In this document: positions 1 to 54,062 of the stretch, one piece after another
How positions within the stretch are numbered: the first letter of the stretch is position 1
Layout of the letters: the number at the start of each line of letters is the position of its first letter
Source: a virus
Lineage: Duplodnaviria > Caudoviricetes
IMG/VR virus record: IMGVR_UViG_3300044580_000329
Coordinates: 1-54,062 of that record
Reading direction: 5' to 3' (one strand)
DNA: 54,062 nucleotides
Translations under genes and position numbers: made by a program
The notes under the pieces: model-generated
Told to the model about the DNA's origin: nothing
What the model saw: the letters and a program-made list of their open reading frames with translations, nothing else
The model's database searches: none

Positions 1-212
1 TTGCAGTCAACTTCCGTTCAAACGTAGAAATACATCATTGCAGTTTTGAAAATTTTGCAATGGACGGGGTGATCTTTTACGGTCAGCCTAAAGCCTTGTG
101 ATGTAACTCTTGCCGTTAGTTCCGGCGCACTGACTGAGTATATCACAATTTATCAAAATCCTTATGGAGTTGGATGTACTTAAAAAAGATATATATAAAA
201 ATTATAGTTTAA

Positions 213-560
213 AATGCATCTAATTCAGGTGATACAATCATCGAAACGGAAGATGGAATCGAAATAAGAAAAAATCGTCTTAAATGGCTATTAGAAAATG
301 ATGAAAAGTGGGTAGAAAAATTTAGTAAAAATATTTCAGATTCTTTAAAACAAAAATATAAAACTGGGTGGGAAACGTTTAAAGGAAAAAAACATTCTGA
401 AGATACAAAATTTAAAATGAGTTTATCACAACAAGGAAAACAACTTGGATTTAAAAATTCTCAATTTGGAACTTGTTGGATAACAAATGAAAAAGAGAAT
501 AAAAAGATAAAAAAATATAATCCTATTCCAGAAGGTTGGAAATTAGGAAGGGCTCTTTGA
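213..560 (+). pseudogene. C-terminal remnant of a GIY-YIG/NUMOD3 homing endonuclease
   Basis: Open frame with no start codon: ...RLKWLLENDEKW...GKKHSEDTKFKMS...KNSQFGTCWITN...PEGWKLGR. It aligns by eye with the C-terminal half of ORF 36055-36699; the catalytic N-terminus is absent. Confidence 0.75.
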
Positions 561-731
561 TTTTTCATGTGTGTGTTAATTGAACTGATAAGACAAGTAA
601 GAGAAGCAGATCGCTTAGTGGACTAAGTCAAAACAGTTCGTAAGGCAGTTGGACCTTATGTGGTAGACTCTAAATTGTGAAAGTGAGGATGGGTTCCACG
701 GTGTTTTCGTCCTGAAAATTCTGAAATAAAC

Positions 732-815
732 GCCCGGATGGTGGAATTGGTAGTCACGCTGGATTTAAGCTCCAGTGGCCTTTGTGCCGTGAGAGTTCGA
801 GTCTCTCTCCGGGTA
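732..815 (+). tRNA. tRNA-Leu(TAA)
   Basis: Acceptor GCCCGGA/TCCGGGT, anticodon arm CTGGA-ttTAAgc-TCCAG, long variable arm, GTTCGAGT T-loop. Confidence 0.93.
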
Positions 816-900
816 CTAACATGGCAGAAAAAATTTCTTTCATGTTTGATATGGAAAAAATTTGGAAATGTTATGTCCAAATTGTCATTAAAAGATAAAC

Positions 901-1000
901 GGTCCCAGTGGTGAAATTAAACACGATATACCCTCTATCGCGGCCGAATATGGTGTATGTCCGATGGATATGTAGGTAACCAATCCTGCTTGGGACCCCA
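901..1000 (+). ncRNA. Aberrant tRNA-like RNA with extended anticodon arm and CCA end
   Basis: GGTCCCAG/TTGGGACC followed directly by CCA, D-arm GTG..CAC, long arm ATATACC..GGTGTAT, T-like arm GTAGG-taaccaat-CCTGC. Confidence 0.6.
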
Positions 1001-1011
1001 AAGAAATTATT

Positions 1012-1185
1012 ATGAAATTTAAAATAGGAGACAAGGTTTTTAAACCTAAAGGGTACAAATTTCCAGGAATTGTTGTTGCAGTTTTTCAAACAACAACAGG
1101 AGAAACGAGAATAGTTGCTGAAATGATTGATAATGGAATTTTACATATTTTCAATGAATCACAATTAGAACTTGACAATAATTAA
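1012..1185 (+). CDS. 57-aa SH3-like protein resembling type II dihydrofolate reductase (DfrB/R67 fold)
   Basis: Not in the ORF track. MKFKIGDKVFKPKGYKFPGIVVAVFQTTTGETRIVAEMIDNGILHIFNESQLE follows the DfrB pattern F-x-x-GD-x-V-x-K..G..G-x-IV...G..(VQIY/LHIF)....LE. Confidence 0.5.
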   Translation: MKFKIGDKVFKPKGYKFPGIVVAVFQTTTGETRIVAEMIDNGILHIFNESQLELDNN

Positions 1186-1197
1186 AAACAAAACAAC

Positions 1198-1737
1198 ATG
1201 AATTTCATTTACACACTTGTATTTTTTGCTCTACTGTTTATTGGAGTGTTTTTGGGAAAAACATTTGTAGACCCAACTGCCACAGATACTTACCTATTTT
1301 TTGTGGTTATGCAATGGATAATTGGTATTGTATCGGGAATATTTGCTATTGTTGGCTTTTTTGTCAATATGTCAGGAAGACAATCATATTTGGAATTGAA
1401 GAACAGTTATGCAAGACAGGAATCAAATGTTAGATTAGCTGAAGAACAATATAATAATCTTCAAGAAAAATATCAGAAATATTTGGCAGAACAATATCCA
1501 GCTCTTGAAAAGGAAATATTCAGCAACATTGCTTCTAATCAACCAAAGGAACTGGTAGCTCTTTTACAAGCATATCCGGAATTAAAATCTTCAGTTGTTC
1601 TAAATAATATGATGGATAAGATAACCACTTTAGTTTCTAATATTTATGAGGCTAAAAGAAATCTTGCATATGAAGAAGAACAGCTTGCTAACATGAGAAT
1701 AAACCGTTGGTATTTTAAGGCGGTATTTAATATATGA
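1198..1737 (+). CDS. Membrane protein, LemA-like
   Basis: Two N-terminal TM segments, a coiled coil, and motif LLQAYPELKS resembling the LemA core. Confidence 0.5.
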   Translation: MNFIYTLVFFALLFIGVFLGKTFVDPTATDTYLFFVVMQWIIGIVSGIFAIVGFFVNMSGRQSYLELKNSYARQESNVRLAEEQYNNLQEKYQKYLAEQYPALEKEIFSNIASNQPKELVALLQAYPELKSSVVLNNMMDKITTLVSNIYEAKRNLAYEEEQLANMRINRWYFKAVFNI

Positions 1738-2060
1738 AGGTAAAAAGAAACACACTTAACAAACCATACGGTTTCATAGATTATCATTATTCCATTGAGG
1801 AAAAATATCCTCATGGGATATTGATTTTTATGGGTAGTTATGTGAATGTTGATTTTAGAGGTCAACATAAATTTTCTGAAATGGTTCATGAATTGTTTTC
1901 CATGTTTCCAAAAGGAACAGAAGTTCATGTACCTGTAGCTAATAAGATGCTCGTTAAATTTTTTGAAAAATTAGGATTTAACGAAGCTGTACGTATTGAA
2001 CATTGGGGAAACCCTTCAAATGCAACTTGTATGATAGGATTTATTAAAGAGGCGGGTTAG
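1734..2060 (+). CDS. Hypothetical protein
   Basis: ATGA overlap with the upstream gene; FFEKLGF is reminiscent of a GNAT C-terminus. Confidence 0.6.
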   Translation: MKVKRNTLNKPYGFIDYHYSIEEKYPHGILIFMGSYVNVDFRGQHKFSEMVHELFSMFPKGTEVHVPVANKMLVKFFEKLGFNEAVRIEHWGNPSNATCMIGFIKEAG

Positions 2061-2123
2061 CTCAGTTGGAAGAGCGTTGGAGTCATAACCCAAAGGTCGT
2101 CAGTTCGACCCTGACACCCGCTA
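2051..2123 (+). tRNA. tRNA-Met(CAT), elongator-like
   Basis: Acceptor GGCGGGT/ACCCGCT, CAT anticodon, canonical D and T arms. Confidence 0.88.
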
Positions 2124-2327
2124 CTAACACAAAAACAATGGCACAAAAATTTTATTCGGATTTAGGAGAAAAAGATCACTTGAGTCCAAGATTACAAAAA
2201 ATCTCAAGAGAATCCACACAAGGATGTAAATTAGTTTACATTCCAGAGTTGAGGATTCATGTTTTTACAAAGGCAAACGAAACTGCCAAACAAACAAGAG
2301 AAAGATACCTAAAAAATTCCATAAGTT

Positions 2328-2783
2328 ATGGTAGTGGAGGAAAACATATTAAAGCAGATGCAGGAAACCTGGCCAGATAACTGGGAACAAGTTTTAAAAC
2401 ATTTTCAGGAAAAAGATGCTACACATCAAGATCGTTTTCCTAATCTTGCACCCAATCTTCAGAAAAAGATGGGACGAGATTATTGGAAAAAAGAATTGAT
2501 TAATCGCATTAAAGGGGCACAAGAATTGCATCGCTGGGAACAGGAAGTTATTAAAAAAATTATTCCAAAAGAGCAGCTTGAAGATGGTGTTGTTTATCTT
2601 CCTCTAGAGGGCACAGGAGGTCTTTGTAGACATGTAGAAGAAGCCAGATGGGATGCTAAAGAACAGATATTTTGGTATACCAGAACTAAATTCGGATATA
2701 CATTCGAAGATCGAATGGACCATTTTGCAGATGTTGTCAATAATGGAATTGCAGGATTTACCCCTATAAAAAAGAAAGAATGA
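2328..2783 (+). CDS. Hypothetical protein
   Basis: 151-aa ORF, ATGA-coupled to the next ORF. Confidence 0.65.
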   Translation: MVVEENILKQMQETWPDNWEQVLKHFQEKDATHQDRFPNLAPNLQKKMGRDYWKKELINRIKGAQELHRWEQEVIKKIIPKEQLEDGVVYLPLEGTGGLCRHVEEARWDAKEQIFWYTRTKFGYTFEDRMDHFADVVNNGIAGFTPIKKKE

Positions 2784-2998
2784 GTGAAATGCCCCGTAAT
2801 CTTATCGTTCAAAATGCAGATATTCAAATTGAAAATGGAGATTTATTAATTTCCACCCCCCCCCCCGGTCCTAGTTTTATTTCAGTTAAAGATACTATTA
2901 CAGAATTAGTTGAAAAAATCAATAAACTTCAAGAACAAGTTCAAGCTTTAGAAACAGCTATAACATATTTACAGTTAAAAGTTAAAGAACCGAAATAA
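2780..2998 (+). CDS. Hypothetical coiled-coil protein
   Basis: 72-aa ORF with a heptad-like C-terminus. Confidence 0.55.
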   Translation: MSEMPRNLIVQNADIQIENGDLLISTPPPGPSFISVKDTITELVEKINKLQEQVQALETAITYLQLKVKEPK

Positions 2999-3014
2999 AT
3001 AGAATAAAGAGGAT

Positions 3015-3227
3015 ATGAAAAAAATCCTTTTATTTCTATTGTTTTTATTTTTAATAAGCTGTGCTCCTACATCAAAGTACAATAAAGACTATCAAGAAAG
3101 AAGGGGATTAATGCTATTACAGCCAAATGAAATGGCAAGAAATAAACCTTTAAAATATTCTAAAGTAAAAGCAAAGAAACAGTTAGCTAAAAAAATCAAA
3201 AGAGCTGAACGAAAATATAAAAAATAA
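3015..3227 (+). CDS. Small putative lipoprotein
   Basis: Signal peptide MKKILLFLLFLFLISC ending in a lipobox Cys. Confidence 0.6.
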   Translation: MKKILLFLLFLFLISCAPTSKYNKDYQERRGLMLLQPNEMARNKPLKYSKVKAKKQLAKKIKRAERKYKK

Positions 3228-3277
3228 TTTTTTTATTTAAAGTTTTTTGATATATTTACTACATTAATAAAACTGAC

Positions 3278-3580
3278 ATGGAACTAATTAAATGGAGTAA
3301 AAAACAAAGTTCTTCTGGCCCTGGATTTATGCTAAGGGTTAGTCCTGAAGAAGCTTTATCTTTAATTCAGAGCTTATCAGGACAATTAGCTGCAAAAAAT
3401 CCTAATGTAAATAGGGCTGAACATTATACAGAGAAAGGAGAATATTTTTCGATTGCTGTACACGAAAAAGTAAAAACTCCAAAAGAAGAAGAACTCGAAA
3501 TTGACCACATATATAAAAGAATAAAAAACGCGGCCAATCAAGAAAGAGATTGGCCAGGCATGGAGTTACCTTTGCCTTAA
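3278..3580 (+). CDS. Hypothetical protein
   Basis: 100-aa ORF after a promoter-like TATATTTA. Confidence 0.6.
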   Translation: MELIKWSKKQSSSGPGFMLRVSPEEALSLIQSLSGQLAAKNPNVNRAEHYTEKGEYFSIAVHEKVKTPKEEELEIDHIYKRIKNAANQERDWPGMELPLP

Positions 3581-3582
3581 AC

Positions 3583-3663
3583 GGCTCCTTGGCGGAATGG
3601 CAAACGCGCTAGATTCAAAACCTAGTGTCTTCGGGCTTGAGAGTTCGACTCTCTCAGGAGCTA
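3583..3663 (+). tRNA. tRNA-Leu(CAA)
   Basis: Acceptor GGCTCCT/AGGAGCT, loop ttCAAaa, long variable arm. Confidence 0.92.
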
Positions 3664-3676
3664 CTATTTAAAAGAT

Positions 3677-3964
3677 ATGGATTGGACTGAAGATTCCATA
3701 GAACAATTTATCCGAGAAAACAAAGACAGGTTTGATCGGTATTTACCTTTAGATAGACATGAAGATCATTTTCTTAGAAAACTATCCAATAGGTTTAAAA
3801 TTCTTATAAGTATTGTTCCACATCTTATAAGGGTCGCTATAGTCACAATCATTGTTTTTATTGTTTCAATATGTATATGGAATCAGTATATTCGAAAAGA
3901 TCGACACGAAGTTACATTAAAACAAAAAATAGAAAACATATTCAAATATGACAATAACTCCTGA
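3677..3964 (+). CDS. Hypothetical membrane protein
   Basis: One hydrophobic segment VAIVTIIVFIVSICIW. Confidence 0.6.
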   Translation: MDWTEDSIEQFIRENKDRFDRYLPLDRHEDHFLRKLSNRFKILISIVPHLIRVAIVTIIVFIVSICIWNQYIRKDRHEVTLKQKIENIFKYDNNS

Positions 3965-4253
3965 AACTGAAGTCACAATAAAATGTGCTAAATGTGGTAA
4001 TGAATTAGATGGGGATGCGAATCAGCAACGCAGAGAATATGTCATTACTGTTGAATTTTGTCCTTCTTGCTCTAAAGCTATCCAAGACGAAATAGATGAC
4101 AAAGATAGCGAAATATCTGATTTAGAGAAACAAATTCAAAAACTTGAAGATGAAAAGGAAGCTTTACAAATTGCGTTAACTTATAAAACATTAGAAAATG
4201 GCAAAAGATGTTCTTCAAATAACGATAAAAAAGACGAAAGTACCCAAAAATAA
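3948..4253 (+). CDS. Zinc-ribbon plus coiled-coil protein
   Basis: CAKC...CPSC followed by a heptad-rich region. Confidence 0.6.
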   Translation: MTITPETEVTIKCAKCGNELDGDANQQRREYVITVEFCPSCSKAIQDEIDDKDSEISDLEKQIQKLEDEKEALQIALTYKTLENGKRCSSNNDKKDESTQK

Positions 4254-4643
4254 AATTGGTCTTTTTTTTCTGGAAAATTCATTTTCGTGTTTGGCATATA
4301 TGGAGACCCAAAATTATGGCCAACATTTATAAGTTTTTAGCTGAAGCAACATTCTCTATGTTGCCAAAGTGGAAACAAGAAGAATTGCTTCGAGAATCAA
4401 GTGATTTTGACGTTATTGTCAAATTTGAACAAGAAATTGACAAAAGTGACAAAAATGCTAAAGAGGATATGACAAAACAGGCATAAAAAATTAATGGCAT
4501 AAAAATTGAAACTATGAATAGTGATGACTATTACAATAGAGATCGTTCTTACGAATACAAGGTAGTTTTTTGGTGCCTTATATTATTAGTAGTCGGATCA
4601 ATATTAGTATCATTGTTAGGTTAAAACTTTTGAACTAAATAGA

Positions 4644-4731
4644 TATATAAATTATAAAATTGACTATCATGAAGTAGGTTGAAAAATTATATAAATTATA
4701 AAATTGACTATCATGAAGTAGGTTGAAAAAT
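4644..4731. repeat. Exact 44-bp tandem duplication
   Basis: TATATAAATTATAAAATTGACTATCATGAAGTAGGTTGAAAAAT at 4644-4687 and 4688-4731. Confidence 0.95.
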
Positions 4732-4752
4732 TATTCGTAATTACCAGAAGAG

Positions 4753-4971
4753 ATGCAAGCTCATCAATCGCAGGTAGCATGGAATCCTGAACTTACTCTT
4801 GGAACGCTTTGGCAGGTGGTTGTTACAACAACAGAATGGACTGTCGGTGTTGCTTATAAGGTAAATGACATTGTTACTTATAAGGGCAAGACTTATAAAT
4901 GCTTACAGGCGCATACGAGTATATCTACGTGGTATCCGAGTGCAGTTCCTGCTTTATGGAAATTACAGTGA
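4753..4971 (+). pseudogene. C-terminal fragment with a CBM5/12 (chitin-binding type) module, in a foreign-looking patch
   Basis: WTVGVAYKVNDIVTYKGKTYKCLQAHTS..WYP...PALW, preceded by half of a second copy (QAHQSQVAWNP...LW). Confidence 0.7.
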
Positions 4972-4975
4972 CTTT

Positions 4976-5040
4976 GGTATCAATATAACATTTGGGTTTA
5001 TGGACTTCGGTATCAATATAACATTTTAATTATGGACTTC
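4976..5040. repeat. Imperfect two-copy tandem repeat (32-33 bp)
   Basis: GGTATCAATATAACATTT-(GGGT/TAA)-TTATGGACTTC twice. Confidence 0.85.
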
Positions 5041-5053
5041 GGATAACTACGAC

Positions 5054-5329
5054 ATGGACAAAATTAAACATATAATTAGATTAGCTCTCGACAAAAAGAA
5101 ACATATTATCAGAGGATTGGAAATTGCCGTCCCCATTTCTGTTGCTATTGGTCTGTTTTGGATTCGGGATTTAATGATTCTCGGAGGGGTTGTCGCTGTC
5201 CTTGTTGGCATCGGGAAAGAGTTGATTTGGGATAAATGGTTACACAAAGGCACTCCTGAGTTTGATGATGCTTGGGCGACGGCTTGGGCAGGATTGACGG
5301 GTTCGATAATTTGTTACTTCATACTATGA
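5054..5329 (+). CDS. Small membrane protein
   Basis: DKKKH...GIGKELIWD...D..AT pattern with hydrophobic helices. Confidence 0.6.
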   Translation: MDKIKHIIRLALDKKKHIIRGLEIAVPISVAIGLFWIRDLMILGGVVAVLVGIGKELIWDKWLHKGTPEFDDAWATAWAGLTGSIICYFIL

Positions 5330-5600
5330 TACTATTATTTACGGCATTATTTAATTTGCTCGAAGCCATTTACGAAGGGCTTTACGACAGGGGGAAGAAG
5401 GTGGCATCTGCCATTATAGAGTTTATCCTAAAGGCAGGGATTGTCACTGTATGCCTTTTATGGTTTAGTGGTTATAGGTTTTTGATTTATCACTGGCCAC
5501 CTATTCCTTTATGGAATAGAGTTGCAATTTTTTGTTGAGAAGGAGAATTGGAAAAATTCTGTTAGAGAAGCCTTAAATGAATACTTAGACAGCGAATAAT

Positions 5601-5674
5601 CGGGATGTAGTTCAGTTGGTTAGAATGCTAGTTTTGGGAACTAGTGGTCACTGGTTCGAGTCCAGTTATCCCGA
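5601..5674 (+). tRNA. tRNA-Pro(TGG)
   Basis: CGGGATG/TATCCCG, CTAGT-ttTGGga-ACTAG. Confidence 0.93.
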
Positions 5675-5702
5675 CGAAACTAACTAAAATAAATCTTATG
5701 AA

Positions 5703-6062
5703 ATGGAAAAATTAACTTTGGAAACATTCAAAGAAAAAATTTTCAAGATGGAAAACGATGATTGGAAATTTGAAGGAAATAGACCTGCTATTATAGATTT
5801 TTACGCTGATTGGTGTGGCCCTTGTAAAATGATAGGTCCTATTCTAGAAAAATTATCCGAAGAATACAAAGACAAAATAGACATTTATAAAGTTGATGTT
5901 GATACACAATATGAATTATCAGGATTTTTTGGAATACGAAGTATACCAACTATTTTATTCATACCTATGGAAGGAAATCCTGAGATGGCAGTTGGCTCTC
6001 TGGCTAAAAATAAGATCGAATCAATTATACAAAGTAAATTATTAAAAGAAGCTGTGGTGTAA
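5703..6062 (+). CDS. trxA: Thioredoxin
   Basis: IDFYADWCGPCK active site, KVDVD, GIRSIPT. Confidence 0.95.
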   Translation: MEKLTLETFKEKIFKMENDDWKFEGNRPAIIDFYADWCGPCKMIGPILEKLSEEYKDKIDIYKVDVDTQYELSGFFGIRSIPTILFIPMEGNPEMAVGSLAKNKIESIIQSKLLKEAVV

Positions 6063-6071
6063 TTGAATATA

Positions 6072-6143
6072 TGTCCTCTGGTGTAACGGTAGCACACAGC
6101 CCTTTGGAGGCTAGAGTCAAGAGTTCGAATCTCTGGAGGACAA
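6072..6143 (+). tRNA. tRNA-Gln(TTG)
   Basis: TGTCCTC/GAGGACA, loop ctTTGga. Confidence 0.9.
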
Positions 6144-6167
6144 CTACTAAAATAAAAATGTTATGTT

Positions 6168-6560
6168 ATGAGATCATGTGTTTGTTCTTTGCCTGATATG
6201 TATGGGCCCGAAGTTTGTAAGCGTTGTTCTAATGCTTTAGAAGATTCTTATCCACAAAATCCTACGACAGCACCTTATTTATGGCAGCCAAAAACAAAAA
6301 ATATCAAACGAATAACTAGAACAATAGACAAATATGATGCTGAAGGAAAGCTTATCGGAAGAGAAGTGATAACTGAGGAAGTTGAAGATATTGAAAAGGA
6401 AGTTTGGGAACCTATGTGGGGTTCATCTGGAACTATAATTGTAACTTCAACGGACAAGCCAGTTGATATAACTGGAAATACTGTTACTTATAAAAATGAT
6501 ACTCCATTCACATTAACGAATGGTGTTTCTGCACTAGGTAACACTTGTTTGGTCAATTGA
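6168..6560 (+). CDS. Hypothetical protein
   Basis: 130-aa ORF with an N-terminal CVC..CKRC cluster. Confidence 0.55.
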   Translation: MRSCVCSLPDMYGPEVCKRCSNALEDSYPQNPTTAPYLWQPKTKNIKRITRTIDKYDAEGKLIGREVITEEVEDIEKEVWEPMWGSSGTIIVTSTDKPVDITGNTVTYKNDTPFTLTNGVSALGNTCLVN

Positions 6561-6580
6561 AATTTATATATAAATAAATT

Positions 6581-6636
6581 TTAACAGAAATTTAACAGCA
6601 AATATTTTTTTGGATTAAAAACTTGTATTATATTTG
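6581..6636 (+). promoter_or_regulatory. Bacteroidota-type promoter (-7 TAnnTTTG) with upstream TTAACA-N5-TTAACA repeat
   Basis: TATATTTG at 6629-6636; TTAACA at 6581 and 6592. Confidence 0.75.
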
Positions 6637-6652
6637 CACTATATAAAATCTA

Positions 6653-6723
6653 GTTGTAGTAAGACTTAGAGATACTTCGAATCTGGTTATGATAAAAAAA
6701 GAACTCTGGTCAATTTTCTCAAC
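6653..6723 (+). ncRNA. Y-RNA-like RNA 1 (putative Ro60 ligand)
   Basis: GTTG-TAGTAA-GACTTAGAG-ATACTTCG ... CTCTGGTC-AATTTTCT-CAAC; ends pair; lies upstream of the Ro60 gene. Confidence 0.75.
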
Positions 6724-6752
6724 GAAATTTTAGTTCTTTAAGGTATTATTTA

Positions 6753-6830
6753 GTTGTAGTAAGAGACGGGATTACTTCGTAAAATTCAGCAAAAATTTCA
6801 TTGAACCATATCCCCCTCGGTTTTCTCAAC
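6753..6830 (+). ncRNA. Y-RNA-like RNA 2
   Basis: GTTG-TAGTAA-GAGACGGGA-TTACTTCG ... TCCCCCTC-GGTTTTCT-CAAC; same motif with a covarying inner stem. Confidence 0.75.
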
Positions 6831-6838
6831 ATTTTATG

Positions 6839-6879
6839 AAAAGCCTGAGAAGACCATTGTGTTTACTCAGGCTTTTTTT
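6839..6879 (+). terminator. Intrinsic terminator after the Y-like RNA pair
   Basis: AAAAGCCTGAG ... CTCAGGCTTTT followed by a T-run. Confidence 0.8.
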
Positions 6880-7205
6880 GTTTAGAGTGCTCGCTGCACA
6901 CACATAGTACATAGGAACCTTTTTATTTTGTAACTTTAATATTTAATAATATGACTGTAGAAGTTGTTTTATCGACCATTAAAAATGAAGTTAAGGACGC
7001 AGATAAGGCTTCCTTTTGGAAAGAGTGTTATCATGAGGATGAAGTAACTCCTCAGATGTTGAAAAATGGAAAAGACTGGTATCGTTACCATGTAAAATTT
7101 GATGGAACGAAGGCCATCCAAATAACAAAAACAGAAAAAATATCTGGCTAATTTTTAAATTTTTCTTAGTATAAACTATAGTAATTAAAAGAAAGGAGGA
7201 CAATT

Positions 7206-8888
7206 ATGTCTAAGTACAATGTTAAGAGAGAACCTGTGGTTAAGGAAACCGCAACTCATGAAGGAGGACAGGGATTTACCCAGCGTCCAGAAGCCGAACT
7301 TGTCGGTATTCTTTCAACCGGAATTCAGAACACTTTCTATGAAAAGGAATCTGAACGCGAAACTCGTCTAAAGGCGCTTGTTGACAAGCTCTCAAAGACT
7401 AATAAGCTATTCGTGGCTAAGGCCCTTGTATACGCTCGTAGCGTATTTGGTCAGAGAACCGTAACTCACCTCGGTGCTGTAGACCTTTTACCACATCTTT
7501 CAGGAGATGAGCTTGGTAAGAGATTCTTCACTAAGCGTGACCGTAAGGCAAACCGCGGAGGTATTGTTTATCGTCTTGATGACATGGCCGAAATTCTTGC
7601 TTGCTACATGGCAAAGAACAAGATTAAGGATGAAGACAAGTGGACTATGCCTAGAGCTATGAAGCTTGGATTCAAGGCTGCTATCGAAGATGCTGATACA
7701 TATGAACTTGCAAAGTACCAGCTAAAGGGAAACGCAGTTAGTCTTGTTGACATAGTAAACCTTGTTCACCCTGTTCCTTCCAAGAGAAATGGAACAATTA
7801 AGGTTTCGCTTGATGAATTTAAGAAGGCCGTTGCTGGAACCAAGTTTGAAAAGGAATACGACTTTTCACAGCTAAAGGCTGATGAAACTGTTATGGAAAT
7901 TCCTGCCCTTCGTGCTCTTGTTCTTGGAATTCTAAAGCAGTTCAACACTGTTGAAGATAAGAACACTGAAGCAGGACAGGAAGTGGCTGAACTTGTTAAG
8001 TCCGGTGAAGTTACTAAGGAAGAAGCTGAAAAGCTACTTGTTGAAAAGAAGACTGAAAACTACGAAGAACTTATCAAGACCAAGAAGATTGGTTACCTTG
8101 CTCTTCTTCGTAACCTTAGAAACATAATCAAGACTGATAACTCAGAACTTCTTGATAAGGCTTGTGAGCTACTTGTGAACAAGGATTTCATCCGTAAGTC
8201 ACTTGTATGGCCACACCAAATAGATTTATGTAACGAAGTTCTTCAGAGCGAATTTCGTCCAACACAGTTGGGAAAAGTACTAATAGCTCTTAATACTGCG
8301 TATGAACGTTCAATTCCTAACTTAAAAGAACTTATGCCTGAACGTAAAACAGCCGTAGTATATGATTCGTCTGGATCTATGTCAACACAGATTTCTTTAG
8401 AAGAACACAAAAGAGGTATCGCTAGTGCACTTGATAAGGCAGCATTAATTGGTGCAACTTTTGCAAAAGGTTTAAACGCAGATGTTTATACATTCGCAAA
8501 TTCATGCCGTATGTGTACATTTAATCCTACTGACAGTGTTAACACTATAAAGAAATCAATACTTAGTAGCGCTATGCACGGTGGAACTGTATGGGGTACT
8601 ATTTTTCCTGAACTCTTAAGACAAGGAGGATATGAAAGAATTATTATCATTTCAGACGAACAATCACATGATAATGCTCTTAACTCATACAAGGAATATT
8701 GCAATAAATATGGTACTCCATATCTTTACATTGTTAATATTTGTGGATACGGGCCTACTGTTAATATTAAAGAAAATGATAAAACTTATCGTTTATTTGG
8801 ATATACACAAGATATTTACATGAAAGCAACAACTGCCGAAATAAATATTGATCAAGTTATCGAACAAATTAATAAAATTGAAATTTAA
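7206..8888 (+). CDS. Ro60-related TROVE + vWA RNA-binding protein (Rsr-like)
   Basis: N-terminal THEGGQGF/TFYE, ALLRNLRNI, vWA MIDAS motif VYDSSGSM, later GGT and IIISDEQ. Confidence 0.92.
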   Translation: MSKYNVKREPVVKETATHEGGQGFTQRPEAELVGILSTGIQNTFYEKESERETRLKALVDKLSKTNKLFVAKALVYARSVFGQRTVTHLGAVDLLPHLSGDELGKRFFTKRDRKANRGGIVYRLDDMAEILACYMAKNKIKDEDKWTMPRAMKLGFKAAIEDADTYELAKYQLKGNAVSLVDIVNLVHPVPSKRNGTIKVSLDEFKKAVAGTKFEKEYDFSQLKADETVMEIPALRALVLGILKQFNTVEDKNTEAGQEVAELVKSGEVTKEEAEKLLVEKKTENYEELIKTKKIGYLALLRNLRNIIKTDNSELLDKACELLVNKDFIRKSLVWPHQIDLCNEVLQSEFRPTQLGKVLIALNTAYERSIPNLKELMPERKTAVVYDSSGSMSTQISLEEHKRGIASALDKAALIGATFAKGLNADVYTFANSCRMCTFNPTDSVNTIKKSILSSAMHGGTVWGTIFPELLRQGGYERIIIISDEQSHDNALNSYKEYCNKYGTPYLYIVNICGYGPTVNIKENDKTYRLFGYTQDIYMKATTAEINIDQVIEQINKIEI

Positions 8889-8897
8889 AAAGGGGGG

Positions 8898-9569
8898 TTA
8901 ATTCCCCTCTTTATTTTTGCAATTTTCGAAGTGATAATGTTTCATACCAGCAATGCCACCAATTTTATTACAATACGGGCATTGCACTTGGATTTGTTTT
9001 TTTCCTTTTTTTGTATTAGACATTTTTAATAAAGATTCTTTTTTATGATGTTTTGAAAACATAGGATTTTTTTCTCCTTTATGAGAAATATTTTTTAATT
9101 TTTGAATAGTTTCTTCTTTATAAATTTTTGTTTTGCCCTTATTCCAAGGGTCTTTTCCTTTTCTTGCATTACTTTGTTTTCTTTTAGCTTCTTCGGTGTG
9201 TTTTTTATTAAACATTCCATTTTTATTTCCTTTTCGGGATTTACTCATTTTTTCTTTAGTTTCTTCAGAAAAACATCCAACAAAACCTACGCCTCCAATT
9301 GGACTTAAATTATAGCCATTAGGATATAGTGTATTATATTCTTGAATATATTTTTCCTGCGCATTAAAAGCTTCTTCTTTAGTATTAAAAAATTCAAGTA
9401 TTTCACGTTTAAAGTTTTGTAATCCATATTCATTAAGTGCATTTTGGAAATAAGGGCGTCCACTTCCTAAATAATTATCATTTAAATTATTAGTTGAGTG
9501 ATCACCTATATACTGCTTTCCGTTTAACAAATTAGTTGTAATGTAAACAAAATAATACTTTTTTTCCAT
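8898..9569 (-). CDS. Free-standing GIY-YIG homing endonuclease with NUMOD3 repeats
   Basis: FVYITTN..NGKQYIG, YLGSG, GYN; repeated KHTEEAKRKQS/HKKESLLKMS motifs. Confidence 0.92.
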   Translation of the reverse strand: MEKKYYFVYITTNLLNGKQYIGDHSTNNLNDNYLGSGRPYFQNALNEYGLQNFKREILEFFNTKEEAFNAQEKYIQEYNTLYPNGYNLSPIGGVGFVGCFSEETKEKMSKSRKGNKNGMFNKKHTEEAKRKQSNARKGKDPWNKGKTKIYKEETIQKLKNISHKGEKNPMFSKHHKKESLLKMSNTKKGKKQIQVQCPYCNKIGGIAGMKHYHFENCKNKEGN

Positions 9570-9625
9570 TAGCGCTTTTATTTATATATTCATAAGAACT
9601 TGCTCTTGAAGTGATGTATAAAAAT

Positions 9626-9681
9626 TTAACAAATATTTAACAAAACATATTTCTTTATTTCAGATATAATTATTATATTTG
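9626..9681 (+). promoter_or_regulatory. Bacteroidota-type promoter with TTAACA-N5-TTAACA repeat
   Basis: TTAACA at 9626 and 9637; TATATTTG at 9674-9681, same spacing as at 6581-6636. Confidence 0.7.
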
Positions 9682-9724
9682 TTCAACTATTTAATTAAAT
9701 TTTATTAACAAAAAATTTCAAGAA

Positions 9725-10456
9725 ATGAAAAAAATTTTATTATTCTTAGGGATCACTTTATTAATATCATGCAACCCTAATAAAGATTATATAAATCTTA
9801 TTAAAAATTATGAAAGTACAATTTCAGATGAAGTAAAAATGGATCTTAAATTTAAATGTTTAGATTTTAAAATAATAGATGAAATCACTGGTTTAGATTC
9901 TGCAGAGATTTATGAAAAAAATATCTTAATTGAATATAGTGCCGACGTTGCGTCTAATTATGATCCTATTGAAGGTTTTACAGGATATATCGGCTATAAT
10001 AAAATTCGAAAATATTATGGTCAGCCGGCACTTGATACTATAGAGTTTAAAAAGTGTATCGCATATTTAGATTCTATAAAGCCCTTAATGAAAAAAAATC
10101 TAAATGATTTTGAAGCATATGAAAGAAAAGAAGAAGCATTAAAAGAAAGAGACTTTTTATTGTGGTATGATATTTATAAAAATAGTAAAACATCCATGTA
10201 TGTAATAATATTTAAAAATTATTTAAAGTCTATTGATACATTGAAATCAATGTTAGACAAATATCAATATTATCTAAATAATAAAGATTATGTATATGTT
10301 AGAGAAGTAGAATGTAGATTTACGAAAATAAACCCATTTTTAAAACAAAAACAAGAAATTACAAGAAAATATTATATAGACAAAAATAATAACCTTAAAA
10401 CTGTAAATAGCGATAATGAAAATCTAAAAGGTTTATTAGATACTGTGTTAAATTGA
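9725..10456 (+). CDS. Putative lipoprotein
   Basis: Lipoprotein signal MKKILLFLGITLLISC. Confidence 0.7.
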   Translation: MKKILLFLGITLLISCNPNKDYINLIKNYESTISDEVKMDLKFKCLDFKIIDEITGLDSAEIYEKNILIEYSADVASNYDPIEGFTGYIGYNKIRKYYGQPALDTIEFKKCIAYLDSIKPLMKKNLNDFEAYERKEEALKERDFLLWYDIYKNSKTSMYVIIFKNYLKSIDTLKSMLDKYQYYLNNKDYVYVREVECRFTKINPFLKQKQEITRKYYIDKNNNLKTVNSDNENLKGLLDTVLN

Positions 10457-10503
10457 TTGAAATCTAATACTCGAAAGGGCGCATTTTGAAATAAAGGAAT
10501 TGA

Positions 10504-10536
10504 AGGGAAGAAGAAATTCTTCCCTTTGTTATTTTT
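10504..10536 (+). terminator. Intrinsic terminator
   Basis: AGGGAAGAA-gaaa-TTCTTCCCT then a T-rich tail. Confidence 0.7.
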
Positions 10537-10605
10537 ATAAAAAAATTAACACTTTTTTGAACACCGTATCATATTTTTTATTATATTTGTATTAATCTAT
10601 AAAAT

Positions 10606-11076
10606 ATGATGAAACGATTTTTTCTTAAAACAGCTTACTTACTTGGTCAGGAATCCAAGTGCGTATCTAAACAGGTAGGATGTGTTATCGCAAAAGATAA
10701 ACGCATCATATCAACTGGCATAAACGGAACACCTCCCGGTTATAAGAATTGTTGCGACCAATTTCCTGATTACAATCCTGAAACAGATAGAGAAAAACAT
10801 CACGCATGGTCAAGAATCTATGAAGTTCATGCCGAAATGAACGCTATAGCTTTTGCAGCTAAAAACGACATAGGCATTGAAGGCGCTGAACTTTATACGA
10901 TTCTTCAACCATGCGATGAGTGCCTTAAGAACATTATAGCTGCAGGAATAAAAAAGATTTATTACGTTGTACCTTATGACAAAGCAACTTTGAATAATGA
11001 GCTTTGGTGTAAAATTACAAACGAAATGGTTATAGACCCGATATTAAACAAATGGCTTAAAAAACAAGAATCATGA
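10606..11076 (+). CDS. dCMP deaminase
   Basis: SKC..KQVGCVI, TGINGTP, HAEMNAI and PCDEC zinc motifs. Confidence 0.93.
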   Translation: MMKRFFLKTAYLLGQESKCVSKQVGCVIAKDKRIISTGINGTPPGYKNCCDQFPDYNPETDREKHHAWSRIYEVHAEMNAIAFAAKNDIGIEGAELYTILQPCDECLKNIIAAGIKKIYYVVPYDKATLNNELWCKITNEMVIDPILNKWLKKQES

Positions 11077-11939
11077 ATTACGAACTAGTAGTCTCAAAAA
11101 TACGAGAGCAATTAAAAAAATATATACAGGTACATGATATTAAAGCGCTTGTTCTTGGAGTCTCCGGAGGAATGGATAGTTGCGTATGCGCTGCTCTTGC
11201 GAAACCTGTTTGTGATGAATTGGAAAGTCCACTTTATGGAAGAAGCATTCCAATATCTGGAAACAAAGAAGAAGAAAAAGACAGAGCATTTGAAATAGGT
11301 ACAAATTTTTGCCATGATTTTGATGAAGTTTATTTATTGGATGAAGATTTTCAGAGTATATGGAGTCATTTAGATATTGAAGGTTGGGATGTAGATGATG
11401 AAGATACAACAAGGAAATTTCGTCAGGGCAATATTAAAGCACGCCTTAGAATGATTTATCTTTATGATTTGGCACAATTACACCATGGGTTAGTATTGTC
11501 TACAGACAATCAAACAGAATATCTCCTGGGTTTTTGGACTCTTCATGGAGATGTTGGGGATTATGGAATGATACAGAATCTTTGGAAATCAGAAGTCTAT
11601 GATTTAGGTGAATGGTTAGTAAAAAACGAATTGAAGGAAGAGGCTGCTGATGCATTAAATTCTTGTATTGAGTGTCAGGCAACAGACGGGCTCGGAATCA
11701 CAAATACTGATTTAGACCAGATTTTGCCCGGTTGGGAAGGGACTTCCCGAGATGGTTATAAAAAAGTAGATGAAATATTACAGAATTATGAAATGGAATA
11801 TGCTGTTCATGGGCAGGATGGAATTTTCGAATATACAGATTTTAATAGTCCTGTAATTATACGTCATATAAGAACTAGATTTAAACGAGACAATCCCCAT
11901 AATATTTCAAGATTTGATTTATTTAAAGGTGTTTTGTAA
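11073..11939 (+). CDS. nadE: NH3-dependent NAD+ synthetase
   Basis: LGVSGGMDS, GNIKARLRM, TDN.TE...GFWTLHGD motifs. Confidence 0.93.
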   Translation: MNYELVVSKIREQLKKYIQVHDIKALVLGVSGGMDSCVCAALAKPVCDELESPLYGRSIPISGNKEEEKDRAFEIGTNFCHDFDEVYLLDEDFQSIWSHLDIEGWDVDDEDTTRKFRQGNIKARLRMIYLYDLAQLHHGLVLSTDNQTEYLLGFWTLHGDVGDYGMIQNLWKSEVYDLGEWLVKNELKEEAADALNSCIECQATDGLGITNTDLDQILPGWEGTSRDGYKKVDEILQNYEMEYAVHGQDGIFEYTDFNSPVIIRHIRTRFKRDNPHNISRFDLFKGVL

Positions 11940-11982
11940 GAAAACTTACTCAGTTATAAATTGTATAATATTAAAAATTTAT

Positions 11983-12600
11983 ATGAAAAAGGCACTTATA
12001 GTCGTTGACGTACAAAATGATTTTTGTCCAGGAGGTTCACTAGCAGTTCCAGAAGGAGATCAAATAATTCCATTAATAAATGAATTACTACCAAAATTTG
12101 ATTTAGTTATATTCACAATGGATTGGCATAATCCTGAAATGAAGGCGTTTGCTTCTCAACACGAAGGATTACTCCCATTTGATAAGTATATAAATCCAGA
12201 TGGAAACGAAGATGCTCTTTGGCCGGATCATTGTGTGGCTGAAACTCCTGGAGCAGAGTTACACCCCAGTTTAGACATCGCTAAGTGCAAAAAAGATTTC
12301 TATTTCTTTAAAAAGGGAACCGAAAAGGAATATCATCCATATAGTGGATTTGGCGGAACGGAGCTAGCTCAATTTTTAAATGAAAGAGAAATAGAAAGAG
12401 TTTATATTGTAGGGCTTGCATTAGATTTTTGTGTTGCTGATACAGCAGTTGATGCCACAATGGAAGGATTTGACACAGTCGTTATTGAAGATGGAACAAG
12501 ACCAATTAATAACGATATAAATGATACACTTAAAAAATTTCAAGAGGCTGGAGTAAAATTTATCGAAAGCTGGGAAATGGAAATGTATGAACTCATGTAA
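11983..12600 (+). CDS. pncA: Nicotinamidase
   Basis: ALIVVDVQNDFCPGGSLAV, DWH, WPDHCV, KG, GLALDFCV; start moved to the ATG at 11983. Confidence 0.93.
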   Translation: MKKALIVVDVQNDFCPGGSLAVPEGDQIIPLINELLPKFDLVIFTMDWHNPEMKAFASQHEGLLPFDKYINPDGNEDALWPDHCVAETPGAELHPSLDIAKCKKDFYFFKKGTEKEYHPYSGFGGTELAQFLNEREIERVYIVGLALDFCVADTAVDATMEGFDTVVIEDGTRPINNDINDTLKKFQEAGVKFIESWEMEMYELM

Positions 12601-13054
12601 TCATCATAACATTATGAAACAAACACCAAAAAGTATTTACGAGTTTAAAAAGGGAGATAAAATTACTCGTATCAAACCATCAAAACCCGTTGTAAAAATG
12701 GGTGAAGAAGAATTCGTCGATAGAAATTATATAGGCACACCATTTATATTTGTTGGCATTGCTAATGGATGCATTTATTTAAAGAGAATAATATCAGAAC
12801 AGGCTAAAGAGCTCATGTCATTCTTTAGCATGTTAAGTGGTGGTTCTGGAGAATCTTCGATAATGCATCTTGAACTTGAACTTTTTGAGGAGGGGTGGGA
12901 TTATTATATCGAACCTGAATCTTTAGGTTTAGAAGATTTTGATGAGAATGTTCCTTTAAAGGAATTAGAAAAACAAAAGAAAGAGGCTATTGATAATGAG
13001 GATTATCAAGAAGCCGATCGTTTGCAAAAGTTAATCGACAAAAAGAAAAAATAA
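12587..13054 (+). CDS. Hypothetical protein with C-terminal UVR-like motif
   Basis: LEKQKKEAIDNEDYQEADRLQKLI. Confidence 0.6.
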   Translation: MNSCNHHNIMKQTPKSIYEFKKGDKITRIKPSKPVVKMGEEEFVDRNYIGTPFIFVGIANGCIYLKRIISEQAKELMSFFSMLSGGSGESSIMHLELELFEEGWDYYIEPESLGLEDFDENVPLKELEKQKKEAIDNEDYQEADRLQKLIDKKKK

Positions 13055-13055
13055 G

Positions 13056-13673
13056 ATGTCATCTACTCTTTGGGATACGTCGGGTTCAAATTGGTGGATA
13101 GAACACTATCCAATTTATAAAAAGGAAGAAGACTCATACGAAGAGGAAGAGGAATGTGAAGAAGAAGAGGAATGCGAGGAAGAAGAGGAATGTGGGGAGC
13201 CTTCTTTATTAGAAGATATATTGCGTCGTTATGATGAAAATCCTCGTAATGATTATCTAAAAGATGATGAAGAAGAAATAAAAGGGCACGTTGAAAGCTT
13301 CATAGAGGCATTTAAAGTTCCAAAAAATAAAAGGAAAAAAGTCAAAGAAATTCTTCAAAAGAAAAATTCTGAAAGAACCCTCGAAGAGAAAAATTTTTTG
13401 AAACAATTTATCATCAAAGCAAAAAATATTCAAAAACCAAAGATAGGAATTGTTCGTCAAGGGGAAGAGGATGAAGAAGAAATAGACAATAATGAAATAG
13501 AAGAACTTGAAAAAGAACTAGAGGAAGAACTTCGAAAAGGCCAATCTATACAAAGTTTGAAAGAAAAAATGTATTATGACAAAATAATTGATCAAAGAGG
13601 ATGGAGCGATCTTCCAACAGATAACAGGGATGATAGTTGGAGTTCGTTAGATTTACAAGGAAAAAAACTATAA
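13056..13673 (+). CDS. Acidic hypothetical protein with (EEEEEC)x3 repeat
   Basis: Degenerate 18-bp tandem repeat at about 13140-13193. Confidence 0.65.
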   Translation: MSSTLWDTSGSNWWIEHYPIYKKEEDSYEEEEECEEEEECEEEEECGEPSLLEDILRRYDENPRNDYLKDDEEEIKGHVESFIEAFKVPKNKRKKVKEILQKKNSERTLEEKNFLKQFIIKAKNIQKPKIGIVRQGEEDEEEIDNNEIEELEKELEEELRKGQSIQSLKEKMYYDKIIDQRGWSDLPTDNRDDSWSSLDLQGKKL

Positions 13674-13737
13674 GATAATTTTTTATATCATTTTTATTTG
13701 TTATATTAGCAAGGTAAAAGTAATTAAACTTATTGCT

Positions 13738-14586
13738 ATGAATATACAATCAATTTCAATAGTCGTTCCGACTAAAGGATGCGTCAATAGTTGCAAATTT
13801 TGCGTATCCAGAATGCACACCAATGATTACGAAAGAATTTTTAACAAGTTCCAAATCCAAAAGAGAATAAAGTGGGCTGTGATGAACGGTGTAAATACCT
13901 GTATCATCACAGGAACTGGCGAAGCTCTACAAAATAAGAATTTCCTGTATCTTTTATCTGAAATTTTCAGCGAGCTTGAACATCCATTTCCTAATGTAGA
14001 ATTCCAAACAACTGGTGTTCTTTTGACTGCTGCAGATAATATTCAACATCTTAAAAGCCTGGGTGTAAATACAATTTCGCTTTCAGTTTCCGATATCTAT
14101 GATGATTTCAACATGGAAATCATCTCGGTACCTCCTTCATTAAGATTCGATTTAAAAGAGCGTTGTAACATCATCAAAAATGAAGGATTTAATCTTCGTC
14201 TTTCGTTGAACATGACGAAATATTATGATGATGCAACACCACAAGATTTAATAAACAGATGTAAATATCTTGGAGCTGATCAGGTAACATTTCGTAAGTT
14301 GTATTCTTCGGATGATAATTCGGAACAGTCACAATGGGTAAAAGAAAATGCATGTGTTAAAATCCTTGATGAGGTACGAGAATTCATAAAAGGAAAAAAA
14401 GGCAAGGGAACACTTCTTTATCATCTTCCATTTGGCGCATCAGTATATTCAATAAACGGAATGAGTACTGTTATAGACGATGATTGCATGTCAAAAGAAA
14501 ATGATGCAGCACTAAAATATGTCATTCTTCGTGAAAATGGAAAACTTTATGCTCGTTGGGATGATGAAGGAAGCTTGATATTCTAA
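13738..14586 (+). CDS. Radical SAM protein
   Basis: CVNSCKFC (CxxxCxxC), ITGTGE, QTTG. Confidence 0.88.
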   Translation: MNIQSISIVVPTKGCVNSCKFCVSRMHTNDYERIFNKFQIQKRIKWAVMNGVNTCIITGTGEALQNKNFLYLLSEIFSELEHPFPNVEFQTTGVLLTAADNIQHLKSLGVNTISLSVSDIYDDFNMEIISVPPSLRFDLKERCNIIKNEGFNLRLSLNMTKYYDDATPQDLINRCKYLGADQVTFRKLYSSDDNSEQSQWVKENACVKILDEVREFIKGKKGKGTLLYHLPFGASVYSINGMSTVIDDDCMSKENDAALKYVILRENGKLYARWDDEGSLIF

Positions 14587-15531
14587 TTATGAAAAAGAAA
14601 CTAACAGATAAGGAACTATTTGATCGTCTTGCAGGTATCATTGAACCAGTTACAAGAGAATATAAAGAAGTAATTCCTAAGAGAGTAAAAAAACATAAAC
14701 CAAAGAAATGACTAGATTTTTAATATTATTTAATGATGTTGAAATGGTCTTCGATATAACGAAGATGTCATTGAATGATGTTTTAAATATCATCATCAAT
14801 ACAAATAATGCGTATCTTCATTGGTGTAGATTATATCAATCAGATACAGTCAATTACGAATCGGGAAAGGATTTGTATCATTTATTATAAATAATGATCA
14901 AAGTTTAAGTTTATATGGATACGGAGAGGGGAGTGAAGCTATTTATAATAAAATGCCAGAATTAAGAAATCGACCAAATGTATATATTACTATCGGACAA
15001 GATATTACTAATTTATACCCAAGTGAATTAACTATTTGGGAAACAATAGATTTTTTTATAAATAATCGTGTTCGGGAATTAAAAATTCATAGAGGGGAAA
15101 AAGGATATGCATCATGGGGAGAAATTACTTATCAAATAAACAATTATCAAAGACCTGTACTTGTTGCATCAAATGTAGATAGTAGTGGATAATGGATCGG
15201 TATGAAGAACATATTGAAGAACCTATTAGAGGAGTTGTAAAAACATTACGAGATAATGGTTTTAATACAACATGTTCTTGTGGACACGAAATGTATGTTG
15301 AAGGAGATATTATTGTGGGATTATTGTCATGAACACAAAATTCCCATTAGTTATGAAATTAAATTCGAATTAAGAGTATCAGAAGGATTTTTATTATATA
15401 CACGCACAGGGTTTTAAAAAATTCTGTGAAGAAAGGAATGTAGATCCGGATCAAGTAGTTGAAGATTGCGATGCAGATGATGCTGATTGCATAATTCAAT
15501 ATGCATTGTTCAACCAAATTATATTTGGATA

Positions 15532-15962
15532 ATGTATAAGGAAGATTCACCCAAACAGGTCATCATAATACGAAAAGACCTTAATATGAGGAAAGGAAAA
15601 ATGATTGCTCAAGGAGCTCATGCTTCTATGAAAGTCATATCTGACATGATGCAGCAATCAGGAGTTTGGTTTTCTGGAGATCACAATGATTTTATAAAAG
15701 AAAACAAACTAACCGTCGTTGTTGATTCTCCCCTTAATAAATGGCTTAATGGAATCTTTAAGAAGATTGTTGTGGGTGCTGAAATTTAAATGAAATGATA
15801 ACAGCGTACAACGAAGCTAAAAAGCAAGGAATCCCATGTTCATTAATTGAAGATGCTGGATTGACTGAATTTGGAGGGCAAGTTACAATTACTGCTGCTG
15901 CAATAGGTCCTGATTTGCCAGAAAAAATTGACAAAATTACAGGAAATTTTCAACTTTTGTAA
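15532..15962 (+). CDS. Peptidyl-tRNA hydrolase Pth2, split by a 1-nt frameshift near 15783
   Basis: KQVIIIRKDLNMRKGKMIAQGAHAS...KKIVV, then in another frame IEDAGLTEF....TAAAIGP....IDKITG; the shift falls in an A-run (likely sequence error). Confidence 0.88.
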
Positions 15963-15989
15963 AACGCTTGACACCGTTTAGCATATAAT

Positions 15990-16868
15990 ATGAAAAAATA
16001 CATTATGTTAAGCGAAAAAAGAATAGGAATTGTTGGACAAGGATTTGTTGGCAATTCAATTAAAGAAGGAATGATTAAAGACTATCCTAATTTGTTAACA
16101 TTCGACATTCAACCACGACTTTCTATGTGCAAATCATTGGAAGAAATGGTTAAACAAACAAATGTGATATTCGTTTGTATTCCAACCCCAATGCAAAAGG
16201 ATGGAAAGTGCTATACAGGTTTGTTAGAGCAAGTTGTAGATGATATTTCAAAGATAGTAATTTCAGATGACTATTTTAAGGATAAGATATTAATTCTAAA
16301 GACAACCATTCCTCCCGGAACGACTGAAATGCTTCAAAACAAATATATGATGTTTCATTTTGTTTTCAATCCTGAATTCTTAACAGAAGCTAATGCAGTA
16401 AATGATTTTAAAAATCAGAATCGCATTATTTTAGGAGGAAATAATGAAGAGGCTCTAAATATAGTTTCTGATTTATACAAAAAATCGTTTCCATTTATTC
16501 CTATTGTAAAAATGACTTCGCAAGAGGCAGAAATGGTTAAGTATATGACCAACACATTTTTATCTACAAAGGTTATCTTTGCTAATGAAATGTATGAAAT
16601 TTGCAATGCATTAGGAATTGATTACGAAAGAGTTTATAAGGCTGCTAAACTTGACACAAGATTAGGTGAATCTCACTGGAAAGTTCCTGGGCCAGATGGT
16701 GATTTTGGTTTTGGCGGTCATTGTTTTCCAAAAGACACTAATGCAATAAAATACTTAGCAAATCAAAATGGAGTTGACACTACTCTTCTCAATGCAGTTC
16801 TTAAAAAGAATGACAAAATACGAAAAAATAGAGAATGGGAAAACCAAAAAGGACGATCAGTAATCTAA
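15990..16868 (+). CDS. UDP-glucose/GDP-mannose dehydrogenase family protein
   Basis: GIVGQGFVG, CIPTP, KTTIPPGT, FNPEFL, GFGGHCFPKD. Confidence 0.92.
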   Translation: MKKYIMLSEKRIGIVGQGFVGNSIKEGMIKDYPNLLTFDIQPRLSMCKSLEEMVKQTNVIFVCIPTPMQKDGKCYTGLLEQVVDDISKIVISDDYFKDKILILKTTIPPGTTEMLQNKYMMFHFVFNPEFLTEANAVNDFKNQNRIILGGNNEEALNIVSDLYKKSFPFIPIVKMTSQEAEMVKYMTNTFLSTKVIFANEMYEICNALGIDYERVYKAAKLDTRLGESHWKVPGPDGDFGFGGHCFPKDTNAIKYLANQNGVDTTLLNAVLKKNDKIRKNREWENQKGRSVI

Positions 16869-16889
16869 AATAAAAACATATGCAAACAG

Positions 16890-17249
16890 ATGACAAAAAA
16901 CAAAGCTTTTGGGATAAGAAACCATTTGATAAAACTAAATCTTCAGAAGAAGAAAAAACAGATGTTTATAATGGCAAATACATGGGGTGAATCTGTAGGG
17001 CCGGGTGATAGTGTTATATATGTTCCAAATCATGCATTTGAGGATGGTAAACCAAATTTTAATCATCCAAGTTGCGAGTATGGAATTATTAAGTCTGCAC
17101 AATCCCGTTACATATTCGTCAATTACGTTGTTAATGGAATTGTACAAGGAACAGCAAAAGCTACAGATCCGAGAAATTTATTTTTATTAAACGGAGAAAG
17201 CTTATTTGATTTGATTGAGGTTTTTAATAAAATAAATGAAGTACACTAA
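16890..17249 (+). CDS. Hypothetical protein
   Basis: ORF in an operon-like run; the start may be at a later Met. Confidence 0.55.
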   Translation: MTKNKAFGIRNHLIKLNLQKKKKQMFIMANTWGESVGPGDSVIYVPNHAFEDGKPNFNHPSCEYGIIKSAQSRYIFVNYVVNGIVQGTAKATDPRNLFLLNGESLFDLIEVFNKINEVH

Positions 17250-17661
17250 TTTAATTATAAACGGAGATCTTATAAAGGTTGATCAAATCATTTCGGATAA
17301 CAAAATATTAAAACCTATAACTATTTTAATATCTTTGCCTGTTGCTTTTACTGGGTTATCTATTTTAACTAGTGTTCTTCCGGCAGCATTGATGATTGAT
17401 GGAACTAGATATTTAAAATATCGATATTACAGATACATGAAAAATTATAAAAGGTATCGATATTATGACCGAGTTTTTACATCATTAGGATATAGTCATC
17501 AACAAAAATCCAAAATGCTATTAGCTTTTGAAACTTTACCTGATCGTTTTAGGCAAAAAACAAATACAAAATATATTTTGCGCAAAGGGTCTTATCATTT
17601 AGTTTACATTCGAGAAAATATTCAAAAAGATTTTTATAACTTGGCTAATAGATTTAAATGA
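17236..17661 (+). CDS. Hypothetical membrane protein
   Basis: One hydrophobic segment; ATGA overlap with the next gene. Confidence 0.55.
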   Translation: MKYTNLIINGDLIKVDQIISDNKILKPITILISLPVAFTGLSILTSVLPAALMIDGTRYLKYRYYRYMKNYKRYRYYDRVFTSLGYSHQQKSKMLLAFETLPDRFRQKTNTKYILRKGSYHLVYIRENIQKDFYNLANRFK

Positions 17662-18119
17662 AAGAAATTACCGGAAATTTGATAACATTGGCTAAAGAGG
17701 GTCATTTTGATATGATTGTTCATGGCTGTAATTGTTTTTGCACTATGGGGTCAGGAATTGCTAAAGAAATTCGTCAAGAATTTCCCGGAGCTTATGCAGC
17801 TGATTGTAAAACTATTAAAGGCGACCGAAATAAATTAGGAGCATTTACATATTATGATGTTGTTGGTGACGAAGTTGCTTTTAGAATAATAAATGCGTAT
17901 ACACAATATAATTACGGTCGAGAAGAAAATGTAATCTATGTAGATTATAATGCAGTTACAAATGTATTTAAAAAATTAAATGATCTTTATCCGAGATATC
18001 GTATTGGTTTACCTAAAATTGGGGCAGGACTAGCAGGTGGTGATTGGGATAAAATAAAAAACATTATAAGTGAAACTCTAACTGATATGGACGTAACCAT
18101 TGTTTACCTTCCAAATTGA
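17658..18119 (+). CDS. Macrodomain protein (ADP-ribose binding/hydrolase)
   Basis: GNL, IVHGCNC...MGSGIAK, IINAYTQ, PKIGAGLAGGDW. Confidence 0.9.
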   Translation: MKEITGNLITLAKEGHFDMIVHGCNCFCTMGSGIAKEIRQEFPGAYAADCKTIKGDRNKLGAFTYYDVVGDEVAFRIINAYTQYNYGREENVIYVDYNAVTNVFKKLNDLYPRYRIGLPKIGAGLAGGDWDKIKNIISETLTDMDVTIVYLPN

Positions 18120-18143
18120 ATATATAAAATAAAAAATAATTTA

Positions 18144-18719
18144 ATGGCTACTCGTAGTACTATTTGGATTAAAAACGAAGATGGTTCAAGTGATGGAATA
18201 TATTGCCATCATGATGGTTATCCAGATTATGTAGGTATGATTTTAAAGGATAATTATGACACAGATGAAAAAATTAGAGAATTAATTTCTTTAGGCGGAA
18301 TATCGTCATTAGCTCCAACAGTTGAAGAAACAGCCCCACAATCATATCATATTTGGAGAGGAGAACCAAAGAATATTTTTCATGTATCTAAGTCTAATGA
18401 CATAAAACAATATTTTCAAGAATATAATTACATGTGGAAAGATGGATTTTGGTGGATGGCTAAAGAAAATAGTGCATGGATTCCATTAGATCAGGTAATT
18501 ATGGAAACGAAAAAAGAAGAATTTTATCCTGAATTAAACGAAGTTTATTCAGATCTTAGTTTTGTTAATGCAGATGACTCGTGTCCTCCTTATTTAAAGA
18601 AACAGTTCCGATCATATGCTCGTATGATACATATGGAATTATCTGATGAAAAATTTTCAGATGCTGAAATTGAAGATTATTTAACTGAATTAATTCAAAG
18701 AGTAATTTACGGAAAATAA
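18144..18719 (+). CDS. Conserved phage hypothetical protein
   Basis: MATRS.I...IYCHHDGYP..VG motif; preceded by ATATATAAAA. Confidence 0.7.
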   Translation: MATRSTIWIKNEDGSSDGIYCHHDGYPDYVGMILKDNYDTDEKIRELISLGGISSLAPTVEETAPQSYHIWRGEPKNIFHVSKSNDIKQYFQEYNYMWKDGFWWMAKENSAWIPLDQVIMETKKEEFYPELNEVYSDLSFVNADDSCPPYLKKQFRSYARMIHMELSDEKFSDAEIEDYLTELIQRVIYGK

Positions 18720-18789
18720 TTTTTCTGCATTAACTATATTTTAAAACTTTTCAATATCTTCATATATAATATGTAAAGGTTCTTTGATT

Positions 18790-19015
18790 TTTCTGTAGTT
18801 AGTTATTGCGATACTTCGTACAATAAATCAATTACTAAAATTCAGTTATGTTGAAAACCCCGCTAAGGGCATGAGAATTTCGATTCAATAAGGCAGGAAC
18901 TTAGGATGGCTGGCAAGACGAACACATAAATCTTGTACCTAAGAAGTTTTGAAAAACTTAAAATTTCAAGAGATAGGAACTCTTAAAAACACGCAGTAAC
19001 AATATTTCTCAGAAA
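18790..19015 (+). ncRNA. Y-RNA-like RNA 3 (long, multi-hairpin)
   Basis: TTTCTG-TAGTTA-GTTATTGCG-ATACTTCG ... CGCAGTAAC-AATATTTCT-CAGAAA. Confidence 0.72.
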
Positions 19016-19028
19016 TAAGATTTTTATA

Positions 19029-19259
19029 CCGTAGTAAAGTTAGGTGATACTTCGTCTAAGAAAGCTGGCCTCGCGCCAAAAATGATCAATAATCAATTCT
19101 ATGTAAACGAAGATTTCCTAAAGTACTTTAGAAATTCCTACATGGTTCGACGAACGAAAGTTCTCGGTTTTTAGGCGCCTATTTGCGTACTAAAATATTT
19201 CGAAAAGTATGGAAATCAATGGAGACAACCATTCAAATGCACCTACTATTAATTCTCGG
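19029..19259 (+). ncRNA. Y-RNA-like RNA 4 (long, multi-hairpin)
   Basis: CCG-TAGTAA-AGTTAGGTG-ATACTTCG ... CACCTACT-ATTAATTCT-CGG. Confidence 0.72.
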
Positions 19260-19268
19260 AAAATTTAG

Positions 19269-19305
19269 AAGGGACAAAAATAAAACTTTGTCCCTTTATT
19301 TTTTT
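19269..19305 (+). terminator. Intrinsic terminator after Y-like RNAs 3-4
   Basis: AAGGGACAAA...TTTGTCCCTT followed by a T-run. Confidence 0.8.
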
Positions 19306-19320
19306 ATAATAAAATAAAAA

Positions 19321-19524
19321 ATGGGCAACAAAGATTTCTTTAAAGATTTTAATATTCGCGGTGGGTTTTCATCAAAAACCTTTTTATCGGAAAAATATAC
19401 CGTTTGTGTACGCGAAAAAGGTGGCAAAGTAGTTGAACATCACGATATTACGGATCCTTGGAAGTACATAGCAAAATTAAAAAGGGATATGAATATTGAA
19501 GCGGCGTGGATAAAAGATGAATAA
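19321..19524 (+). CDS. Hypothetical protein
   Basis: 67-aa ORF with an A-rich initiation region. Confidence 0.55.
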   Translation: MGNKDFFKDFNIRGGFSSKTFLSEKYTVCVREKGGKVVEHHDITDPWKYIAKLKRDMNIEAAWIKDE

Positions 19525-19603
19525 AAATGTTAAAAAATGTTAAAAAATTTTTTACTGTCATAGAAAAGTATTATATTTGCTATGTAATTAAAAAACATAC
19601 ACT

Positions 19604-20734
19604 ATGAAAAAGTTTGCATTTTTATTCATGATCAGTATCACATTACTTCTCTCTTGTGAGAAGATTGAAGATACTACACCCACCCCTCCTCCTGCCCCCG
19701 CCAATTTAGAATTTACATTGGCAGTGACTAATGTTTCCATATTTGATGGTAATGATGGAAAAATAACGGTAAATATTACTACTGGAAATCCTCCTTATTC
19801 CTATCAATTGGGAACCAATCCTTCACAATCTTCGAACGTTTTTTCAGGACTTGTAGCTGGAACATATAACGTTACTGTGACAGATAGTAAACAGAAAACT
19901 TTAACTAAGTCAGCTCAAGTAACTCAACCCACAATTACTCCTTTATCTTTTACACTTTCAGCAACAAACGTTTCTGCTTGGGGATTATCAGACGGAAAAA
20001 TAACTGTAACAGTCTCGTCTGGTATGGCGCCATATACCTATACTGTTGGTCAGACAACTAATACAACTGGTATATTTACAGGTCTTATAGCAGGAAGTTA
20101 TGATGTAGTGGTTACTGATAATAAACAGCAAACAGGTACTAAATCCATTACCATTACGCAGCCTCCAAGGGTCCCCGTTTATACTAAAGATTTAATTGAT
20201 TTTACTTCAAGCAGTTATAATAAAGAAGCTATTTCAACTGAAGTTTCTGCTTATGCAAATCTTTTAAATGGAACCGAAAAATTTACTATATCATTTTGGT
20301 ACAATACTACTAATACGACGTCACCTAATAAAAATACTGCAATTACAACAGCCAGATTACTTTCTTCTACAAATACGTCTCAGCCATCTCTTACATCTGA
20401 TACTTGGATTGACATAAATACAAATTGGATTGCATATGGAAGAGCTAAGGCTAATTCCTTTACAAAAGACGAAATTCGTTTAACTAGTACAACTGCTTGG
20501 AGTGGGCTTCATCACATAGTAGTTTTATTTGATGGTTCCAAAATGAAAATGTATATCGATAATGTTTTAATCAATGAAGTTGCATCTTCAATAAATTTGA
20601 ATATAAATAAAATTTATTTGGGAGGTGCTTGTTCAAATACCAATTACGAGTATAATGGTATTATGAGCAAAATAAAAATTTACAATGCAGCCATTACTCC
20701 TGAAGAAGTTGATTATCTATTTAAAAATAAATAG
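19604..20734 (+). CDS. Lipoprotein with SprB-type repeats and a C-terminal LamG/ConA domain
   Basis: Lipobox LLLSC; two T(N)VS..G..DGKITV...G..PY.Y...F.GL.AG.Y.V.VTD repeats; FTISFW, HHIVV..DGS.MKMYID, IKIYNAAITPEEV. TATATTTG promoter at 19572. Confidence 0.85.
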   Translation: MKKFAFLFMISITLLLSCEKIEDTTPTPPPAPANLEFTLAVTNVSIFDGNDGKITVNITTGNPPYSYQLGTNPSQSSNVFSGLVAGTYNVTVTDSKQKTLTKSAQVTQPTITPLSFTLSATNVSAWGLSDGKITVTVSSGMAPYTYTVGQTTNTTGIFTGLIAGSYDVVVTDNKQQTGTKSITITQPPRVPVYTKDLIDFTSSSYNKEAISTEVSAYANLLNGTEKFTISFWYNTTNTTSPNKNTAITTARLLSSTNTSQPSLTSDTWIDINTNWIAYGRAKANSFTKDEIRLTSTTAWSGLHHIVVLFDGSKMKMYIDNVLINEVASSINLNINKIYLGGACSNTNYEYNGIMSKIKIYNAAITPEEVDYLFKNK

Positions 20735-20751
20735 TTTGAGACAATTAAAGA

Positions 20752-20784
20752 AGATGGAGATCACAAAGGTCTCCATTTTTTTTT
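20752..20784 (+). terminator. Intrinsic terminator
   Basis: ATGGAGATC-acaaa-GGTCTCCAT followed by a T-run. Confidence 0.8.
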
Positions 20785-20910
20785 GAAAAAAGTACTCAAA
20801 AATTTTTTTATTTCAAAAATATGTGTTATAATTGCAACAGATTTAGTAAATTTTTGCACTAAATTAAAACTTTTTCAAACGAGTTCATAATATATAGAAA
20901 AAATCAACTG

Positions 20911-21018
20911 ATGCAGAAACAAGGTTTAAATATAGTCGTAGCGAATTGGGTGGCCAATGATGATAACAAAGGTCGTAGAGGAGTTATGCGTCCCGTTGAG
21001 GATATAATTGATTGGTGA
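20911..21018 (+). CDS. Putative attenuator leader peptide 1 (35 aa)
   Basis: MQKQGLNIVVANWVANDDNKGRRGVMRPVEDIIDW; lies between promoter motifs and a terminator ahead of the tRNA array and contains the antiterminator strand. Confidence 0.75.
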   Translation: MQKQGLNIVVANWVANDDNKGRRGVMRPVEDIIDW

Positions 21019-21075
21019 AACAACAACAATTAAGAATAAATCAACGGGAACTCTAAAGGTTCCCGTTTTTATTTT
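20991..21075 (+). promoter_or_regulatory. Antiterminator/terminator pair of attenuator 1
   Basis: Terminator AACGGGAAC(21043-51)/GTTCCCGTT(21059-67) plus T-run; TCCCGTTGA(20991-99) is the exact complement of TCAACGGGA(21041-49). Confidence 0.8.
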
Positions 21076-21102
21076 AAGTTCTTTGACATATTGCTTTCTT
21101 TC

Positions 21103-21173
21103 GCGGGTGTAGCACAGTGGTAGTGCAGGAGCCTTCCAAGCTTCTGACGTGAGTTCGATTCTCATCACCCGCT
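21103..21173 (+). tRNA. tRNA-Gly(TCC)
   Basis: GCGGGTG/CACCCGC, GGAGC-ctTCCaa-GCTTC. Confidence 0.92.
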
Positions 21174-21174
21174 C

Positions 21175-21290
21175 TAATTGCTGTAGTGACAGGAATGGGT
21201 TACTTCGTGCTAAATGGTTTAGCAATTGTCTTTTAAACAATGGTTGCGGTTCAAATCCGCCTGTTACCCTCCAAATTTTCTCAGTAATTA
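21175..21290 (+). ncRNA. Y-RNA-like RNA 5 enclosing tRNA-Lys-like D, anticodon and T arms
   Basis: TAATTGCTG/CAGTAATTA ends with TAGTGA, GTTACTTCG and TTTTCT motifs; inside are GCTA..TAGC, ATTGT-ctTTTaa-ACAAT and GCGG-ttcaaat-CCGC. Confidence 0.72.
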
Positions 21291-21293
21291 AAT

Positions 21294-21370
21294 GGTCTCT
21301 GGAGCTGCTAGGAGTGGCTGCCGGCCTGTCACGCCGGAACAACAGGAGGGTTCGAATCCCTTAGGGACCG
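21294..21370 (+). tRNA. tRNA-Asp(GTC), atypical D-arm
   Basis: GGTCTCT/AGGGACC, CCGGC-ctGTCac-GCCGG, G discriminator. Confidence 0.85.
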
Positions 21371-21465
21371 CTAACGCAGATAGCTGTTTAACAGCAAAAA
21401 CAGCTCTACAAAAAGTCGACTCATTGTAGAGAAGATACCGGTTAAAGTCCGCTAATGCTCCAATA

Positions 21466-21504
21466 AGTCCTACGCCGGGTGGACGGACTATAATAAAACT
21501 CGGC
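21466..21504 (+). ncRNA. Small H-type pseudoknot element
   Basis: S1 GTCC/GGAC, S2 GCCGGGT/ACTCGGC, A-rich linker ATAATAAA. Confidence 0.4.
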
Positions 21505-21509
21505 ATTTT

Positions 21510-21593
21510 AGGTCGTTAGCCTCAATGGTAAGGCACCGGTCTCCAAAACCGAGGTTGGAGTATTCCATGGGAGTTCGAATCTTCCACGACCTG
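21510..21593 (+). tRNA. tRNA-Trp(CCA) with long variable arm
   Basis: AGGTCGT/ACGACCT, CGGT-ctCCAaa-ACCG, extra hairpin TGGA-gtat-TCCA. Confidence 0.85.
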
Positions 21594-21656
21594 CTAATCA
21601 AAACTTTATATTAGAGTTCAAAAACTTTTATCCTGCTTGAATATATAAAATAAAAA

Positions 21657-22577
21657 ATGGATAGCGTTTGTATAATTTGTGGTTCGAAAAATTTTAAAAT
21701 TAAAAGTAATAGATTTTGTTCTCAAGAATGTATTCATCAGTATGGAACACAAAAGATGAATGAAAAAATTAAATGTAGAATTTGCGATAAAGAAATTTCT
21801 AAAGCCAATTATAATAAGCATCTAAAAACTCATGAAATTAAAAAACATCACTATTTTTGTGAAAATTGTGGCAAAGAAGTTTATGAAAAATATGGTTCAG
21901 GGAGATTTTGCTCTTCTAAATGTGCCAGAGGATTTAGTACAAAAAATAAAAGAGAGCAGATAAATAAAAAAGTTAGTGAAAAAATAAAACAAAAAATATC
22001 TAACGGAGAAAAAATAGGTTTTTGTACTTCAGGTAGATTAGTTAAATTAGAAAATAAAGTTTGCCCTATTTGTGGAAATAATTTTAAAGCTGATGAAAAA
22101 TTTGGTAAAAAAACTTGTTCAAAAGAATGTTCTCATAAGGCTACTGCTTTAAACAATAAAGGAAAAAAACACAATATCAAAGATACTTCAAGAATGGGAG
22201 GTCTTAGACCTGGGGGTGGAAAGTCAAAACAAATTTCTTATACAAATTGGTTAGGATATAAAATGTCTTTGAATAAAGAAGAAATTGAAGTAGCTAAAGT
22301 ACTTGATGAAAAAAAATTAAACTGGAATAGAAATAGAAAAGGTTTTCCATATTTAACACGGGACGGTAAACAAAGAAAATATTACCCGGATTTTGTAATA
22401 AATGATAATGAATACATTGAATATAAAGGGTGGGTAACTTCCGAAATGGAATGGAAAATGGAAAATGCAAAAGCAAATAATAATCTTAATTTAATTATAA
22501 TAGTTGGAAACGATAAAAGATATAAAGAGTTTGGAATATCTTTGCACGAATATTTAGATAGTAAATTTTTTCTATAG
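21657..22577 (+). CDS. Putative homing endonuclease: Cys-rich zinc fingers plus PD-(D/E)xK nuclease domain
   Basis: Repeated CxxC...RFCS..C motifs; YYPDF...IEYKG; inserted in the tRNA array behind ATATATAAAA. Confidence 0.8.
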   Translation: MDSVCIICGSKNFKIKSNRFCSQECIHQYGTQKMNEKIKCRICDKEISKANYNKHLKTHEIKKHHYFCENCGKEVYEKYGSGRFCSSKCARGFSTKNKREQINKKVSEKIKQKISNGEKIGFCTSGRLVKLENKVCPICGNNFKADEKFGKKTCSKECSHKATALNNKGKKHNIKDTSRMGGLRPGGGKSKQISYTNWLGYKMSLNKEEIEVAKVLDEKKLNWNRNRKGFPYLTRDGKQRKYYPDFVINDNEYIEYKGWVTSEMEWKMENAKANNNLNLIIIVGNDKRYKEFGISLHEYLDSKFFL

Positions 22578-22639
22578 GAGACTCTTAAAATGGAAAGATA
22601 CCGCGCATAGAGACGGCGGTTAATGCCTATAGGAAATTC

Positions 22640-22713
22640 GGGCTGTTAGCTCAGTTGCCTAGAGCGCCTGATTTGCACCCAGGAGGTCAAGGGTTGGAAT
22701 CCCTTACGGTCCA
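22640..22713 (+). tRNA. tRNA-Ala(TGC)
   Basis: GGGCTGT/ACGGTCC with G3:U70, loop ttTGCac. Confidence 0.88.
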
Positions 22714-22773
22714 CTACGACAGACTGTTAGATTTTCATAGTAACCGTGACGACGGGTTTCATAGAAAATTAAC

Positions 22774-22847
22774 GCCTTCGTGGCGCAATTGCGTAGCGCT
22801 ACTCCCTCTTAAGGAGAAGGTTAAGGGTTCGAGTCCCTTCGGAGGCA
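22774..22847 (+). tRNA. tRNA-Lys(CTT)
   Basis: GCCTTCG/CGGAGGC, CTCC-ctCTTaa-GGAG. Confidence 0.88.
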
Positions 22848-22855
22848 CAAATGCC

Positions 22856-22962
22856 GGATGATACACTGTTTTATCGCAGTGCCGGCTCCAAGGGCGATAC
22901 GTGGTGGTTGGTTGCCGGCCCCACCCAGTTGGTTATCATGGGTTCGATCCCCATATCGTCCA
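22856..22962 (+). ncRNA. Aberrant tRNA-like RNA with canonical T-arm and two alternative acceptor 5' strands
   Basis: ATGGG-ttcgatc-CCCAT-ATCGTCC-A; both GGATGAT (22856) and GGGCGAT (22892) can pair with ATCGTCC; no 7-nt anticodon loop. Confidence 0.55.
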
Positions 22963-22967
22963 CAAAT

Positions 22968-23044
22968 AGTGCGTTAGTTCAGTTGGTTAGAATATCAGAC
23001 TGTCACTCTGAGGGTCGCGAGTTCGAGTCTCGTACGCACTGCCA
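22968..23044 (+). tRNA. tRNA-Asp(GTC)
   Basis: AGTGCGT/ACGCACT, TCAGA-ctGTCac-TCTGA, encoded CCA. Confidence 0.93.
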
Positions 23045-23048
23045 TAGA

Positions 23049-23153
23049 ATCTGTAGTAAGAATAGAGTTTCATCGTGGTAAACATTGGTTCGAATCCAAT
23101 CGTGGCCGCCAAAAACTGGCTATGAAAAAAAGCTCTTTTCAATTTTCTCAGAT
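23049..23153 (+). ncRNA. Y-RNA-like RNA 6 with T-arm and loop-closed acceptor-like stem (YrlA-like)
   Basis: ATCTG-TAGTAA-GAATAGAG-TTTCATCG ... ATTGG-ttcgaat-CCAAT-CGTGGCC..GGCTATG ... CTCTTTTC-AATTTTCT-CAGAT. Confidence 0.75.
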
Positions 23154-23193
23154 CAATTTTTTTGCTTATATTAGCTTATTAAATTAGCCACAT

Positions 23194-23265
23194 GGGGATA
23201 TAGCTCAGAGGTAGAGCGCTTGCCTGTTAAGCAAAGGGTCGGGATTTCGAAATTCTCTATCCCCG
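23194..23265 (+). tRNA. tRNA-Asn(GTT)
   Basis: GGGGATA/TATCCCC, TTGC-ctGTTaa-GCAA. Confidence 0.87.
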
Positions 23266-23279
23266 CAAATTTTCAAACA

Positions 23280-23534
23280 ATGGATGAATTATTACAAATT
23301 ATCGAAAGATTAAAGGAAGAAAACGAAGAGTTGAAATCAAAATTGATTGATCTTACGTTTGAAATGAATTACAGCAAAGAGGTAGAGTTAATTGAATTTC
23401 TTCGTTCAATTTATTCAAGCATTCAGGAGGAAATGAACTTCAAAACCAGAAGTAAATTATCAAAGAGCCAAATGCTCTATAGTTTGAAAAAGAATATTGA
23501 AGAATTTGCTAAGAATAACAAAATATCATTATGA
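23280..23534 (+). CDS. Hypothetical coiled-coil protein
   Basis: Start moved to MDELLQ, downstream of tRNA-Asn. Confidence 0.6.
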   Translation: MDELLQIIERLKEENEELKSKLIDLTFEMNYSKEVELIEFLRSIYSSIQEEMNFKTRSKLSKSQMLYSLKKNIEEFAKNNKISL

Positions 23535-23914
23535 AACTTTACCGATACAGCGTTACATCTTGGCATCACGGAGCAATTCCTCATGTTGAATTACAAGATT
23601 ACGAAGTTATACGAGAAACAAAGCAAGGATATTGGGTACACCAGTATTTTGGAAGTGAGAAAAAATGGGTATCTAAAGATGGATTAAGAAGATTTGCATT
23701 TCCAACCAAGTACCAGGCGATGCAGAACTTTATAAAACGAACAGAAAAACGAGTAAAATATTTAGAAATAGATTTACAGGCTTGTCAATTAGGTTTGGAA
23801 TCAGCAAAAAGAATACAGGAAGAAATTTCAGAAGATGACGATGTGATAACATTACATCATATTTTAAAACTGCGGGGTGGGGCAGCGGTAGCTCGAGAGG
23901 CTCATAACCTCTAG
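23531..23914 (+). CDS. Hypothetical phage protein
   Basis: YEVIRETKQGYWV...KKWV....RRFAFPT..A; the 3' end overlaps tRNA-fMet. Confidence 0.65.
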   Translation: MKLYRYSVTSWHHGAIPHVELQDYEVIRETKQGYWVHQYFGSEKKWVSKDGLRRFAFPTKYQAMQNFIKRTEKRVKYLEIDLQACQLGLESAKRIQEEISEDDDVITLHHILKLRGGAAVAREAHNL

Positions 23915-23942
23915 GTCGGGGGTTCGAATCCCTCCTCCGCTA
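23871..23942 (+). tRNA. tRNA-fMet(CAT), initiator-like
   Basis: TGCGGGG/CTCCGCT with 1:72 mismatch, AGAGG-ctCATaa-CCTCT. Confidence 0.85.
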
Positions 23943-23947
23943 CAAAT

Positions 23948-24078
23948 GGCGAGAAAGTTTAGAAAAAATGACTCTTATTGGCTTTCTCATTTCGATGTAG
24001 TAATTATGGGGGTTTCATCGGAAAAACGTCAAGCTCATAACTTGAAGATCATAGGTTCAAATCCTATTCTCGCCGCCA
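23948..24078 (+). ncRNA. tRNA-Met(CAT)-like RNA with a circularly permuted Y-RNA module in the D-loop (Y-like RNA 7)
   Basis: GGCGAGA/TCTCGCC-G-CCA, D-stem GTTT/AAAC, TCAAG-ctCATaa-CTTGA, ATAGG-ttcaaat-CCTAT; the 63-nt D-loop contains TTTCT-CAT-ttcg-ATG-TAGTAA...GTTTCATCG. Confidence 0.78.
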
Positions 24079-24080
24079 TT

Positions 24081-24153
24081 GACCTCGTAACTCAGTTGGT
24101 AGAGTACAACACTTTTAATGTTGGAGTCGAGAGTTCGAGTCTCTCCGGGGTCA
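24081..24153 (+). tRNA. tRNA-Lys(TTT)
   Basis: GACCTCG/CGGGGTC, CAACA-ctTTTaa-TGTTG. Confidence 0.93.
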
Positions 24154-24158
24154 CAAAC

Positions 24159-24240
24159 GCTCTTATCTTACTTAAAAAAGGAAAGATACCGGCATTAGTT
24201 TTTAAGGCCGGAGATATGGGTTCGAATCCCATTAGGAGCT
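24159..24240 (+). ncRNA. tRNA-like RNA with a 13-nt anticodon loop
   Basis: GCTCTTA/TAGGAGC, CCGGC-attagtttttaag-GCCGG, ATGGG-ttcgaat-CCCAT. Confidence 0.65.
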
Positions 24241-24249
24241 CTAAAATTT

Positions 24250-24322
<73 letters not shown>

Positions 24323-24400
24323 CACTGGATGCCTATGCCGAGGGAGGTTTGTTCCCTGATTTGAGGGCTATTATCAAAGTGCGGGCATGAAATCCTTTAA

Positions 24401-24478
24401 GGAAGATTAGCTCAGTTGGTTCAGAGCATTTGCCTTACAAGCAAGGGGTCGTGGGTTCGAATCCCTCATCTTCCACCA
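24401..24478 (+). tRNA. tRNA-Val(TAC)
   Basis: GGAAGAT/ATCTTCC, TTGC-ctTACaa-GCAA, encoded CCA. Confidence 0.94.
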
Positions 24479-24529
24479 TATGAAAGGAATGAGCTTTCCG
24501 ATTAGACAACAAATGAACAAGCATGATTG

Positions 24530-24797
24530 GCAATTTTGTGAAGTAGAAAGAGGCTTGCATCCAACGCAAAAACCAGTTAAATTGTGTGAATATTTTATTA
24601 AAACATACACAAACGAAAATGAATTAATTTTAGATAATTGTTTTGGAAGCGGAAGTACATTTATAGCGTGCATAAATACAAATCGCAATTTTATAGGTTT
24701 TGAACTGAATCAAAAATATTATAATATTGCAAAAAACAGGATAAATCAACATATTATAGACAATAATTTGCAAGATAAATATAAGTTAATTGCATAA
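24530..24797 (+). pseudogene. C-terminal fragment of an N6/N4 DNA methyltransferase
   Basis: HPTQKPV...LILDNCFGSGST...FIGFEL, fused in frame to the duplicated C39 start. Confidence 0.8.
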
Positions 24798-24817
24798 TTT
24801 TTGAATAAAACTGCGAT

Positions 24818-25591
24818 TTGATTGAAAATATTAATATAAAAGTGAGGAATTATATGGAACATATAAAAATAAATAATAGTTTATACATAAATGCAAATTG
24901 TTTATTTATAATGCAAAAAATGATTCAAAATAATGAAATGGTTGATTGTATAATTGTTGACCCACCTTATGGTATCAATCATCATAGCAATAGAAGAAAA
25001 GATAAAAAAAATTCTATTACTAAAAAAGGTATAATAAATGACAACAATAACCAAGAATTACTAAAACAAGCAATTGATTTATCATATCAGTGTTTAAAAA
25101 ATAATTCGCATATTTACTGGTTTACAAGATGGGATAAATTAGAAGAACACCTTCCTATGTTAAGAAATTATTATAATATTAAGAATATTCTTATATGGGA
25201 TAAAGGCAATCATGGTAGTGGTGATTTGACAGGTGCTTATGGTAATAGATATGAATGTATTATATATGGAATGAAAGGTAGACGTGATTTAAATAAGATT
25301 AATGGAAAACAAAGACACGATGATATACTTACATATTCAAAAGTACCTGCACAAAAATTAATTCATCCACATCAAAAACCTATAGGTTTATTAGAATTTT
25401 TAATACTAAAATCCACTAATGAAGGAGATATAATTCTTGATATGTTTGCAGGAGTAGGTAGTACATTAGTTGCAGCGATAAAAAATAAAAGAGAATGTAT
25501 TGCTATTGAATTAGATAGTAATATATATAAAAAAGGCAAGGAAAGACTTAATAATGAAGGTTTGAAATTACATATATATAAAGTTAGTTAA
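24818..25591 (+). CDS. N6-adenine/N4-cytosine DNA methyltransferase (beta class)
   Basis: DPPY precedes HPHQKP and DMFAGVGST; the true start is probably a slightly later Met. Confidence 0.92.
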   Translation: MIENINIKVRNYMEHIKINNSLYINANCLFIMQKMIQNNEMVDCIIVDPPYGINHHSNRRKDKKNSITKKGIINDNNNQELLKQAIDLSYQCLKNNSHIYWFTRWDKLEEHLPMLRNYYNIKNILIWDKGNHGSGDLTGAYGNRYECIIYGMKGRRDLNKINGKQRHDDILTYSKVPAQKLIHPHQKPIGLLEFLILKSTNEGDIILDMFAGVGSTLVAAIKNKRECIAIELDSNIYKKGKERLNNEGLKLHIYKVS

Positions 25592-25641
25592 TGCATAATA
25601 TTAATATAAAAGTGTTATTTGATTTAAAAAGGAGTGATTGT

Positions 25642-25986
25642 GTGAAAAGTCCAATTAAATGGGTAGGTGGAAAATCTAAGTTAGCAAGAATTATTTTACC
25701 TATGTTTCCCAAGCATGATGGTTATGTGGAAGTATTTGGTGGCAGTGCTTATATGTTATTTTCTAAAGAACCAAGTAAATGGGAAGTTTTAAATGATTAT
25801 GATAGCAATCTAATGAATTTTTGGTCAGTGATAAAAAATGCACCAGACCAATTTATAGATAGTTTTAATTATATTTTAGTAAGTAGAGAAACTTTTAATA
25901 TATATAAACAAAAATACAAGAATAATGATTTTAATGATAATATAGAAAAAGCACATGTATTTTATTATTTAGTTAAAGCTGGATTT
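25642..25986 (+). pseudogene. N-terminal fragment of a Dam-family adenine methyltransferase
   Basis: SPIKWVGGKSKLA, YVEVFGGSA, EVLND; truncated at the second 44-bp repeat, with no DPPY. Confidence 0.8.
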
Positions 25987-25989
25987 GGA

Positions 25990-26486
25990 ATGAGCTTTCC
26001 GATTAGACAACAAATGAACAAGCATGATTGTTCGGTGTGTGTCATTTGGTGCATACTCCGACATGCTGAAATTGATATTAATTATTTAGATTTATATCGA
26101 TTTATTAGTCCTCCTACAAAACCGGATGAAGGGATTTCTGGAGATCAAATAATAAAAATACTTAAGAAATTCGGAATTAAAACTATTTCTGAAAGAAGCA
26201 ACATTTCAAAACTAAGATTTTACACAACCAAGTGGCCTGTAATAGTTAGTATACAACATAAAAAGAAAGGAATGTTGAATGGAAACATATAACAGAATTC
26301 GGACATTATGTAATTGTCTTAGAAGTAAATGATAAAAAGGTGAGATTCATGGATCCGAATTATGGAAAGATAAGGTCTTTAAATATTAAAGATTTTAAAG
26401 ACAGATGGCATGATGGAGATGAAAATGAACTTTGTAAATACCCAGCAATCATATGTATGGTAAATGAATCGAAATCTGTATTTTAA
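25990..26486 (+). CDS. C39-family cysteine peptidase, frameshifted near 26265
   Basis: RQQMNKHDC, PVIV, then in the shifted frame FGHYVIV...VRFMDPNYG...F...W; the shift falls in an A-run. Confidence 0.75.
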
Positions 26487-26778
26487 GGATGGTGTTCTTT
26501 TTGCTAAGGGTTACGAAAGAGTGGTTCATGGAGGGTGAGGAGATTATATAGAGTTAACTAAAGATCAAATAGTTGTAGAACTTAGATCAAAATTTAAACA
26601 GTCACTTCCAGAAGCCATTTCTGACGAGCCCTTTTATTATTACTGGTTAGTTCCAATTGGAAGAGATGAAAAGATTTATTGACAGTGTAGAACCGTAAAT
26701 TATGCGGATTACAAAATAGGATATTATTATATAAGCCCTAAGTTAATTATACCATTTGATAATACAGAATTATTTTAA
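26464..26778 (+). pseudogene. 104-codon ORF with two in-frame TGA codons
   Basis: MNRNLYFKDGVLFAKGYERVVHGG*GDYIEL...KIY*QCRTVNYADYKIGYYYISP; TGA at 26536 and 26680; fills an otherwise empty gap. Confidence 0.65.
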
Positions 26779-26790
26779 TAAATAAGATAT

Positions 26791-27150
26791 ATGGAAGACA
26801 AAGATTTAGATATTAGAATCACTCGGGGGTCAGGCCCAGGAGGACAACATAAGAACAAGGTGGAAACTTGCGTTATTATAACTCATATTCCAACTGGTTT
26901 ACAAGAGAAGTGTCAAGAAACCCGTAGTAAAATTCAGAATCTTGAACTTGCTAAAGAAAGAATTAAAGCGAAAGTGGAGAAACTACAAGAGCAAAAAATT
27001 CAAGAAGCAAAAAATGAGCGTAGACGTGAATTAATTAAAAACCAGAAAGTAGTTCGTACATATAACTTTGTAAGAAATGAAGTTTATGATCATCGAACAA
27101 AAACAAAACACGATCTAAAAAAGTTTATGAGAGGAGAAATTGATCTATGA
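26791..27150 (+). CDS. GGQ peptide-chain-release-factor-like protein lacking the codon-recognition domain
   Basis: RGSGPGGQHKNKVET...THIPTG...RS..QN, then RF1-like VRTYNF...VYDHR. Confidence 0.9.
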   Translation: MEDKDLDIRITRGSGPGGQHKNKVETCVIITHIPTGLQEKCQETRSKIQNLELAKERIKAKVEKLQEQKIQEAKNERRRELIKNQKVVRTYNFVRNEVYDHRTKTKHDLKKFMRGEIDL

Positions 27151-27315
27151 AACTTACACTCGAAAAAGATTTAAAAGTTGCTGTTGAAGTAAATGGTGCT
27201 AAATTCATTGGATCTGAAGAAGGAGTTTTATATCAAAGCATTACAGATACTGAAATTTTACTTTATATTAAGTCAGAACCTGAAGGAAAGGAAATAAAAA
27301 TTAAAATAGCAAAAG

Positions 27316-27513
27316 ATGTTAATAATCAAGGTGCATGAGGGAGAAAATATTGACAAAGCCCTTAAGAGATTTAAAAGAAAATTTAACATGATTGGAATTG
27401 CCAGTGAATTGCGTGAAAGAGAACAATTCATAAAGCCTTCTGTAAAAAAGAGACAAGTAAAACAGAAAGCTAAGTACAAACAATACATGCAAAGGAAAGA
27501 AGAAATGGAATAG
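27316..27513 (+). CDS. rpsU: Ribosomal protein bS21
   Basis: MLIIKVHEGENIDKALKRFKRKF.....ELRERE.F.KPSVKKR. Confidence 0.93.
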   Translation: MLIIKVHEGENIDKALKRFKRKFNMIGIASELREREQFIKPSVKKRQVKQKAKYKQYMQRKEEME

Positions 27514-27519
27514 CATAAT

Positions 27520-27595
27520 GGTTCGGTAGCTCAATGGATAGAGCAACAGCCTTCTAAGCTGTCGGTTGAGCGTTCGAGTCGCTCCCGAATCACCA
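27520..27595 (+). tRNA. tRNA-Arg(TCT)
   Basis: GGTTCGG/CCGAATC, ACAGC-ctTCTaa-GCTGT, CCA. Confidence 0.93.
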
Positions 27596-27611
27596 ATTTA
27601 AATTTTCATTT

Positions 27612-28084
27612 ATGACAGCACTTTATATTATAATGTTAACCATATTTGTTGGTTATATTTCATGGATATGGGCTAGATACCATCAATTTCCCATAGTTAT
27701 TATTCACTTCCCAACAACCTAAAATTGATATTTACATTATGGTGTTGGGGGTATGCTTTTCCAGCAATAATTGTTGCATCAACACCCTTAATGTTTTTCG
27801 CTGGTGCGGGAATTTGTTTTGTTGGTGCGGCAGCCGCTTATCGAGAAAAAATGACTGAGACTGTTCATATAATTGGAGCAGCAGCAGCCATTCTTTTTAG
27901 TCAATTATCTATCATAATAGATTTTCATATGTGGTATATCACTGTTGCTTTTGCAGCAATTGCTTTACCACTTGCCTTAACAAGATTTTCAAAGAAAGGA
28001 ATATGTCCAAATAGAACTTGGTGGGTTGAAATTTTAGCATTTATAACAATAGCTTTAGTATTAGGAATAAAATTATGGTCGTAA
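27612..28084 (+). CDS. Multi-pass membrane protein, frame break near 27680
   Basis: ATG at 27612 (MTALYIIML...), continuing as PSISHSYYSLP...FTLWCW...RTWWVEI in another frame. Confidence 0.55.
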
Positions 28085-28350
28085 AGTTAGTATCATATGA
28101 TGGTTCATATCCGAACTTATGTAGCGGTAAGTTAGTTATTTCTGTTGATGAAAAGGAATGGGTTTTTCCATCACACTGTTTATCAAGCGGTGGTAGCGTA
28201 TGGTTTGACGATCATTGGAGTGAACATGTTGAAGATGGTCCTTGGGGTGTAGGTGAATGGCCTGAAGGTTTTCCTGAAGAAGCTAAGGAAGAAGCTTTAA
28301 GCGTTATTAACGAAGGTATTTCTTGGGGTTGTTGTGGAGGTTGTGTATGA
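28075..28350 (+). CDS. Conserved phage hypothetical protein
   Basis: YDGSYPNLCSG...SGG...GCCGGCV C-terminus. Confidence 0.65.
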   Translation: MVVKLVSYDGSYPNLCSGKLVISVDEKEWVFPSHCLSSGGSVWFDDHWSEHVEDGPWGVGEWPEGFPEEAKEEALSVINEGISWGCCGGCV

Positions 28351-28592
28351 CAGCACAAGAATACATAGATGCTTGGGATATAAGATGGGAAAATCATTTT
28401 AGATACTCTGTTTTAGTTGAAGAATTAAGTAATTTACAAGGAATTGATGTTGTTGCCCAGATGGAATCAGTTTTAATAGCAGAAATGAATAAAGAGGTCG
28501 ATAAACATATAAAAAACGATATACAGAGATTATTTAATATCAGTATACAACAAGCCGAAAAAATTAACACAATAGTAGATGGAATCTTATAA
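28347..28592 (+). CDS. Small protein resembling an internal segment of major capsid protein
   Basis: LQGIDVVAQMESVLIAEMNKEVDKHI versus QWGIDVIAMVENAGINEISQSINKHI in this window's capsid protein; ATGA-coupled start. Confidence 0.55.
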   Translation: MTAQEYIDAWDIRWENHFRYSVLVEELSNLQGIDVVAQMESVLIAEMNKEVDKHIKNDIQRLFNISIQQAEKINTIVDGIL

Positions 28593-29211
28593 TTCTATAC
28601 CAAAGTGGGGTGAAGATTATTTTGGCAAATATGTATTTGCATTTGACAAAATAGATGGTTCTAATTTCAGAGCGGAATGGAATAGAAAATTATCTAAAAA
28701 GTCCCGCTTTACACATGGGTTTGGTAAATTTGGAACTAGACAAGATAGGATAAAATTTATTAAAGACCCATATTGCGAAGGCATTGAAATATTTAAAAAC
28801 AAGTTTTCAGAAAAACTAGATAAAATATTTTTAGAAAACAAGGCATTTAGAAACATTGATAACATTACTGTATTTGGAGAATTTTATGGGTCTAAAAGCT
28901 TTGCTGGAATGCATGATTGGGGTGAAAAACATGATGTCAAAATTTTTGATGTGTTTTTAGACCGAAAAGGAATTTTGCCCCCATCTGATTTTATAAAAAT
29001 ATTTGAAGGTTTAGATACATGCAAACTTGTATTTGCTGGAATTTTTTCTCAAAGTTATTTAGAGTTAATTGAAAAAAATATATTAAATTTACAAGAAGGA
29101 GTTGTTTGTAAAGGAGTTGAAAACCAAGAGGTGTTCATGTTCAAAATAAAAACACTGAAATGGCTTCAGAAGGTAAGAGATTTATACGGTAATGAAAGAA
29201 CTGATTATTAG
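28579..29211 (+). CDS. RNA ligase-like nucleotidyltransferase
   Basis: Motif I FDKIDGSN, VFGEFYG, FDV, EGVV, FKIK. Confidence 0.82.
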   Translation: MESYNSIPKWGEDYFGKYVFAFDKIDGSNFRAEWNRKLSKKSRFTHGFGKFGTRQDRIKFIKDPYCEGIEIFKNKFSEKLDKIFLENKAFRNIDNITVFGEFYGSKSFAGMHDWGEKHDVKIFDVFLDRKGILPPSDFIKIFEGLDTCKLVFAGIFSQSYLELIEKNILNLQEGVVCKGVENQEVFMFKIKTLKWLQKVRDLYGNERTDY

Positions 29212-29458
29212 ATCAACAACTACAGTTGATGAACTTGTTCTTCAATGGGAAGCAAAACAAGAGTTACGATTTATTTTTGATGGGTTTCCTCAATTAAATA
29301 TACTTCGTCCAACTGCATCATTGATTGCAAATGATTTAGTTTCAGTACAACCAATGGCAGCTCCAACAGGCATATTACATTATGTTGACTATGTTTATAA
29401 TGGAACCCCTAATGAAAGGCAACATGATTGCGGAATTGAAAAAACTTTAAGTGAATGA
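29192..29458 (+). CDS. Small protein containing a gp23 Gol-region-like segment
   Basis: LIANDLVSVQPMAAPTGILHYVDYVY versus TVGFDIVNVVPMPGPTGVISYLDYVY in this window's capsid protein. Confidence 0.7.
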   Translation: MKELIIRSTTTVDELVLQWEAKQELRFIFDGFPQLNILRPTASLIANDLVSVQPMAAPTGILHYVDYVYNGTPNERQHDCGIEKTLSE

Positions 29459-29640
29459 AGAACTATAAATCTAAAAGAAAAGATTTAAGAGATCGAAAAA
29501 GAGAGATAATGGAAGTTGGATTTGACTCTTCAAAAGATAGAAAAAGAGTTGTTGAATCCTTTAAAAGAGAATCTCGTTCATTGAAAAGAAGTGAAAAGAA
29601 TTCTTTCAAGAATTCTTGGAGAAATGAATATGGTATTTAA

Positions 29641-29717
29641 GGCCTTATAGCTCAATTGGATAGAGCACCTGACTACGAATCAGGAGGTTATGGGTTCGAC
29701 TCCCGTTAAGGTCACCA
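29641..29717 (+). tRNA. tRNA-Arg(ACG)
   Basis: GGCCTTA/TAAGGTC, CCTGA-ctACGaa-TCAGG, CCA. Confidence 0.94.
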
Positions 29718-29719
29718 CA

Positions 29720-29793
29720 GCCTTCATAGCTCAATTGGATAGAGCATCTGACTTCGGATCAGATGGTTGAGGGTTCGAATCCTTCTGAGGGCG
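29720..29793 (+). tRNA. tRNA-Arg(TCG)
   Basis: GCCTTCA/TGAGGGC, TCTGA-ctTCGga-TCAGA. Confidence 0.93.
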
Positions 29794-30662
29794 CTTAATA
29801 TATAATAAGATGAGTGATAAACTTGAAAATTTGTTGGCTATTTTGTTCTGTGTCATATTTGCAATTAGTGTAGGAATATATTATTTTGTTAGTATGACTA
29901 TTGGGGGATGGATGGCCGGTTTGACGATTTGTTTGGGGATTTCATATATGTTAGCTCAATCATTTCGTTATGCTTGGATAAGTATCAAGCAACTATCAGA
30001 CCAAATTGATAGTTTAAAAAAATAAACAATATGGACGACGAGGGTGATAGTAAAAAAAGAAAAATTAGCAACTGTGTTTCTAATGTTAGGAACTTTCTTC
30101 AATCCATTAGGATACGATGCGCTATTGAAGGCTTTACTGGATTTGACAGGCAATTATTGGCTTTCAATTTCCGTTTTTTACCTTGTATCAGCTTGTTTCT
30201 TTACGTTATACTTTATATTTTCTAAAACAAATCCACTTGATTTATTTAGAAAAAAGAAAAAAATTATCCACTCATAAAAATATTCATAAAAATATTTTGA
30301 AAATTTGGAGTAAGTGGTGGATGGATGCCATGTAAAATGCCATTGAGCGGTGATAAAATAAGTTCAATTGGCGGTGCTCTTACTTACTACACACTTCCTG
30401 CAGACCAAGAAGGCTATTCTTATTATGCATCAGTGGGTGTTGCTTCTCAGGGCTACCGATATGAATTAACAAGTTCATGGGGATATGGCGAAGAAGCAAC
30501 TTTACCTATGACAATCATAATGGTTGGTTACAAATATGACAGCGGAGGAGTTAACTTTAAACTTGGTGGAGGTTATGGATGGTGTGAAGAAGCTGGTGCA
30601 TGGACATTTGAAGCAACATTGGGATTTACACTTTTCGGAAACTAATTTTTAAACATAAATTA

Positions 30663-31082
30663 ATGAAAACAAAAACTATTTTAAAATTTTCAGCTGTTAT
30701 ATTAGCTGGATTAATGTTCATAGGATTAAATTCCTGTACTAAAAAACCTTGTGAAAAGGATAATTTCGGAACCGTAATCGTTACCAATCATACAAGCCAA
30801 GTTATATGGGTTGATTGTACACAACAAGGACAAGATTATAATGATGAAAGAATGCTAGGAATTGGGCAGTCAACTACATATCATATGAAGCCGGGTCGTA
30901 TTACAGAATGGGCTATTGAAGCATGGGATTATCCTAATGGTTCTTGGTATACTGATAGTTATTATCTTGAACAATGTGAAACACATAATGATCCTTGGAC
31001 AGATGGTAAAAAGAAAGGTACTAAAAACTTGGAAAAACTAGATGTGAAAGTAGATTCTACGATAAAGATTACGCATGAGTAA
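30663..31082 (+). CDS. Putative lipoprotein
   Basis: Signal peptide ending GLNSC. Confidence 0.65.
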   Translation: MKTKTILKFSAVILAGLMFIGLNSCTKKPCEKDNFGTVIVTNHTSQVIWVDCTQQGQDYNDERMLGIGQSTTYHMKPGRITEWAIEAWDYPNGSWYTDSYYLEQCETHNDPWTDGKKKGTKNLEKLDVKVDSTIKITHE

Positions 31083-31097
31083 TTTTTATTTGATGAT

Positions 31098-31129
31098 AAA
31101 AAAGGGGCTCAAATTTGAGCCCCTTTTTT
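31098..31129. terminator. Bidirectional intrinsic terminator
   Basis: AAAAAGGGGCTC-aaattt-GAGCCCCTTTTTT. Confidence 0.85.
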
Positions 31130-31160
31130 ATTTGGATATATAATAAAATTATTTCTATGG

Positions 31161-32111
31161 ATGAAGTTTTATACATATGAAAAAGATACTGTTTCATATA
31201 AACGGTATAAATTTTTTAAATTAAAATTCATCATTCCATTTTTTCTTTTTCAATCAACCATAGCACTTATTATTTTTATTTTAATTGCAACGTTTTATAC
31301 AACTCCTAAAGAAAAAATATTAAAACAAGATGTTGCTTATTTACTATATGAATTTGATAATGTAAATAAAAGAATGATTGAAACTGAAGCTACATTAGAA
31401 CAAATTAAAGAAAATGATAGTATAATCTATCAGTCCATATTAGATGTTAATTCAATAACAAAAAAAGAATTAGATGTTTATTATGAGGATTTAGAAGGAA
31501 ATAAATACAGTCAAATGGTTGAATTAACAAATCAAAAACTATCTGAATTAAGCGCAAGATTAGCAAAAGAATTATATCGTTTAGATGGAATGGTTAAAAC
31601 TGCTTATTCACATCAAGAAATGCTAACTCATTTGCCTGCTATTCAGCCTATTGATAATAAAGATTTAAAAAGGACTGCGTCAGGATGGGGTATGAGAATT
31701 CATCCAGTTTATAACATTCAAAAATTCCACTATGGATTGGACTTTACAGCACCTACAGGAACTTCTATTTATTCAACTGGGGACGGGGTAGTTGAATATG
31801 CAATTCCTTATACTAGCAAAGATTCCCAAGGCTATGGAAATGTGATGATTATCAATCATGGATATGGATATAGAACCTTATATGCCCATATGAATAAATT
31901 TAAAGCAAAGATTGGACAGCAAGTTAAAAGAGGAGAAATAATTGGATATGTTGGAAATACAGGAATATCTACAGGTCCTCATTTACATTATGAAGTTATA
32001 AAGGATGGGCAAAAAGTAAATCCTATCTATTATCTATTTAATAGTTTGACTCCTGAAGAATATCAAAAAATAATCGAGATATCGAATTCAATAACTAAAT
32101 CTTATGATTAA
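31161..32111 (+). CDS. M23 family metallopeptidase
   Basis: N-terminal TM plus coiled coil; HYGLD, YAHM, STGPHLHYEV. Confidence 0.93.
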   Translation: MKFYTYEKDTVSYKRYKFFKLKFIIPFFLFQSTIALIIFILIATFYTTPKEKILKQDVAYLLYEFDNVNKRMIETEATLEQIKENDSIIYQSILDVNSITKKELDVYYEDLEGNKYSQMVELTNQKLSELSARLAKELYRLDGMVKTAYSHQEMLTHLPAIQPIDNKDLKRTASGWGMRIHPVYNIQKFHYGLDFTAPTGTSIYSTGDGVVEYAIPYTSKDSQGYGNVMIINHGYGYRTLYAHMNKFKAKIGQQVKRGEIIGYVGNTGISTGPHLHYEVIKDGQKVNPIYYLFNSLTPEEYQKIIEISNSITKSYD

Positions 32112-32113
32112 AA

Positions 32114-32527
32114 ATGGAAGATAAAACTTTTGATGAATTGAAGAATAAAATAAATAAAATAACTATGGAAGATATTACGAAAGAACAATTTCTTGAGGTT
32201 TATAATCAGCATTTGCCAAATAAGTGGATAAAATTTATTTACAAATATTTTTCTCAAGGAACTACGGAAGAAAATTTGAAACCAAGTAAAATAATAACTG
32301 CTATCTTACTTATTTTATTTGTTTCAGGATTTTTTGCTACAGTTTTAGGATTACCCAAGGCAGCCATTTTGCCTATAGTAATACTTTATGCTATCATATT
32401 AACAGCATTAGTTGGTTCAATGTTTTCAGCAGTAATATTGAATAATTTAAGAATACGTAAAATACGAAAAAAATTAGGGTTAACAGTGTGGCAATATAAT
32501 TTACTTGCCGACTTATACGTAGAATGA
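32114..32527 (+). CDS. Hypothetical membrane protein
   Basis: Two hydrophobic segments. Confidence 0.6.
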   Translation: MEDKTFDELKNKINKITMEDITKEQFLEVYNQHLPNKWIKFIYKYFSQGTTEENLKPSKIITAILLILFVSGFFATVLGLPKAAILPIVILYAIILTALVGSMFSAVILNNLRIRKIRKKLGLTVWQYNLLADLYVE

Positions 32528-33006
32528 AAAAACTTTTAATAATATTATCTCTCATATTATTTTCATGTGGCCCTTCTCCAGAGCAAAAAATAATAAAATC
32601 CTTTGAAGAGGGCAGACATCGTAATCATTTTAAAATAAATAATGTATCTATTTATGACACTATTTATTATGTAGATATTATTGATTCACTTGAATTTTAC
32701 GAAAATAAAGTTCGTTTAATTCGAACACAAATAGATGGTCTTAGGGGATTTAGAGATAGTGTTTTTAAATTAAATTATCCAGATTCGATTCGAAGATCAA
32801 TTCTTCAAAAGAGATTTGATTTGGACAGGGAATTACAAAGAAATTTACATCATGCTTCAAGCCAACAAATGAATAGATATACATTTTATAATATGAATGA
32901 TAGTATTTGTGGTTATCTAGTCAAAATTTATACTCCTCGAGATACATTTGATTTTGTTGTTACATCAAAATATGCAATAGTTTGTCCAACTTTTATGTTT
33001 TATTAA
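32524..33006 (+). CDS. Putative lipoprotein
   Basis: MKKLLIILSLILFSC. Confidence 0.6.
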   Translation: MKKLLIILSLILFSCGPSPEQKIIKSFEEGRHRNHFKINNVSIYDTIYYVDIIDSLEFYENKVRLIRTQIDGLRGFRDSVFKLNYPDSIRRSILQKRFDLDRELQRNLHHASSQQMNRYTFYNMNDSICGYLVKIYTPRDTFDFVVTSKYAIVCPTFMFY

Positions 33007-33007
33007 A

Positions 33008-33601
33008 ATGAATCCATTTATTGTTTATAAAGAAATATTAGATAAATATCTGCATTCTGATTCTTCTTTAAAATTGCAACAAGCTTGGAGTGAACCTCAC
33101 AGAAAATACCATACAATTGAACATTTAATAGATATTTTAAAATATATTGAAAAATATCGGTTCAATCTACCAAATGAATTTTACGATGCGTTAGTGTTAG
33201 CTGCATTTTTTCATGATTGCTATTACAATCCCCGAAATTCCACAAACAATGAAGATGAATCTATACGCAGATTCTTAATGGAATTTAGATCAAAGGGAGA
33301 TAATAATAACATACGTAATGCTGTGATGGCAATGATTGAAGCAACTAAATATCGAAAACGCCCATCACAATATTTAATTCGCTTATTTTGGGAAGCCGAT
33401 AATAATCAATTTTATAATGGTTATGATACTCTTTTGAAAAATGAACATTTAATTCGACAAGAATTTAATCATCTTCCAAAATCAGTTTACAAAGCTAATA
33501 GAATAAAATTCTTAAAAACTAATATAGGGCTCTTTAATGCTAATGTCGATAACGATCTAAAAAAATTAATAAAATATATCGAGGATATATATAAAAATTA
33601 A
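33008..33601 (+). CDS. HD-superfamily metal-dependent hydrolase
   Basis: EPHRKYHTIEH, AAFFHDCYY, NEDES, EAD, IRQEF. Confidence 0.85.
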   Translation: MNPFIVYKEILDKYLHSDSSLKLQQAWSEPHRKYHTIEHLIDILKYIEKYRFNLPNEFYDALVLAAFFHDCYYNPRNSTNNEDESIRRFLMEFRSKGDNNNIRNAVMAMIEATKYRKRPSQYLIRLFWEADNNQFYNGYDTLLKNEHLIRQEFNHLPKSVYKANRIKFLKTNIGLFNANVDNDLKKLIKYIEDIYKN

Positions 33602-33609
33602 ATATTCAG

Positions 33610-33978
33610 ATGGAAGATGTTAAGTTAGTTGCAGAATCATTGCAGGAATTCGAACAAATAGATGAAGGAATAGTAGATTTCTTTGCGGGTGCTAGAACAG
33701 CAGTTTCAAGGGCTCTTAAAAATCCTGAAAATGAAAAAATAGTAAATAACGCTATTAAAACTGCATTCGCTAAACAATTTGGAAGTCAGCCAAAAGTAAA
33801 GGAAGCCATATTAGGATGGAAAATTGAAAAGAAAATTGAATTACTAAAACTAGCGGCTAAAAAATTAGAAGATAAAAAAATTGCTTTCTTAGCAATAACT
33901 AAGAAACCAGATGGAACTCTAACAGTTGTAGGAACCCAAGCAGCTGGTGGGGCATTGTCTGCTGTAACAGGAGCATAA
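33610..33978 (+). CDS. Hypothetical late protein, possible internal head protein
   Basis: Preceded by ATATATAAAA; N-terminal LVAESLQEF..IDE resembles gp21-type cleavage sites. Confidence 0.5.
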   Translation: MEDVKLVAESLQEFEQIDEGIVDFFAGARTAVSRALKNPENEKIVNNAIKTAFAKQFGSQPKVKEAILGWKIEKKIELLKLAAKKLEDKKIAFLAITKKPDGTLTVVGTQAAGGALSAVTGA

Positions 33979-34043
33979 ATTTTTGTTAAAAAATTTTCCC
34001 AGGTCAAATATTTTTGTTATATTAGCACTAAATTAGTACACAC

Positions 34044-34424
34044 ATGATCAGTATTGAATTTAGGGAACACATATTTAACGGTCTAAAATTTAAAAAATCT
34101 AATACATATTCCGATGATTATTTTGACCGTTTGAAGAATGAAGGCTCGCATTATAGCCAAATGAAATATTTGGATGCTGTCAATGATCAGCTAAACGAAC
34201 AAATTCACATAAAGTTATCATATTCAATAATTTCTAAGTTATTAGCTATCATATTTATAGTTATTGCTTTTATTTCATTTAAATTTTTCTGGCCATCAAT
34301 AATTTTAGCTTTTATTGCAATATTCTTTCAAATAATGTTTAATGTTTATCAACGAAGAGCGCAGGATTTATTTATGGGGAAGGAAATGAGTAGGGATTTA
34401 GTTGAATTAATTTTCTGTAAATAA
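34044..34424 (+). CDS. Hypothetical membrane protein
   Basis: Two TM segments; promoter-like TATATTAG upstream. Confidence 0.6.
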   Translation: MISIEFREHIFNGLKFKKSNTYSDDYFDRLKNEGSHYSQMKYLDAVNDQLNEQIHIKLSYSIISKLLAIIFIVIAFISFKFFWPSIILAFIAIFFQIMFNVYQRRAQDLFMGKEMSRDLVELIFCK

Positions 34425-34496
34425 ATCTCAAAAAATTTTTTAGATTCAAAAACTTTTTATATTTTTGCGTATATATAATAAAAGAATTTTTATAGA

Positions 34497-34571
34497 ATGA
34501 AGCGTCATAGCATACATATCAGTTCGATTAGCTCAACCGAAAGTTGTCTGTGGCCTTCTTATGTAAATTGA
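34497..34571 (+). CDS. Putative attenuator leader peptide 2 (24 aa)
   Basis: MKRHSIHISSISSTESCLWPSYVN; directly precedes a terminator and the Thr/Ser/Ile/His tRNAs. Confidence 0.8.
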   Translation: MKRHSIHISSISSTESCLWPSYVN

Positions 34572-34628
34572 AGTACTAACTTTAAAAATTAAGGGAAGGC
34601 CTAAAAAGACCTTCCCTTTTTTGTTTTA
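34552..34628 (+). promoter_or_regulatory. Antiterminator/terminator pair of attenuator 2
   Basis: Terminator AAGGGAAGG(34591-99)/CCTTCCCTT(34610-18) plus T-run; GGCCTTCTT(34552-60) pairs with GGGAAGGCC(34593-601). Confidence 0.8.
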
Positions 34629-34629
34629 T

Positions 34630-34705
34630 GCTCTTTTAGCTCAGTAGGTAGAGTACTTCCTTGGTAAGGAAGAGGTCTTGGGTTCGACCCCCAAAAAGAG
34701 CTCCA
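34630..34705 (+). tRNA. tRNA-Thr(GGT)
   Basis: GCTCTTT/AAAGAGC, CTTCC-ttGGTaa-GGAAG, CCA. Confidence 0.93.
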
Positions 34706-34722
34706 AAAATGTTCTTTGAAAT

Positions 34723-34809
34723 GGAGGTACGTATTTGGTGTGCTACGCTGCCTTGAAAGCAGTGAGGTCGATGAGAGTCGGCGTGTGGGTTCGAGTCCCT
34801 CTGCCTCCG
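34723..34809 (+). tRNA. tRNA-Ser(TGA), atypical D-arm
   Basis: GGAGGTA/TGCCTCC-G, GCTGC-ctTGAaa-GCAGT, long variable arm GTCGAT..GTCGGC. Confidence 0.82.
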
Positions 34810-34817
34810 CACAATAT

Positions 34818-34894
34818 TGGGATGTATCCCCTCTGTCTTATACACAGTAGAAAGGGTAGTTGGTTGCACATGGGTTCGATCCCCATCTTCCCAA
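34818..34894 (+). tRNA. Non-canonical tRNA-Ile(TAT)-like RNA without a normal D-arm
   Basis: TGGGATG/CTTCCCA-A, CTGT-ctTATac-ACAG enclosed by TATCC/GGGTA, canonical T-arm ATGGG-ttcgatc-CCCAT. Confidence 0.65.
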
Positions 34895-34932
34895 CAAATT
34901 TTGGTTAGCACGCATAGATATATAAAATAAAA

Positions 34933-35595
34933 ATGAACTGCAAATTTTGTAATAAGGAAATTAATAATAAAGGAGGATTGGTAAAACATGAAAACGGATG
35001 TTCTTTAAACCCTGAAAAAATATCATATAGGTCTAATTTTATAGAGTATAATCAAAAAGTAAGGACGGGGGAGATACAAGGAAAAAATCAATATATTACA
35101 GCTAAAGAACGAGGAGAAAAATGGGTGATGCCCAAAGAGGCAATTGAAAAAAATAGACAAAAACATTTAGGAAAACCTCTTAGTAAAGAACACAAAGAAA
35201 TATTATCATTTAAAAGATCTAAGGTAATAGAAGAATTAGGAAAGGGCGGATTTAAACATATCAAATGGTATAAAATTAAAAATATATTCGAAGAAGAATT
35301 TATAGTAAGGGGAAGTTGGGAACTCAAAGTTGCAAAGATCTTAAATAAAGAAAATATTATATGGAGAAGAAAAATTTACTTGAAATATAAAGATAACGAA
35401 GGAGTCATTAGAACATATACGCCAGATTTTTATTTGGTAGAAAGAGATCTTTATATAGAAGTTAAAGGATATTTTAGCATAAAAGATAGGAAAAAAATGA
35501 AAAATGTCTTAAGAGATAATAATATAAATTTAATTATTATTGATAAAAAAATTATAAATGACGAAGAAAAGATATTAAAAATGATAAATTCCTGA
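34933..35595 (+). CDS. Putative homing endonuclease, PD-(D/E)xK type
   Basis: N-terminal CKFC..H...C, RGSWE, YTPDFY....YIEVKG; located in the tRNA array behind ATATATAAAA. Confidence 0.82.
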   Translation: MNCKFCNKEINNKGGLVKHENGCSLNPEKISYRSNFIEYNQKVRTGEIQGKNQYITAKERGEKWVMPKEAIEKNRQKHLGKPLSKEHKEILSFKRSKVIEELGKGGFKHIKWYKIKNIFEEEFIVRGSWELKVAKILNKENIIWRRKIYLKYKDNEGVIRTYTPDFYLVERDLYIEVKGYFSIKDRKKMKNVLRDNNINLIIIDKKIINDEEKILKMINS

Positions 35596-35673
35596 CGTGG
35601 ATGAGTGGTTTAGTCACCTGGCTGATATCCAGGGCTCTCAAAAGCGACGTAGGTTCGAATCCTGCCGTCAGGA
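35591..35673 (+). tRNA. tRNA-Ile(GAT) with long variable arm
   Basis: CCTGACG/CGTCAGG-A, CCTGG-ctGATat-CCAGG, extra GCT-ctcaaa-AGC hairpin. Confidence 0.82.
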
Positions 35674-35679
35674 CAAAAT

Positions 35680-35770
35680 GGAGAGTTGCCAGAGTGGTCT
35701 ATCGGGGCAGCCTGCTAAGCTGTTGAACGCGATATGTGTTCCGTGAGTTCGAACCTCACACTCTCCGCCA
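35680..35770 (+). tRNA. tRNA-Ser(GCT)
   Basis: GGAGAGT/ACTCTCC-G-CCA, loop ctGCTaa, long variable arm. Confidence 0.93.
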
Positions 35771-35831
35771 CTGAAAACGATGCTAAAGTTATCCCTGTTT
35801 TAAGTAGCGGAAGTTTTAGGGATGACAAACT

Positions 35832-35921
35832 GGAGAGTTGGCAGAGTTGGTCTATTGCGGCAGCCTGGAAAGCTGTGATCGAGAGATTGGTCCGTGGGTT
35901 CGAATCCCGCACTCTCCGCCA
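35832..35921 (+). tRNA. tRNA-Ser(GGA)
   Basis: GGAGAGT/ACTCTCC-G-CCA, loop ctGGAaa. Confidence 0.93.
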
Positions 35922-35924
35922 TAC

Positions 35925-36000
35925 GGTGGTATTAGTGTTTAACGGTTAGCACGCAAGTCTGTGGAACTTGTAGTGAAGGGTTCGAATCCCACATACCACC
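35925..36000 (+). tRNA. tRNA-His(GTG)
   Basis: G-1:C73, GTGGTAT/ATACCAC, CAAGT-ctGTGga-ACTTG. Confidence 0.92.
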
Positions 36001-36054
36001 AAGTGGGCAAAATTGCCCCTTCTAGACTGGATATATACATAAAACAATATATCC

Positions 36055-36699
36055 ATGTCTAGAAGTAAAATAAAATTTCATTATATTTATAAAACAACAT
36101 GTTCTATAACAAATAGATATTATTATGGAATGCATTCTACTTATAATATTGATGATGAATATTTAGGTTCGGGAAAAAGATTAAGATATTCCATAAGAAA
36201 ATATGGAAAAGAAAATCATAAAAAAGAAATAATTGAATTTTGTAAAGATAAATTGGAATTAAAAGAGAGAGAATTTAAAATAATAAATGAAGAATTATTG
36301 AATGACCCATTGTGTATGAATTTACAACCGGGCGGCGGGGGAGGATGGAGTAGTGAAATGCAAAGTCAAAATGGTATTAGAGGTAATGCCAGAATGAAAT
36401 GGCTTTGGGAAAATAATGAAGATTGGAAAAACAATTTATCATCTAAGCGTTCTAATTATATGGTAACTTCTTATAAAAGTGGAATCAGAATCCCAAACCC
36501 CCCAAATTGGATAGGAAGAAAACATAAAGAAGAAACCAAACAAAAAATAGGTTTTTCAAATTCAATAAAACAACTTGGGCAAAAAAATTCACAATATGGA
36601 ACTCATTGGATAACAAACGGAGTTCAAAATAAAAAAATTAATAAAAATTGCGATATTCCTGCAGAATGGTACTTAGGTAGAATAGTTAAAAATTGTTAA
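36055..36699 (+). CDS. GIY-YIG-type (Seg-like) homing endonuclease with NUMOD3
   Basis: YIYKTT....RYYYGMHST...YLGSG, MNLQPGG, GRKHKEETKQKIG. Confidence 0.9.
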   Translation: MSRSKIKFHYIYKTTCSITNRYYYGMHSTYNIDDEYLGSGKRLRYSIRKYGKENHKKEIIEFCKDKLELKEREFKIINEELLNDPLCMNLQPGGGGGWSSEMQSQNGIRGNARMKWLWENNEDWKNNLSSKRSNYMVTSYKSGIRIPNPPNWIGRKHKEETKQKIGFSNSIKQLGQKNSQYGTHWITNGVQNKKINKNCDIPAEWYLGRIVKNC

Positions 36700-36783
36700 A
36701 ATTGTTGCTAAAACAGCAAAAAGTTTAAAATTTATTTTTTCGTCTCATTTCTTTTTATTATATTTGCTGTAACAATTACACAC

Positions 36784-37041
36784 ATGAGACAGATTATTTC
36801 AAATCGTTTAATTAAAGAAGAAATGGACAAGCCGTTAAAATCTACTTACAAAGATGTTGGAACCTGCCTCCGTTATAAAGGTAAACAATCAATTATGCGT
36901 TCCAAATTCAAAACGGCTAAAGATGCCCAGAATTACTTTGAAAAGCTTCTTTCTATTGGGGTAATTAACCCATCATATGTGGTATATAAGTGCCCTGAAT
37001 GTCACATGTGGCATGTTGGCTTAAAAGAATGGTCTGAATAA
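36784..37041 (+). CDS. Small zinc-finger protein
   Basis: VYKCPECHMWHVG; TATATTTG promoter upstream. Confidence 0.65.
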   Translation: MRQIISNRLIKEEMDKPLKSTYKDVGTCLRYKGKQSIMRSKFKTAKDAQNYFEKLLSIGVINPSYVVYKCPECHMWHVGLKEWSE

Positions 37042-37061
37042 TAATTTAATACACACACGTC

Positions 37062-37247
37062 ATGAACAAACAGATGTTAAAGGAAGCTGGATTCGACAGA
37101 GAAGTAAAGCTTATTGAAGAAGGAAAATGCCCTTGTTGTGAAGAAGTTATCAACGAAGCTGATTTCAGAGATGAACTTTCCAAAAAGGAATTTCATGTAA
37201 GCGGAATGTGCCAGTCCTGCCAGGATTCAGTTTTCGGAAAAGAGTAA
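37062..37247 (+). CDS. Small zinc-binding phage protein
   Basis: CPCC...FRDELS.KEF.VSGMCQSCQD.VF. Confidence 0.7.
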   Translation: MNKQMLKEAGFDREVKLIEEGKCPCCEEVINEADFRDELSKKEFHVSGMCQSCQDSVFGKE

Positions 37248-37933
37248 GATATGAGTTTTAAACTTGAGCCCAAAAAACCTGAAGAAATTGTTGATGGGTT
37301 GAGGGAATTACCTACTGATGATATATTTTCAAAAATCAGTAAGGACCCTAAATCTCCATTCAACATTTTTCTTTCTTTAGCTCTTAAGGATCGTTATGAA
37401 CAACGATCTCGTCAGGAAAAAGAAAAAGATTAGGAAATTTTCGCGTTAGGATAGGAGCTATTAAAGCATACTCTAAACAATGGTATAGAGATAATAAAGA
37501 AAGGCATCGTCAGAGAAGTCAGATTTTAAGAAGCAAAGAACAAGAACAAAGAAAAAGAAGGGTTGAAAATTATTTTAATAAAATGAAACCTGAAATAACT
37601 CGACTCTTAAAAATTTTTGAATCCCCATTAACATTAAAGGATATAAAAAATCATTGCTACCGATTAAATACAACTTCTATTTACAAAATAAAAGCATTTA
37701 TCATAAACAATAAAAGAAGTAAATTATTGAATCGTGAAGCATACATGCAATCATATGTTGTAAAATATGCTTGGGGAATTGCCGGCGATGGATTTAATAA
37801 TTATTCTTCGCTGCCTGAACGAACAAAAGAAAAAATAAGAAAGGAATACAAGGACAAAGCCAAAGATATTGTAAATAAAAAAATTGCTGAACTTTGTGCT
37901 AATATTTAAAAAATTGTTTATATTTGTTCTTTA

Positions 37934-38131
37934 AATAACTAAGAGGACTTGTCGCTTCGCAAGAAGAGGAACTTCAGGACATCTCTGCTAAATGCGGGAG
38001 GGCTAAACCCCCGATACTACCGCAGAGGATGCGAGCCAAATAGACCGAGGCGGAAAGCAGGCCAATGAGGTCGGGTTGGTGCTTAGAGAAATGACAAGAT
38101 AAAACAGAATCCTGGGTACGCTCAAGTTATT
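37934..38131 (+). ncRNA. rnpB: Minimal RNase P RNA
   Basis: CR-I-like GAGGAACTTCAGGAC, CR-IV-like AGAGAAATGA, CR-V-like AAACAGAATCCTGGGTAC; P4 pairs with covariation; P1 AATAACT/AGTTATT; own TATATTTG promoter. Confidence 0.85.
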
Positions 38132-38148
38132 TTTTAAAAAATATTTTT

Positions 38149-38430
38149 ATGGCAGAAAATAGAGGTAATCGAAATCGAAGAACTTCTCTGGAACAAATAG
38201 AGAAGTTTCCATTATCGCAAGAAGATAAAATCAATTATTTTAGAATTGCATTAGGACTCCAAAAAATTGGAGTCGATAATGAAATGGCAGACCGAATCAT
38301 CCAAACATATGAAGCAGTCACTCGTTTAGGAGGTAAATTTAGCATTGAAGATGCTGTTGATATAGAATTATCTCTTGATCGAAAATATCGAAAAAAAGAT
38401 GTAATAGTAAGAGCCGAACCCAATAATTGA
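38149..38430 (+). CDS. Hypothetical protein
   Basis: 93-aa ORF. Confidence 0.6.
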   Translation: MAENRGNRNRRTSLEQIEKFPLSQEDKINYFRIALGLQKIGVDNEMADRIIQTYEAVTRLGGKFSIEDAVDIELSLDRKYRKKDVIVRAEPNN

Positions 38431-38472
38431 CAAAACTTCTGAATTAGAATTACTTATAAGAATAAACAATAA

Positions 38473-38796
38473 ATGCCAGAATTAAGAAGATTATCTGATG
38501 GAGCAGGAGATGCAGGCTCAATGGTTGATGCCATTGCATGGAACGAAGATGGAACATTCAAAGAAATTGCAGGCCATAAACCAATGTTGGGTTGTTCTCT
38601 TAAAGTTGGAAGTCCATTTGCAAGATCATATTCCAATCAAGATTGGTGGATGACTACACCGATAACTGAGATTATTGAAGATATTGAAAAAGAAGATGGA
38701 CATTATGTTCGTTTTAAAACACAGAACAGCGAGTATGAATATTTTTCAGGAAATGCATCTTTATGGGCAAAAACAAAGAAGAGAATTAAAAAATGA
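38473..38796 (+). CDS. Hypothetical phage protein
   Basis: ARSY..QDWWMTTPITEI...F.TQNSEY; ATGA-coupled. Confidence 0.65.
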   Translation: MPELRRLSDGAGDAGSMVDAIAWNEDGTFKEIAGHKPMLGCSLKVGSPFARSYSNQDWWMTTPITEIIEDIEKEDGHYVRFKTQNSEYEYFSGNASLWAKTKKRIKK

Positions 38797-39278
38797 AAGC
38801 TGAATTACAAAAGAAACTAGTTAGCAAATATCCTGAATTTTTTCAATATTTGCAGGAGAATGAAACTCCTATGATCGATCCGGCCCAACCTGTTATGCAT
38901 GAAGTTAACACACTACTGAATCAGAAAAAAATTGTATTACCAATGCAGTTTGGATTTGAATGTGGTGATGGATGGTACTGGTTACTAGATCAGTTGATGG
39001 ATACGATTTACTCTTATTGTAAAAATAATAATAAACCTATCCCTCATGTTTCTCAGATAAAAGAAAAATGGGGAGGTCTTTGTTTTTATTCAGGAGGTGA
39101 CGAAATGATTCATGGCATGATATGGCTTGCAGAACATATGTCATATAGCATTTGTGAAACCTGTGGAACAAATCGTAATGTTGGTCAAACAGAAGGATGG
39201 GTTTACACTATATGCGAAGATTGTAGAGAAAAAAACCCCAGAGCTAAAGAATTACCATTTAAATTGCGAAAAATATGA
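38793..39278 (+). CDS. Conserved phage hypothetical protein
   Basis: FECGDGW..L, QIKEKWGGL.FY, CETCG...W..T.C. Confidence 0.7.
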   Translation: MKAELQKKLVSKYPEFFQYLQENETPMIDPAQPVMHEVNTLLNQKKIVLPMQFGFECGDGWYWLLDQLMDTIYSYCKNNNKPIPHVSQIKEKWGGLCFYSGGDEMIHGMIWLAEHMSYSICETCGTNRNVGQTEGWVYTICEDCREKNPRAKELPFKLRKI

Positions 39279-39805
39279 AAAGACTTAGCATTTTAATTTT
39301 GACATTATTTTTAGTCAGTTGCGCTACTAAAATAACAGAAAAAGATTATTACATGAATGAAGATTTTACTCTCATTGACCGTGTGGAAACTACAAGCATA
39401 AAAGATGATTCTCCTGTAACTGTTTGGACTTGGGTAATTAAGCGCAATATAACATCAGGAGATAGTATTGAAATCGCAAAAATTTCCAATCTATCAACTA
39501 TTGATCAACAGTCCTGTGGTTGTGGGAATTCTAAAGTTTTTACTATTAATAATGAATTATGGTATAATAAAAAAATTGGGGATAATTTACATTTTGATTA
39601 TATTCGTCGATCAAGATTTTTTAAAGTCACCCAATCAAACGAAACCCAATTAAGTAATACGGTACAACAACCACAAATACAAAAACAACCGCCAATTACT
39701 TACACAACACCTATGAGTGATCTTGAAACAGAAAGAAAAATAATGGAATTAGAGCGTCAAAAAATACAAATAGAATTAGAATTAGAAAAATTAAAAACTA
39801 AATAA
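39275..39805 (+). CDS. Putative lipoprotein
   Basis: MKRLSILILTLFLVSC. Confidence 0.6.
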   Translation: MKRLSILILTLFLVSCATKITEKDYYMNEDFTLIDRVETTSIKDDSPVTVWTWVIKRNITSGDSIEIAKISNLSTIDQQSCGCGNSKVFTINNELWYNKKIGDNLHFDYIRRSRFFKVTQSNETQLSNTVQQPQIQKQPPITYTTPMSDLETERKIMELERQKIQIELELEKLKTK

Positions 39806-39807
39806 TA

Positions 39808-40014
39808 ATGTCAAATTCAAAAGCAACCTCAGGAGGTGTGTCCCTAGCAACAGTTTTAGTGGCTATATTTGTAGTTCTAAAATTGACACATGTAATTGAT
39901 TGGTCTTGGTGGTGGGTATTCTCGCCGTGGTGGATAGGAATCGCTATATTCGTAGCAATATTAGCTGTAATTGGCCTTGTTGCTGGTATAGTATTAATTT
40001 TAAAAAGGCTATAA
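39808..40014 (+). CDS. Small transmembrane protein
   Basis: FVVLKLTHVIDWSWWWVFSPWW motif. Confidence 0.75.
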   Translation: MSNSKATSGGVSLATVLVAIFVVLKLTHVIDWSWWWVFSPWWIGIAIFVAILAVIGLVAGIVLILKRL

Positions 40015-40373
40015 GATGGGAAAAATAACTACTTATGAAAGATTACCAGAAGACCTTGGTGGTTTTGAAGTTGAAGTATTTTGGGAACTTGGTGATCAGT
40101 TTGATGAAGCAGGAGATGGTCATTGTTTCATGCACTTTGTTGATGGATATTCACCATCCGGATATAAATTCTCAGGCTCAACAGAAGTTGTTGATGGAGA
40201 ATGGAGTGACGTAGATGATGTAGAGTTTGAAGGAGAGGAATGAAAAATTGGATTTCCAATTTAATTCTTTTTATAACTTTATTATTCATAGCTATTTTAT
40301 TTGGATGGTTTGGATTAATAATGTTAGCAGGGATTTATATTATTGGATTTTTTATTAAAATTTTTAAACATAA

Positions 40374-40853
40374 ATGAAAAAACAAAAACGTATCATTTTA
40401 GTAGGCCCTACTGCATCAGGAAAAAATTTCATTAGATCTAAATTCGCTGAAAAGGGATTTAGTTTCGATGTATCATATACCACTAGAGAACCAAGAGAGG
40501 GTGAAGAATTCGGTGTAGATTACAACTTTATTTCAAAAGAGGAATTTAAAAAAATGATTAAAGACAAAGCCTTCTATGAATGGGTTGAATATAATGGAAA
40601 CTATTATGGAACAGGATTATGGGAATTTAAACACTCAGATGTTTTTATAATGGAAACAGATGGTATTAAACATCTTAAACCCAAACATCGTAAAAAATCT
40701 TTGGTTTTGTTCGTAAACACCGCTGAAAACGTTCGAATTGAACGAATGAAAGAAAGAGGATGGGATGACGAAAAAATTGCTGATCGTATAAAGACAGATA
40801 AAGAAAAATTTGACAATTTTACTGATTTTGATTTGCAAATTCAATCAGTATGA
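40374..40853 (+). CDS. gmk: Guanylate kinase-like protein
   Basis: GPTASGK, SYTTREPREGEEFGVDYNFIS, YNGNYYGT. Confidence 0.88.
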   Translation: MKKQKRIILVGPTASGKNFIRSKFAEKGFSFDVSYTTREPREGEEFGVDYNFISKEEFKKMIKDKAFYEWVEYNGNYYGTGLWEFKHSDVFIMETDGIKHLKPKHRKKSLVLFVNTAENVRIERMKERGWDDEKIADRIKTDKEKFDNFTDFDLQIQSV

Positions 40854-40857
40854 TTAG

Positions 40858-41882
40858 ATGATACATCCCATTATCACATATGGAAATAGTATGTTAACTC
40901 AGAAGTCTGGAGAAATCCCACAAAATTTTCCAAATATTCATGAGTTAATAAATGATATGTTTGAAACAATGTTGAAAGCTAATGGTATAGGATTATCAGG
41001 AATTCAGATCGGAATTCCTTTACGAATTTTCGTCATTGAAGTAAAAAAACAACGAGAGGGTGATTTTGGATTTAGAGGAGTATTCATAAATCCATATATC
41101 AGAAAAGAATTTGGAGAGAAAGTAAAATTTACTGAAGGATGTCTTTCCGTGCCAATGATTTCTGCGGTCGTAGAAAGAAGTGCTGAAGTAGAATTAGAAA
41201 CTACTTGCGCTGAAATTGGAGACGAACTTCCAATCGGTTCGCAACATGAGGCATAACGGATTAAACCGCACGAAGCCCAGCATGTTTTATATTGCGTGTT
41301 GTGCGTAGTGCTTTAATAATTAATACTATGACACACGAAGAATTTAAAAAAGAATTAGAAAGCATTTCAAACGAAGAATTGGCAACTATGGCATATTCTG
41401 CATTAAGCAAACTATGCTCAACTGGTGGAAGAAGTTTTACCATGACCGTTCCCCCAAGAAAAGACGATACTGATATGATATTCTCAGAAATAATCACACG
41501 ATTTGAAAAGTTGACATTACGCACAACGGCTGCAAGTATGGCAAGGCAGGGTTTAAGAGTGCTGACCTGTCGAGCCGTGATAAAGTAAATTAGAAGCACT
41601 CAGATAGCATACAGAATGCGCCCCTGCTTTGCTATACTTGTTGTTATAGGGCGTTTATTTTTAAAATCATGTGTCAAACTGTAATACTTGCAAAAAGTGG
41701 TCTTGAATGCGAAACAGTTAAAGAACTGAAAGAAGCGTTACCAAAAATAGAATTGATTAAAATATGATCATTTAGAAGGAATTGTTTATGTTGAAAGATT
41801 AAACCCGCTTTGGAAAGAGGCACTTCAAGTACCATTACAAGAGATTAAAGATAAAAAGATTGAAGTAAATTATTTGATATAA
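40858..41882 (+). pseudogene. def: Peptide deformylase interrupted by a ~560-bp foreign patch
   Basis: GIGLSGIQ and EGCLSVP lie before 41200; YDHLEGIVYVERL (HExxH region) resumes at 41763 and ends TAA at 41882. Confidence 0.85.
41521..41649 (+). mobile_element. attC-like imperfect palindrome (second, weaker one at 41251-41304)
   Basis: GCACAAC...GTTATAG ends; 19-bp arms CAAGTATGGCAAGGCAGGG/CCCTGCTTTGCTATACTTG. Confidence 0.55.
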
Positions 41883-42010
41883 TAATCTCAAAATTTTTTT
41901 TATTCTCGATTTTTTGTTTATATTAGCAAAAAATATTAAAATCACACAACTATGAAAGGTACATTTATTGCTATCGGTCTATTTTTAATCTTGGGAATTG
42001 GAATTGCAAT

Positions 42011-43234
42011 ATGGGCAATTTATTCTTTAAGCATAAATTTACGTGGTGGGAATTTTTTATTCCAATAACAAGTACATTAATAGTAATTGTTATTACTAAA
42101 TTAATTTTTGACACAGCTAATCTTAAATTTGATGAATGGTGGGGATCAACAGTTGTAGCAGTATATGAAGAAGAACCATATAACGAATGGCATCATCAAA
42201 CATGCACACGTTCTGTTCCATGCGGAACAGATAGTGAAGGACATACAAAATATTGTACTGAAACGTATGACTGTTCTCATCAGGATGATTATGGTCCCCG
42301 TTGGTATATGACTACTAATATCGGAGAAATTATTTTTATTGCTGAAGCCGAATACGAGTATATGAAGAAATTATGGGGGACCCCGAGCATTACTATCAAA
42401 GAAATAAGAAATTATTCTCCTCGAGATAGGGCTGTTGGTTCAAGAGGAACAAAATTTGAAGGTAAACAAGTTGGTAAGGTTTCTTATTTTTATAAGTGTG
42501 AATGGCCGGGTGTTGATTCAACAAGGGTTCCATTCGTCTCCAGAAGAATTTATGAAAATCGAGTAAAGGCTTCTGATCTAACAATATTTAATATTTCTAT
42601 TGTTGATGAAAAAACTGCCGACAGTTTGAAATTATTTAAATATCCAGAAAAAGGTCCAAGAGGAAACGAAGGGTTATATTTTCCCACAATACTCGGAGGA
42701 AACGTTTCGGAAGATGTTCATCAGTTATTCCGGCAGTTAAATGGCAAATTTGGGGTGTCTGATTCCCTACGTCTATGGGTCCTTATATATCCAAAGGGTA
42801 CCCCAGAAGTTAATGCAACGTATCAAGAAAACTACTGGGTAAAGGGAAATAAGAATGAAATAGTTATATGTCTAAGTTTAGATCAGAATAACCACCTGCA
42901 ATGGGTTCATTCATTTTCATGGGGAATGCCAACAGGGATAACTGAGGCAACAAAAATGCAAGCTATTTCTATTGAAACATTTGACCACGCTGGTTGGGTT
43001 CAATATGCTAAATGGCTGGATGAAAATCTTCATTTATATAAACAAAGGGATTTTAACAAAGAATTTTCTTACATAAAATTAAAACCAACTAAGGCTTCTA
43101 TCATAACTATTATTATATTAGCAATCATAATTTCTGTAGGAACTAATTTTTGGGCAATTTATAACGAGATAGATGATTATGAAGAAACAGGTAATCGTAA
43201 TTGGAACTCATTCATTCGTAGACGTAATTACTAA
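42011..43234 (+). CDS. Membrane-anchored hypothetical protein; 5' end possibly damaged
   Basis: N- and C-terminal TM segments, Cys-rich loop, WVKGNKNEIVI motif. Confidence 0.7.
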   Translation: MGNLFFKHKFTWWEFFIPITSTLIVIVITKLIFDTANLKFDEWWGSTVVAVYEEEPYNEWHHQTCTRSVPCGTDSEGHTKYCTETYDCSHQDDYGPRWYMTTNIGEIIFIAEAEYEYMKKLWGTPSITIKEIRNYSPRDRAVGSRGTKFEGKQVGKVSYFYKCEWPGVDSTRVPFVSRRIYENRVKASDLTIFNISIVDEKTADSLKLFKYPEKGPRGNEGLYFPTILGGNVSEDVHQLFRQLNGKFGVSDSLRLWVLIYPKGTPEVNATYQENYWVKGNKNEIVICLSLDQNNHLQWVHSFSWGMPTGITEATKMQAISIETFDHAGWVQYAKWLDENLHLYKQRDFNKEFSYIKLKPTKASIITIIILAIIISVGTNFWAIYNEIDDYEETGNRNWNSFIRRRNY

Positions 43235-43670
43235 TAGCTCATCAGAACTATTTGTTTTAGGTGAAGCTAAGTCTATTGAAGCGGTTAAAGAAGTGCTTCA
43301 GGTTATGCTTGATCATTGGAATCAAATGGCTGCACAAGGAATATTTGGTTCTCATTATGTATCGAATGAAAGATATTCATTATCAACAAATGAGAAAGCA
43401 GAATATAAACCTATTAAAAAATGGAGTGAAACTTTCGGCCGAATTTACGTTTATACAGAAGAACGATATAGAGATGATATGGAAGAAATAAAAAAATTTA
43501 AAAGAGATCATCCAAAATCAGATTGGGACCCGGGTTGGGGTTATGAAAAGAAGGAAAATATTGGCAAAATCATGATCGAAAGCGAAAGTGACAACTCTAT
43601 CCCTCATGAAATGTTTGAGTGGATTGAATCTGCTTTTGGTTATAATACAGAAAGATACCACCTAGGATAA
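43179..43670 (+). CDS. ITNSS-motif protein 1
   Basis: HSFVDVITNSSSELF. Confidence 0.7.
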   Translation: MKKQVIVIGTHSFVDVITNSSSELFVLGEAKSIEAVKEVLQVMLDHWNQMAAQGIFGSHYVSNERYSLSTNEKAEYKPIKKWSETFGRIYVYTEERYRDDMEEIKKFKRDHPKSDWDPGWGYEKKENIGKIMIESESDNSIPHEMFEWIESAFGYNTERYHLG

Positions 43671-43684
43671 TTAAATAATCAAAA

Positions 43685-44137
43685 ATGAAAATAAAAATTC
43701 CGCTACACTCAACAACAGATTTGATTACAAATTCATCTACTGTCATTTTTACATACAGTGAGAATTCTGTTGGTGCTCTCAAACAAATGATTGATGAGCT
43801 GTTTAAAACTTTCGGTATCGATAAAACATGTGAAGATGTTTTCGATATGGTTATTACATGTGAAGACTCTTGGCCCTATGAAGAATATGTCAAAGAAAAT
43901 GGGGTTGATGGCGTAAATCTTGATGATGTTGATCAGCTTCTTCAAGATGTTCGTTCTGGAAAAATTCCTAAACCTTATTGGTTTGAAAATGCCGAACAAA
44001 CAGAATTATGTTGTGATTATTACACGCCAACAACTATTCTAAACCTAATTCCAAAGGCTGCAGAGTATGAGAGACTAGGAAATTTAGTTACAAACTTTTT
44101 ATATTCACCAAATCATGAAGCAACACACGATGGTTAA
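43685..44137 (+). CDS. ITNSS-motif protein 2
   Basis: HSTTDLITNSSTVIF. Confidence 0.7.
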   Translation: MKIKIPLHSTTDLITNSSTVIFTYSENSVGALKQMIDELFKTFGIDKTCEDVFDMVITCEDSWPYEEYVKENGVDGVNLDDVDQLLQDVRSGKIPKPYWFENAEQTELCCDYYTPTTILNLIPKAAEYERLGNLVTNFLYSPNHEATHDG

Positions 44138-44606
44138 AATCCCAGTACATTCTCAGATTGATTTGATTACAAATTCATCAACGGAGATATTTGTTCATAG
44201 TGAAAATTCTATTGAACCGGCCCGCGAACTATTGGCTGAACTTCTGAAGATGGAGGGTTCAGACAAGAATGTCGATGATGTATTCGAAATTTCAACCAGA
44301 ATGGAAGAATGGAATCTGGAACAGATGATCGAGTATGGAAGCGAAGATATTGATTGTGACGAACTTCAACAGTCACTTGGTATCGATCCTAATCTACCTT
44401 ACAAAGAAAAAGAAAAGGCAATAAAAAAAGTTGTAAAAGAGATCATTGATGGAACTCGTTCTTTACCCAAAGAAATTGAAGACTACAACTATGGTGTTCA
44501 GACTTTTCTTGTAGTTAAGGCAAAGGACCCAAAATACAGCAAGTTCCTTGATCTATTGGTGAAGCTTGTTTATTCACCTGATTGGTATGAATACAGTAAT
44601 GGATAA
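44130..44606 (+). CDS. ITNSS-motif protein 3
   Basis: HSQIDLITNSSTEIF. Confidence 0.7.
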   Translation: MVKIPVHSQIDLITNSSTEIFVHSENSIEPARELLAELLKMEGSDKNVDDVFEISTRMEEWNLEQMIEYGSEDIDCDELQQSLGIDPNLPYKEKEKAIKKVVKEIIDGTRSLPKEIEDYNYGVQTFLVVKAKDPKYSKFLDLLVKLVYSPDWYEYSNG

Positions 44607-45006
44607 AACTGCAGAACAGCAGGGGCTTGCAAACGTAGCTAAAGCTAAATACGAAAAAGAGGTTGAAAAAGTTCAAGCTGTAACACAGGCACAAAAAGAA
44701 TTTGAAGTTGCCCAACTTACTGCAAAGAAGGAAGATCAGAATAGATTAGCAAAAATATACGAAGGTCAAGGTATTGCAGAATTCAACCGTTTAAAAGTTC
44801 AGGCCGGCCTTACTCCACAGGAAAAAATGGAATGGGAATACAAAACCAAAGTTGGTGTTGCTGCTGAATTAGCCAAAGCCCAGCCAGGAGCATTCGTACC
44901 AAGTGTCATGGTTGCAGGAGGTAATGGAAATGGTGTCAACGCAATGGATGCTGTTGGTATCAACATGCTTCTGGATGTAATGAATAAGATGGACACTAAG
45001 AAGTAA
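44607..45006 (+). pseudogene. C-terminal coiled-coil fragment, SPFH/flotillin-like
   Basis: TAEQQG.A.V.KAKYEKE...AGLTP...VGVAAELAK...PSVMVAGG; no convincing N-terminal domain. Confidence 0.5.
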
Positions 45007-45021
45007 TCAATTTTTACAATT

Positions 45022-45300
45022 ATGTATAGAGAAAACGAAATTTACAAAATCGTGCCAAACGAACCGGTAACCGAAACTCAAAGAGGGAGGAAGCCGTCAA
45101 CGTTCAGAGCCAAGGTTGATAAAACTTTAGGTTCTATGGAAAGAAACACATCCTTTACCGTATGGAATAAGGTTGGAATGACTAATACCAAACTTCAGAA
45201 TGTACTTAGCAGCTATGCTTGTATGTTCGGAAATAAAACGGGTAAACAATTTACGACCAAAAAATACAAACGTGGTGTAAAAGTTTCACGTGTTTGGTAA
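45022..45300 (+). CDS. Small basic protein, possibly DNA-binding
   Basis: RGRK...SFTV...KQFTTK....VKVSRV. Confidence 0.55.
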   Translation: MYRENEIYKIVPNEPVTETQRGRKPSTFRAKVDKTLGSMERNTSFTVWNKVGMTNTKLQNVLSSYACMFGNKTGKQFTTKKYKRGVKVSRVW

Positions 45301-45317
45301 ACATTTCGTTGAAAATA

Positions 45318-45353
45318 AATCCCTCTAGATTTTTTATTTAGAGGGATTTTTTT
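45318..45353 (+). terminator. Intrinsic terminator
   Basis: AAATCCCTCTA...TAGAGGGATTT plus T-run. Confidence 0.75.
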
Positions 45354-45385
45354 ATATTTGCATGTAATGACTATAATAAATTCAC

Positions 45386-46285
45386 ATGATTAAAACCAGA
45401 ATTTTCCCAGAACACAATTACAAGGCTATTCATGTTAATGGCAAAACAATTCGTATAGCTCTTAATTCTAAGAGGCCTATAGATGAACTCAGTTATCCTG
45501 AATTCTATGACGTAAAGGTGACACCATACTGCGAAGGAAACTGCCCCTATTGTTATCAAAATAGCCTAGATACAAATAGCCATCCAAAGGACATTATCAA
45601 AAGATTTCTTGCTTTCTTTGGTCCTATGAATGAGAATCAGAAACCGTTCCAAATTGCCTTTGGGGGAGGTGAACCAACAACACATCCAGACTTTATTGAA
45701 CTCATTAAAGTTTGTTACGATATGGGTATTATGCCCAATTATACAACAAATGGAATGTGGTACGCTTCATCAGAAGAAAATCAGAAAAAGATTCTTGAAG
45801 CTACCAAGCAATTCTGTGGTGGTGTTGCAGTTTCAACACATCCGCATTTACGCAGATTTTGGGAGAATGCAACCAATCTATACATAAAAGAGAACATCTT
45901 CACTAATCTTCATATAATTATAGGTGATCGCTATTCAATTGATGATTTTGCAAGAGTCTATAAATTGTATAAAGGATTTGTGAAGTATTTCGTTTTGCTA
46001 CCACTTACTGCGCAAGGAAGAGCAAAAGAATCCTTTGTAGATTGGGAATATTTTAAGGACAAGATTGATGGAAGCCCTGCTGATATAGCATTTGGCGCCA
46101 ATTTTTATCCTTATCTTTGTAAGGACCCTAAAAGATTTACGGTTTCTCTTTACGAACCGGAAATCATGTCTGCTTATCTTGATCTGGAAGATATGAAAGT
46201 TTATAAATCAAGTTTTAGTTCTTGTGAAAAGAAAGTTGGCAATAATAAATTTCAGGAAGAAGTAATATGTCGTTTGGAGAAATAA
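45386..46285 (+). CDS. Radical SAM protein
   Basis: CEGNCPYC, FQIAFGGGEPT.HPDF, PNYTTNG. Confidence 0.9.
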   Translation: MIKTRIFPEHNYKAIHVNGKTIRIALNSKRPIDELSYPEFYDVKVTPYCEGNCPYCYQNSLDTNSHPKDIIKRFLAFFGPMNENQKPFQIAFGGGEPTTHPDFIELIKVCYDMGIMPNYTTNGMWYASSEENQKKILEATKQFCGGVAVSTHPHLRRFWENATNLYIKENIFTNLHIIIGDRYSIDDFARVYKLYKGFVKYFVLLPLTAQGRAKESFVDWEYFKDKIDGSPADIAFGANFYPYLCKDPKRFTVSLYEPEIMSAYLDLEDMKVYKSSFSSCEKKVGNNKFQEEVICRLEK

Positions 46286-46498
46286 TTTATGCAGCGATAA
46301 CTTCCGCACTTATATCATTTCCTATTGCATTAGCTTGTTGGAAATTTTTTAAGTGGAAGTTAAATATATGTGCAAACATAGGTGCTGGTGCTTATGGTGG
46401 TATTAGTACCTTGTTTGGTTTAGTCATCCCAGCTAAATGGCCCATGTGGTTTATTACTATTATGTTAATAGCTGTATATGATTATATTGATAAAACTT

Positions 46499-46975
46499 AT
46501 GTCAAAAAAGAAGTTTAAATCTTGTCAGGAATTAGTAGAATCCTGGGAAGAAAAAATGGAAAAAGATTTGATCAATAGACCACATCTCGTTTTGAATAGA
46601 ATTAAAACCCCAGATGGAACAATTATTACATCATATCATGTCCATGATTATGTATCTTATATGGATAAAAATGGCAAAGAATACATGGTTGATGGAGGAT
46701 TAGAATATCTTCGTAGAAATGTTTATGAAGATGCTCCATATGAAGAGATGTCAGTGACAACTGAAGCCCCATTTGAACAGATACGTGAATCCATGCATTG
46801 GGGGACCTACGGTAAAAAGGGTGATCAGCCATTAAGATACGTTACAGTTAGTCAAATGAGTGACCAACATATAAAAGCTATATTGAATCAGAAGATGGGT
46901 GCTAAATGGGTCCAGGAAATTCTTGAGGATGAGTTGAAATATAGAGCCAAAAAAGGAATAACAATTAATGATTAA
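46499..46975 (+). CDS. Conserved phage hypothetical protein
   Basis: IKTPDGT...S.HVHDY...YMVDGG.EYLRR, WGTYGK.G. Confidence 0.7.
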   Translation: MSKKKFKSCQELVESWEEKMEKDLINRPHLVLNRIKTPDGTIITSYHVHDYVSYMDKNGKEYMVDGGLEYLRRNVYEDAPYEEMSVTTEAPFEQIRESMHWGTYGKKGDQPLRYVTVSQMSDQHIKAILNQKMGAKWVQEILEDELKYRAKKGITIND

Positions 46976-47393
46976 AGACATTCTCAAATCGAAGCCTATT
47001 GAAGACATTGTCAATGACATATTAACGCCTTCGTATGAGACTAATCCTGCAAATACTGTTTTAAGTTTGATTGACAAACCAGAAATTTTAGCTCCTATTA
47101 TTGAGCATGAAAGCTTTACTTCTAGAATAATTTTAAAACAACTTTTAGCAAAATGTTGTACAGCTGACCGTCACTTAAGAATTGCAAAGATTATCTTAAA
47201 AAAAGATATTGACCCTTCTTGTGATAACAATCGATTTCTAAAATTAGCTTATCATAATAACAGCATAGATATAATTAGATTGTTATTAAACGAAGAATCT
47301 GTTCGTAATAAGCTTTCAGCACGAGAAAAAAGAGAATTAGCAGGGTATTTATATTTAACAGAATCATTTGAAGTAACAAAATTAATTCCATGA
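46968..47393 (+). CDS. Ankyrin-like repeat protein
   Basis: HLRIAKIIL...IDPS.DNN..L..A......IIRLLL. Confidence 0.5.
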   Translation: MIKDILKSKPIEDIVNDILTPSYETNPANTVLSLIDKPEILAPIIEHESFTSRIILKQLLAKCCTADRHLRIAKIILKKDIDPSCDNNRFLKLAYHNNSIDIIRLLLNEESVRNKLSAREKRELAGYLYLTESFEVTKLIP

Positions 47394-47419
47394 TCCGTAT
47401 AAATAATTAAAAACGGATC

Positions 47420-48475
47420 GTGAAAATCATACTCTCATTAGATGGCGGCGGAATACGAGGAATTGTTCCAGCCGCCGTCTTGGCTTATCTAGAAGATCGA
47501 ATTCAAAATATAATGCATGATAGACGATTAAGAATTGCCAACTTAGTAGATTTTGTTGCAGGCACCTCTTCTGGTTCTATCATCGGTGGATTAATGATTA
47601 TTCCTCAAACAACCAAAAATAATTATGTTACCACTTTATATACTATGTGGGAAATTGTCCAAATGTATTTTGAATTTGGAGGACAAGTATTTAAAAAGAA
47701 TAATTTTTGGTATGATGTGAAAACCGTTTGGGGATTATTTGGTCCCAGATTCCCTGAGAGTAATATAGAGGCGCCTTTGCTTCAATATATGAATCACTAT
47801 AAGCTAAAGGATTTATTAAAACCTTGCATGTTTAGTGGGTATGATATAGATAAAAGAAAGGTAATATTTTATACAAACGCAGATGAACATCAGTTATATT
47901 CAGATTATTATCTAAAGGACGTTGTCCGCGGATCTGCATCTGTTCCATCTATATTTCCTCCAGCTTATTTTAATGAAGGAATTCATGTTAATACAATCAT
48001 TGACGGGGGGGTCTTTGCCAACAATCCTGCTTTAGCAGCATATATGGAAGTTTCTAAAACGATATTTAAAGGAGACACTCAACCAAAGAATTACGGAACC
48101 CAGGATATAATGATGATTTCTTTAGGAACCGGAGATTATTCTAAAAAATCATTCCCATATAATAAAACCAAAAAATGGGGGTCAGCGCAATGGACTGTTC
48201 CTGCATTAGATATGGTAGCAACATCCAATTCAGAAGTTACTCATTATCAAATGGAAAAAATATTCGCCACTACAAATTCTCTACAAAATTATAAAAGAAT
48301 TAATCCTCCAATATTATTAGGTTCAACAAATTCCCTTGATGCATCTAAAGATAACTTATGTAAACTATTAAAGGATGCCCAAAATTATACAAAGCAAAAT
48401 AAAGATATGCTAGAACAATTAGCAAGGCAAATTTGCGATATAAAGGGAATCCATAATTGGGACGACGTCGATTAA
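47420..48475 (+). CDS. Patatin-like phospholipase
   Basis: ILSLDGGGIRG, GTSSG, DGGVFANNP. Confidence 0.93.
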   Translation: MKIILSLDGGGIRGIVPAAVLAYLEDRIQNIMHDRRLRIANLVDFVAGTSSGSIIGGLMIIPQTTKNNYVTTLYTMWEIVQMYFEFGGQVFKKNNFWYDVKTVWGLFGPRFPESNIEAPLLQYMNHYKLKDLLKPCMFSGYDIDKRKVIFYTNADEHQLYSDYYLKDVVRGSASVPSIFPPAYFNEGIHVNTIIDGGVFANNPALAAYMEVSKTIFKGDTQPKNYGTQDIMMISLGTGDYSKKSFPYNKTKKWGSAQWTVPALDMVATSNSEVTHYQMEKIFATTNSLQNYKRINPPILLGSTNSLDASKDNLCKLLKDAQNYTKQNKDMLEQLARQICDIKGIHNWDDVD

Positions 48476-48610
48476 TTTTAACAATCCCTTAACATCATAT
48501 ATTTAAATAAGTATTTATATATCAATTAGATATATAACATATTTATTATCAATTCTTTCTAAGTGAAACTTTTGCTGCAATATGTTTAGTTTTCACTGCC
48601 TAAGGAGCTC

Positions 48611-48623
48611 TATATATAATAAA
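48611..48623 (+). promoter_or_regulatory. Putative late promoter (ATATATAA motif)
   Basis: TATATATAATAAA before the head genes; the motif recurs before the homing endonucleases and resembles the T4 late promoter TATAAATA. Confidence 0.55.
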
Positions 48624-48636
48624 AACTCTAAAAGGC

Positions 48637-50985
48637 ATGAAAAATGTACTAATACTTGAGAGATCAAGTGAAAATCTTAAAAAGGTTAGTCAGAAAGGAA
48701 AGACTATCCTTGAAGGAGTATTTGCCGAGTTTGGAGTTGAAAACAGAAACGGACGCGTTTATGAGGAAAAAGAATATCTTCCTCACTTAGAGTACTTAAA
48801 AAAGGACATTCAAGGCGGAAGTCTTTTAGGTGAACTTGACCATCCTGAAAGATTTGAAGTTGCGCTTGGAAATGTTTCACATAGAGTAACAGATTTATGG
48901 TATGATCAGCAAAATCGTCAGGTAAAAGGTCGTATCGAAATTCTTGAAGGAACACCTAAAGGGCAAATTGCAAAAGCCCTTCTCGAATCAGGCGTTCCTC
49001 TTTCTATTTCTTCACGTGCTGCGGGTACAGTAAATGAAGATAAAACTGTTTCTATTCAGCAGATTTACACCTATGACTTAGTTGCTAAGCCTGGATTTGA
49101 AAAAGCTCAATTGGAAACTGTTAATGAAAGCGCAAGAGCAAGAATTGAAAATCAAATTAGACAATTAAACGAGTCCTATAGTAAGTTTGAAAAAGATCAT
49201 AATGATCTTAAATCCGAACTAGGTATTATGAATGAACATGTTTCTATCTATGATTTAACAGACAAATACCCAGCTGTAAAACTTAGAGAAGAAGCTAAAG
49301 AACTTGTTAAAAATAAAAGCGAGCAAAAGATGAATGAAAAAGTAAATGAAGAAAATGTTCAGCAATGGACTGTTTACTTTAAGAACGAACTTAGCAAAGC
49401 ACAAGAAAGATTAACAGCTATTGAAAATGCAATTCTTGAAGGTGGCCAAACTAAAGAGATTAAAGCTCTTAAGGAGTATGTCGACGAATTACGTAAGTTA
49501 CAAGAAAAGCATCAGAAATGGACTGGTGACATTGCTAAAAACGTTAACAAAGTAGCCACACATTCGCAAAAATTAGCCGAAAAGAGTAACCAACATTATA
49601 AGTTAACTAAGAAGATTTCTGAAACTGTTGATTTTAATGCTCAGGTTCTCAACCACACTCAGGATTGGGTTGGAAATAATGCTAAAGTTACGAATGCAAT
49701 TGCTGAAACTGTTGACCACAACGCTGAAATGCTTAATGGTATCAACGAATGGAACACTCAGTTAGCTAAGGGTGTTAATGCTCTCCATGAATGGGGAACT
49801 GAAAAAGCAAAAGCTATTAATGAGATGCACGAGTGGACAAGCACTATTGCTAAGGGCTTAAATACCACTGCTAGTTGGTCTGAAGACATGTTCGGAAGAG
49901 CTATGTCAAAAGCTGACGCCAAGAAACTTGTTGAGTATATTGAGTTAGTTTCTGAATCAAAAGCAGATCCTAAACTTAAGGAAAAACTCGACGAAATTCT
50001 TTCGACTCACGGAATTACCGAAAAACCTTTATCAGAATCTATGTTGACTAGCATTGCTGGAGTAAAAGGACTCGGCGTTATTACCGATGTTAAAACTGCC
50101 GGTAATGAAAAAGTTGATACTGATGCAGGAAAAGACAATAAAGTCCATTTTGATGGAAAAATTATTGTTGCAAAAGCTGCAAAAGCTTCAAAGGTAGGTG
50201 GTCAGAAACCGAAAGAATTAAATACTAAGAAAACCTCAGTGCCGGTCCAAAATACTACTGGACAAAAATTAGGTGCTAGTGGTAAAACCAAAGGTGTTAT
50301 GGTACTTGATACCACTAAAACCGCTGGTGCAAGACCTACTGTAAAGATAACTGGAGACGGTCCTTCTCCTGCAATTGTTAAAGGACAAAATTTAAAATTA
50401 GACACTAAACCAGTTGGTAAACTTAAAGAGAGCTTTGGTTCTCCAGAAGTTTCAACTAGACGTTCTAAATTAGATGAGAAACTTAATACTATCATTGCTG
50501 ATCTTGAAAAAGAGAAGAAAGCTGATGAAGAGACTGTAAAAAGTTTCCCGTTCTTAAGCCTTTTAGGTGAAAGTGAAAGAAAAGAATTTAGAAGTTTAGA
50601 TTCAACTCAAAAAGAAAAAGTTGCGCAAGAAGTAGCGAAAAATCCTACCACTGATGCTGGTGTTATTCGAAAGTTATGGGAATCAGCTTTAGCAAATCCT
50701 ACAAGCACTGAACCTCTATGGAAGAAAGCAGCTCCTGCTAAATTCAGAGAGCTTTATGAAAGCGCTTCAGACGTTCAGAAAGCTGCAATTGATGCAAGAG
50801 CAGAATTCTATACTCTCGATACACAATACCAAATTAATAATTTCTGGGAAACTTCGGGATTAGTTCAGAGACCTTCATTAAGTCTTAATGAAGTTGTAAC
50901 TGCTAAAACACCAGAAGAATCTGACAAGAAATTAGACTCTTTCGTTGCATCCGTTGGTGAAGTAATGAAGAGATATAACAGATAA
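48637..50985 (+). CDS. Prohead protease (gp21-like) fused to a long scaffold/core region
   Basis: LEGVF....NRNGRVY, LGELDHP, VSH, GTPKG, ISSRAAG, TYDLVAKPGF; long coiled-coil C-terminus. Confidence 0.9.
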   Translation: MKNVLILERSSENLKKVSQKGKTILEGVFAEFGVENRNGRVYEEKEYLPHLEYLKKDIQGGSLLGELDHPERFEVALGNVSHRVTDLWYDQQNRQVKGRIEILEGTPKGQIAKALLESGVPLSISSRAAGTVNEDKTVSIQQIYTYDLVAKPGFEKAQLETVNESARARIENQIRQLNESYSKFEKDHNDLKSELGIMNEHVSIYDLTDKYPAVKLREEAKELVKNKSEQKMNEKVNEENVQQWTVYFKNELSKAQERLTAIENAILEGGQTKEIKALKEYVDELRKLQEKHQKWTGDIAKNVNKVATHSQKLAEKSNQHYKLTKKISETVDFNAQVLNHTQDWVGNNAKVTNAIAETVDHNAEMLNGINEWNTQLAKGVNALHEWGTEKAKAINEMHEWTSTIAKGLNTTASWSEDMFGRAMSKADAKKLVEYIELVSESKADPKLKEKLDEILSTHGITEKPLSESMLTSIAGVKGLGVITDVKTAGNEKVDTDAGKDNKVHFDGKIIVAKAAKASKVGGQKPKELNTKKTSVPVQNTTGQKLGASGKTKGVMVLDTTKTAGARPTVKITGDGPSPAIVKGQNLKLDTKPVGKLKESFGSPEVSTRRSKLDEKLNTIIADLEKEKKADEETVKSFPFLSLLGESERKEFRSLDSTQKEKVAQEVAKNPTTDAGVIRKLWESALANPTSTEPLWKKAAPAKFRELYESASDVQKAAIDARAEFYTLDTQYQINNFWETSGLVQRPSLSLNEVVTAKTPEESDKKLDSFVASVGEVMKRYNR

Positions 50986-51067
50986 TTTTTCTGCACTATG
51001 TTATACAAGTGCCGAATAAGTAAAAAATAAATAGATAAAATAATAAAAATAAAATTAATTAAAGATC

Positions 51068-52828
51068 ATGAATCACTTAAATGAACAACAAATTGAGCAA
51101 AAATGGTCTCCAATGGTAGAACAAGTTACAGGAATTAAAGATAAGTCAAAATTATCTTGGATTTCTAAATACGCACACTTTCATGCATTGAATGAAGCTG
51201 CTATGGGTGGTGTTTACACTCCTTATGCAACTCTTTATAATGTTCCAGGTGTTGGTAACGCAGTTCCAGCTTCTCAAGCTGCAACAACTGGTAACCAGTT
51301 CTATCAAGCTGCAACCAAAGGTTCCGGAGACAAATGGCCTGCACTTCTTCCTATGTCACTTCAAGTGGCTGCAAGAACCGTAGGTTTTGACATTGTGAAC
51401 GTAGTTCCTATGCCAGGTCCAACAGGAGTTATCTCTTATTTGGATTATGTTTATGCTGGTGGCAAACAGCCTTATGGCGCACAGCCTGCAAATAGCCCAG
51501 CTAACGCTAACCCACCTCACAATGGTAAATATGATCCAGCTTGGAAGGCTTACGAAGCTCCTCATGCTTTCAAACTTCAGATAGCTGACGCATCACTTAA
51601 AGCTGACCTCAGCAATGGTGATGGTATCTTATTTACTAACACTGCTTCTGGTGGTACTGTAGCTGCTACTTACATTGGCAAATCACGTATCGACGGATTC
51701 GCAATGTTCAAAACTGGCGCATTTGGCGCTCCTGCTACTAACTTAGGAGAAGTATTTGATGGAACCGAAGTAACCGCTGACACATCAACTTTAACTGATG
51801 TTGTAGTTGCTACTTATCCATCACTTATATCAACTCTTGAAGATCAGGTTCAAGGTTTCACAGGTGCTGGTGAATATGACCAAGCTAACTGGGATGGTAC
51901 TTTCGTAGATGGTACTAAACTTTACGAACCTATGGAACGTGGTGTTGGTGAAATGAAATACCCAAGAGCCCTTGGTTTACAGGTATTCACCAAATTCGTT
52001 CAGGTTGGAACTTACCAAGTATCTGTTTCTGTAACTCAGGAACAAATTCAAGACCTTAACAAACAGTGGGGTATTGATGTTATCGCAATGGTTGAAAACG
52101 CTGGTATCAACGAAATTAGCCAGAGCATTAACAAACACATCCTCTCAAGAGCATTTGGTCTTGGTTGGAAAAACCACATCAGAGCTAACGAAGTTGAAGG
52201 TATGAACTTCAACCTTAGAACTGACAACGAAGCTGACGGTGTAACTCCTGCATTCGCTTATCCAGATGCAGCTGGTACTTCAACCGCTCCTGTAACCGCT
52301 ACAATGGTACTTCCTGGCTTCAAGGCTGTTCCAGTTGCCGCTACTACTACCTTCGAAAACGAAGATACTGCTATCAAGAGAATTATGGCTCGTATAATGG
52401 CAGCAGGTACCGCAGTTGCACAAAGAGGTAGAAGAGGTCCTGCTAACTTTATTGTTACTAACATTAAGATAGCTACCGCTCTCCAGGCAAATGCACAGTA
52501 CGCATTCTCACCATTAGCAAACACTTTCAATCAAACTAACGGTTCGCTTTATCCACTCGGAACCATCGGCGGAATGACATTATATGTTGATCCTAACATG
52601 ATTTACGAAGATACTAGAGTTCTTGTTGGACGTAAAGGTGCTGCTGATGAACCAGGTATCGTATTCTGCCCATACTTAATGGCTGAATCAGTTAAGCTTA
52701 TAACTGAAGGTACAGGTGCTCCTAAAGTTATCATCAAATCAAGATACGCTCTTGTTGATGCTGGCTGGCATCCTGAAACGCAATATTTGACCTTGTATAT
52801 TCGCACAAGTCCAGGTGCTCTTATTTAA
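51068..52828 (+). CDS. Major capsid protein (T4 gp23-like)
   Basis: KWSP N-terminus, V.PM.GPTG, RGRRGPANF, G.IGG..LYVDP, PGIVFCPY, PK...KSRYAL. Confidence 0.93.
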   Translation: MNHLNEQQIEQKWSPMVEQVTGIKDKSKLSWISKYAHFHALNEAAMGGVYTPYATLYNVPGVGNAVPASQAATTGNQFYQAATKGSGDKWPALLPMSLQVAARTVGFDIVNVVPMPGPTGVISYLDYVYAGGKQPYGAQPANSPANANPPHNGKYDPAWKAYEAPHAFKLQIADASLKADLSNGDGILFTNTASGGTVAATYIGKSRIDGFAMFKTGAFGAPATNLGEVFDGTEVTADTSTLTDVVVATYPSLISTLEDQVQGFTGAGEYDQANWDGTFVDGTKLYEPMERGVGEMKYPRALGLQVFTKFVQVGTYQVSVSVTQEQIQDLNKQWGIDVIAMVENAGINEISQSINKHILSRAFGLGWKNHIRANEVEGMNFNLRTDNEADGVTPAFAYPDAAGTSTAPVTATMVLPGFKAVPVAATTTFENEDTAIKRIMARIMAAGTAVAQRGRRGPANFIVTNIKIATALQANAQYAFSPLANTFNQTNGSLYPLGTIGGMTLYVDPNMIYEDTRVLVGRKGAADEPGIVFCPYLMAESVKLITEGTGAPKVIIKSRYALVDAGWHPETQYLTLYIRTSPGALI

Positions 52829-52843
52829 TGTCAAATTAAAAAA

Positions 52844-52872
52844 TAAAGAGGGGTAATCTTACCCCTCTTTTT
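52844..52872. terminator. Bidirectional terminator between the capsid and endonuclease genes
   Basis: AAAGAGGGGTAA-tc-TTACCCCTCTTT. Confidence 0.85.
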
Positions 52873-53668
52873 GTTTGTAATGGTTTTTAAGTCCTTGAGA
52901 TATTTTTAGTTTAGTTTCTTCAGAATGATTATACCCTTTTCTTGAAATTTTCCATTTTTCGATAGTTTCTTTAGAAATATTTTTTCCTCGATGGGCATTT
53001 CCAATTTTTTCTTTATGTTCCTTTGTAAAAACTCGATTTTTAAGTTTTTCTTTAAATTCTTTCGATCTTTTTATACCCCTTCCTTTTTTACTTATTTTTA
53101 TTTTAGTTTCTTCCGGCGTGATTTTTCCTAATCTACTTACTCGAAGCTTTTTAATAAATTCATCATATCTTTTTCTTCCTTCTTCTTGACCATACCTTTC
53201 CATTAATAATTCTAATCTCGGTTTTCCTTTTCTCTCTTTTAACTTATTAATATAATCTTCATATCTATTCTTTCCTTCTATTTCTCCATATCTATTAATA
53301 TAATGATCCAAATTACTTTTTCCTTTCATTACATTTTTTAAATGCTCTTTAGTTTCTAGAGTATGATGATAACCTCGAATAGTTCCCCCACCAGAAGTCA
53401 TATTATATCCACTTTTTAAGGTGTCATAAAAATCTATCCAAAAAATTTCTCGATTATCTAAATAATCAACCGCCACGTTATTTTCAATAATTTCCCATTT
53501 AAAATTTCTTTTTCCGTATTTTCTTAAAGCTTCATGAAATCTAGATTGAGAATTAAATTTAAAGGCAGCAGAAAAATGTTTTGCTTTACGATAATTCAAT
53601 TGAGTAATGCATTGCCCAATATATTTTTTACCATTAATTTTATTTTCAACTAAATATATAAGTCCCAT
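52859..53668 (-). CDS. Free-standing GIY-YIG homing endonuclease with NUMOD3 repeats
   Basis: GLIYLVENKINGKKYIGQ, GYNMTSGG, repeated H.EETK.KIS. Confidence 0.92.
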   Translation of the reverse strand: MGLIYLVENKINGKKYIGQCITQLNYRKAKHFSAAFKFNSQSRFHEALRKYGKRNFKWEIIENNVAVDYLDNREIFWIDFYDTLKSGYNMTSGGGTIRGYHHTLETKEHLKNVMKGKSNLDHYINRYGEIEGKNRYEDYINKLKERKGKPRLELLMERYGQEEGRKRYDEFIKKLRVSRLGKITPEETKIKISKKGRGIKRSKEFKEKLKNRVFTKEHKEKIGNAHRGKNISKETIEKWKISRKGYNHSEETKLKISQGLKNHYKQKEG

Positions 53669-53671
53669 TAT

Positions 53672-54016
53672 TCAATTTTGAGTCCCTTTTTTATTAAGAT
53701 AATTTCGAATATTTAGTTCTCGTAATTCTAGAATTTCCGATGATATTGAGTTCATTATATCATTTGTACCACTCCACCATTTGGTATAAAGCATATAACG
53801 ATGGTGTTCATTATCTAATTCTAAATAAGGAATAGCTATGCATTTTTTAGAAGTTGTTATTTTCTCTTTTAACAATTCATTTCGAACATCTCTTTTTATT
53901 TCTTGAATTGAATAGCAGGACGCTAATTCTCCATATCCATATCTATACTCATTATCTATAAGATATTTAAACAAAAAATCTACATTCTGTAAATTTAAAA
54001 TAAAATATGTTTTCAT
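53672..54016 (-). CDS. Hypothetical protein
   Basis: 114-aa ORF directly upstream of the endonuclease on the same strand. Confidence 0.55.
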   Translation of the reverse strand: MKTYFILNLQNVDFLFKYLIDNEYRYGYGELASCYSIQEIKRDVRNELLKEKITTSKKCIAIPYLELDNEHHRYMLYTKWWSGTNDIMNSISSEILELRELNIRNYLNKKGTQN

Positions 54017-54062
54017 TTTTTCAATTTAAAGCGTTTATTCCAAGCTTAAGTTTTTGGTAAAA

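What the first reader, a model, noticed from the sequence alone, without database searches (positions are those of the whole stretch)
20911..21075. Attenuator 1: 19-codon V/A/N/W/D/K/G/R/M run ahead of the Gly-Asp-Trp-Ala-Lys-Asn-Met-Val(-Arg) tRNAs
Codons 9-27 (VVANWVANDDNKGRRGVMR) use only amino acids whose tRNAs lie downstream, with all four Val codons, both GGT and GGA, and both CGT and AGA. The leader has no Ser, His or Thr. TCCCGTTGA (20991-99) is a perfect 9-bp complement of the terminator's 5' strand. Caveat: the Arg tRNAs are 6-9 kb away and a promoter-like site lies near 23167, so not all tRNAs need be on one transcript.
Basis: partly seen in the sequence, partly recalled or inferred. 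Interest (0 to 1): 0.88.

Follow-up and report, generated by a model that had tools for sequence, protein, structure and literature searches.

The report
Leader-peptide attenuator before phage tRNA genes
A tiny coding stretch and a switchable stop signal sit in front of a giant phage's tRNA genes, and its codons call for exactly the tRNAs encoded behind it, so the phage probably makes more of these tRNAs only when ribosomes run short of them.

Summary
Observation confirmed. A 35-codon ORF (20911-21018) is followed by a 10-bp terminator hairpin with a T tail (21043-21075), 28 nt before tRNA-Gly. A 9-nt stretch at the ORF's 3' end (20991-20999) pairs with the terminator's 5' strand. Codons 9-27 name only the nine amino acids whose tRNAs follow, and all nine are sampled. 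A second unit (34497-34624) precedes the Thr/Ser/Ile/His tRNAs, with a leader rich in just those four.

Diverged relatives and four other huge phages (Lak-A1, LR756500, LR745206, LR756501) have the same layout, with different leaders that track their own tRNA sets. Under a blind rule, 24 units scored 0.51 against their own tRNA set and 0.29 against permuted sets (0 of 20,000 permutations as high). On average 97% of the amino-acid kinds with a tRNA in a set appear in the leader before it. The antiterminator pairing changes in step with the terminator.

Best reading: ribosome-mediated transcription attenuators that open tRNA gene clusters when the codons served by those tRNAs are decoded slowly. 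There are no RNA or ribosome data. Ten literature searches found no description. It is a known mechanism applied to a new class of target.

The parts
20795..20809 (+). A/T-rich upstream motif shared exactly with the second unit (34427-34441)
   Evidence: the only two exact matches in the window lie upstream of the two leaders. The motif is conserved in the relatives aligned.
20867..20896 (+). Conserved promoter-like block just upstream of the leader ORF
   Evidence: The pattern derived from three diverged relatives recovered 21 loci that carry an L1-type leader. Its function as a promoter has not been shown.
20903..20916 (+). Segment 1, which covers the start codon and can pair with segment 2
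   Evidence: Present in the MFE fold.: -12.5 kcal/mol, p = 0.010 against 500 shuffles. The one variable base among close relatives falls on the unpaired bulge.
20911..21018 (+). Leader ORF, 35 codons
   Evidence: The upstream region is A-rich and lacks a Shine-Dalgarno motif, like 51 of 56 long ORFs of the window.
20935..20991 (+). Sensor run, codons 9-27, naming only amino acids that have a tRNA downstream
   Evidence: 9 of 9 amino-acid kinds of the tRNA set are present.
20990..21000 (+). Segment 2, the antiterminator strand inside the 3' part of the ORF
21040..21052 (+). Segment 3, the 5' strand of the terminator, which pairs either with segment 2 or with segment 4
21043..21075 (+). Intrinsic terminator hairpin with T tail
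21078..21093 (+). Conserved 16-nt motif between the terminator and the first tRNA; function unknown
   Evidence: one exact copy in the window. Variants sit at the same place in relatives and in LR756500.
21103..24478 (+). Proximal tRNA genes (Gly, Asp, Trp, Ala, Lys, Asp, Asn, Met, Lys, Gly, Val), interspersed with ORFs
27520..29794 (+). Three Arg tRNA genes (tct, acg, tcg), 6.4-8.7 kb behind the leader
   Evidence: No strong terminator was found between 21075 and 29794 on this strand. Co-transcription has not been shown.
34497..34571 (+). Second leader ORF, 24 codons, with an 11-codon run of His, Ser, Ile and Thr only
34551..34561 (+). Segment 2 of the second unit
   Evidence: -15.6 kcal/mol, p = 0.014. 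The truncated fold forms this pairing.
34591..34624 (+). Terminator of the second unit, with T tail
34630..36001 (+). tRNA genes Thr, Ser, Ile, Ser, Ser, His controlled by the second unit

Best explanation
Each unit is a ribosome-mediated transcription attenuator that gates a cluster of phage tRNA genes.

Proposed sequence of events:
- Transcription starts at a promoter 15-60 nt upstream of the leader ORF, and a ribosome loads on the nascent RNA.
- If the ribosome decodes the sensor codons quickly, it reaches the 3' end of the ORF and its stop codon. There it covers segment 2, so the terminator (segments 3:4) forms and RNA polymerase stops before the first tRNA gene.
- If decoding of any sensor codon is slow, because the matching charged tRNA is scarce, the ribosome lags behind. 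Segment 2 then pairs with segment 3 as soon as it is made, the terminator cannot form, and polymerase reads into the tRNA genes.
- With no ribosome at all, segment 1 (over the start codon) can pair with segment 2, and termination is the default.

The codons in the leader are those read by the tRNAs encoded downstream. The circuit is therefore a negative feedback: enough of these tRNAs shuts their genes off, and too few opens them.

Shown by computation: the ORF, the terminator, the alternative pairings, the match of leader to tRNA set, and its co-variation across phages.

Inferred: translation of the ORF, the ribosome positions, the direction of the switch, and the identity of the signal (tRNA abundance or tRNA charging).
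For: Anatomy in the window:
- The ORF, the terminator and the 2:3 and 1:2 pairings are all present.
- Only 28 nt separate the T tail from tRNA-Gly, so this tRNA must be transcribed through the terminator.

Specificity:
- Fraction of leader residues with a tRNA in their own cluster, against the other cluster of the same genome: 0.76 vs 0.09 and 0.57 vs 0.22 (window); 0.73 vs 0.10 and 0.71 vs 0.24 (G003); 0.81 vs 0.19 and 0.81 vs 0.19 (L052).
- Within-genome Fisher tests give p = 2.2e-5, 1.2e-4 and 1.3e-7.

Co-variation:
- In L052 the first leader gains Phe, Ile, Glu and Tyr codons, and its cluster holds Phe, Ile, Glu and Tyr tRNAs. Its second leader is rich in Gln, Arg, Thr, Ser, Leu, His, Pro and Cys, and precedes exactly those tRNAs.

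Blind rule over 22 loci of 11 phages:
- There were 134 tRNAs preceded by a gap. Of these, 28 had a hairpin with a T tail, and 24 of those had an ORF stopping at the hairpin.
- Mean own score was 0.514 against 0.289 +/- 0.026 for permuted sets (0 of 20,000 permutations as high).
- Coverage of tRNA amino-acid kinds was 0.973 against 0.656 (0 of 20,000).
- The result also holds for n = 20, after dropping three homologous relatives.

Rank among small ORFs:
- Each of 12 leaders ranks in the top 0.08-5.7% of 2,618 small-ORF starts.
- Fisher combination over 7 non-homologous units gives p = 3e-10.

Structure:
- The segment 2:3 duplex beats 500 shuffles at p <= 0.05 in 13 of 16 units, and segment 2 always lies at the ORF's 3' end or over its stop codon.
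- Terminators of different sequence have matching segment 2.
- The truncated transcript folds into 2:3 in 8 of 8 L1 units and 3 of 4 L2 units.

RNA-level against peptide-level constraint:
- The conserved segment-2 core is read in three different frames among four relatives, while the upstream run keeps its composition.
- Close relatives differ in the leaders by 4 synonymous changes and 1 non-synonymous change. The non-synonymous one lies outside the run, on a bulge of the 1:2 helix.

Initiation context matches real genes.
Against: - No transcript ends, ribosome footprints or reporter data exist. The RNA-library contigs that were laid do not cover the leader.
- 8 of 34 residues of this leader lie outside the tRNA set: Gln x2, Leu, Ile x3, Pro, Glu.
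- Codons 23-27 lie within about 15 nt of segment 2. A ribosome stalled there should mask segment 2 and favour termination, so not all 19 codons can work in the same direction (inference from coordinates).
- The tRNA-Arg(acg) that reads CGT lies 8.6 kb downstream. A single transcript has not been shown.
- At codon level, 4 of 26 cognate residues (GTC, GCC, GTT x2) need four-way wobble by U34 tRNAs. In L052's second leader, four AGT codons have no Ser(gct) tRNA in the cluster. The G002 leader has three Asn codons but no Asn tRNA was detected downstream.
- The 1:2 pairing beats shuffles in only 6 of 15 units.
- Most tRNA gaps (106 of 134) have no such hairpin, and a crAss-like phage and pT24 have no unit.
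- Amino-acid starvation would also open the switch, although extra tRNA would not help then.
Confidence: 0.8

Rival explanations
1. The architecture is the same, but the signal differs. The leaders report general translation capacity, amino-acid starvation or the stage of infection, rather than the supply of the particular tRNAs encoded downstream.
For: Each leader samples up to 11 amino acids, so any general slowdown of elongation would open it. Genes for an RF-1 domain protein, ribosomal protein S21 and an RNA ligase lie within the same tRNA region, which fits a general translation module.
Against: A general sensor would not need a leader tailored to each sub-cluster. Yet leaders within one genome are mutually exclusive in composition, and some are single-amino-acid leaders, such as a Gln-rich leader before three Gln tRNAs in LR745206.
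Confidence: 0.1
2. The ORF encodes a small functional peptide with its own promoter and terminator. The tRNAs are expressed by leaky read-through or from other promoters, and the match in composition is a side effect.
For: The ORF is conserved and open in 21 L1-type loci. The peptides of the L1 family share a recognisable core.
Against: Order and sequence are not conserved between families, while composition follows the tRNA set. The 3' part is conserved as RNA and is read in three different frames. Synonymous sites in the close relatives are almost frozen, which points to a constraint on the RNA rather than on a peptide. Only 28 nt separate the terminator from the first tRNA, leaving no room for another promoter.
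Confidence: 0.04
3. This is a translation-independent RNA switch. The leader RNA folds into terminator or antiterminator in response to a protein or to direct pairing with tRNA anticodons, in the manner of a T-box, and the ORF is incidental.
For: The 2:3 and 3:4 alternatives exist whether or not the ORF is translated. Sensor codons could in principle pair with anticodons.
Against: Rfam gives no T-box or any other match near threshold. A start codon, an open frame of 15-58 codons and a stop placed at segment 2 recur in 24 of 28 hairpin-bearing units. The initiation context is like that of real genes. A T-box senses a single tRNA, not nine.
Confidence: 0.04
4. This is chance: an ordinary terminator and a random small ORF in AT-rich DNA.
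For: Small ORFs and hairpins are common. The terminator scan finds no more sites than shuffles do.
Against: 0 of 20,000 permutations reach the observed match or coverage. The two runs are the longest non-repetitive ones in the window, and each lies at its own cluster.
Confidence: 0.02

Closest known systems
Leader-peptide (ribosome-mediated) transcription attenuators of amino-acid biosynthetic operons: trp, his, leu, phe, and the multivalent thr and ilv leaders (established knowledge, recalled)
   Same: There is a short ORF behind the promoter, enriched in regulatory codons, and an intrinsic terminator before the regulated genes. An antiterminator strand sits at the ORF's 3' end, so a ribosome at the stop codon masks it. 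An upstream strand can sequester the antiterminator when nothing is translated.
   Different: The regulated genes are tRNA genes, not enzymes. Each leader samples 1 to 11 amino acids, in mixed order rather than tandem repeats of one codon. The sensor run lies between segments 1 and 2 rather than inside segment 1. The system is viral. No Rfam leader family matches.
Leader-peptide control of aminoacyl-tRNA synthetase genes: pheM-pheST (recalled), and hisS paralogues in bacilli (PMC2965389, passages seen)
   Same: A leader peptide senses the supply of charged tRNA and controls a gene of the translation apparatus.
   Different: The target is a protein that charges tRNA. Here the target is the tRNA itself, so the product feeds back directly on the sensor.
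T-box riboswitches
   Same: They are transcription attenuators that respond to tRNA status through a terminator/antiterminator choice.
   Different: A T-box binds one uncharged tRNA directly and needs no translation. It has a conserved specifier loop and T-box sequence. None was found here.
Phage tRNA clusters seen as codon compensation or as counter-defence against tRNA-cleaving host systems (PMC10264068; search listing and start of abstract only)
   Same: They concern the same kind of genes and the same biological question, namely why phages carry tRNAs.
   Different: That work concerns what the tRNAs do. No regulation by leader peptides was found in ten searches.

Membership tests
Leader-peptide transcription attenuator | Short ORF between the promoter and the first regulated gene | tested here: met
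   ORFs at 20911-21018 and 34497-34571. 24 of 28 hairpin-bearing units in 11 phages have such an ORF.
Leader-peptide transcription attenuator | ORF enriched in codons for the regulatory amino acid(s) | tested here: met
   Here the regulatory amino acids are those that have a tRNA gene downstream.
Leader-peptide transcription attenuator | Intrinsic terminator between the leader ORF and the regulated genes | tested here: met
Leader-peptide transcription attenuator | Antiterminator pairing that excludes the terminator and is masked by a ribosome at the end of the ORF | tested here: met
   The 2:3 duplex has p <= 0.05 in 13 of 16 units. The stop codon lies +1 to +42 nt from the start of segment 2.
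Leader-peptide transcription attenuator | Upstream segment 1 that sequesters segment 2 when the leader is not translated | tested here: inconclusive
   It is present in this unit (p = 0.010) but better than shuffles in only 6 of 15 units.
Leader-peptide transcription attenuator | Read-through rises when charged cognate tRNA is scarce | not testable with these tools
   This needs reporter, Term-seq or ribosome-profiling data. The RNA contigs that were laid do not cover the leader.
Leader-peptide transcription attenuator | Regulated genes encode amino-acid biosynthesis, transport or charging proteins | tested here: not met
   The first regulated genes are tRNAs. This is the point of novelty.
Rfam leader families (Trp, His, Thr, Leu and other curated leaders) | Match to the family covariance model at its gathering score | tested here: not met
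   The only matches at gathering score in the window are tRNAs. At E <= 10, the best hits on the two leaders score 9.6-24.6 bits against cut-offs of 35-229 bits, and most overlap the terminator hairpin.
T-box riboswitch | Specifier loop plus conserved T-box sequence, matched by the Rfam model | tested here: not met
   There is no T-box hit even at E <= 10.

The most novel reading that the evidence does not exclude
Huge phages may run a modular tRNA-supply sensor. Each tRNA sub-cluster would have its own leader peptide that samples every tRNA species encoded behind it, so ribosome speed on those codons sets transcription of just that sub-cluster. This would serve two purposes. It would give homeostasis of the phage's own tRNA pool. 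It would also act as a tripwire: when host defences cleave or deplete particular tRNAs, the matching cluster is switched on. The RNA ligase, RF-1 domain protein and S21 genes embedded in the same region would then form a translation-maintenance island.
Probability: 0.35. Interest if true: 0.95.

Novelty: new variant of a known kind. Interest (0 to 1): 0.9.

Why it matters
Why phages carry tRNA genes, and how those genes are controlled, has been an open question for decades. A leader peptide whose codons mirror the tRNAs behind it would be the first case in which tRNA genes sense the demand for their own products through translation speed.

It would extend classical attenuation from amino-acid metabolism to the decoding apparatus itself, and from cells to viruses.

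It also gives a direct, testable read-out of which tRNAs a phage regards as limiting. It offers a way to find co-regulated tRNA sets from sequence alone, and compact multi-input sensors of tRNA supply for synthetic biology.

The pattern recurs in Lak megaphages of the human and animal gut and in other huge phages, so it is not a curiosity of one genome.

Tried and rejected
- **Whole genome and earlier findings:** neither was available.
- **Protein-guided locus search with the leader peptides:** I replaced it with degenerate DNA patterns.
- **INPHARED DNA search with 19600-25600:** only tRNA and methylase fragments, no close relative.
- **Scan with a 17-mer from the second terminator:** more than 119 viral loci. 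Only the already known relatives have a tRNA behind it.
- **Metatranscriptome runs:** 24 runs were listed and 4 were laid as contigs. They cover 21293-22716 and some tRNAs but not 20823-21100, so they say nothing about the leader.
- **MAFFT alignment of eight L1 variants:** it misaligned segment 2 in two sequences, so I did not use it for pair counts. Per-sequence duplex tests were used instead.
- **Pattern hits without an L1-type leader:** of the 38 sequences with the promoter-like pattern, 12 had no ORF and 5 had an unrelated ORF. I did not study these further; they may be chance hits.
- **Promoter consensus:** the recalled Bacteroidota -7 promoter consensus occurs 15 times in the window against 15.1 expected. 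Promoter assignment therefore stays open.
- **A third copy of the upstream A/T motif at 41887:** it precedes an ordinary small membrane-protein ORF, not a tRNA.
- **Two candidate leaders in LR756500 dropped:** one Lys/Met/Phe-rich and one Ser-rich, because no terminator follows them.
- **Thermodynamic folds with a 30-nt 'ribosome' mask:** they kept the 1:2 helix across the masked stretch, and so do not model the kinetics.

Full report
**What is there**

The window is AT-rich (33% G+C), and nearly all long ORFs are on the + strand. It holds 25 tRNA genes.

It comes from a T4-like huge phage:
- The major capsid protein matches Pfam Gp23, and a prohead protease is present.
- The nearest capsid proteins in the phage collection are those of the Prevotella Lak megaphages (47% identity). 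Next come the uncultured huge phages LR756500 (41%), LR745206 (31%) and LR756501 (29%).
- Related IMG/VR contigs of 38-83 kb are rated 7-20% complete. This suggests a genome of several hundred kb (inference).

At the finding's coordinates, reading 5' to 3', I find:
- a conserved promoter-like block (20867-20896);
- a 35-codon ORF (20911-21018);
- a spacer;
- a 10-bp hairpin with a T tail (21043-21075);
- a conserved 16-nt motif (21078-21093);
- tRNA-Gly at 21103.

The upstream gene (19604-20734) has its own hairpin-plus-T-run just after its stop. The hairpin at 21043 is therefore not that gene's terminator. No promoter fits in the 28 nt between the T tail and the tRNA.

Codons 9-27 name only Val, Ala, Asn, Trp, Asp, Lys, Gly, Arg and Met. 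All nine amino-acid kinds with a tRNA gene downstream are represented.

In the six-frame translation of the whole window, this 19-residue run is the longest made of those nine amino acids. It is tied only with a low-complexity repeat.

The stretch 20991-20999 is the exact complement of 21041-21049:
- The duplex is -15.5 kcal/mol, and none of 500 shuffled leaders did as well.
- When the 3' strand of the terminator is left off, the minimum-energy fold pairs these two stretches.
- In the full transcript, the region over the start codon (20903-20916) pairs with segment 2, and the terminator forms.

**A second unit in the same window**

The second unit consists of:
- ORF 34497-34571, 24 codons;
- hairpin and T tail at 34591-34624;
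- tRNA-Thr at 34630, then Ser, Ile, Ser, Ser and His.

Its leader holds an 11-codon run of His, Ser, Ile and Thr only. This is the longest such run in the window outside a repeat.

The two leaders are mutually exclusive in composition. The first has 26 residues from its own set and 3 from the other set. The second has 5 and 13. Fisher's test gives p = 2.2e-5.

Both units share an exact A/T-rich motif about 70-115 nt upstream of the start codon. It occurs exactly nowhere else in the window.

**Close relatives**

Five IMG/VR contigs carry the same first leader. Across six aligned sequences, the 190 nt from the promoter block to the tRNA vary at only four kinds of site:
- one synonymous site;
- one base just before the start codon, which is the unpaired bulge of the 1:2 helix;
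- the spacer after the stop;
- the terminator loop.

Meanwhile, the neighbouring protein is only 80% identical in one of these relatives, and another relative lacks that gene altogether.

In the 83-kb contig G001, the second leader differs by three synonymous changes inside the run. Each is still read by the same downstream tRNA. There is also one amino-acid change at codon 3, again on a bulge.

Six relatives have a tRNA-Arg(tct) between Asp and Trp, about 0.3 kb behind the terminator. The window has other sequence in that slot. It does not help for CGT, whose tRNA is 8.6 kb away.

**Diverged relatives**

A search with the RF-1 domain protein of the tRNA region found 12 loci. Three of the nine more distant ones hold tRNA clusters.

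Their first tRNA is preceded by a homologous but different leader, with terminator and antiterminator. A pattern from the shared promoter-like block then found 10 viral and 27 metagenome loci. Of the 38 sequences examined, counting the window:
- 21 carry an L1-type leader, in eight distinct versions;
- 12 had no ORF;
- 5 had an unrelated ORF.

The leaders change together with the tRNAs:
- In locus L052 the first leader has gained Phe, Ile, Glu and Tyr codons. Its cluster reads Phe, Ala, Gly, Ile, Glu, Asp, Tyr, Met, Lys, Val, Glu, Met, Met, Asn.
- A second leader in L052 is rich in Gln, Arg, Thr, Ser, Leu, His, Pro and Cys. It precedes Gln, Ser, Ser, Cys, His, Pro, Arg, Thr, Thr, Leu, Met, Leu, Arg.
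- In G003 the first leader uses only AGA for Arg, and the only Arg tRNA found before the next unit has anticodon tct.

Own-cluster match is 0.57-0.81. The match to the other cluster of the same genome is 0.09-0.24.

**RNA-level evidence**

The terminators differ between lineages, and segment 2 differs with them. The duplex beats 500 shuffles at p <= 0.05 in 13 of 16 units. The other three give 0.056, 0.082 and 0.16.

Segment 2 always sits in the last codons of the ORF or over its stop codon. The conserved core of segment 2 is read in three different frames among four relatives. It is therefore conserved as RNA, while the run upstream keeps its amino-acid composition.

The 1:2 helix is better than shuffles in 6 of 15 units. 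It is common but not universal.

**Is the ORF likely to be translated?**

Only 5 of 56 long ORFs of the window have a Shine-Dalgarno-like motif, and their upstream 25 nt are 46% A. The two leaders have no such motif and are 56% and 52% A. The leaders therefore look like ordinary genes of this phage in this respect. There is no direct evidence of translation.

**Beyond the family**

I fetched tRNA regions of Lak-A1, LR756500, LR745206, LR756501, a crAss-like phage and Tenacibaculum phage pT24. In a seventh record, Tenacibaculum phage PTm1, the search found no tRNA, so no region was fetched.

Units of the same kind, with unrelated leaders, are present in the four huge phages. Examples:
- A His/Pro/Cys/Gly/Arg/Met-rich leader before His, Pro, Arg, Arg, Gly, Cys, Met in Lak-A1.
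- A Thr/Leu/Tyr/Pro/Gly/Gln/Ala leader before Ala, Leu, Pro, Tyr, Gln, Gly, Thr, Gly in LR756500.
- A Gln-rich leader before three Gln tRNAs in LR745206.
- An Asn/Leu/Thr/Val/Ile/Met/Arg leader before a 19-tRNA run of just those kinds in LR745206.

The crAss-like phage and pT24 showed none.

I then applied a blind rule: a tRNA after a gap of at least 140 nt, a hairpin with a T tail in the 170 nt before it, and an ORF of 12-70 codons stopping within -60 to +12 of the hairpin. It gave 134 gaps, 28 hairpins and 24 units.
- Mean match to the own tRNA set is 0.514. With sets permuted among units it is 0.289 +/- 0.026, maximum 0.394; 0 of 20,000 permutations reached the observed value.
- On average 97.3% of the amino-acid kinds of a set occur in its leader, against 65.6% for permuted sets (0 of 20,000). 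The four misses are three Met (the initiator was not counted) and one Arg in a doubtful unit.
- Without three homologous relatives (n = 20) the result stands.
- The rule is conservative. Two spurious hairpins cut true sets short, and the longest ORF was taken even where an inner start fits better.

**Mechanism**

The parts are those of a classical leader-peptide attenuator, so the classical logic is the most economical reading:
- A fast ribosome reaches the stop, covers segment 2, and the terminator forms.
- A slow ribosome leaves segment 2 free to capture segment 3, and polymerase reads on.

Because the regulated genes are the tRNAs that read the sensor codons, the loop is autoregulatory. Two points differ from trp-type leaders:
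- The sensor run lies between segments 1 and 2, not inside segment 1.
- The last five codons of this run are so close to segment 2 that a stall there should favour termination. The effective sensor is probably codons 5-22 or so (inference).

Whether the signal is tRNA abundance, tRNA charging or tRNA cleavage by host defences cannot be told from sequence. An RNA ligase, an RF-1 domain protein and ribosomal protein S21 are encoded among these tRNAs. This fits a module that maintains translation during infection.

**What is known**

Rfam gives no match for either leader near any family's threshold, and no T-box.

Ten full-text searches combined leader peptide, attenuation or antiterminator with phage tRNAs, tRNA genes, clusters, arrays or operons, Lak phage and huge phages. 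None found a report of tRNA genes under leader-peptide control.

A survey of bacterial attenuators mentions leader peptides before hisS paralogues but not before tRNA genes (PMC2965389; passages only).

Supplements and subscription journals were not searchable, so prior description cannot be excluded.

**Verdict**

It is a new variant of a known mechanism with a new kind of target, and it recurs across huge phages.

Noticed in passing
window 26791-27150, 27316-27513, 28579-29211: An RF-1 domain protein, ribosomal protein S21 and an RNA ligase are encoded among the tRNA genes (Pfam). Together they look like a translation-maintenance or tRNA-repair module.
   Followed up: partly
window 21078-21093; same place in L041, L051, L070, G003 and LR756500 units: A conserved 16-nt motif lies between the attenuator's T tail and the first tRNA. 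There is one exact copy in the window, and variants occur in relatives and in LR756500. It is too close to the tRNA to be its promoter. Its function is unknown.
   Followed up: partly
L037 2203-2275 vs L003 7799-7870; window 21372-21600: In the slot between tRNA-Asp and tRNA-Trp, two relatives carry nearly the same tRNA body with different anticodons: tct (Arg) and gtt (Asn). The window has unrelated sequence there, and a different, longer tRNA-Trp.
   Followed up: partly
window 21209-21260 and 24008-24072: Rfam calls two further tRNA-like sequences that ARAGORN does not (36 and 40 bits). They may be truncated or unusual tRNAs.
   Followed up: no
window 7206-8888: This is a 560-aa protein with a TROVE (Ro60-like) domain. 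RNA partners of the Y-RNA type may lie nearby.
   Followed up: no
window 24480-24797 and 25591-26292: Two methyltransferase ORFs share a stretch of about 14 identical residues. One is only the C-terminal part of an N6/N4 methylase. The other joins a D12-class methylase N-terminus to a C39 peptidase-like part. This looks like a rearranged or interrupted gene.
   Followed up: no
window 21657-22577 and 34933-35595: Two ORFs sit between tRNA genes. They have zinc-ribbon-like repeats and a weak match to phage endonuclease I. They may be homing endonucleases, which would explain why tRNA order and content differ between relatives.
   Followed up: no
L205 (LR756500) and L224 (pT24): ARAGORN finds tRNAs with anticodon cta, which would read the TAG stop codon. 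This hints at stop-codon recoding in these phages. In pT24 a terminator-like hairpin precedes this tRNA, but no leader ORF does.
   Followed up: no
window 13141-13200: A low-complexity repeat encodes Lys/Arg/Asn runs on the + strand and Ser/His runs on the opposite strand.
   Followed up: no
window 47420-48475, 45386-46285, 15990-16868, 5703-6062: These ORFs match a patatin-like phospholipase, a radical SAM protein, a UDP-glucose/GDP-mannose dehydrogenase and a thioredoxin.
   Followed up: no

Follow-up and report, generated by a model that had tools for sequence, protein, structure and literature searches.

Organisation of the tRNA arrays

The window, by which is meant the whole stretch of DNA analysed, is 54,062 nucleotides long (positions 1 to 54,062 of IMGVR_UViG_3300044580_000329), and all coordinates given here are window positions. 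Pfam matches to Gp23 (E 4e-38) and Peptidase_S77 identify a gp23-type major capsid protein and a prohead protease, as in T4-like and Lak-like huge phages. ARAGORN finds 25 tRNA genes in the window, every one of them on the + strand, and Rfam reveals a further tRNA at 24008-24072 together with a partial one at 21209-21260. The first of the arrays that concern us, array 1, is preceded by a short open reading frame (leader ORF 1) and a predicted terminator:

20751..20784, + strand: intrinsic terminator of the upstream 376-aa gene, hairpin site 20751-20779, dG -14.4
20800..20905, + strand: putative promoter region of leader 1, from motifs only
20911..21018, + strand: leader ORF 1, an ATG ORF of 35 codons
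20990..21000, + strand: predicted antiterminator strand 1, inside the 3' part of leader ORF 1
21043..21072, + strand: predicted attenuator terminator 1, a 10-pair hairpin and T-run at 21043-21067, dG -13.7
21081..21092, + strand: conserved 12-base motif, between terminator 1 and the first tRNA of array 1
21103..29794, + strand: array 1, with 14 tRNAs (Gly, Asp, Trp, Ala, Lys, Asn, Met, Val, Arg), 2 further tRNA-like elements and embedded ORFs; the first tRNA, tRNA-Gly, starts at 21103
26791-27150, + strand: RF-1-domain protein gene embedded in array 1 (Pfam)
27316-27513, + strand: ribosomal protein bS21 gene embedded in array 1 (Pfam)
28579-29211, + strand: RNA ligase gene embedded in array 1 (Pfam)
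31100..31127, + strand: strong terminator downstream of array 1, dG -19.1

The terminator of the 376-aa gene insulates the leader 1 unit against transcription from upstream, and the terminator at 31100..31127 probably closes it. Array 1 is not compact, being interrupted by ORFs and by at least one promoter-like site (around 21638). The motifs in the leader 1 promoter region are shared with the region before leader 2 and with those before the leaders of related phages. Antiterminator strand 1 can pair with the 5' arm of terminator 1 (duplex dG -15.5; 0/300 shuffles as good), and in the minimum free energy (MFE) fold it is sequestered by the 5' end of the leader ORF.

The same arrangement is repeated before array 2, while only the downstream part of a further array, array 0, is present, with its leader upstream of the window:

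34430..34490, + strand: putative promoter region of leader 2, from motifs only
34497..34571, + strand: leader ORF 2, an ATG ORF of 24 codons
34551..34561, + strand: predicted antiterminator strand 2, inside the 3' part of leader ORF 2
34591..34624, + strand: predicted attenuator terminator 2, a hairpin and T-run at 34591-34618, dG -14.3
34630..36001, + strand: array 2, tRNA-Thr (start 34630), Ser, Ile, Ser, Ser and His, with one endonuclease-like ORF inside
732..6144, + strand: array 0, downstream part, tRNA-Leu, Met, Leu, Pro and Gln, with ORFs in between

Here the duplex between antiterminator strand 2 and the 5' arm of terminator 2 has dG -15.6, with 1/300 shuffles as good, and the MFE fold pairs the strand with codons 2-6 of the leader ORF. 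Across the whole window there are 21 + strand hairpin-plus-T-run sites (dG <= -9), and only terminators 1 and 2 lie both within 40 nt upstream of a tRNA and 3' of a short ORF. A sequence-only reading of this DNA had proposed that the arrays begin with a promoter, a short ORF and a terminator, and that an antiterminator strand lies in the 3' part of the ORF. The ORF, terminator and strand are present at both loci, and the promoters are placed by their motifs.

Leader codons and array content in the window

It is of interest that the codons of each window leader fit its own array and not the other. Leader 1 names all nine of the amino acids served by the tRNAs of array 1. Among its 34 non-start residues 26 are of this kind, with a longest run of 19; for leader 2 the figures are 13 of 23 and a run of 11, codons 4-14 being exclusively His, Ser, Ile or Thr. 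Against random windows of the phage's own long ORFs, the counts have p values of 0.0003 (leader 1) and 0.002 (leader 2), and the runs 5e-5 for each leader, which agrees with the earlier observation that the central leader codons are divided by array. All six anticodons of array 2 are able to read leader 2 codons.

Conservation in related phages

Relatives were collected by capsid homology (94% down to about 30% identity) and by tRNA maps. The nearest named relatives, as judged by the best named tblastn matches for the window capsid, are the Lak phages (47% identity), and a relative with 71% capsid identity is a 405-kb record having direct terminal repeats. The same layout was found for 32 leaders in 15 related huge-phage records, which include Prevotella Lak megaphages and metagenomic phages of 460-735 kb; leaders of this kind are present in Lak-A1 and Lak-B1. 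Each of the 32 is an intact ORF from ATG to stop, 18-42 codons long, and all are followed by a hairpin and T-run (dG -8.5 to -20.4). Conservation as ORFs, on which the sequence-only reading depended, extends to relatives with as little as about 30% capsid identity.

That reading had also predicted a third leader, ahead of the Leu/Met/Pro/Gln tRNAs of array 0, and this is present in two contigs of the window's own lineage (L067/L068). In these, array 0 begins further upstream, at tRNA-Cys, and is preceded by a 32-codon leader, a terminator and a homing-endonuclease-like ORF. The leader is rich in Leu, Pro, Gln, Tyr, Phe, Glu, Cys and Thr.

The division of tRNAs among arrays varies between phages, and leader composition tracks each division. 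Histidine is the clearest case: in the 22 leaders examined at that stage, His codons are present if and only if the array has a tRNA-His, and in two phages with tRNA-His in array 1 the His codons have shifted from leader 2 to leader 1. For Trp, the same 22 leaders give nine cases with both codon and tRNA, two with the codon in the leader only, none with the tRNA in the array only, and 11 with neither. Phe codons are found in the sensing stretch of leader 1 only in the phage whose array 1 begins with tRNA-Phe.

Statistical coupling of leaders to arrays

Over all leaders, 592 of the 937 non-start residues can be supplied by a tRNA of the leader's own array (expected 329), and the leaders contain 206 of the 211 amino acids served by their own arrays. 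Random ORF windows cover 150.5 +- 5.7 of the 211 (maximum 168 in 3000), and leaders dealt to other arrays cover 140.2 +- 7.0 (maximum 163). In phages with at least two leaders, the own array gives the top score for 28 of 28. The sequence-only reading had suggested a permutation test of leader codons against downstream tRNAs in relatives. With seven leaders that represent distinct classes, the true pairing alone ranks first among the 5040 permutations.

The signal is confined to the reading frame. Cognate residues make up 63% in frame, as against 28-33% when either of the other frames or the reverse complement is read, and there coverage drops from 206 to 138-141 of 211. It also extends below the level of the amino acid. 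Some codon of the own leader can be read by 258 of the 305 distinct array anticodons, compared to 234.6 +- 5.2 on synonymous redraws, none of which (0/3000) reaches the observed number. The leaders contain 483 distinct synonymous codons against the 431.6 +- 8.2 predicted from genome codon usage (0/2000 redraws reach it), in keeping with the earlier remark that they sample many synonymous codons.

Two observations on individual residues count against an attenuator. Certain leader residues lack a counterpart among the array tRNAs; Ile is an example in the first leader of several phages, and Asn in the second leader of two. The five array amino acids absent from their own leader are Met (twice), Arg (twice) and Thr (once).

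Codon changes among close relatives comprise eight synonymous and 14 non-synonymous differences, with no sign of selection on the peptide sequence. This is what a leader would show, and is not independent proof of translation.

The simplest alternative is that short ORFs merely happen to precede terminators, since AT-rich DNA abounds in them. The permutation, swap and frame controls rule out such a chance origin statistically and, with the conservation in 15 phage records, leave it a negligible probability.

Position of the antiterminator strand

The complementarity between the strand in the ORF and the terminator arm is matched by at most 2/300 shuffles in 17 of the 32 leaders, and by at most 15/300 in 24; in the remaining 8 of 32 it is no better than 5% of shuffles. 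The sequence of the strand covaries with that of the terminator arm between lineages. Cognate residues are concentrated where a stalled ribosome would leave the strand free, making up 423 of 574 residues there (74%) and 169 of 363 further downstream (47%; Fisher p 7e-17). In 29 of the 32 leaders, the strand lies between 23 nt upstream of the ORF end and 13 nt beyond it. As judged from the sequences, this geometry fits classical attenuation.

Proposed mechanism

On the basis of these observations, we hypothesise that each phage tRNA block very probably lies behind a leader-peptide transcription attenuator, in which the leader codons act as a roll call of the downstream tRNAs. Transcription would begin at the promoter directly upstream of the 17-42-codon ORF. 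When all the called tRNAs are plentiful, the ribosome would reach the end of the ORF and cover or melt the antiterminator strand; the terminator hairpin would then form, and RNA polymerase would halt before the tRNA genes. If one of the called tRNAs is in short supply or uncharged, the ribosome would stall upstream of the antiterminator strand, which would pair with the 5' arm of the terminator and allow the polymerase to continue into the array. In the window, read-through would also extend into the RF-1-domain, bS21 and RNA-ligase genes that are embedded in array 1. The supply of each group of tRNAs would in this way be under negative feedback, with a resolution down to isoacceptors. We infer the translation of the leader, the direction of the switch and its physiological trigger; candidates for the trigger are host tRNA loss, codon-usage mismatch and defence nucleases. 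Attenuation by the ribosome, as first proposed from the window, is supported on every part that sequence can address.

The coupling of leaders to arrays indicates that translation of these codons matters, and would be the same if the switch had the opposite sign or worked by another route. Translation might for example be needed for read-through, transcript stability or pre-tRNA processing, so that a good supply would raise tRNA output (feed-forward). Such a scheme would suit the 3 of 32 leaders in which the strand ends 26-30 nt before the ORF end, too far for a ribosome pausing on the stop codon to cover it. We nevertheless consider it unlikely, because in the other 29 a ribosome finishing the ORF would occlude the strand, because the cognate codons lie mainly upstream of it as in classical attenuators, and because both window MFE folds, which have no ribosome, have the terminator formed and the strand sequestered.

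Possible transcription independent of the attenuator

It is worth adding that some of the tRNAs may be transcribed in other ways. The 12-base motif has 14 + strand matches with at most one mismatch in related sequences, of which nine lie 7-12 nt upstream of a first tRNA, one of them before a leaderless array. The motif may be a promoter or a processing signal, and if a promoter, it could bypass the attenuator. Because of the promoter-like site around 21638, those tRNAs of array 1 that lie beyond 21657 may be independent of leader 1. Together with the promoter-like sites inside arrays, the motif may provide attenuator-independent transcription. Several arrays have no leader at all: the array at 9333 of G008, part b of LR756500, two blocks of LR745206, one of LR756502 and two of LR756501.

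From these features it could be argued that the arrays are transcribed mainly from promoters of their own (the 12-base motif and the internal sites), and that leader and terminator form a separate small unit, which serves as an insulator or encodes a small peptide or RNA and has little influence on the tRNAs. This would, however, leave unexplained why the codons keep to the tRNA set each time it is repartitioned, in frame and down to the isoacceptor level, and why the ORF holds an antiterminator strand matched to the terminator. An additional promoter and an attenuator can moreover coexist. We regard this explanation as quite improbable, and retain ribosome-mediated attenuation as the preferred one.

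Comparison with known systems

The trp, his, leu and phe leaders, and the multivalent thr and ilv leaders, are leader-peptide attenuators of amino-acid biosynthesis operons. The phage elements resemble them in having a short ORF with regulatory codons, a terminator before the regulated genes, a mutually exclusive antiterminator that uses the 3' part of the ORF, and stalling that would report on charged tRNA. They differ in what is controlled, which is enzymes in the biosynthesis operons and tRNA genes plus a few translation and RNA-repair genes in the phages. The biosynthesis leaders repeat one to three amino acids, whereas the phage leaders list 1 to 15, with synonymous codons spread so as to call most isoacceptors. 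Also unlike the biosynthesis leaders, they are phage-encoded, with several per genome having complementary codon sets. Ribosome-mediated attenuation of a gene for the translation apparatus occurs in E. coli pheST (the pheM leader), which responds to the charging of one tRNA; in contrast to the phage leaders, its product is a synthetase, a single amino acid is sensed and the gene is on a bacterial chromosome.

In T-box riboswitches, which lack an ORF, uncharged tRNA is bound directly. As in the phage leaders, tRNA status sets the choice between terminator and antiterminator before translation-related genes. Since the leader codons match the array anticodons, the leader RNA might similarly sense tRNAs by codon-anticodon pairing without a ribosome. 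We consider this very unlikely: every one of the elements is an intact ORF with a signal strictly in frame, and up to 14 different amino acids are called, which is impossible for one specifier loop. At the gathering threshold, Rfam finds only tRNAs and no leader family in the window, and permissive searches of both window leaders give nothing near the gathering score, neither a T-box nor a His, Thr, Trp, Leu, Phe or other leader family.

The general principle of ribosome-mediated leader-peptide attenuation is set out in PMC1183508. A long tRNA array in Anabaena is silent and is switched on under translational stress (PMC8421152). It is bacterial, and no codon-matched leader is described for it in the main text of that paper, from which leader, attenuat-, terminator, uORF and short ORF are absent as terms. 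The Prevotella Lak megaphages have 31-34 tRNAs, of which some contain introns, as well as a suppressor tRNA (PMC6784885); the main text of that report, as distinct from its supplements, does not contain attenuat-, leader or terminator. A full-text literature search found no description of tRNA genes under ribosome-mediated attenuation, in agreement with the sequence-only reading, which knew of none for phage tRNA genes.

Biological significance

The reason for the dozens of tRNAs in large phages is a matter of debate, and to our knowledge the regulation of the phages' own tRNA genes is essentially unknown. If the leaders work as proposed, tRNA genes themselves can be subject to translational feedback control, one leader could watch as many as about fifteen amino acids along with the majority of isoacceptors, and huge phages would operate a modular homeostat over the decoding capacity of the cell. 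The leaders would then reveal which tRNAs a phage expects to lose together, making the purpose of phage tRNAs directly testable, and phage tRNAs would be tied to tRNA-targeting defences. The leaders would also be compact natural sensors of individual tRNA availability, which could become synthetic-biology reporters.

More broadly, and with a lesser degree of confidence, we think it fairly likely that huge phages of Bacteroidota-type hosts split their tRNAs into separately sensed regulons, each under a roll-call leader that queries isoacceptors. The phage would thereby gauge decoding capacity in real time and replace those tRNA species that are running out, whether through host shut-off, codon-usage mismatch or anticodon-nuclease defences, with the ribosome-rescue, bS21 and RNA-repair genes of the window co-induced. 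If so, ribosome-mediated attenuation would for the first time be seen to act on tRNA genes, and it would constitute a new kind of counter-defence regulation in phages.

The phage and its relatives

Among the products of the 54-kb window, Pfam recognises a gp23-type major capsid protein and a prohead protease; the window also has 25 tRNA genes, every one of them on the + strand. Of the named phages, the Prevotella Lak megaphages come closest (47% capsid identity by tblastn), and one IMG/VR relative, a 405-kb record bearing direct terminal repeats, reaches 71% capsid identity. On the basis of the capsid and protease genes, the tRNAs and the capsid relatives, the window is part of a huge T4-like phage related to Lak. 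A SprB-repeat protein, the relatives, and promoter motifs that we take to be those of Bacteroidota suggest a Bacteroidota host. Words from the tRNA region are present in sequencing runs from anaerobic digesters, sludge and wastewater.

Leaders ahead of the tRNA arrays

The tRNA genes lie in three arrays, numbered 0 (downstream part, 732-6144), 1 (21103-29794) and 2 (34630-36001). Arrays 1 and 2 are each preceded by a leader, consisting of a short ORF and a terminator, with a stretch complementary to the 5' arm of the terminator (the antiterminator strand) inside the ORF.

Features of leaders 1 and 2 (+ strand)
20911-21018, ORF of leader 1, ATG start, 35 codons
20990-21000, antiterminator strand 1, dG -15.5, 0 of 300 shuffles as good
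21043-21067, terminator 1, hairpin with T-run; tRNA-Gly begins at 21103
34497-34571, ORF of leader 2, ATG start, 24 codons
34551-34561, antiterminator strand 2, dG -15.6, 1 of 300 shuffles as good
34591-34618, terminator 2, hairpin with T-run; tRNA-Thr begins at 34630

There are 21 hairpin-plus-T-run sites (dG <= -9) on the + strand of the window, and terminators 1 and 2 are the only ones that are both within 40 nt of a tRNA and behind a short ORF. Both antiterminator strands end 10-18 nt ahead of the end of the ORF. In the minimum-energy folds both terminators are formed and the antiterminator strands are paired to the 5' parts of the ORFs (z -2.29 and -3.93), which is the predicted arrangement expected for ribosome-free RNA.

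Residues are here called cognate if the array behind the leader has a tRNA for that amino acid. They make up 26 of 34 residues in leader 1 and 13 of 23 in leader 2, with uninterrupted runs of 19 and 11, lengths reached with p = 5e-5 each when windows are drawn at random from the phage's long ORFs. Scored against the three arrays, each window leader is above zero for its own (z 3.5 to 4.0) and below zero for both others. The cognate run of leader 2 stops at codon 14, the last codon at which stalling would keep the antiterminator strand clear of the ribosome. When the two leader regions were searched at nucleotide level in 50,697 phage records, only tRNAs matched, and no Rfam family matched either leader.

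A third leader, upstream of the window, was a prediction of the sequence-only reading. Array 0 does run on upstream, as seen in a close relative, and its start is reached in two metagenome contigs of the same lineage, both of which carry the predicted leader: a 32-codon ORF with 22 of 31 residues cognate, then a terminator, with a strand inside the ORF matching the 5' arm of that terminator. The terminator is followed by a 12-base motif, an inserted endonuclease-like ORF and tRNA-Cys; the array continues with Thr, Gln, Pro, Leu, Glu, Tyr, Phe and others. Two more distant relatives carry analogous third leaders.

Conservation across relatives

Both window leaders are nearly identical in close relatives (88-100% protein identity). 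Relatives at 66-82% capsid identity were found through the capsid protein, their tRNAs were mapped and the regions compared; homologues of leaders 1 and 2 are present, each followed by a terminator and then tRNAs. Between lineages, the antiterminator strand varies together with the terminator arm. The same layout of ORF, terminator and tRNAs is found in the Lak megaphages Lak-A1 and Lak-B1, in LR756500.1, and in three metagenomic phages of 630-735 kb whose capsid identity is only about 30%. No tRNA hits were obtained for Tenacibaculum phage PTm1 (29% capsid identity). Scanning viral contigs with a gapped DNA pattern derived from leader 1 gave 11 stretches, of which 7 are true relatives; the other 4 have no tRNAs there and were rejected as chance.

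The full set comprises 32 leaders from 15 phage records, chosen by eye among 1-4 candidate ORFs per upstream region, a bias that is small relative to the effect sizes. One tRNA block (L081 of W06), with 71 nt of upstream sequence, was kept outside the leader assessment.

Leader composition and array content

The arrays are partitioned differently among the phages, and the composition of the leaders changes accordingly, as the following examples illustrate.

Examples of array content
His, Pro, Arg, Gly, Cys, Met
Ala, Leu, Pro, Tyr, Gln, Gly, Thr
Leu isoacceptors only; leader rich in Leu
Arg, Thr, Val, Ala, Gly, Phe, Pro; 7 of 7 named by the leader

The 32 leaders together have 937 residues apart from the start, of which 592 are cognate where 329 would be expected; some have no matching tRNA in the array. 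Conversely, a leader names the amino acids of its own array in 206 of 211 cases, the five absent ones being Met (twice), Arg (twice) and Thr (once). Random ORF windows cover 150.5 +- 5.7 (maximum 168 in 3000), and leaders dealt to other arrays cover 140.2 +- 7.0 (maximum 163). Histidine gives a clear example: among the first 22 leaders, His codons are present if and only if the array has tRNA-His (9 both, 13 neither). In two of the phages tRNA-His belongs to array 1, and there leader 2 is without His codons, which leader 1 has acquired.

The match between leader codons and downstream array, which had been proposed from the window alone, holds under permutation. In phages with at least two leaders, the own array gives the best score for 28 of 28 leaders, and when seven leaders representing distinct classes are compared, none of the 5040 permutations betters the true pairing. 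Chance was considered as an explanation of the leaders and rejected.

The signal depends on reading frame. Read in frame, the leaders are 63% cognate with no stop codons and the coverage of 206/211; the two other frames and the opposite strand are 28-33% cognate, contain 64-107 stop codons and cover 138-141 of 211. It also depends on position. At codons where a stalled ribosome would expose the antiterminator strand, 423 of 574 (74%) are cognate, compared with 169 of 363 (47%) past this zone.

A further possibility is that the ORFs encode a functional small protein. In five pairs of close relatives there are 8 synonymous and 14 non-synonymous codon changes, a count too small to be indicative. 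This explanation was rejected because the sequence is unconstrained and the composition tracks the arrays.

Codon choice is also non-random. The leaders use 483 distinct synonymous codons, compared with 431.6 +- 8.2 expected (0 of 2000 redraws reach 483), bearing out the earlier observation that they sample many synonymous codons. Of 305 distinct array anticodons, 258 are able to read a codon of their own leader; synonymous redraws using the phages' codon usage give 234.6 +- 5.2, and 0 of 3000 reach 258. These codon patterns suggest that tRNA species, beyond amino acids alone, may be sensed.

Transcription units and motifs

The unit behind leader 1 extends at most to a strong terminator at 31100-31127. 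Within array 1, at 26791-29211, is a translation and RNA-repair cluster encoding an RF-1-domain (ArfB-like) protein, bS21 and an RNA ligase. Because these three genes sit within the leader 1 unit, they may be co-induced with array 1. A promoter-like site is present inside the array at about 21638. A promoter-like motif, different from the promoter consensus, precedes four features: leader 2, two ORFs (21657 and 36055) and the gene for peptidase M23 (31161).

The 12-base motif (21081-21092 in the window) has 14 close matches, nine of them 7-12 nt 5' of the first tRNA of an array. One of these nine arrays is leaderless; the motif is common to arrays with and without a leader. It may serve as promoter, processing signal or binding site. 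Leaders are missing from at least eight tRNA blocks, and in 8 of the 32 leaders the antiterminator complementarity is not better than 5% of shuffles.

The region 20750-24500 is partly present in 20 of 24 listed runs, six of them recorded as RNA. Contigs of four RNA-library runs from four studies cover 21293-22716 and several tRNAs, with DNA carry-over possible; none of the contig pieces listed spans either leader or a terminator, and they are thus neutral on leader transcription.

Other elements in and around the arrays

The spacers between tRNA-Gly, Asp and Trp (21175-21293 and 21372-21509) are not plain spacers. At 21209-21260 there is a match to the tRNA model from D arm to T arm, with a Lys-type (UUU) anticodon loop and an aberrant 5' part, and the arrays of relatives hold similar odd elements. 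In its intron mode, ARAGORN predicts a tRNA-Asn interrupted by an intron of some 200 nt in a related contig (L014 of G002, 10046-10319 in reverse-strand coordinates), and further intron-bearing tRNAs in Lak and LR records. Three relatives have a structured, intron-like RNA ahead of array 2.

Array 0 of three relatives includes a tRNA with a CUA anticodon, of the amber suppressor type (L066 10513-10585, G007b 8502-8575, LR500_c 9181-9249); at the corresponding place in the window (3664-5601) ARAGORN called no such tRNA. In Lak phages, TAG has been reported as a sense codon (PMC6784885).

Endonuclease-like ORFs lie among the tRNAs (21657-22577, 34933-35595 and 36055-36699; 4879-5397 in the relative L067). 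They are of zinc-finger, endonuclease I/TnsA-like and GIY-YIG/NUMOD3-like types by weak Pfam hits, and vary between relatives; one is that between the third leader and its array. The window itself starts within another (1-730), which is complete in L066 and has G+C-richer, structured-looking flanks; Rfam gave no match in 1-740 (E up to 0.1). A TROVE (Ro-like) protein is encoded at 7206-8888. The start of a 105-aa ORF (24480-24797) and the middle of a 233-aa ORF (25591-26292) have a 13-residue stretch in common. The latter joins a D12-methylase N-terminus to a C39-peptidase-like part, and an N6/N4 DNA methylase gene lies between the two. It looks as though a methylase gene has been disrupted or duplicated through insertion.

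Proposed function

Full-text searches of the literature turned up no account of tRNA genes, phage or bacterial, under leader-peptide attenuation. The terms attenuat-, leader and terminator are absent from the main text of the Lak paper (PMC6784885), as are these and uORF and short ORF from that of a paper on Anabaena tRNA arrays (PMC8421152). The searches covered the main texts of openly available papers, so an earlier mention is conceivable.

The best reading of the leaders is classical ribosome-mediated attenuation, applied to tRNA genes. We infer the direction of the switch, the translation of the leader and the trigger. When the roll-call codons are translated fast, the ribosome would cover the antiterminator strand, and the terminator would halt transcription. 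A stall at any of the codons called would leave the strand free, and polymerase would enter the array. We class this as a known kind of element, the leader-peptide attenuator, in which the new features are the class of target, tRNA genes, and the logic of a roll-call of multiple tRNAs.

Follow-up and report, generated by a model that had tools for sequence, protein, structure and literature searches.

The regulation of phage tRNA genes, and the reason why such genes are so numerous in large phages, are open questions; compensation for codon usage, substitution for host tRNAs that have been degraded and evasion of anticodon nucleases have been put forward. Both questions are raised by a locus in the 54,062-nt stretch of viral DNA analysed here (the whole of IMG/VR record IMGVR_UViG_3300044580_000329; hereafter, the window), which belongs to a megaphage akin to the Lak phages of Prevotella. 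A short ORF rich in His, Ser, Ile and Thr codons is followed by a terminator hairpin and then by an array of tRNA genes for the same four amino acids (Table 1). Does reading of the short ORF decide whether the array is transcribed? We consider it very likely, judging from the sequence and its predicted folds, that the module is a ribosome-mediated (leader-peptide) transcription attenuator that gates the phage tRNA array.

Table 1. Features of the leader module, the downstream array and the sibling module (positions in the window), with leaders and pairing variants of relatives.
Feature	Position	Strand	Description
Promoter-like bipartite motif	34449..34479	+	AAAACTTT, 15-nt spacer, TATATAAT
Leader ORF	34497..34571	+	ATG at 34497, 24 codons, TGA at 34569-34571; encodes MKRHSIHISSISSTESCLWPSYVN
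Regulatory run, codons 4-14	34506..34538	+	CAT AGC ATA CAT ATC AGT TCG ATT AGC TCA ACC = HSIHISSISST
Region 1	34499..34512	+	pairs with region 2 in the ribosome-free fold ('protector' hairpin)
Region 2	34545..34560	+	antiterminator core GGCCTTCTT, 34552-34560, codons 19-22; ends 9 nt before the stop codon
Small spacer hairpin	34568..34585	+	between region 2 and terminator, overlapping the stop codon; from folds
Intrinsic terminator hairpin	34591..34618	+	AAGGGAAGG-C-CU-AAAA-AG-A-CCUUCCCUU, then UUUUGUUUUA
Region 3	34591-34601	+	AAGGGAAGGCC, terminator 5' arm
Region 4	34608-34618	+	GACCTTCCCTT, terminator 3' arm
Terminator U-run	34617..34628	+	TTTTTTGTTTTA
tRNA-Thr (GGT)	34630..34705	+	first gene of the putatively controlled array; ARAGORN
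tRNA-Ser (TGA)	34723..34810	+	ARAGORN; scores best as a long-arm tRNA
Atypical tRNA-like sequence	34818..34894	+	CTTATAC anticodon loop (TAT, Ile), no normal D arm
220-aa ORF inside the array	34933..35595	+	own TATATAAAATAAAAATG start context
tRNA-Ile (GAT)	35591-35674	+	ARAGORN
tRNA-Ser (GCT)	35680-35770	+	ARAGORN
tRNA-Ser (GGA)	35832-35921	+	ARAGORN
tRNA-His (GTG)	35925-36001	+	ARAGORN
Sibling attenuator module (putative)	20867..21067	+	promoter motif 20867-20896; presumably the first attenuator of the initial annotation
Sibling leader	20911-21018	+	MQKQGLNIVVANWVANDDNKGRRGVMRPVEDIIDW
Sibling region 2	20990-20998	+	GTCCCGTTG
Sibling terminator	21043-21067	+	hairpin
Sibling array	21103-29794	+	Gly-Asp-Trp-Ala-Lys-Asp-Asn-Met-Lys-Gly-Val(-Arg x3) tRNAs
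G001 leader			MKCHSIHISSISSTESCLWPSYVN
G002 leader			MKRTIIHISSSIISHKCG
G004 leader			MRRHSIHTTSIISSTDGTGLLV
G005 leader			MKAINNISISITSSTTGTE
G007 leader			MRRHSIHTISISTSSSDQAGLLVTQN
G008 leader			MKGINYISTSVSTSSITGSG
G009 leader			MNTNLSISTSLINSTSTVPK
Region 2 : region 3 variant			GACTTTCT with GGGAAAGTC
Region 2 : region 3 variant			AGCCTTCTT with GGGAAGGCT
Region 2 : region 3 variant			AATCTTTCTC with GGGGAAGATT
Region 2 : region 3 variant			GCTCTC with GGGAGC
Region 2 : region 3 variant			CTTCCTC with GAGGGAG

The 11 successive His, Ser, Ile and Thr codons that the initial annotation had read at codons 4-14 are present in the ORF, and the leader does contain, as was also claimed, all three Ile codons and five of the six Ser codons (AGC, AGT, TCG, TCA and TCT; TCC is absent). 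The run is the longest of its kind on the plus strand of the window and the sole one of at least eight codons in the three plus-strand frames of the 54 kb, the four amino acids making up 0.24 of all six-frame codons in the window. The downstream array has cognate tRNAs for 12 of the 23 codons of the leader (background, 0.16), a number that none of 5000 same-length windows taken from long ORFs reaches; the match is confined to the run and does not extend to the tail of the leader, hence the overall figure. Within the run, 10 of the 11 codons are cognate, under strict wobble, to array tRNAs called by ARAGORN, and the eleventh, ATA, matches the tRNA-like sequence with the TAT anticodon. The leader begins at the first ATG past the promoter-like motif, 18 nt after TATATAAT, and, like most genes here, has no Shine-Dalgarno sequence (an SD-like core precedes 4 of 47 long ORFs).

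Six of the seven anticodons that had been listed for the array (GGT, TGA, GAT, GCT, GGA and GTG) belong to tRNAs called by ARAGORN, but the seventh, TAT, is carried by an atypical, sub-threshold tRNA-like sequence only; the array reads Thr-Ser-(Ile)-Ile-Ser-Ser-His. ARAGORN does not call this sequence, and its Rfam tRNA score is 28.0 bits (E 0.003) against a gathering score of 29. A canonical tRNA-Ile(tat) occupies this position in G001, a 96%-identical relative, and G005, a complete 405-kb relative, keeps a similarly odd tRNA-like sequence. ARAGORN overlooks intron-containing and odd tRNAs, and array lists are therefore incomplete. Across the whole window, tRNA alone reaches the Rfam gathering scores, and an E-value search of positions 1-7300 and 18650-19650 returned tRNAs only. 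The 220-aa ORF is possibly a homing endonuclease inserted in the array, its match to Pfam Phage_endo_I being weak (E 2.4e-4) and below the cut-off. Arrays interspersed with small ORFs and homing endonucleases are likewise found in the tRNA clusters of T4, other large phages and Lak phages. One account gives 24-56 tRNAs, some with introns, for Lak phages (PMC8346664). Flavobacterium phage immuto has four scattered tRNAs only.

Upstream of the leader, the pattern AAACTTT-N11-18-ATATAWA occurs five times in the window, always on the plus strand, where 0.11 occurrences are expected; it precedes both leaders (20867 and 34450) and a gene at 21657, and the same motif stands ahead of homologous leaders in relatives and in the Lak phage genome Lak-A1 (MK250016.1). 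We infer that it acts as a promoter, with transcription predicted to start about 10-20 nt upstream of the leader ATG. At the other end of the module the U-run stops 2 nt before tRNA-Thr, leaving no room for a separate promoter.

Between these limits, two structures compete for the same RNA. The terminator hairpin has 12 pairs (listed on the complementary strand) and a predicted energy of -15.5 kcal/mol; for 34480-34630 as a whole the fold z-score is -3.7, a stability that none of 200 shuffles attains. The proposal that codons 19-22 can sequester the 5' strand of the terminator holds: GGCCUUCUU (34552-34560) pairs with 34592-34601 at -15.6 kcal/mol, which none of 500 dinucleotide shuffles equals. 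A third pairing, of 34499-34512 with 34545-34558 (1:2), is present in the window's minimum-energy fold, a result for this sequence only. The initial annotation had further argued that a ribosome stalled in the run would leave the sequestering strand free and that one at the stop codon would cover it, and constrained folds agree on both counts. If the nascent transcript ends at 34604, the antiterminator has the lowest energy whether a ribosome is stalled at codon 10 or 14 or no ribosome is present; if a ribosome at the stop codon masks 34554-34583, the antiterminator cannot form. With the ribosome masked at codon 10 or 14, full-length equilibrium folds still have the terminator at minimum energy; apart from nascent-transcript folds, the antiterminator is favoured only when the stall is at codon 6. 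Since full-length equilibrium folds favour the terminator, the switch has to be kinetic, as in classical attenuators.

From these in silico features we infer promoter use, leader translation, ribosome-polymerase coupling and the direction and size of the response, and propose the following course of events. Transcription would begin at the phage-type promoter at about 34449-34479, and translation at the first ATG (34497); codons 4-14 would be read by species that are encoded downstream (Thr, Ser x3, Ile x2 and His). With aminoacyl-tRNAs plentiful, the ribosome would reach the TGA at 34569 and cover region 2 (34552-34560), regions 3 and 4 would form the terminator, and RNA polymerase would halt 2-10 nt before tRNA-Thr. 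If any cognate tRNA were limiting, the ribosome would stall in the run with region 1 covered and region 2 free; region 2 could then pair with region 3 as it emerges, no terminator would form and the polymerase would enter the array. In the case of no translation at all, regions 1 and 2 would pair and termination would follow. The outcome would be negative feedback, the phage making the array tRNAs when translation needs them.

Homologs were sought in two ways. IMG/VR relatives, found through the capsid protein, comprise nine contigs at 66-94% identity, and seven of them (G001, G002, G004, G005, G007, G008 and G009) have a homologous module; the IMG/VR module set comprises 15 modules, eight of the type described here and seven of the sibling type. 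A metagenome scan anchored on the neighbouring HD-hydrolase gene returned 80 loci, partly the same contigs as in IMG/VR, and the two sets are not independent. Thirty metagenome modules passed a filter for a run of at least seven codons and a first tRNA within 900 nt; they represent 23 distinct leaders, 13 of them with at least 2.5 kb of downstream sequence. Six of the loci dropped by the filter have H/S/I/T tRNAs: L106 and L129, in which the leader is interrupted; L098 and L100, with MKNVVRISISISTSSTTGTE as leader and a terminator about 1.1 kb ahead of the first called tRNA; and L099 and L123. In the remaining 44 loci, at most one H/S/I/T tRNA lies on the plus strand. Queries with the exact tRNA-Thr pattern or the upstream 126-aa protein found near-identical contigs only and were uninformative, and a nucleotide search against named phages gave tRNA-sized matches, one endonuclease-like match and nothing else. 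Parts of the stretch are present in 18 sequencing datasets from nine studies, all of them assembled contigs and none recorded as RNA. In four of these datasets the leader is unchanged; they lack 1 nt at 34584, and one has TA inserted after 34626, but they showed no informative variants, starts or ends.

Relatives at 66-94% capsid identity retain the ORF with its ATG and H/S/I/T run, although its sequence and length vary, and in 15 of 15 modules the ORF is followed by a hairpin (-12 to -18 kcal/mol) and a T-run. Retention of the terminator with loss of the ORF, the finding that would have spoken against attenuation, occurs in none of the seven IMG/VR relatives and in none of the 30 metagenome modules, the latter having been selected for a leader ORF. 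Could the ORF nevertheless be a chance one, the hairpin serving as terminator of an upstream operon or as a bidirectional terminator and the tRNAs being expressed by constitutive read-through? Short ORFs are abundant in AT-rich phage DNA, and the hairpin, with an A-run on one side and a T-run on the other, could terminate both ways. However, a chance ORF would not be expected to persist, with its ATG and run, through such changes of sequence and length, nor to be free of stops in 15 modules in which the other two frames have 29 and 47, nor to have a composition that tracks that of the array (see below); moreover, the upstream gene ends at 34424, 170 nt earlier, and the promoter motif lies between it and the ORF. 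We regard a chance ORF as highly improbable.

The competing pairing is also conserved. MAFFT alignments of the leaders put the terminator 5' arm out of register, and per-sequence folds and duplexes compared with shuffles were used instead. The best partner of the terminator 5' arm falls between -35 and +15 nt of the stop codon in each of the 15 IMG/VR modules, and 0-39 of 500 shuffles match the duplex. In the metagenome set, 22 of 23 leaders place it at -27 to +13 nt, the outlier being L092 (-45 to -34 nt; 121 of 300 shuffles as good); it surpasses 95% of shuffles in 17 of the 23 distinct leaders, and six fall short. Region 2 co-varies with region 3 in both sets, with at least four compensated variants among the homologs (Table 1). 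These observations bear on a reading in which leader translation is sensed and the output is not termination, lying instead in RNase P or RNase E processing, in precursor stability or in Rho acting on an untranslated leader. The hairpin stands 11 nt from the 5' end of tRNA-Thr, a conserved motif, GTTCTTTGA, precedes several tRNAs, and in E. coli terminator hairpins beside tRNAs reportedly influence RNase P processing. Such an output is unlikely in our estimation, however, because all 15 modules have full intrinsic-terminator features (here a G+C stem, then six U, a G and four U) and because the competing pairing targets the 5' arm, as antiterminators are built. Transcription attenuation is thus the reading that we carry forward.

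That the amino-acid content of the leader tracks the tRNA content of its array is strongly supported by comparison of the sequences. Cognate codons are enriched in 15 of 15 modules (empirical P 0 to 64 in 5000). Among IMG/VR leaders of this type, the array includes tRNA-His for five of five that contain His codons and lacks it for three of three that do not; among the 13 metagenome leaders, tRNA-His is in the array in 10 of 10 with His in the run and 0 of 3 without, and tRNA-Thr in 11 of 11 with Thr and 0 of 2 without, counts that, owing to shared descent, are not independent events. In G005 and G008, tRNA-His is found in the other array and His codons occur only in the sibling leaders; in G007 three Phe codons occur in the sibling leader, whose array starts with tRNA-Phe. 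G003, which has no such array, and G006, which has a single tRNA-Thr, are both without a leader, and the Gly...Arg array of G006 has no leader or terminator directly upstream. In G005, G008 and G009 the terminator is separated from the tRNAs by a promoter-like stretch, a small ORF and an RNase P-like RNA; control there need not be exclusive.

The same correspondence is seen between modules of one genome. The sibling leader in the window contains VVANWVANDDNKG, the longest G/D/W/A/K/N/V run on the plus strand of the window, and 22 of its 34 codons are cognate to its own array, against 1 of 34 to the other. In G005, where all of the approximately 40 tRNAs lie in three arrays, a leader and terminator stand ahead of each, and when the codons of the three leaders are tabulated against the anticodons of the three arrays, the diagonal predominates (17/6/4, 7/22/1 and 1/5/8). 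In Lak-A1, a terminator abuts the tRNA-His of a His-Pro-Arg-Arg-Gly-Cys-Met array, and 15 of the 41 codons of its leader, MKTLNMTYGMHPVCGMVHMFPCGGGRPMSILECLKFSCMLQS, are cognate (P 0 in 5000); a second module, with 26 of 36 codons cognate, is not significant in the codon test (P 1199 in 5000). The 50 kb beside the Lak-A1 capsid gene have no tRNA, the arrays lying elsewhere in the genome, and the modules are unannotated because the MK250016.1 record carries no features. A functional micropeptide, or a 130-nt small RNA with its own terminator, unrelated to tRNA control, reportedly has trans-acting precedents in peTrpL and rnTrpL of Sinorhizobium, and in one clade the N-terminal MKRHSIH shows fair conservation. 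The tails of the peptides, however, are not conserved, and a peptide function would not explain why, within one genome, each of three leaders has residues matching its own downstream tRNAs, why the presence of His, Thr and Phe follows that of the tRNA genes, or why a stop-adjacent stretch is complementary to the terminator 5' arm. We hold this possibility to be quite improbable.

The signal is, moreover, specific to one reading frame. Over the 15 modules, 227 of 389 codons are cognate in the ORF frame, against 97 of 374 and 99 of 374 in the other frames, and three of the four substitutions between the leaders of the window and G001 are synonymous, lie inside the run and keep the same decoding tRNA. 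Run triplets are complementary to downstream anticodons, and they might conceivably serve as specifiers in a T-box-like, translation-independent sensing of uncharged tRNA. Against this, a conserved ATG and stop set the frame in which the triplets lie, the signal is specific to that frame and the substitutions within the run are synonymous; neither a stem I nor a T-box sequence is visible, and the T-box model RF00230 gave no match even at E values of up to 10. Over 34400-36100 the Rfam leader families likewise gave no match at such E values; L20_leader, at 20 bits against a gathering score of 58.7, is the one 'leader' entry listed. We accord direct sensing next to no likelihood.

Leader-peptide attenuators are classically known from the amino-acid operons of enterobacteria (trpL, hisL, thrL, ilvL/ivbL, leuL and pheL), some of them responding to several amino acids (Thr and Ile for thrL; Ile, Leu and Val for ilvL). 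The phage module resembles them in having a promoter-proximal short ORF with a regulatory codon run, four RNA regions with the predicted pairings 2:3 (antiterminator) and 3:4 (intrinsic terminator) and a candidate 1:2 pairing, and a stop codon placed so that a terminating ribosome would mask region 2. It differs in that tRNA genes, and not proteins of biosynthesis, transport or aminoacylation, would be controlled, the element thus regulating the very molecules it senses; in that its leaders list four to about 10 amino acids, mirroring the array; in that several leaders per genome divide the amino acids among arrays; and in that it is phage-encoded, lacks a Shine-Dalgarno sequence and matches no Rfam leader family. 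Closer in its target is the pheM leader attenuator of E. coli, which controls the pheST (phenylalanyl-tRNA synthetase) operon: there too a component of the translation apparatus depends on the supply of charged tRNA, although pheM serves a synthetase gene, responds to a single amino acid and is chromosomal. T-box riboswitches likewise convert tRNA status into a choice between terminator and antiterminator ahead of translation-related genes, but bind uncharged tRNA directly, with no translation, whereas the phage signal appears to be a translated ORF. We know of no earlier case of tRNA genes under leader-peptide control. Searches of openly accessible full texts yielded no account of such attenuation for tRNA genes, and the Lak phage paper has no occurrence of 'attenuat', 'leader' or 'terminator' (PMC8346664).

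More broadly, we lean towards the view that Lak-related megaphages possess a codon-resolved 'tRNA homeostat', in which two or three leaders share out the amino acids, arrays (some with an RNase P-like RNA) are transcribed only upon cognate stalling, and leaders evolve in step with the gain, loss and relocation of tRNAs. The shortage to which it responds could stem from host shut-off, from a mismatch in codon usage or from anticodon-nuclease defences that cleave host tRNAs. For synthetic biology, such modules would offer compact, programmable sensors of tRNA shortage, and each leader would provide, from sequence alone, a read-out of which tRNAs share one transcription unit. The system spans megaphages of sludge and gut Lak phages of Prevotella and, if our reading is true, would link tRNA synthesis to decoding capacity by direct feedback, which argues that these tRNAs are made on demand.

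The leader ORF, its codon run and the terminator behind it are real features of the window (coordinates are collected in the table). Codons 4-14 are exactly those listed in the initial annotation, and the leader uses every Ile codon and all but one of the six Ser codons. This is the only run of at least eight His, Ser, Ile or Thr codons in any of the window's three + strand frames; from the share of such codons among all six-frame codons (0.24), we calculate that well under 0.01 such runs are expected per window. Moreover, 12/23 leader codons are readable, under strict wobble, by the downstream tRNAs called by ARAGORN, against 0.16 in long ORFs, a value reached by 0/5000 random ORF windows. 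The tRNA-Thr starts at 34630, directly behind the terminator, which leaves no room for a separate promoter between the two. ARAGORN called six of the seven tRNAs that had been assigned to the array (Thr-GGT, Ser-TGA, Ile-GAT, Ser-GCT, Ser-GGA and His-GTG); the TAT tRNA is sub-threshold. A canonical tRNA-Ile(tat) occupies the equivalent place in the close relative G001, and the odd TAT sequence is also kept, just upstream of tRNA-Thr-ggt (L049, - strand), in G005, a complete 405-kb IMG/VR genome with terminal repeats (71% capsid identity).

Features of the window and their positions
Feature	Position	Strand	Remarks
Leader ORF	34497-34571	+	encodes MKRHSIHISSISSTESCLWPSYVN
Terminator hairpin	34591-34618		followed by UUUUGUUUUA
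Atypical tRNA-like sequence	34818-34894		TAT anticodon loop, T arm, no normal D arm; 28.0 bits vs gathering score 29
Sibling leader, MQKQGLNIVVANWVANDDNKGRRGVMRPVEDIIDW	20911-21018	+	terminator 21043-21067 behind
Motif GTTCTTTGA(C/A)A	21078-21086, 34711-34719, 18779-18787		only three exact copies
Endonuclease-like ORFs	34933-35595, 36055-36699, 21657-22577, 417-560		inside and beside tRNA arrays
Tandem duplication, ~44 nt, TATATAAATTATAAAATTGACTATCATGAAGTAGGTTGAAAAATTA	4644-4740		bears promoter-like TATATAAA boxes
T4-type major capsid protein	51068-52825
Ro/TROVE-domain RNA-binding protein and patatin-like phospholipase	7206-8885 and 47420-48472		near tRNA region; Ro/TROVE: Pfam E 7e-9, PHROG 'RNA-binding protein' E 1.5e-30

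The leader-terminator region folds with a z-score of -3.7, better than 200/200 shuffles. In the ribosome-free minimum-energy fold, region 1 (34499-34512) pairs with region 2 (34545-34558) and the terminator is formed. As proposed earlier, GGCCUUCUU (34552-34560) can sequester the terminator 5' arm (-15.6 kcal/mol, equalled by 0/500 dinucleotide shuffles). Modelling also agrees with the two ribosome positions then envisaged: with a stall at codon 10 or 14, which would leave the antiterminator strand free, the antiterminator is the predicted minimum-energy structure of a nascent RNA ending at 34604, and a ribosome at the stop codon would cover the strand, masking of 34554-34583 leaving the antiterminator unable to form in constrained folds. 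The antiterminator is likewise the predicted minimum-energy structure of this nascent RNA when no ribosome is present. At equilibrium, the full-length RNA is still predicted to favour the terminator with a stall at codon 10 or 14, so that the choice between the two structures would have to be kinetic, as it likewise is in classical attenuators.

Among nine related IMG/VR contigs (G001-G009; capsid identity 66-94%), seven have a homologous module; G003, with no such array, and G006, with a single tRNA-Thr, are both without the leader. A hairpin and T-run stand behind the ORF in 15/15 modules, eight of the studied type and seven of a sibling type, which in the window is a second leader and terminator ahead of a Gly-Asp-Trp... 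array. The best partner of the terminator 5' arm sits -35 to +15 nt from the stop codon in each of the 15 and outperforms most shuffles: of 500 each, 0, 0, 0, 5, 39, 1, 9 and 4 matched the antiterminator in the studied type, and 12, 7, 34, 20, 0, 6 and 13 in the sibling type. Covariation in homologs, suggested in the initial annotation as a check, was found, region 2 varying jointly with region 3 (GGCCTTCT with GGGAAGGCC; GACTTTCT with GGGAAAGTC; GCTCTC with GGGAGC or GAGAGC; CTTCCTC with GAGGGAG). A conserved CCCGTTGA of the sibling type is read in differing frames among phages, which points to selection on RNA structure at this site. The enrichment of cognate codons is frame-specific (227/389 in the ORF frame vs 97/374 and 99/374 in the others), and there are 0 stops in the leader frame vs 29 and 47 in the other two. 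Four leader substitutions separate the window from G001, three of them synonymous, in the run and still readable by the same tRNA.

Where the leader codes for His, the array holds a tRNA-His (5/5), and where it does not (G005, G008 and G009) the array is without one (3/3). G005 and G008 have their tRNA-His in the other array, and His codons occur only in their sibling leaders (MIRMAKHMVNNW... and MIRTARHMKDVNW...); the remaining five sibling leaders have zero His codons. The sibling leader of G007 has three Phe codons and the first tRNA of its array is tRNA-Phe; G008 has one Phe codon although no tRNA-Phe was called. The ~40 tRNAs of G005 are all grouped into three arrays, with a leader and terminator ahead of each, and its leader-by-array table of cognate codons reads 17/6/4, 7/22/1 and 1/5/8. 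Its leader of the studied type contains ATA x3, TCG, TCA x2, ACC, AGT, ACA x2 and ACG, and the array comprises Thr-ggt, Thr-tgt x2, Ser-tga, Ser-cga, Ser-gct and Thr-cgt together with the TAT tRNA-like sequence; its third leader, MILKPTYSSFSQQLPQVSEQLPLCYFVKTEGIVKRR, precedes Cys-Gln-Phe-Leu-Leu-Leu-Pro-Tyr-Glu-Leu-Leu-(CTA suppressor)-Met-Gln. A similar third-type leader stands ahead of Gln-Leu-Pro-Tyr-Leu in G006. The CTA-anticodon tRNA of the G005 Cys...Gln array (L063, reverse strand, first array) is an amber suppressor, 'Pyl' according to ARAGORN. Lak phages have been reported to read TAG as Gln (PMC8346664); TAG is the stop of the sibling leaders of G002 and G003, and recoding would therefore lengthen them.

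A metagenome scan that used the conserved upstream HD-hydrolase gene as its anchor returned 80 loci, of which 30 had filter-passing modules with 23 distinct leaders, 13 of them followed by 2.5 kb or more of sequence. Among these 13, a tRNA-His was found for 10/10 runs with His and 0/3 without, and a tRNA-Thr for 11/11 runs with Thr and 0/2 without, although such association counts are not independent events, because some metagenome loci are IMG/VR contigs and all sequences are related. Ile and Ser occur in all 13 runs, and ARAGORN called matching tRNAs in 9/13 (Ile) and 11/13 (Ser) arrays. The antiterminator was better than 95% of shuffles in 17/23 leaders, and clearly not in that of locus L092. 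Six loci with such tRNAs fell outside the filter; at least four have recognisable leaders.

The sibling attenuator of the window (20867-21067), conserved in six relatives, precedes Gly-Asp-Trp-Ala-Lys-Asp-Asn-Met-Lys-Gly-Val, with three Arg tRNAs further on, and no G/D/W/A/K/N/V run on the + strand is longer than VVANWVANDDNKG in its leader. Cognate codons of the sibling leader number 22/34 to its own array and 1/34 to the other; for the leader under study the values are 12/23 and 5/23. A bipartite promoter-like motif stands ahead of both leaders (five copies, all on the + strand, vs 0.11 expected). The same motif precedes both leaders of the Lak phage Lak-A1 (MK250016.1), in which terminators directly adjoin the first tRNA of two arrays. 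One leader, MKTLNMTYGMHPVCGMVHMFPCGGGRPMSILECLKFSCMLQS, precedes His-Pro-Arg-Arg-Gly-Cys-Met and has 15/41 cognate codons, reached by 0/5000 random windows; the other, ahead of the large Trp...Ser array, has 26/36, which is not significant (1199/5000) because that array covers common codons.

The window has a G+C content of ~33%, bears nearly all genes on the + strand and also codes for a prohead protease, a Ro/TROVE RNA-binding protein and 25 tRNAs. A nucleotide-level search of named phages found none close to it; among named phages, the Prevotella Lak megaphages have the closest capsid protein (47% identity). Public runs containing its sequence are of metagenomic origin (sludge, bioreactor and biogas). 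An SD-like core is found upstream of only 4/47 long ORFs, and this rarity, with the kinship to Lak phages, suggests a Bacteroidota host.

Between attenuator and array, G005 carries a 180-nt RNA (L049:15913-16092, - strand) that scores 44.7 bits (E 3e-11) with the archaeal-type RNase P RNA model, whose gathering score of 84 it does not reach; G003, G004, G007, G008 and G009 have similar sequences, which are absent from the window. This RNA is a candidate for a minimal RNase P RNA of phage origin adjoining tRNA arrays. The GTTCTTTGA(C/A)A motif lies in the gap between terminator and first tRNA and ahead of tRNA-Ser(tga), and also behind terminators in relatives; its distance from the tRNAs is too short for a -35 box, and a role as a signal for processing or binding is possible. 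Two endonuclease-like ORFs have the start context TATATAAAATAAAAATG ahead of them, and insertion points of such ORFs vary among relatives, so that the leaders are retained despite shuffling of the arrays. Spacers of 70-150 nt are numerous inside the arrays (for example, 21175-21293, 21372-21509, 22849-22967 and 24155-24249) and may contain additional tRNAs, non-canonical or with introns; partial tRNA matches were obtained with Rfam at 21209-21260 and 24008-24072. Possibly, 18720-19320 is a novel non-coding RNA: these ~600 nt, directly behind a promoter motif at 18744 and a GTTCTTTGA motif, contain no ORF of at least 60 aa and end at a terminator near 19297, and an Rfam search of the stretch gave no match. 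In G006 and G009, a small ORF upstream of the Thr/Ser tRNAs (L051/L052, L058) resembles translation initiation factor IF-1, as judged by eye.

Leader-peptide attenuators such as those of trp, his, thr, ilv and pheST represent a classical mechanism, and the working of the window module would be the same. The Rfam leader and T-box models have no match in the window. Full-text searches of openly accessible articles gave no description of leader-peptide attenuation of tRNA genes; the words 'attenuat', 'leader' and 'terminator' do not occur in a Lak genome paper (PMC8346664), nor do 'tRNA gene', 'tRNA operon' and 'phage' in a genome-wide attenuator survey. To the limit of sequence analysis, the attenuator reading is supported, and it seems quite likely that a translation-sensing attenuator controls the Thr-Ser-Ile-His tRNA array. 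Such a module would differ from the classical attenuators in that it targets tRNA genes, its leader mirrors the array, it is of phage origin and it is present in multiple copies.
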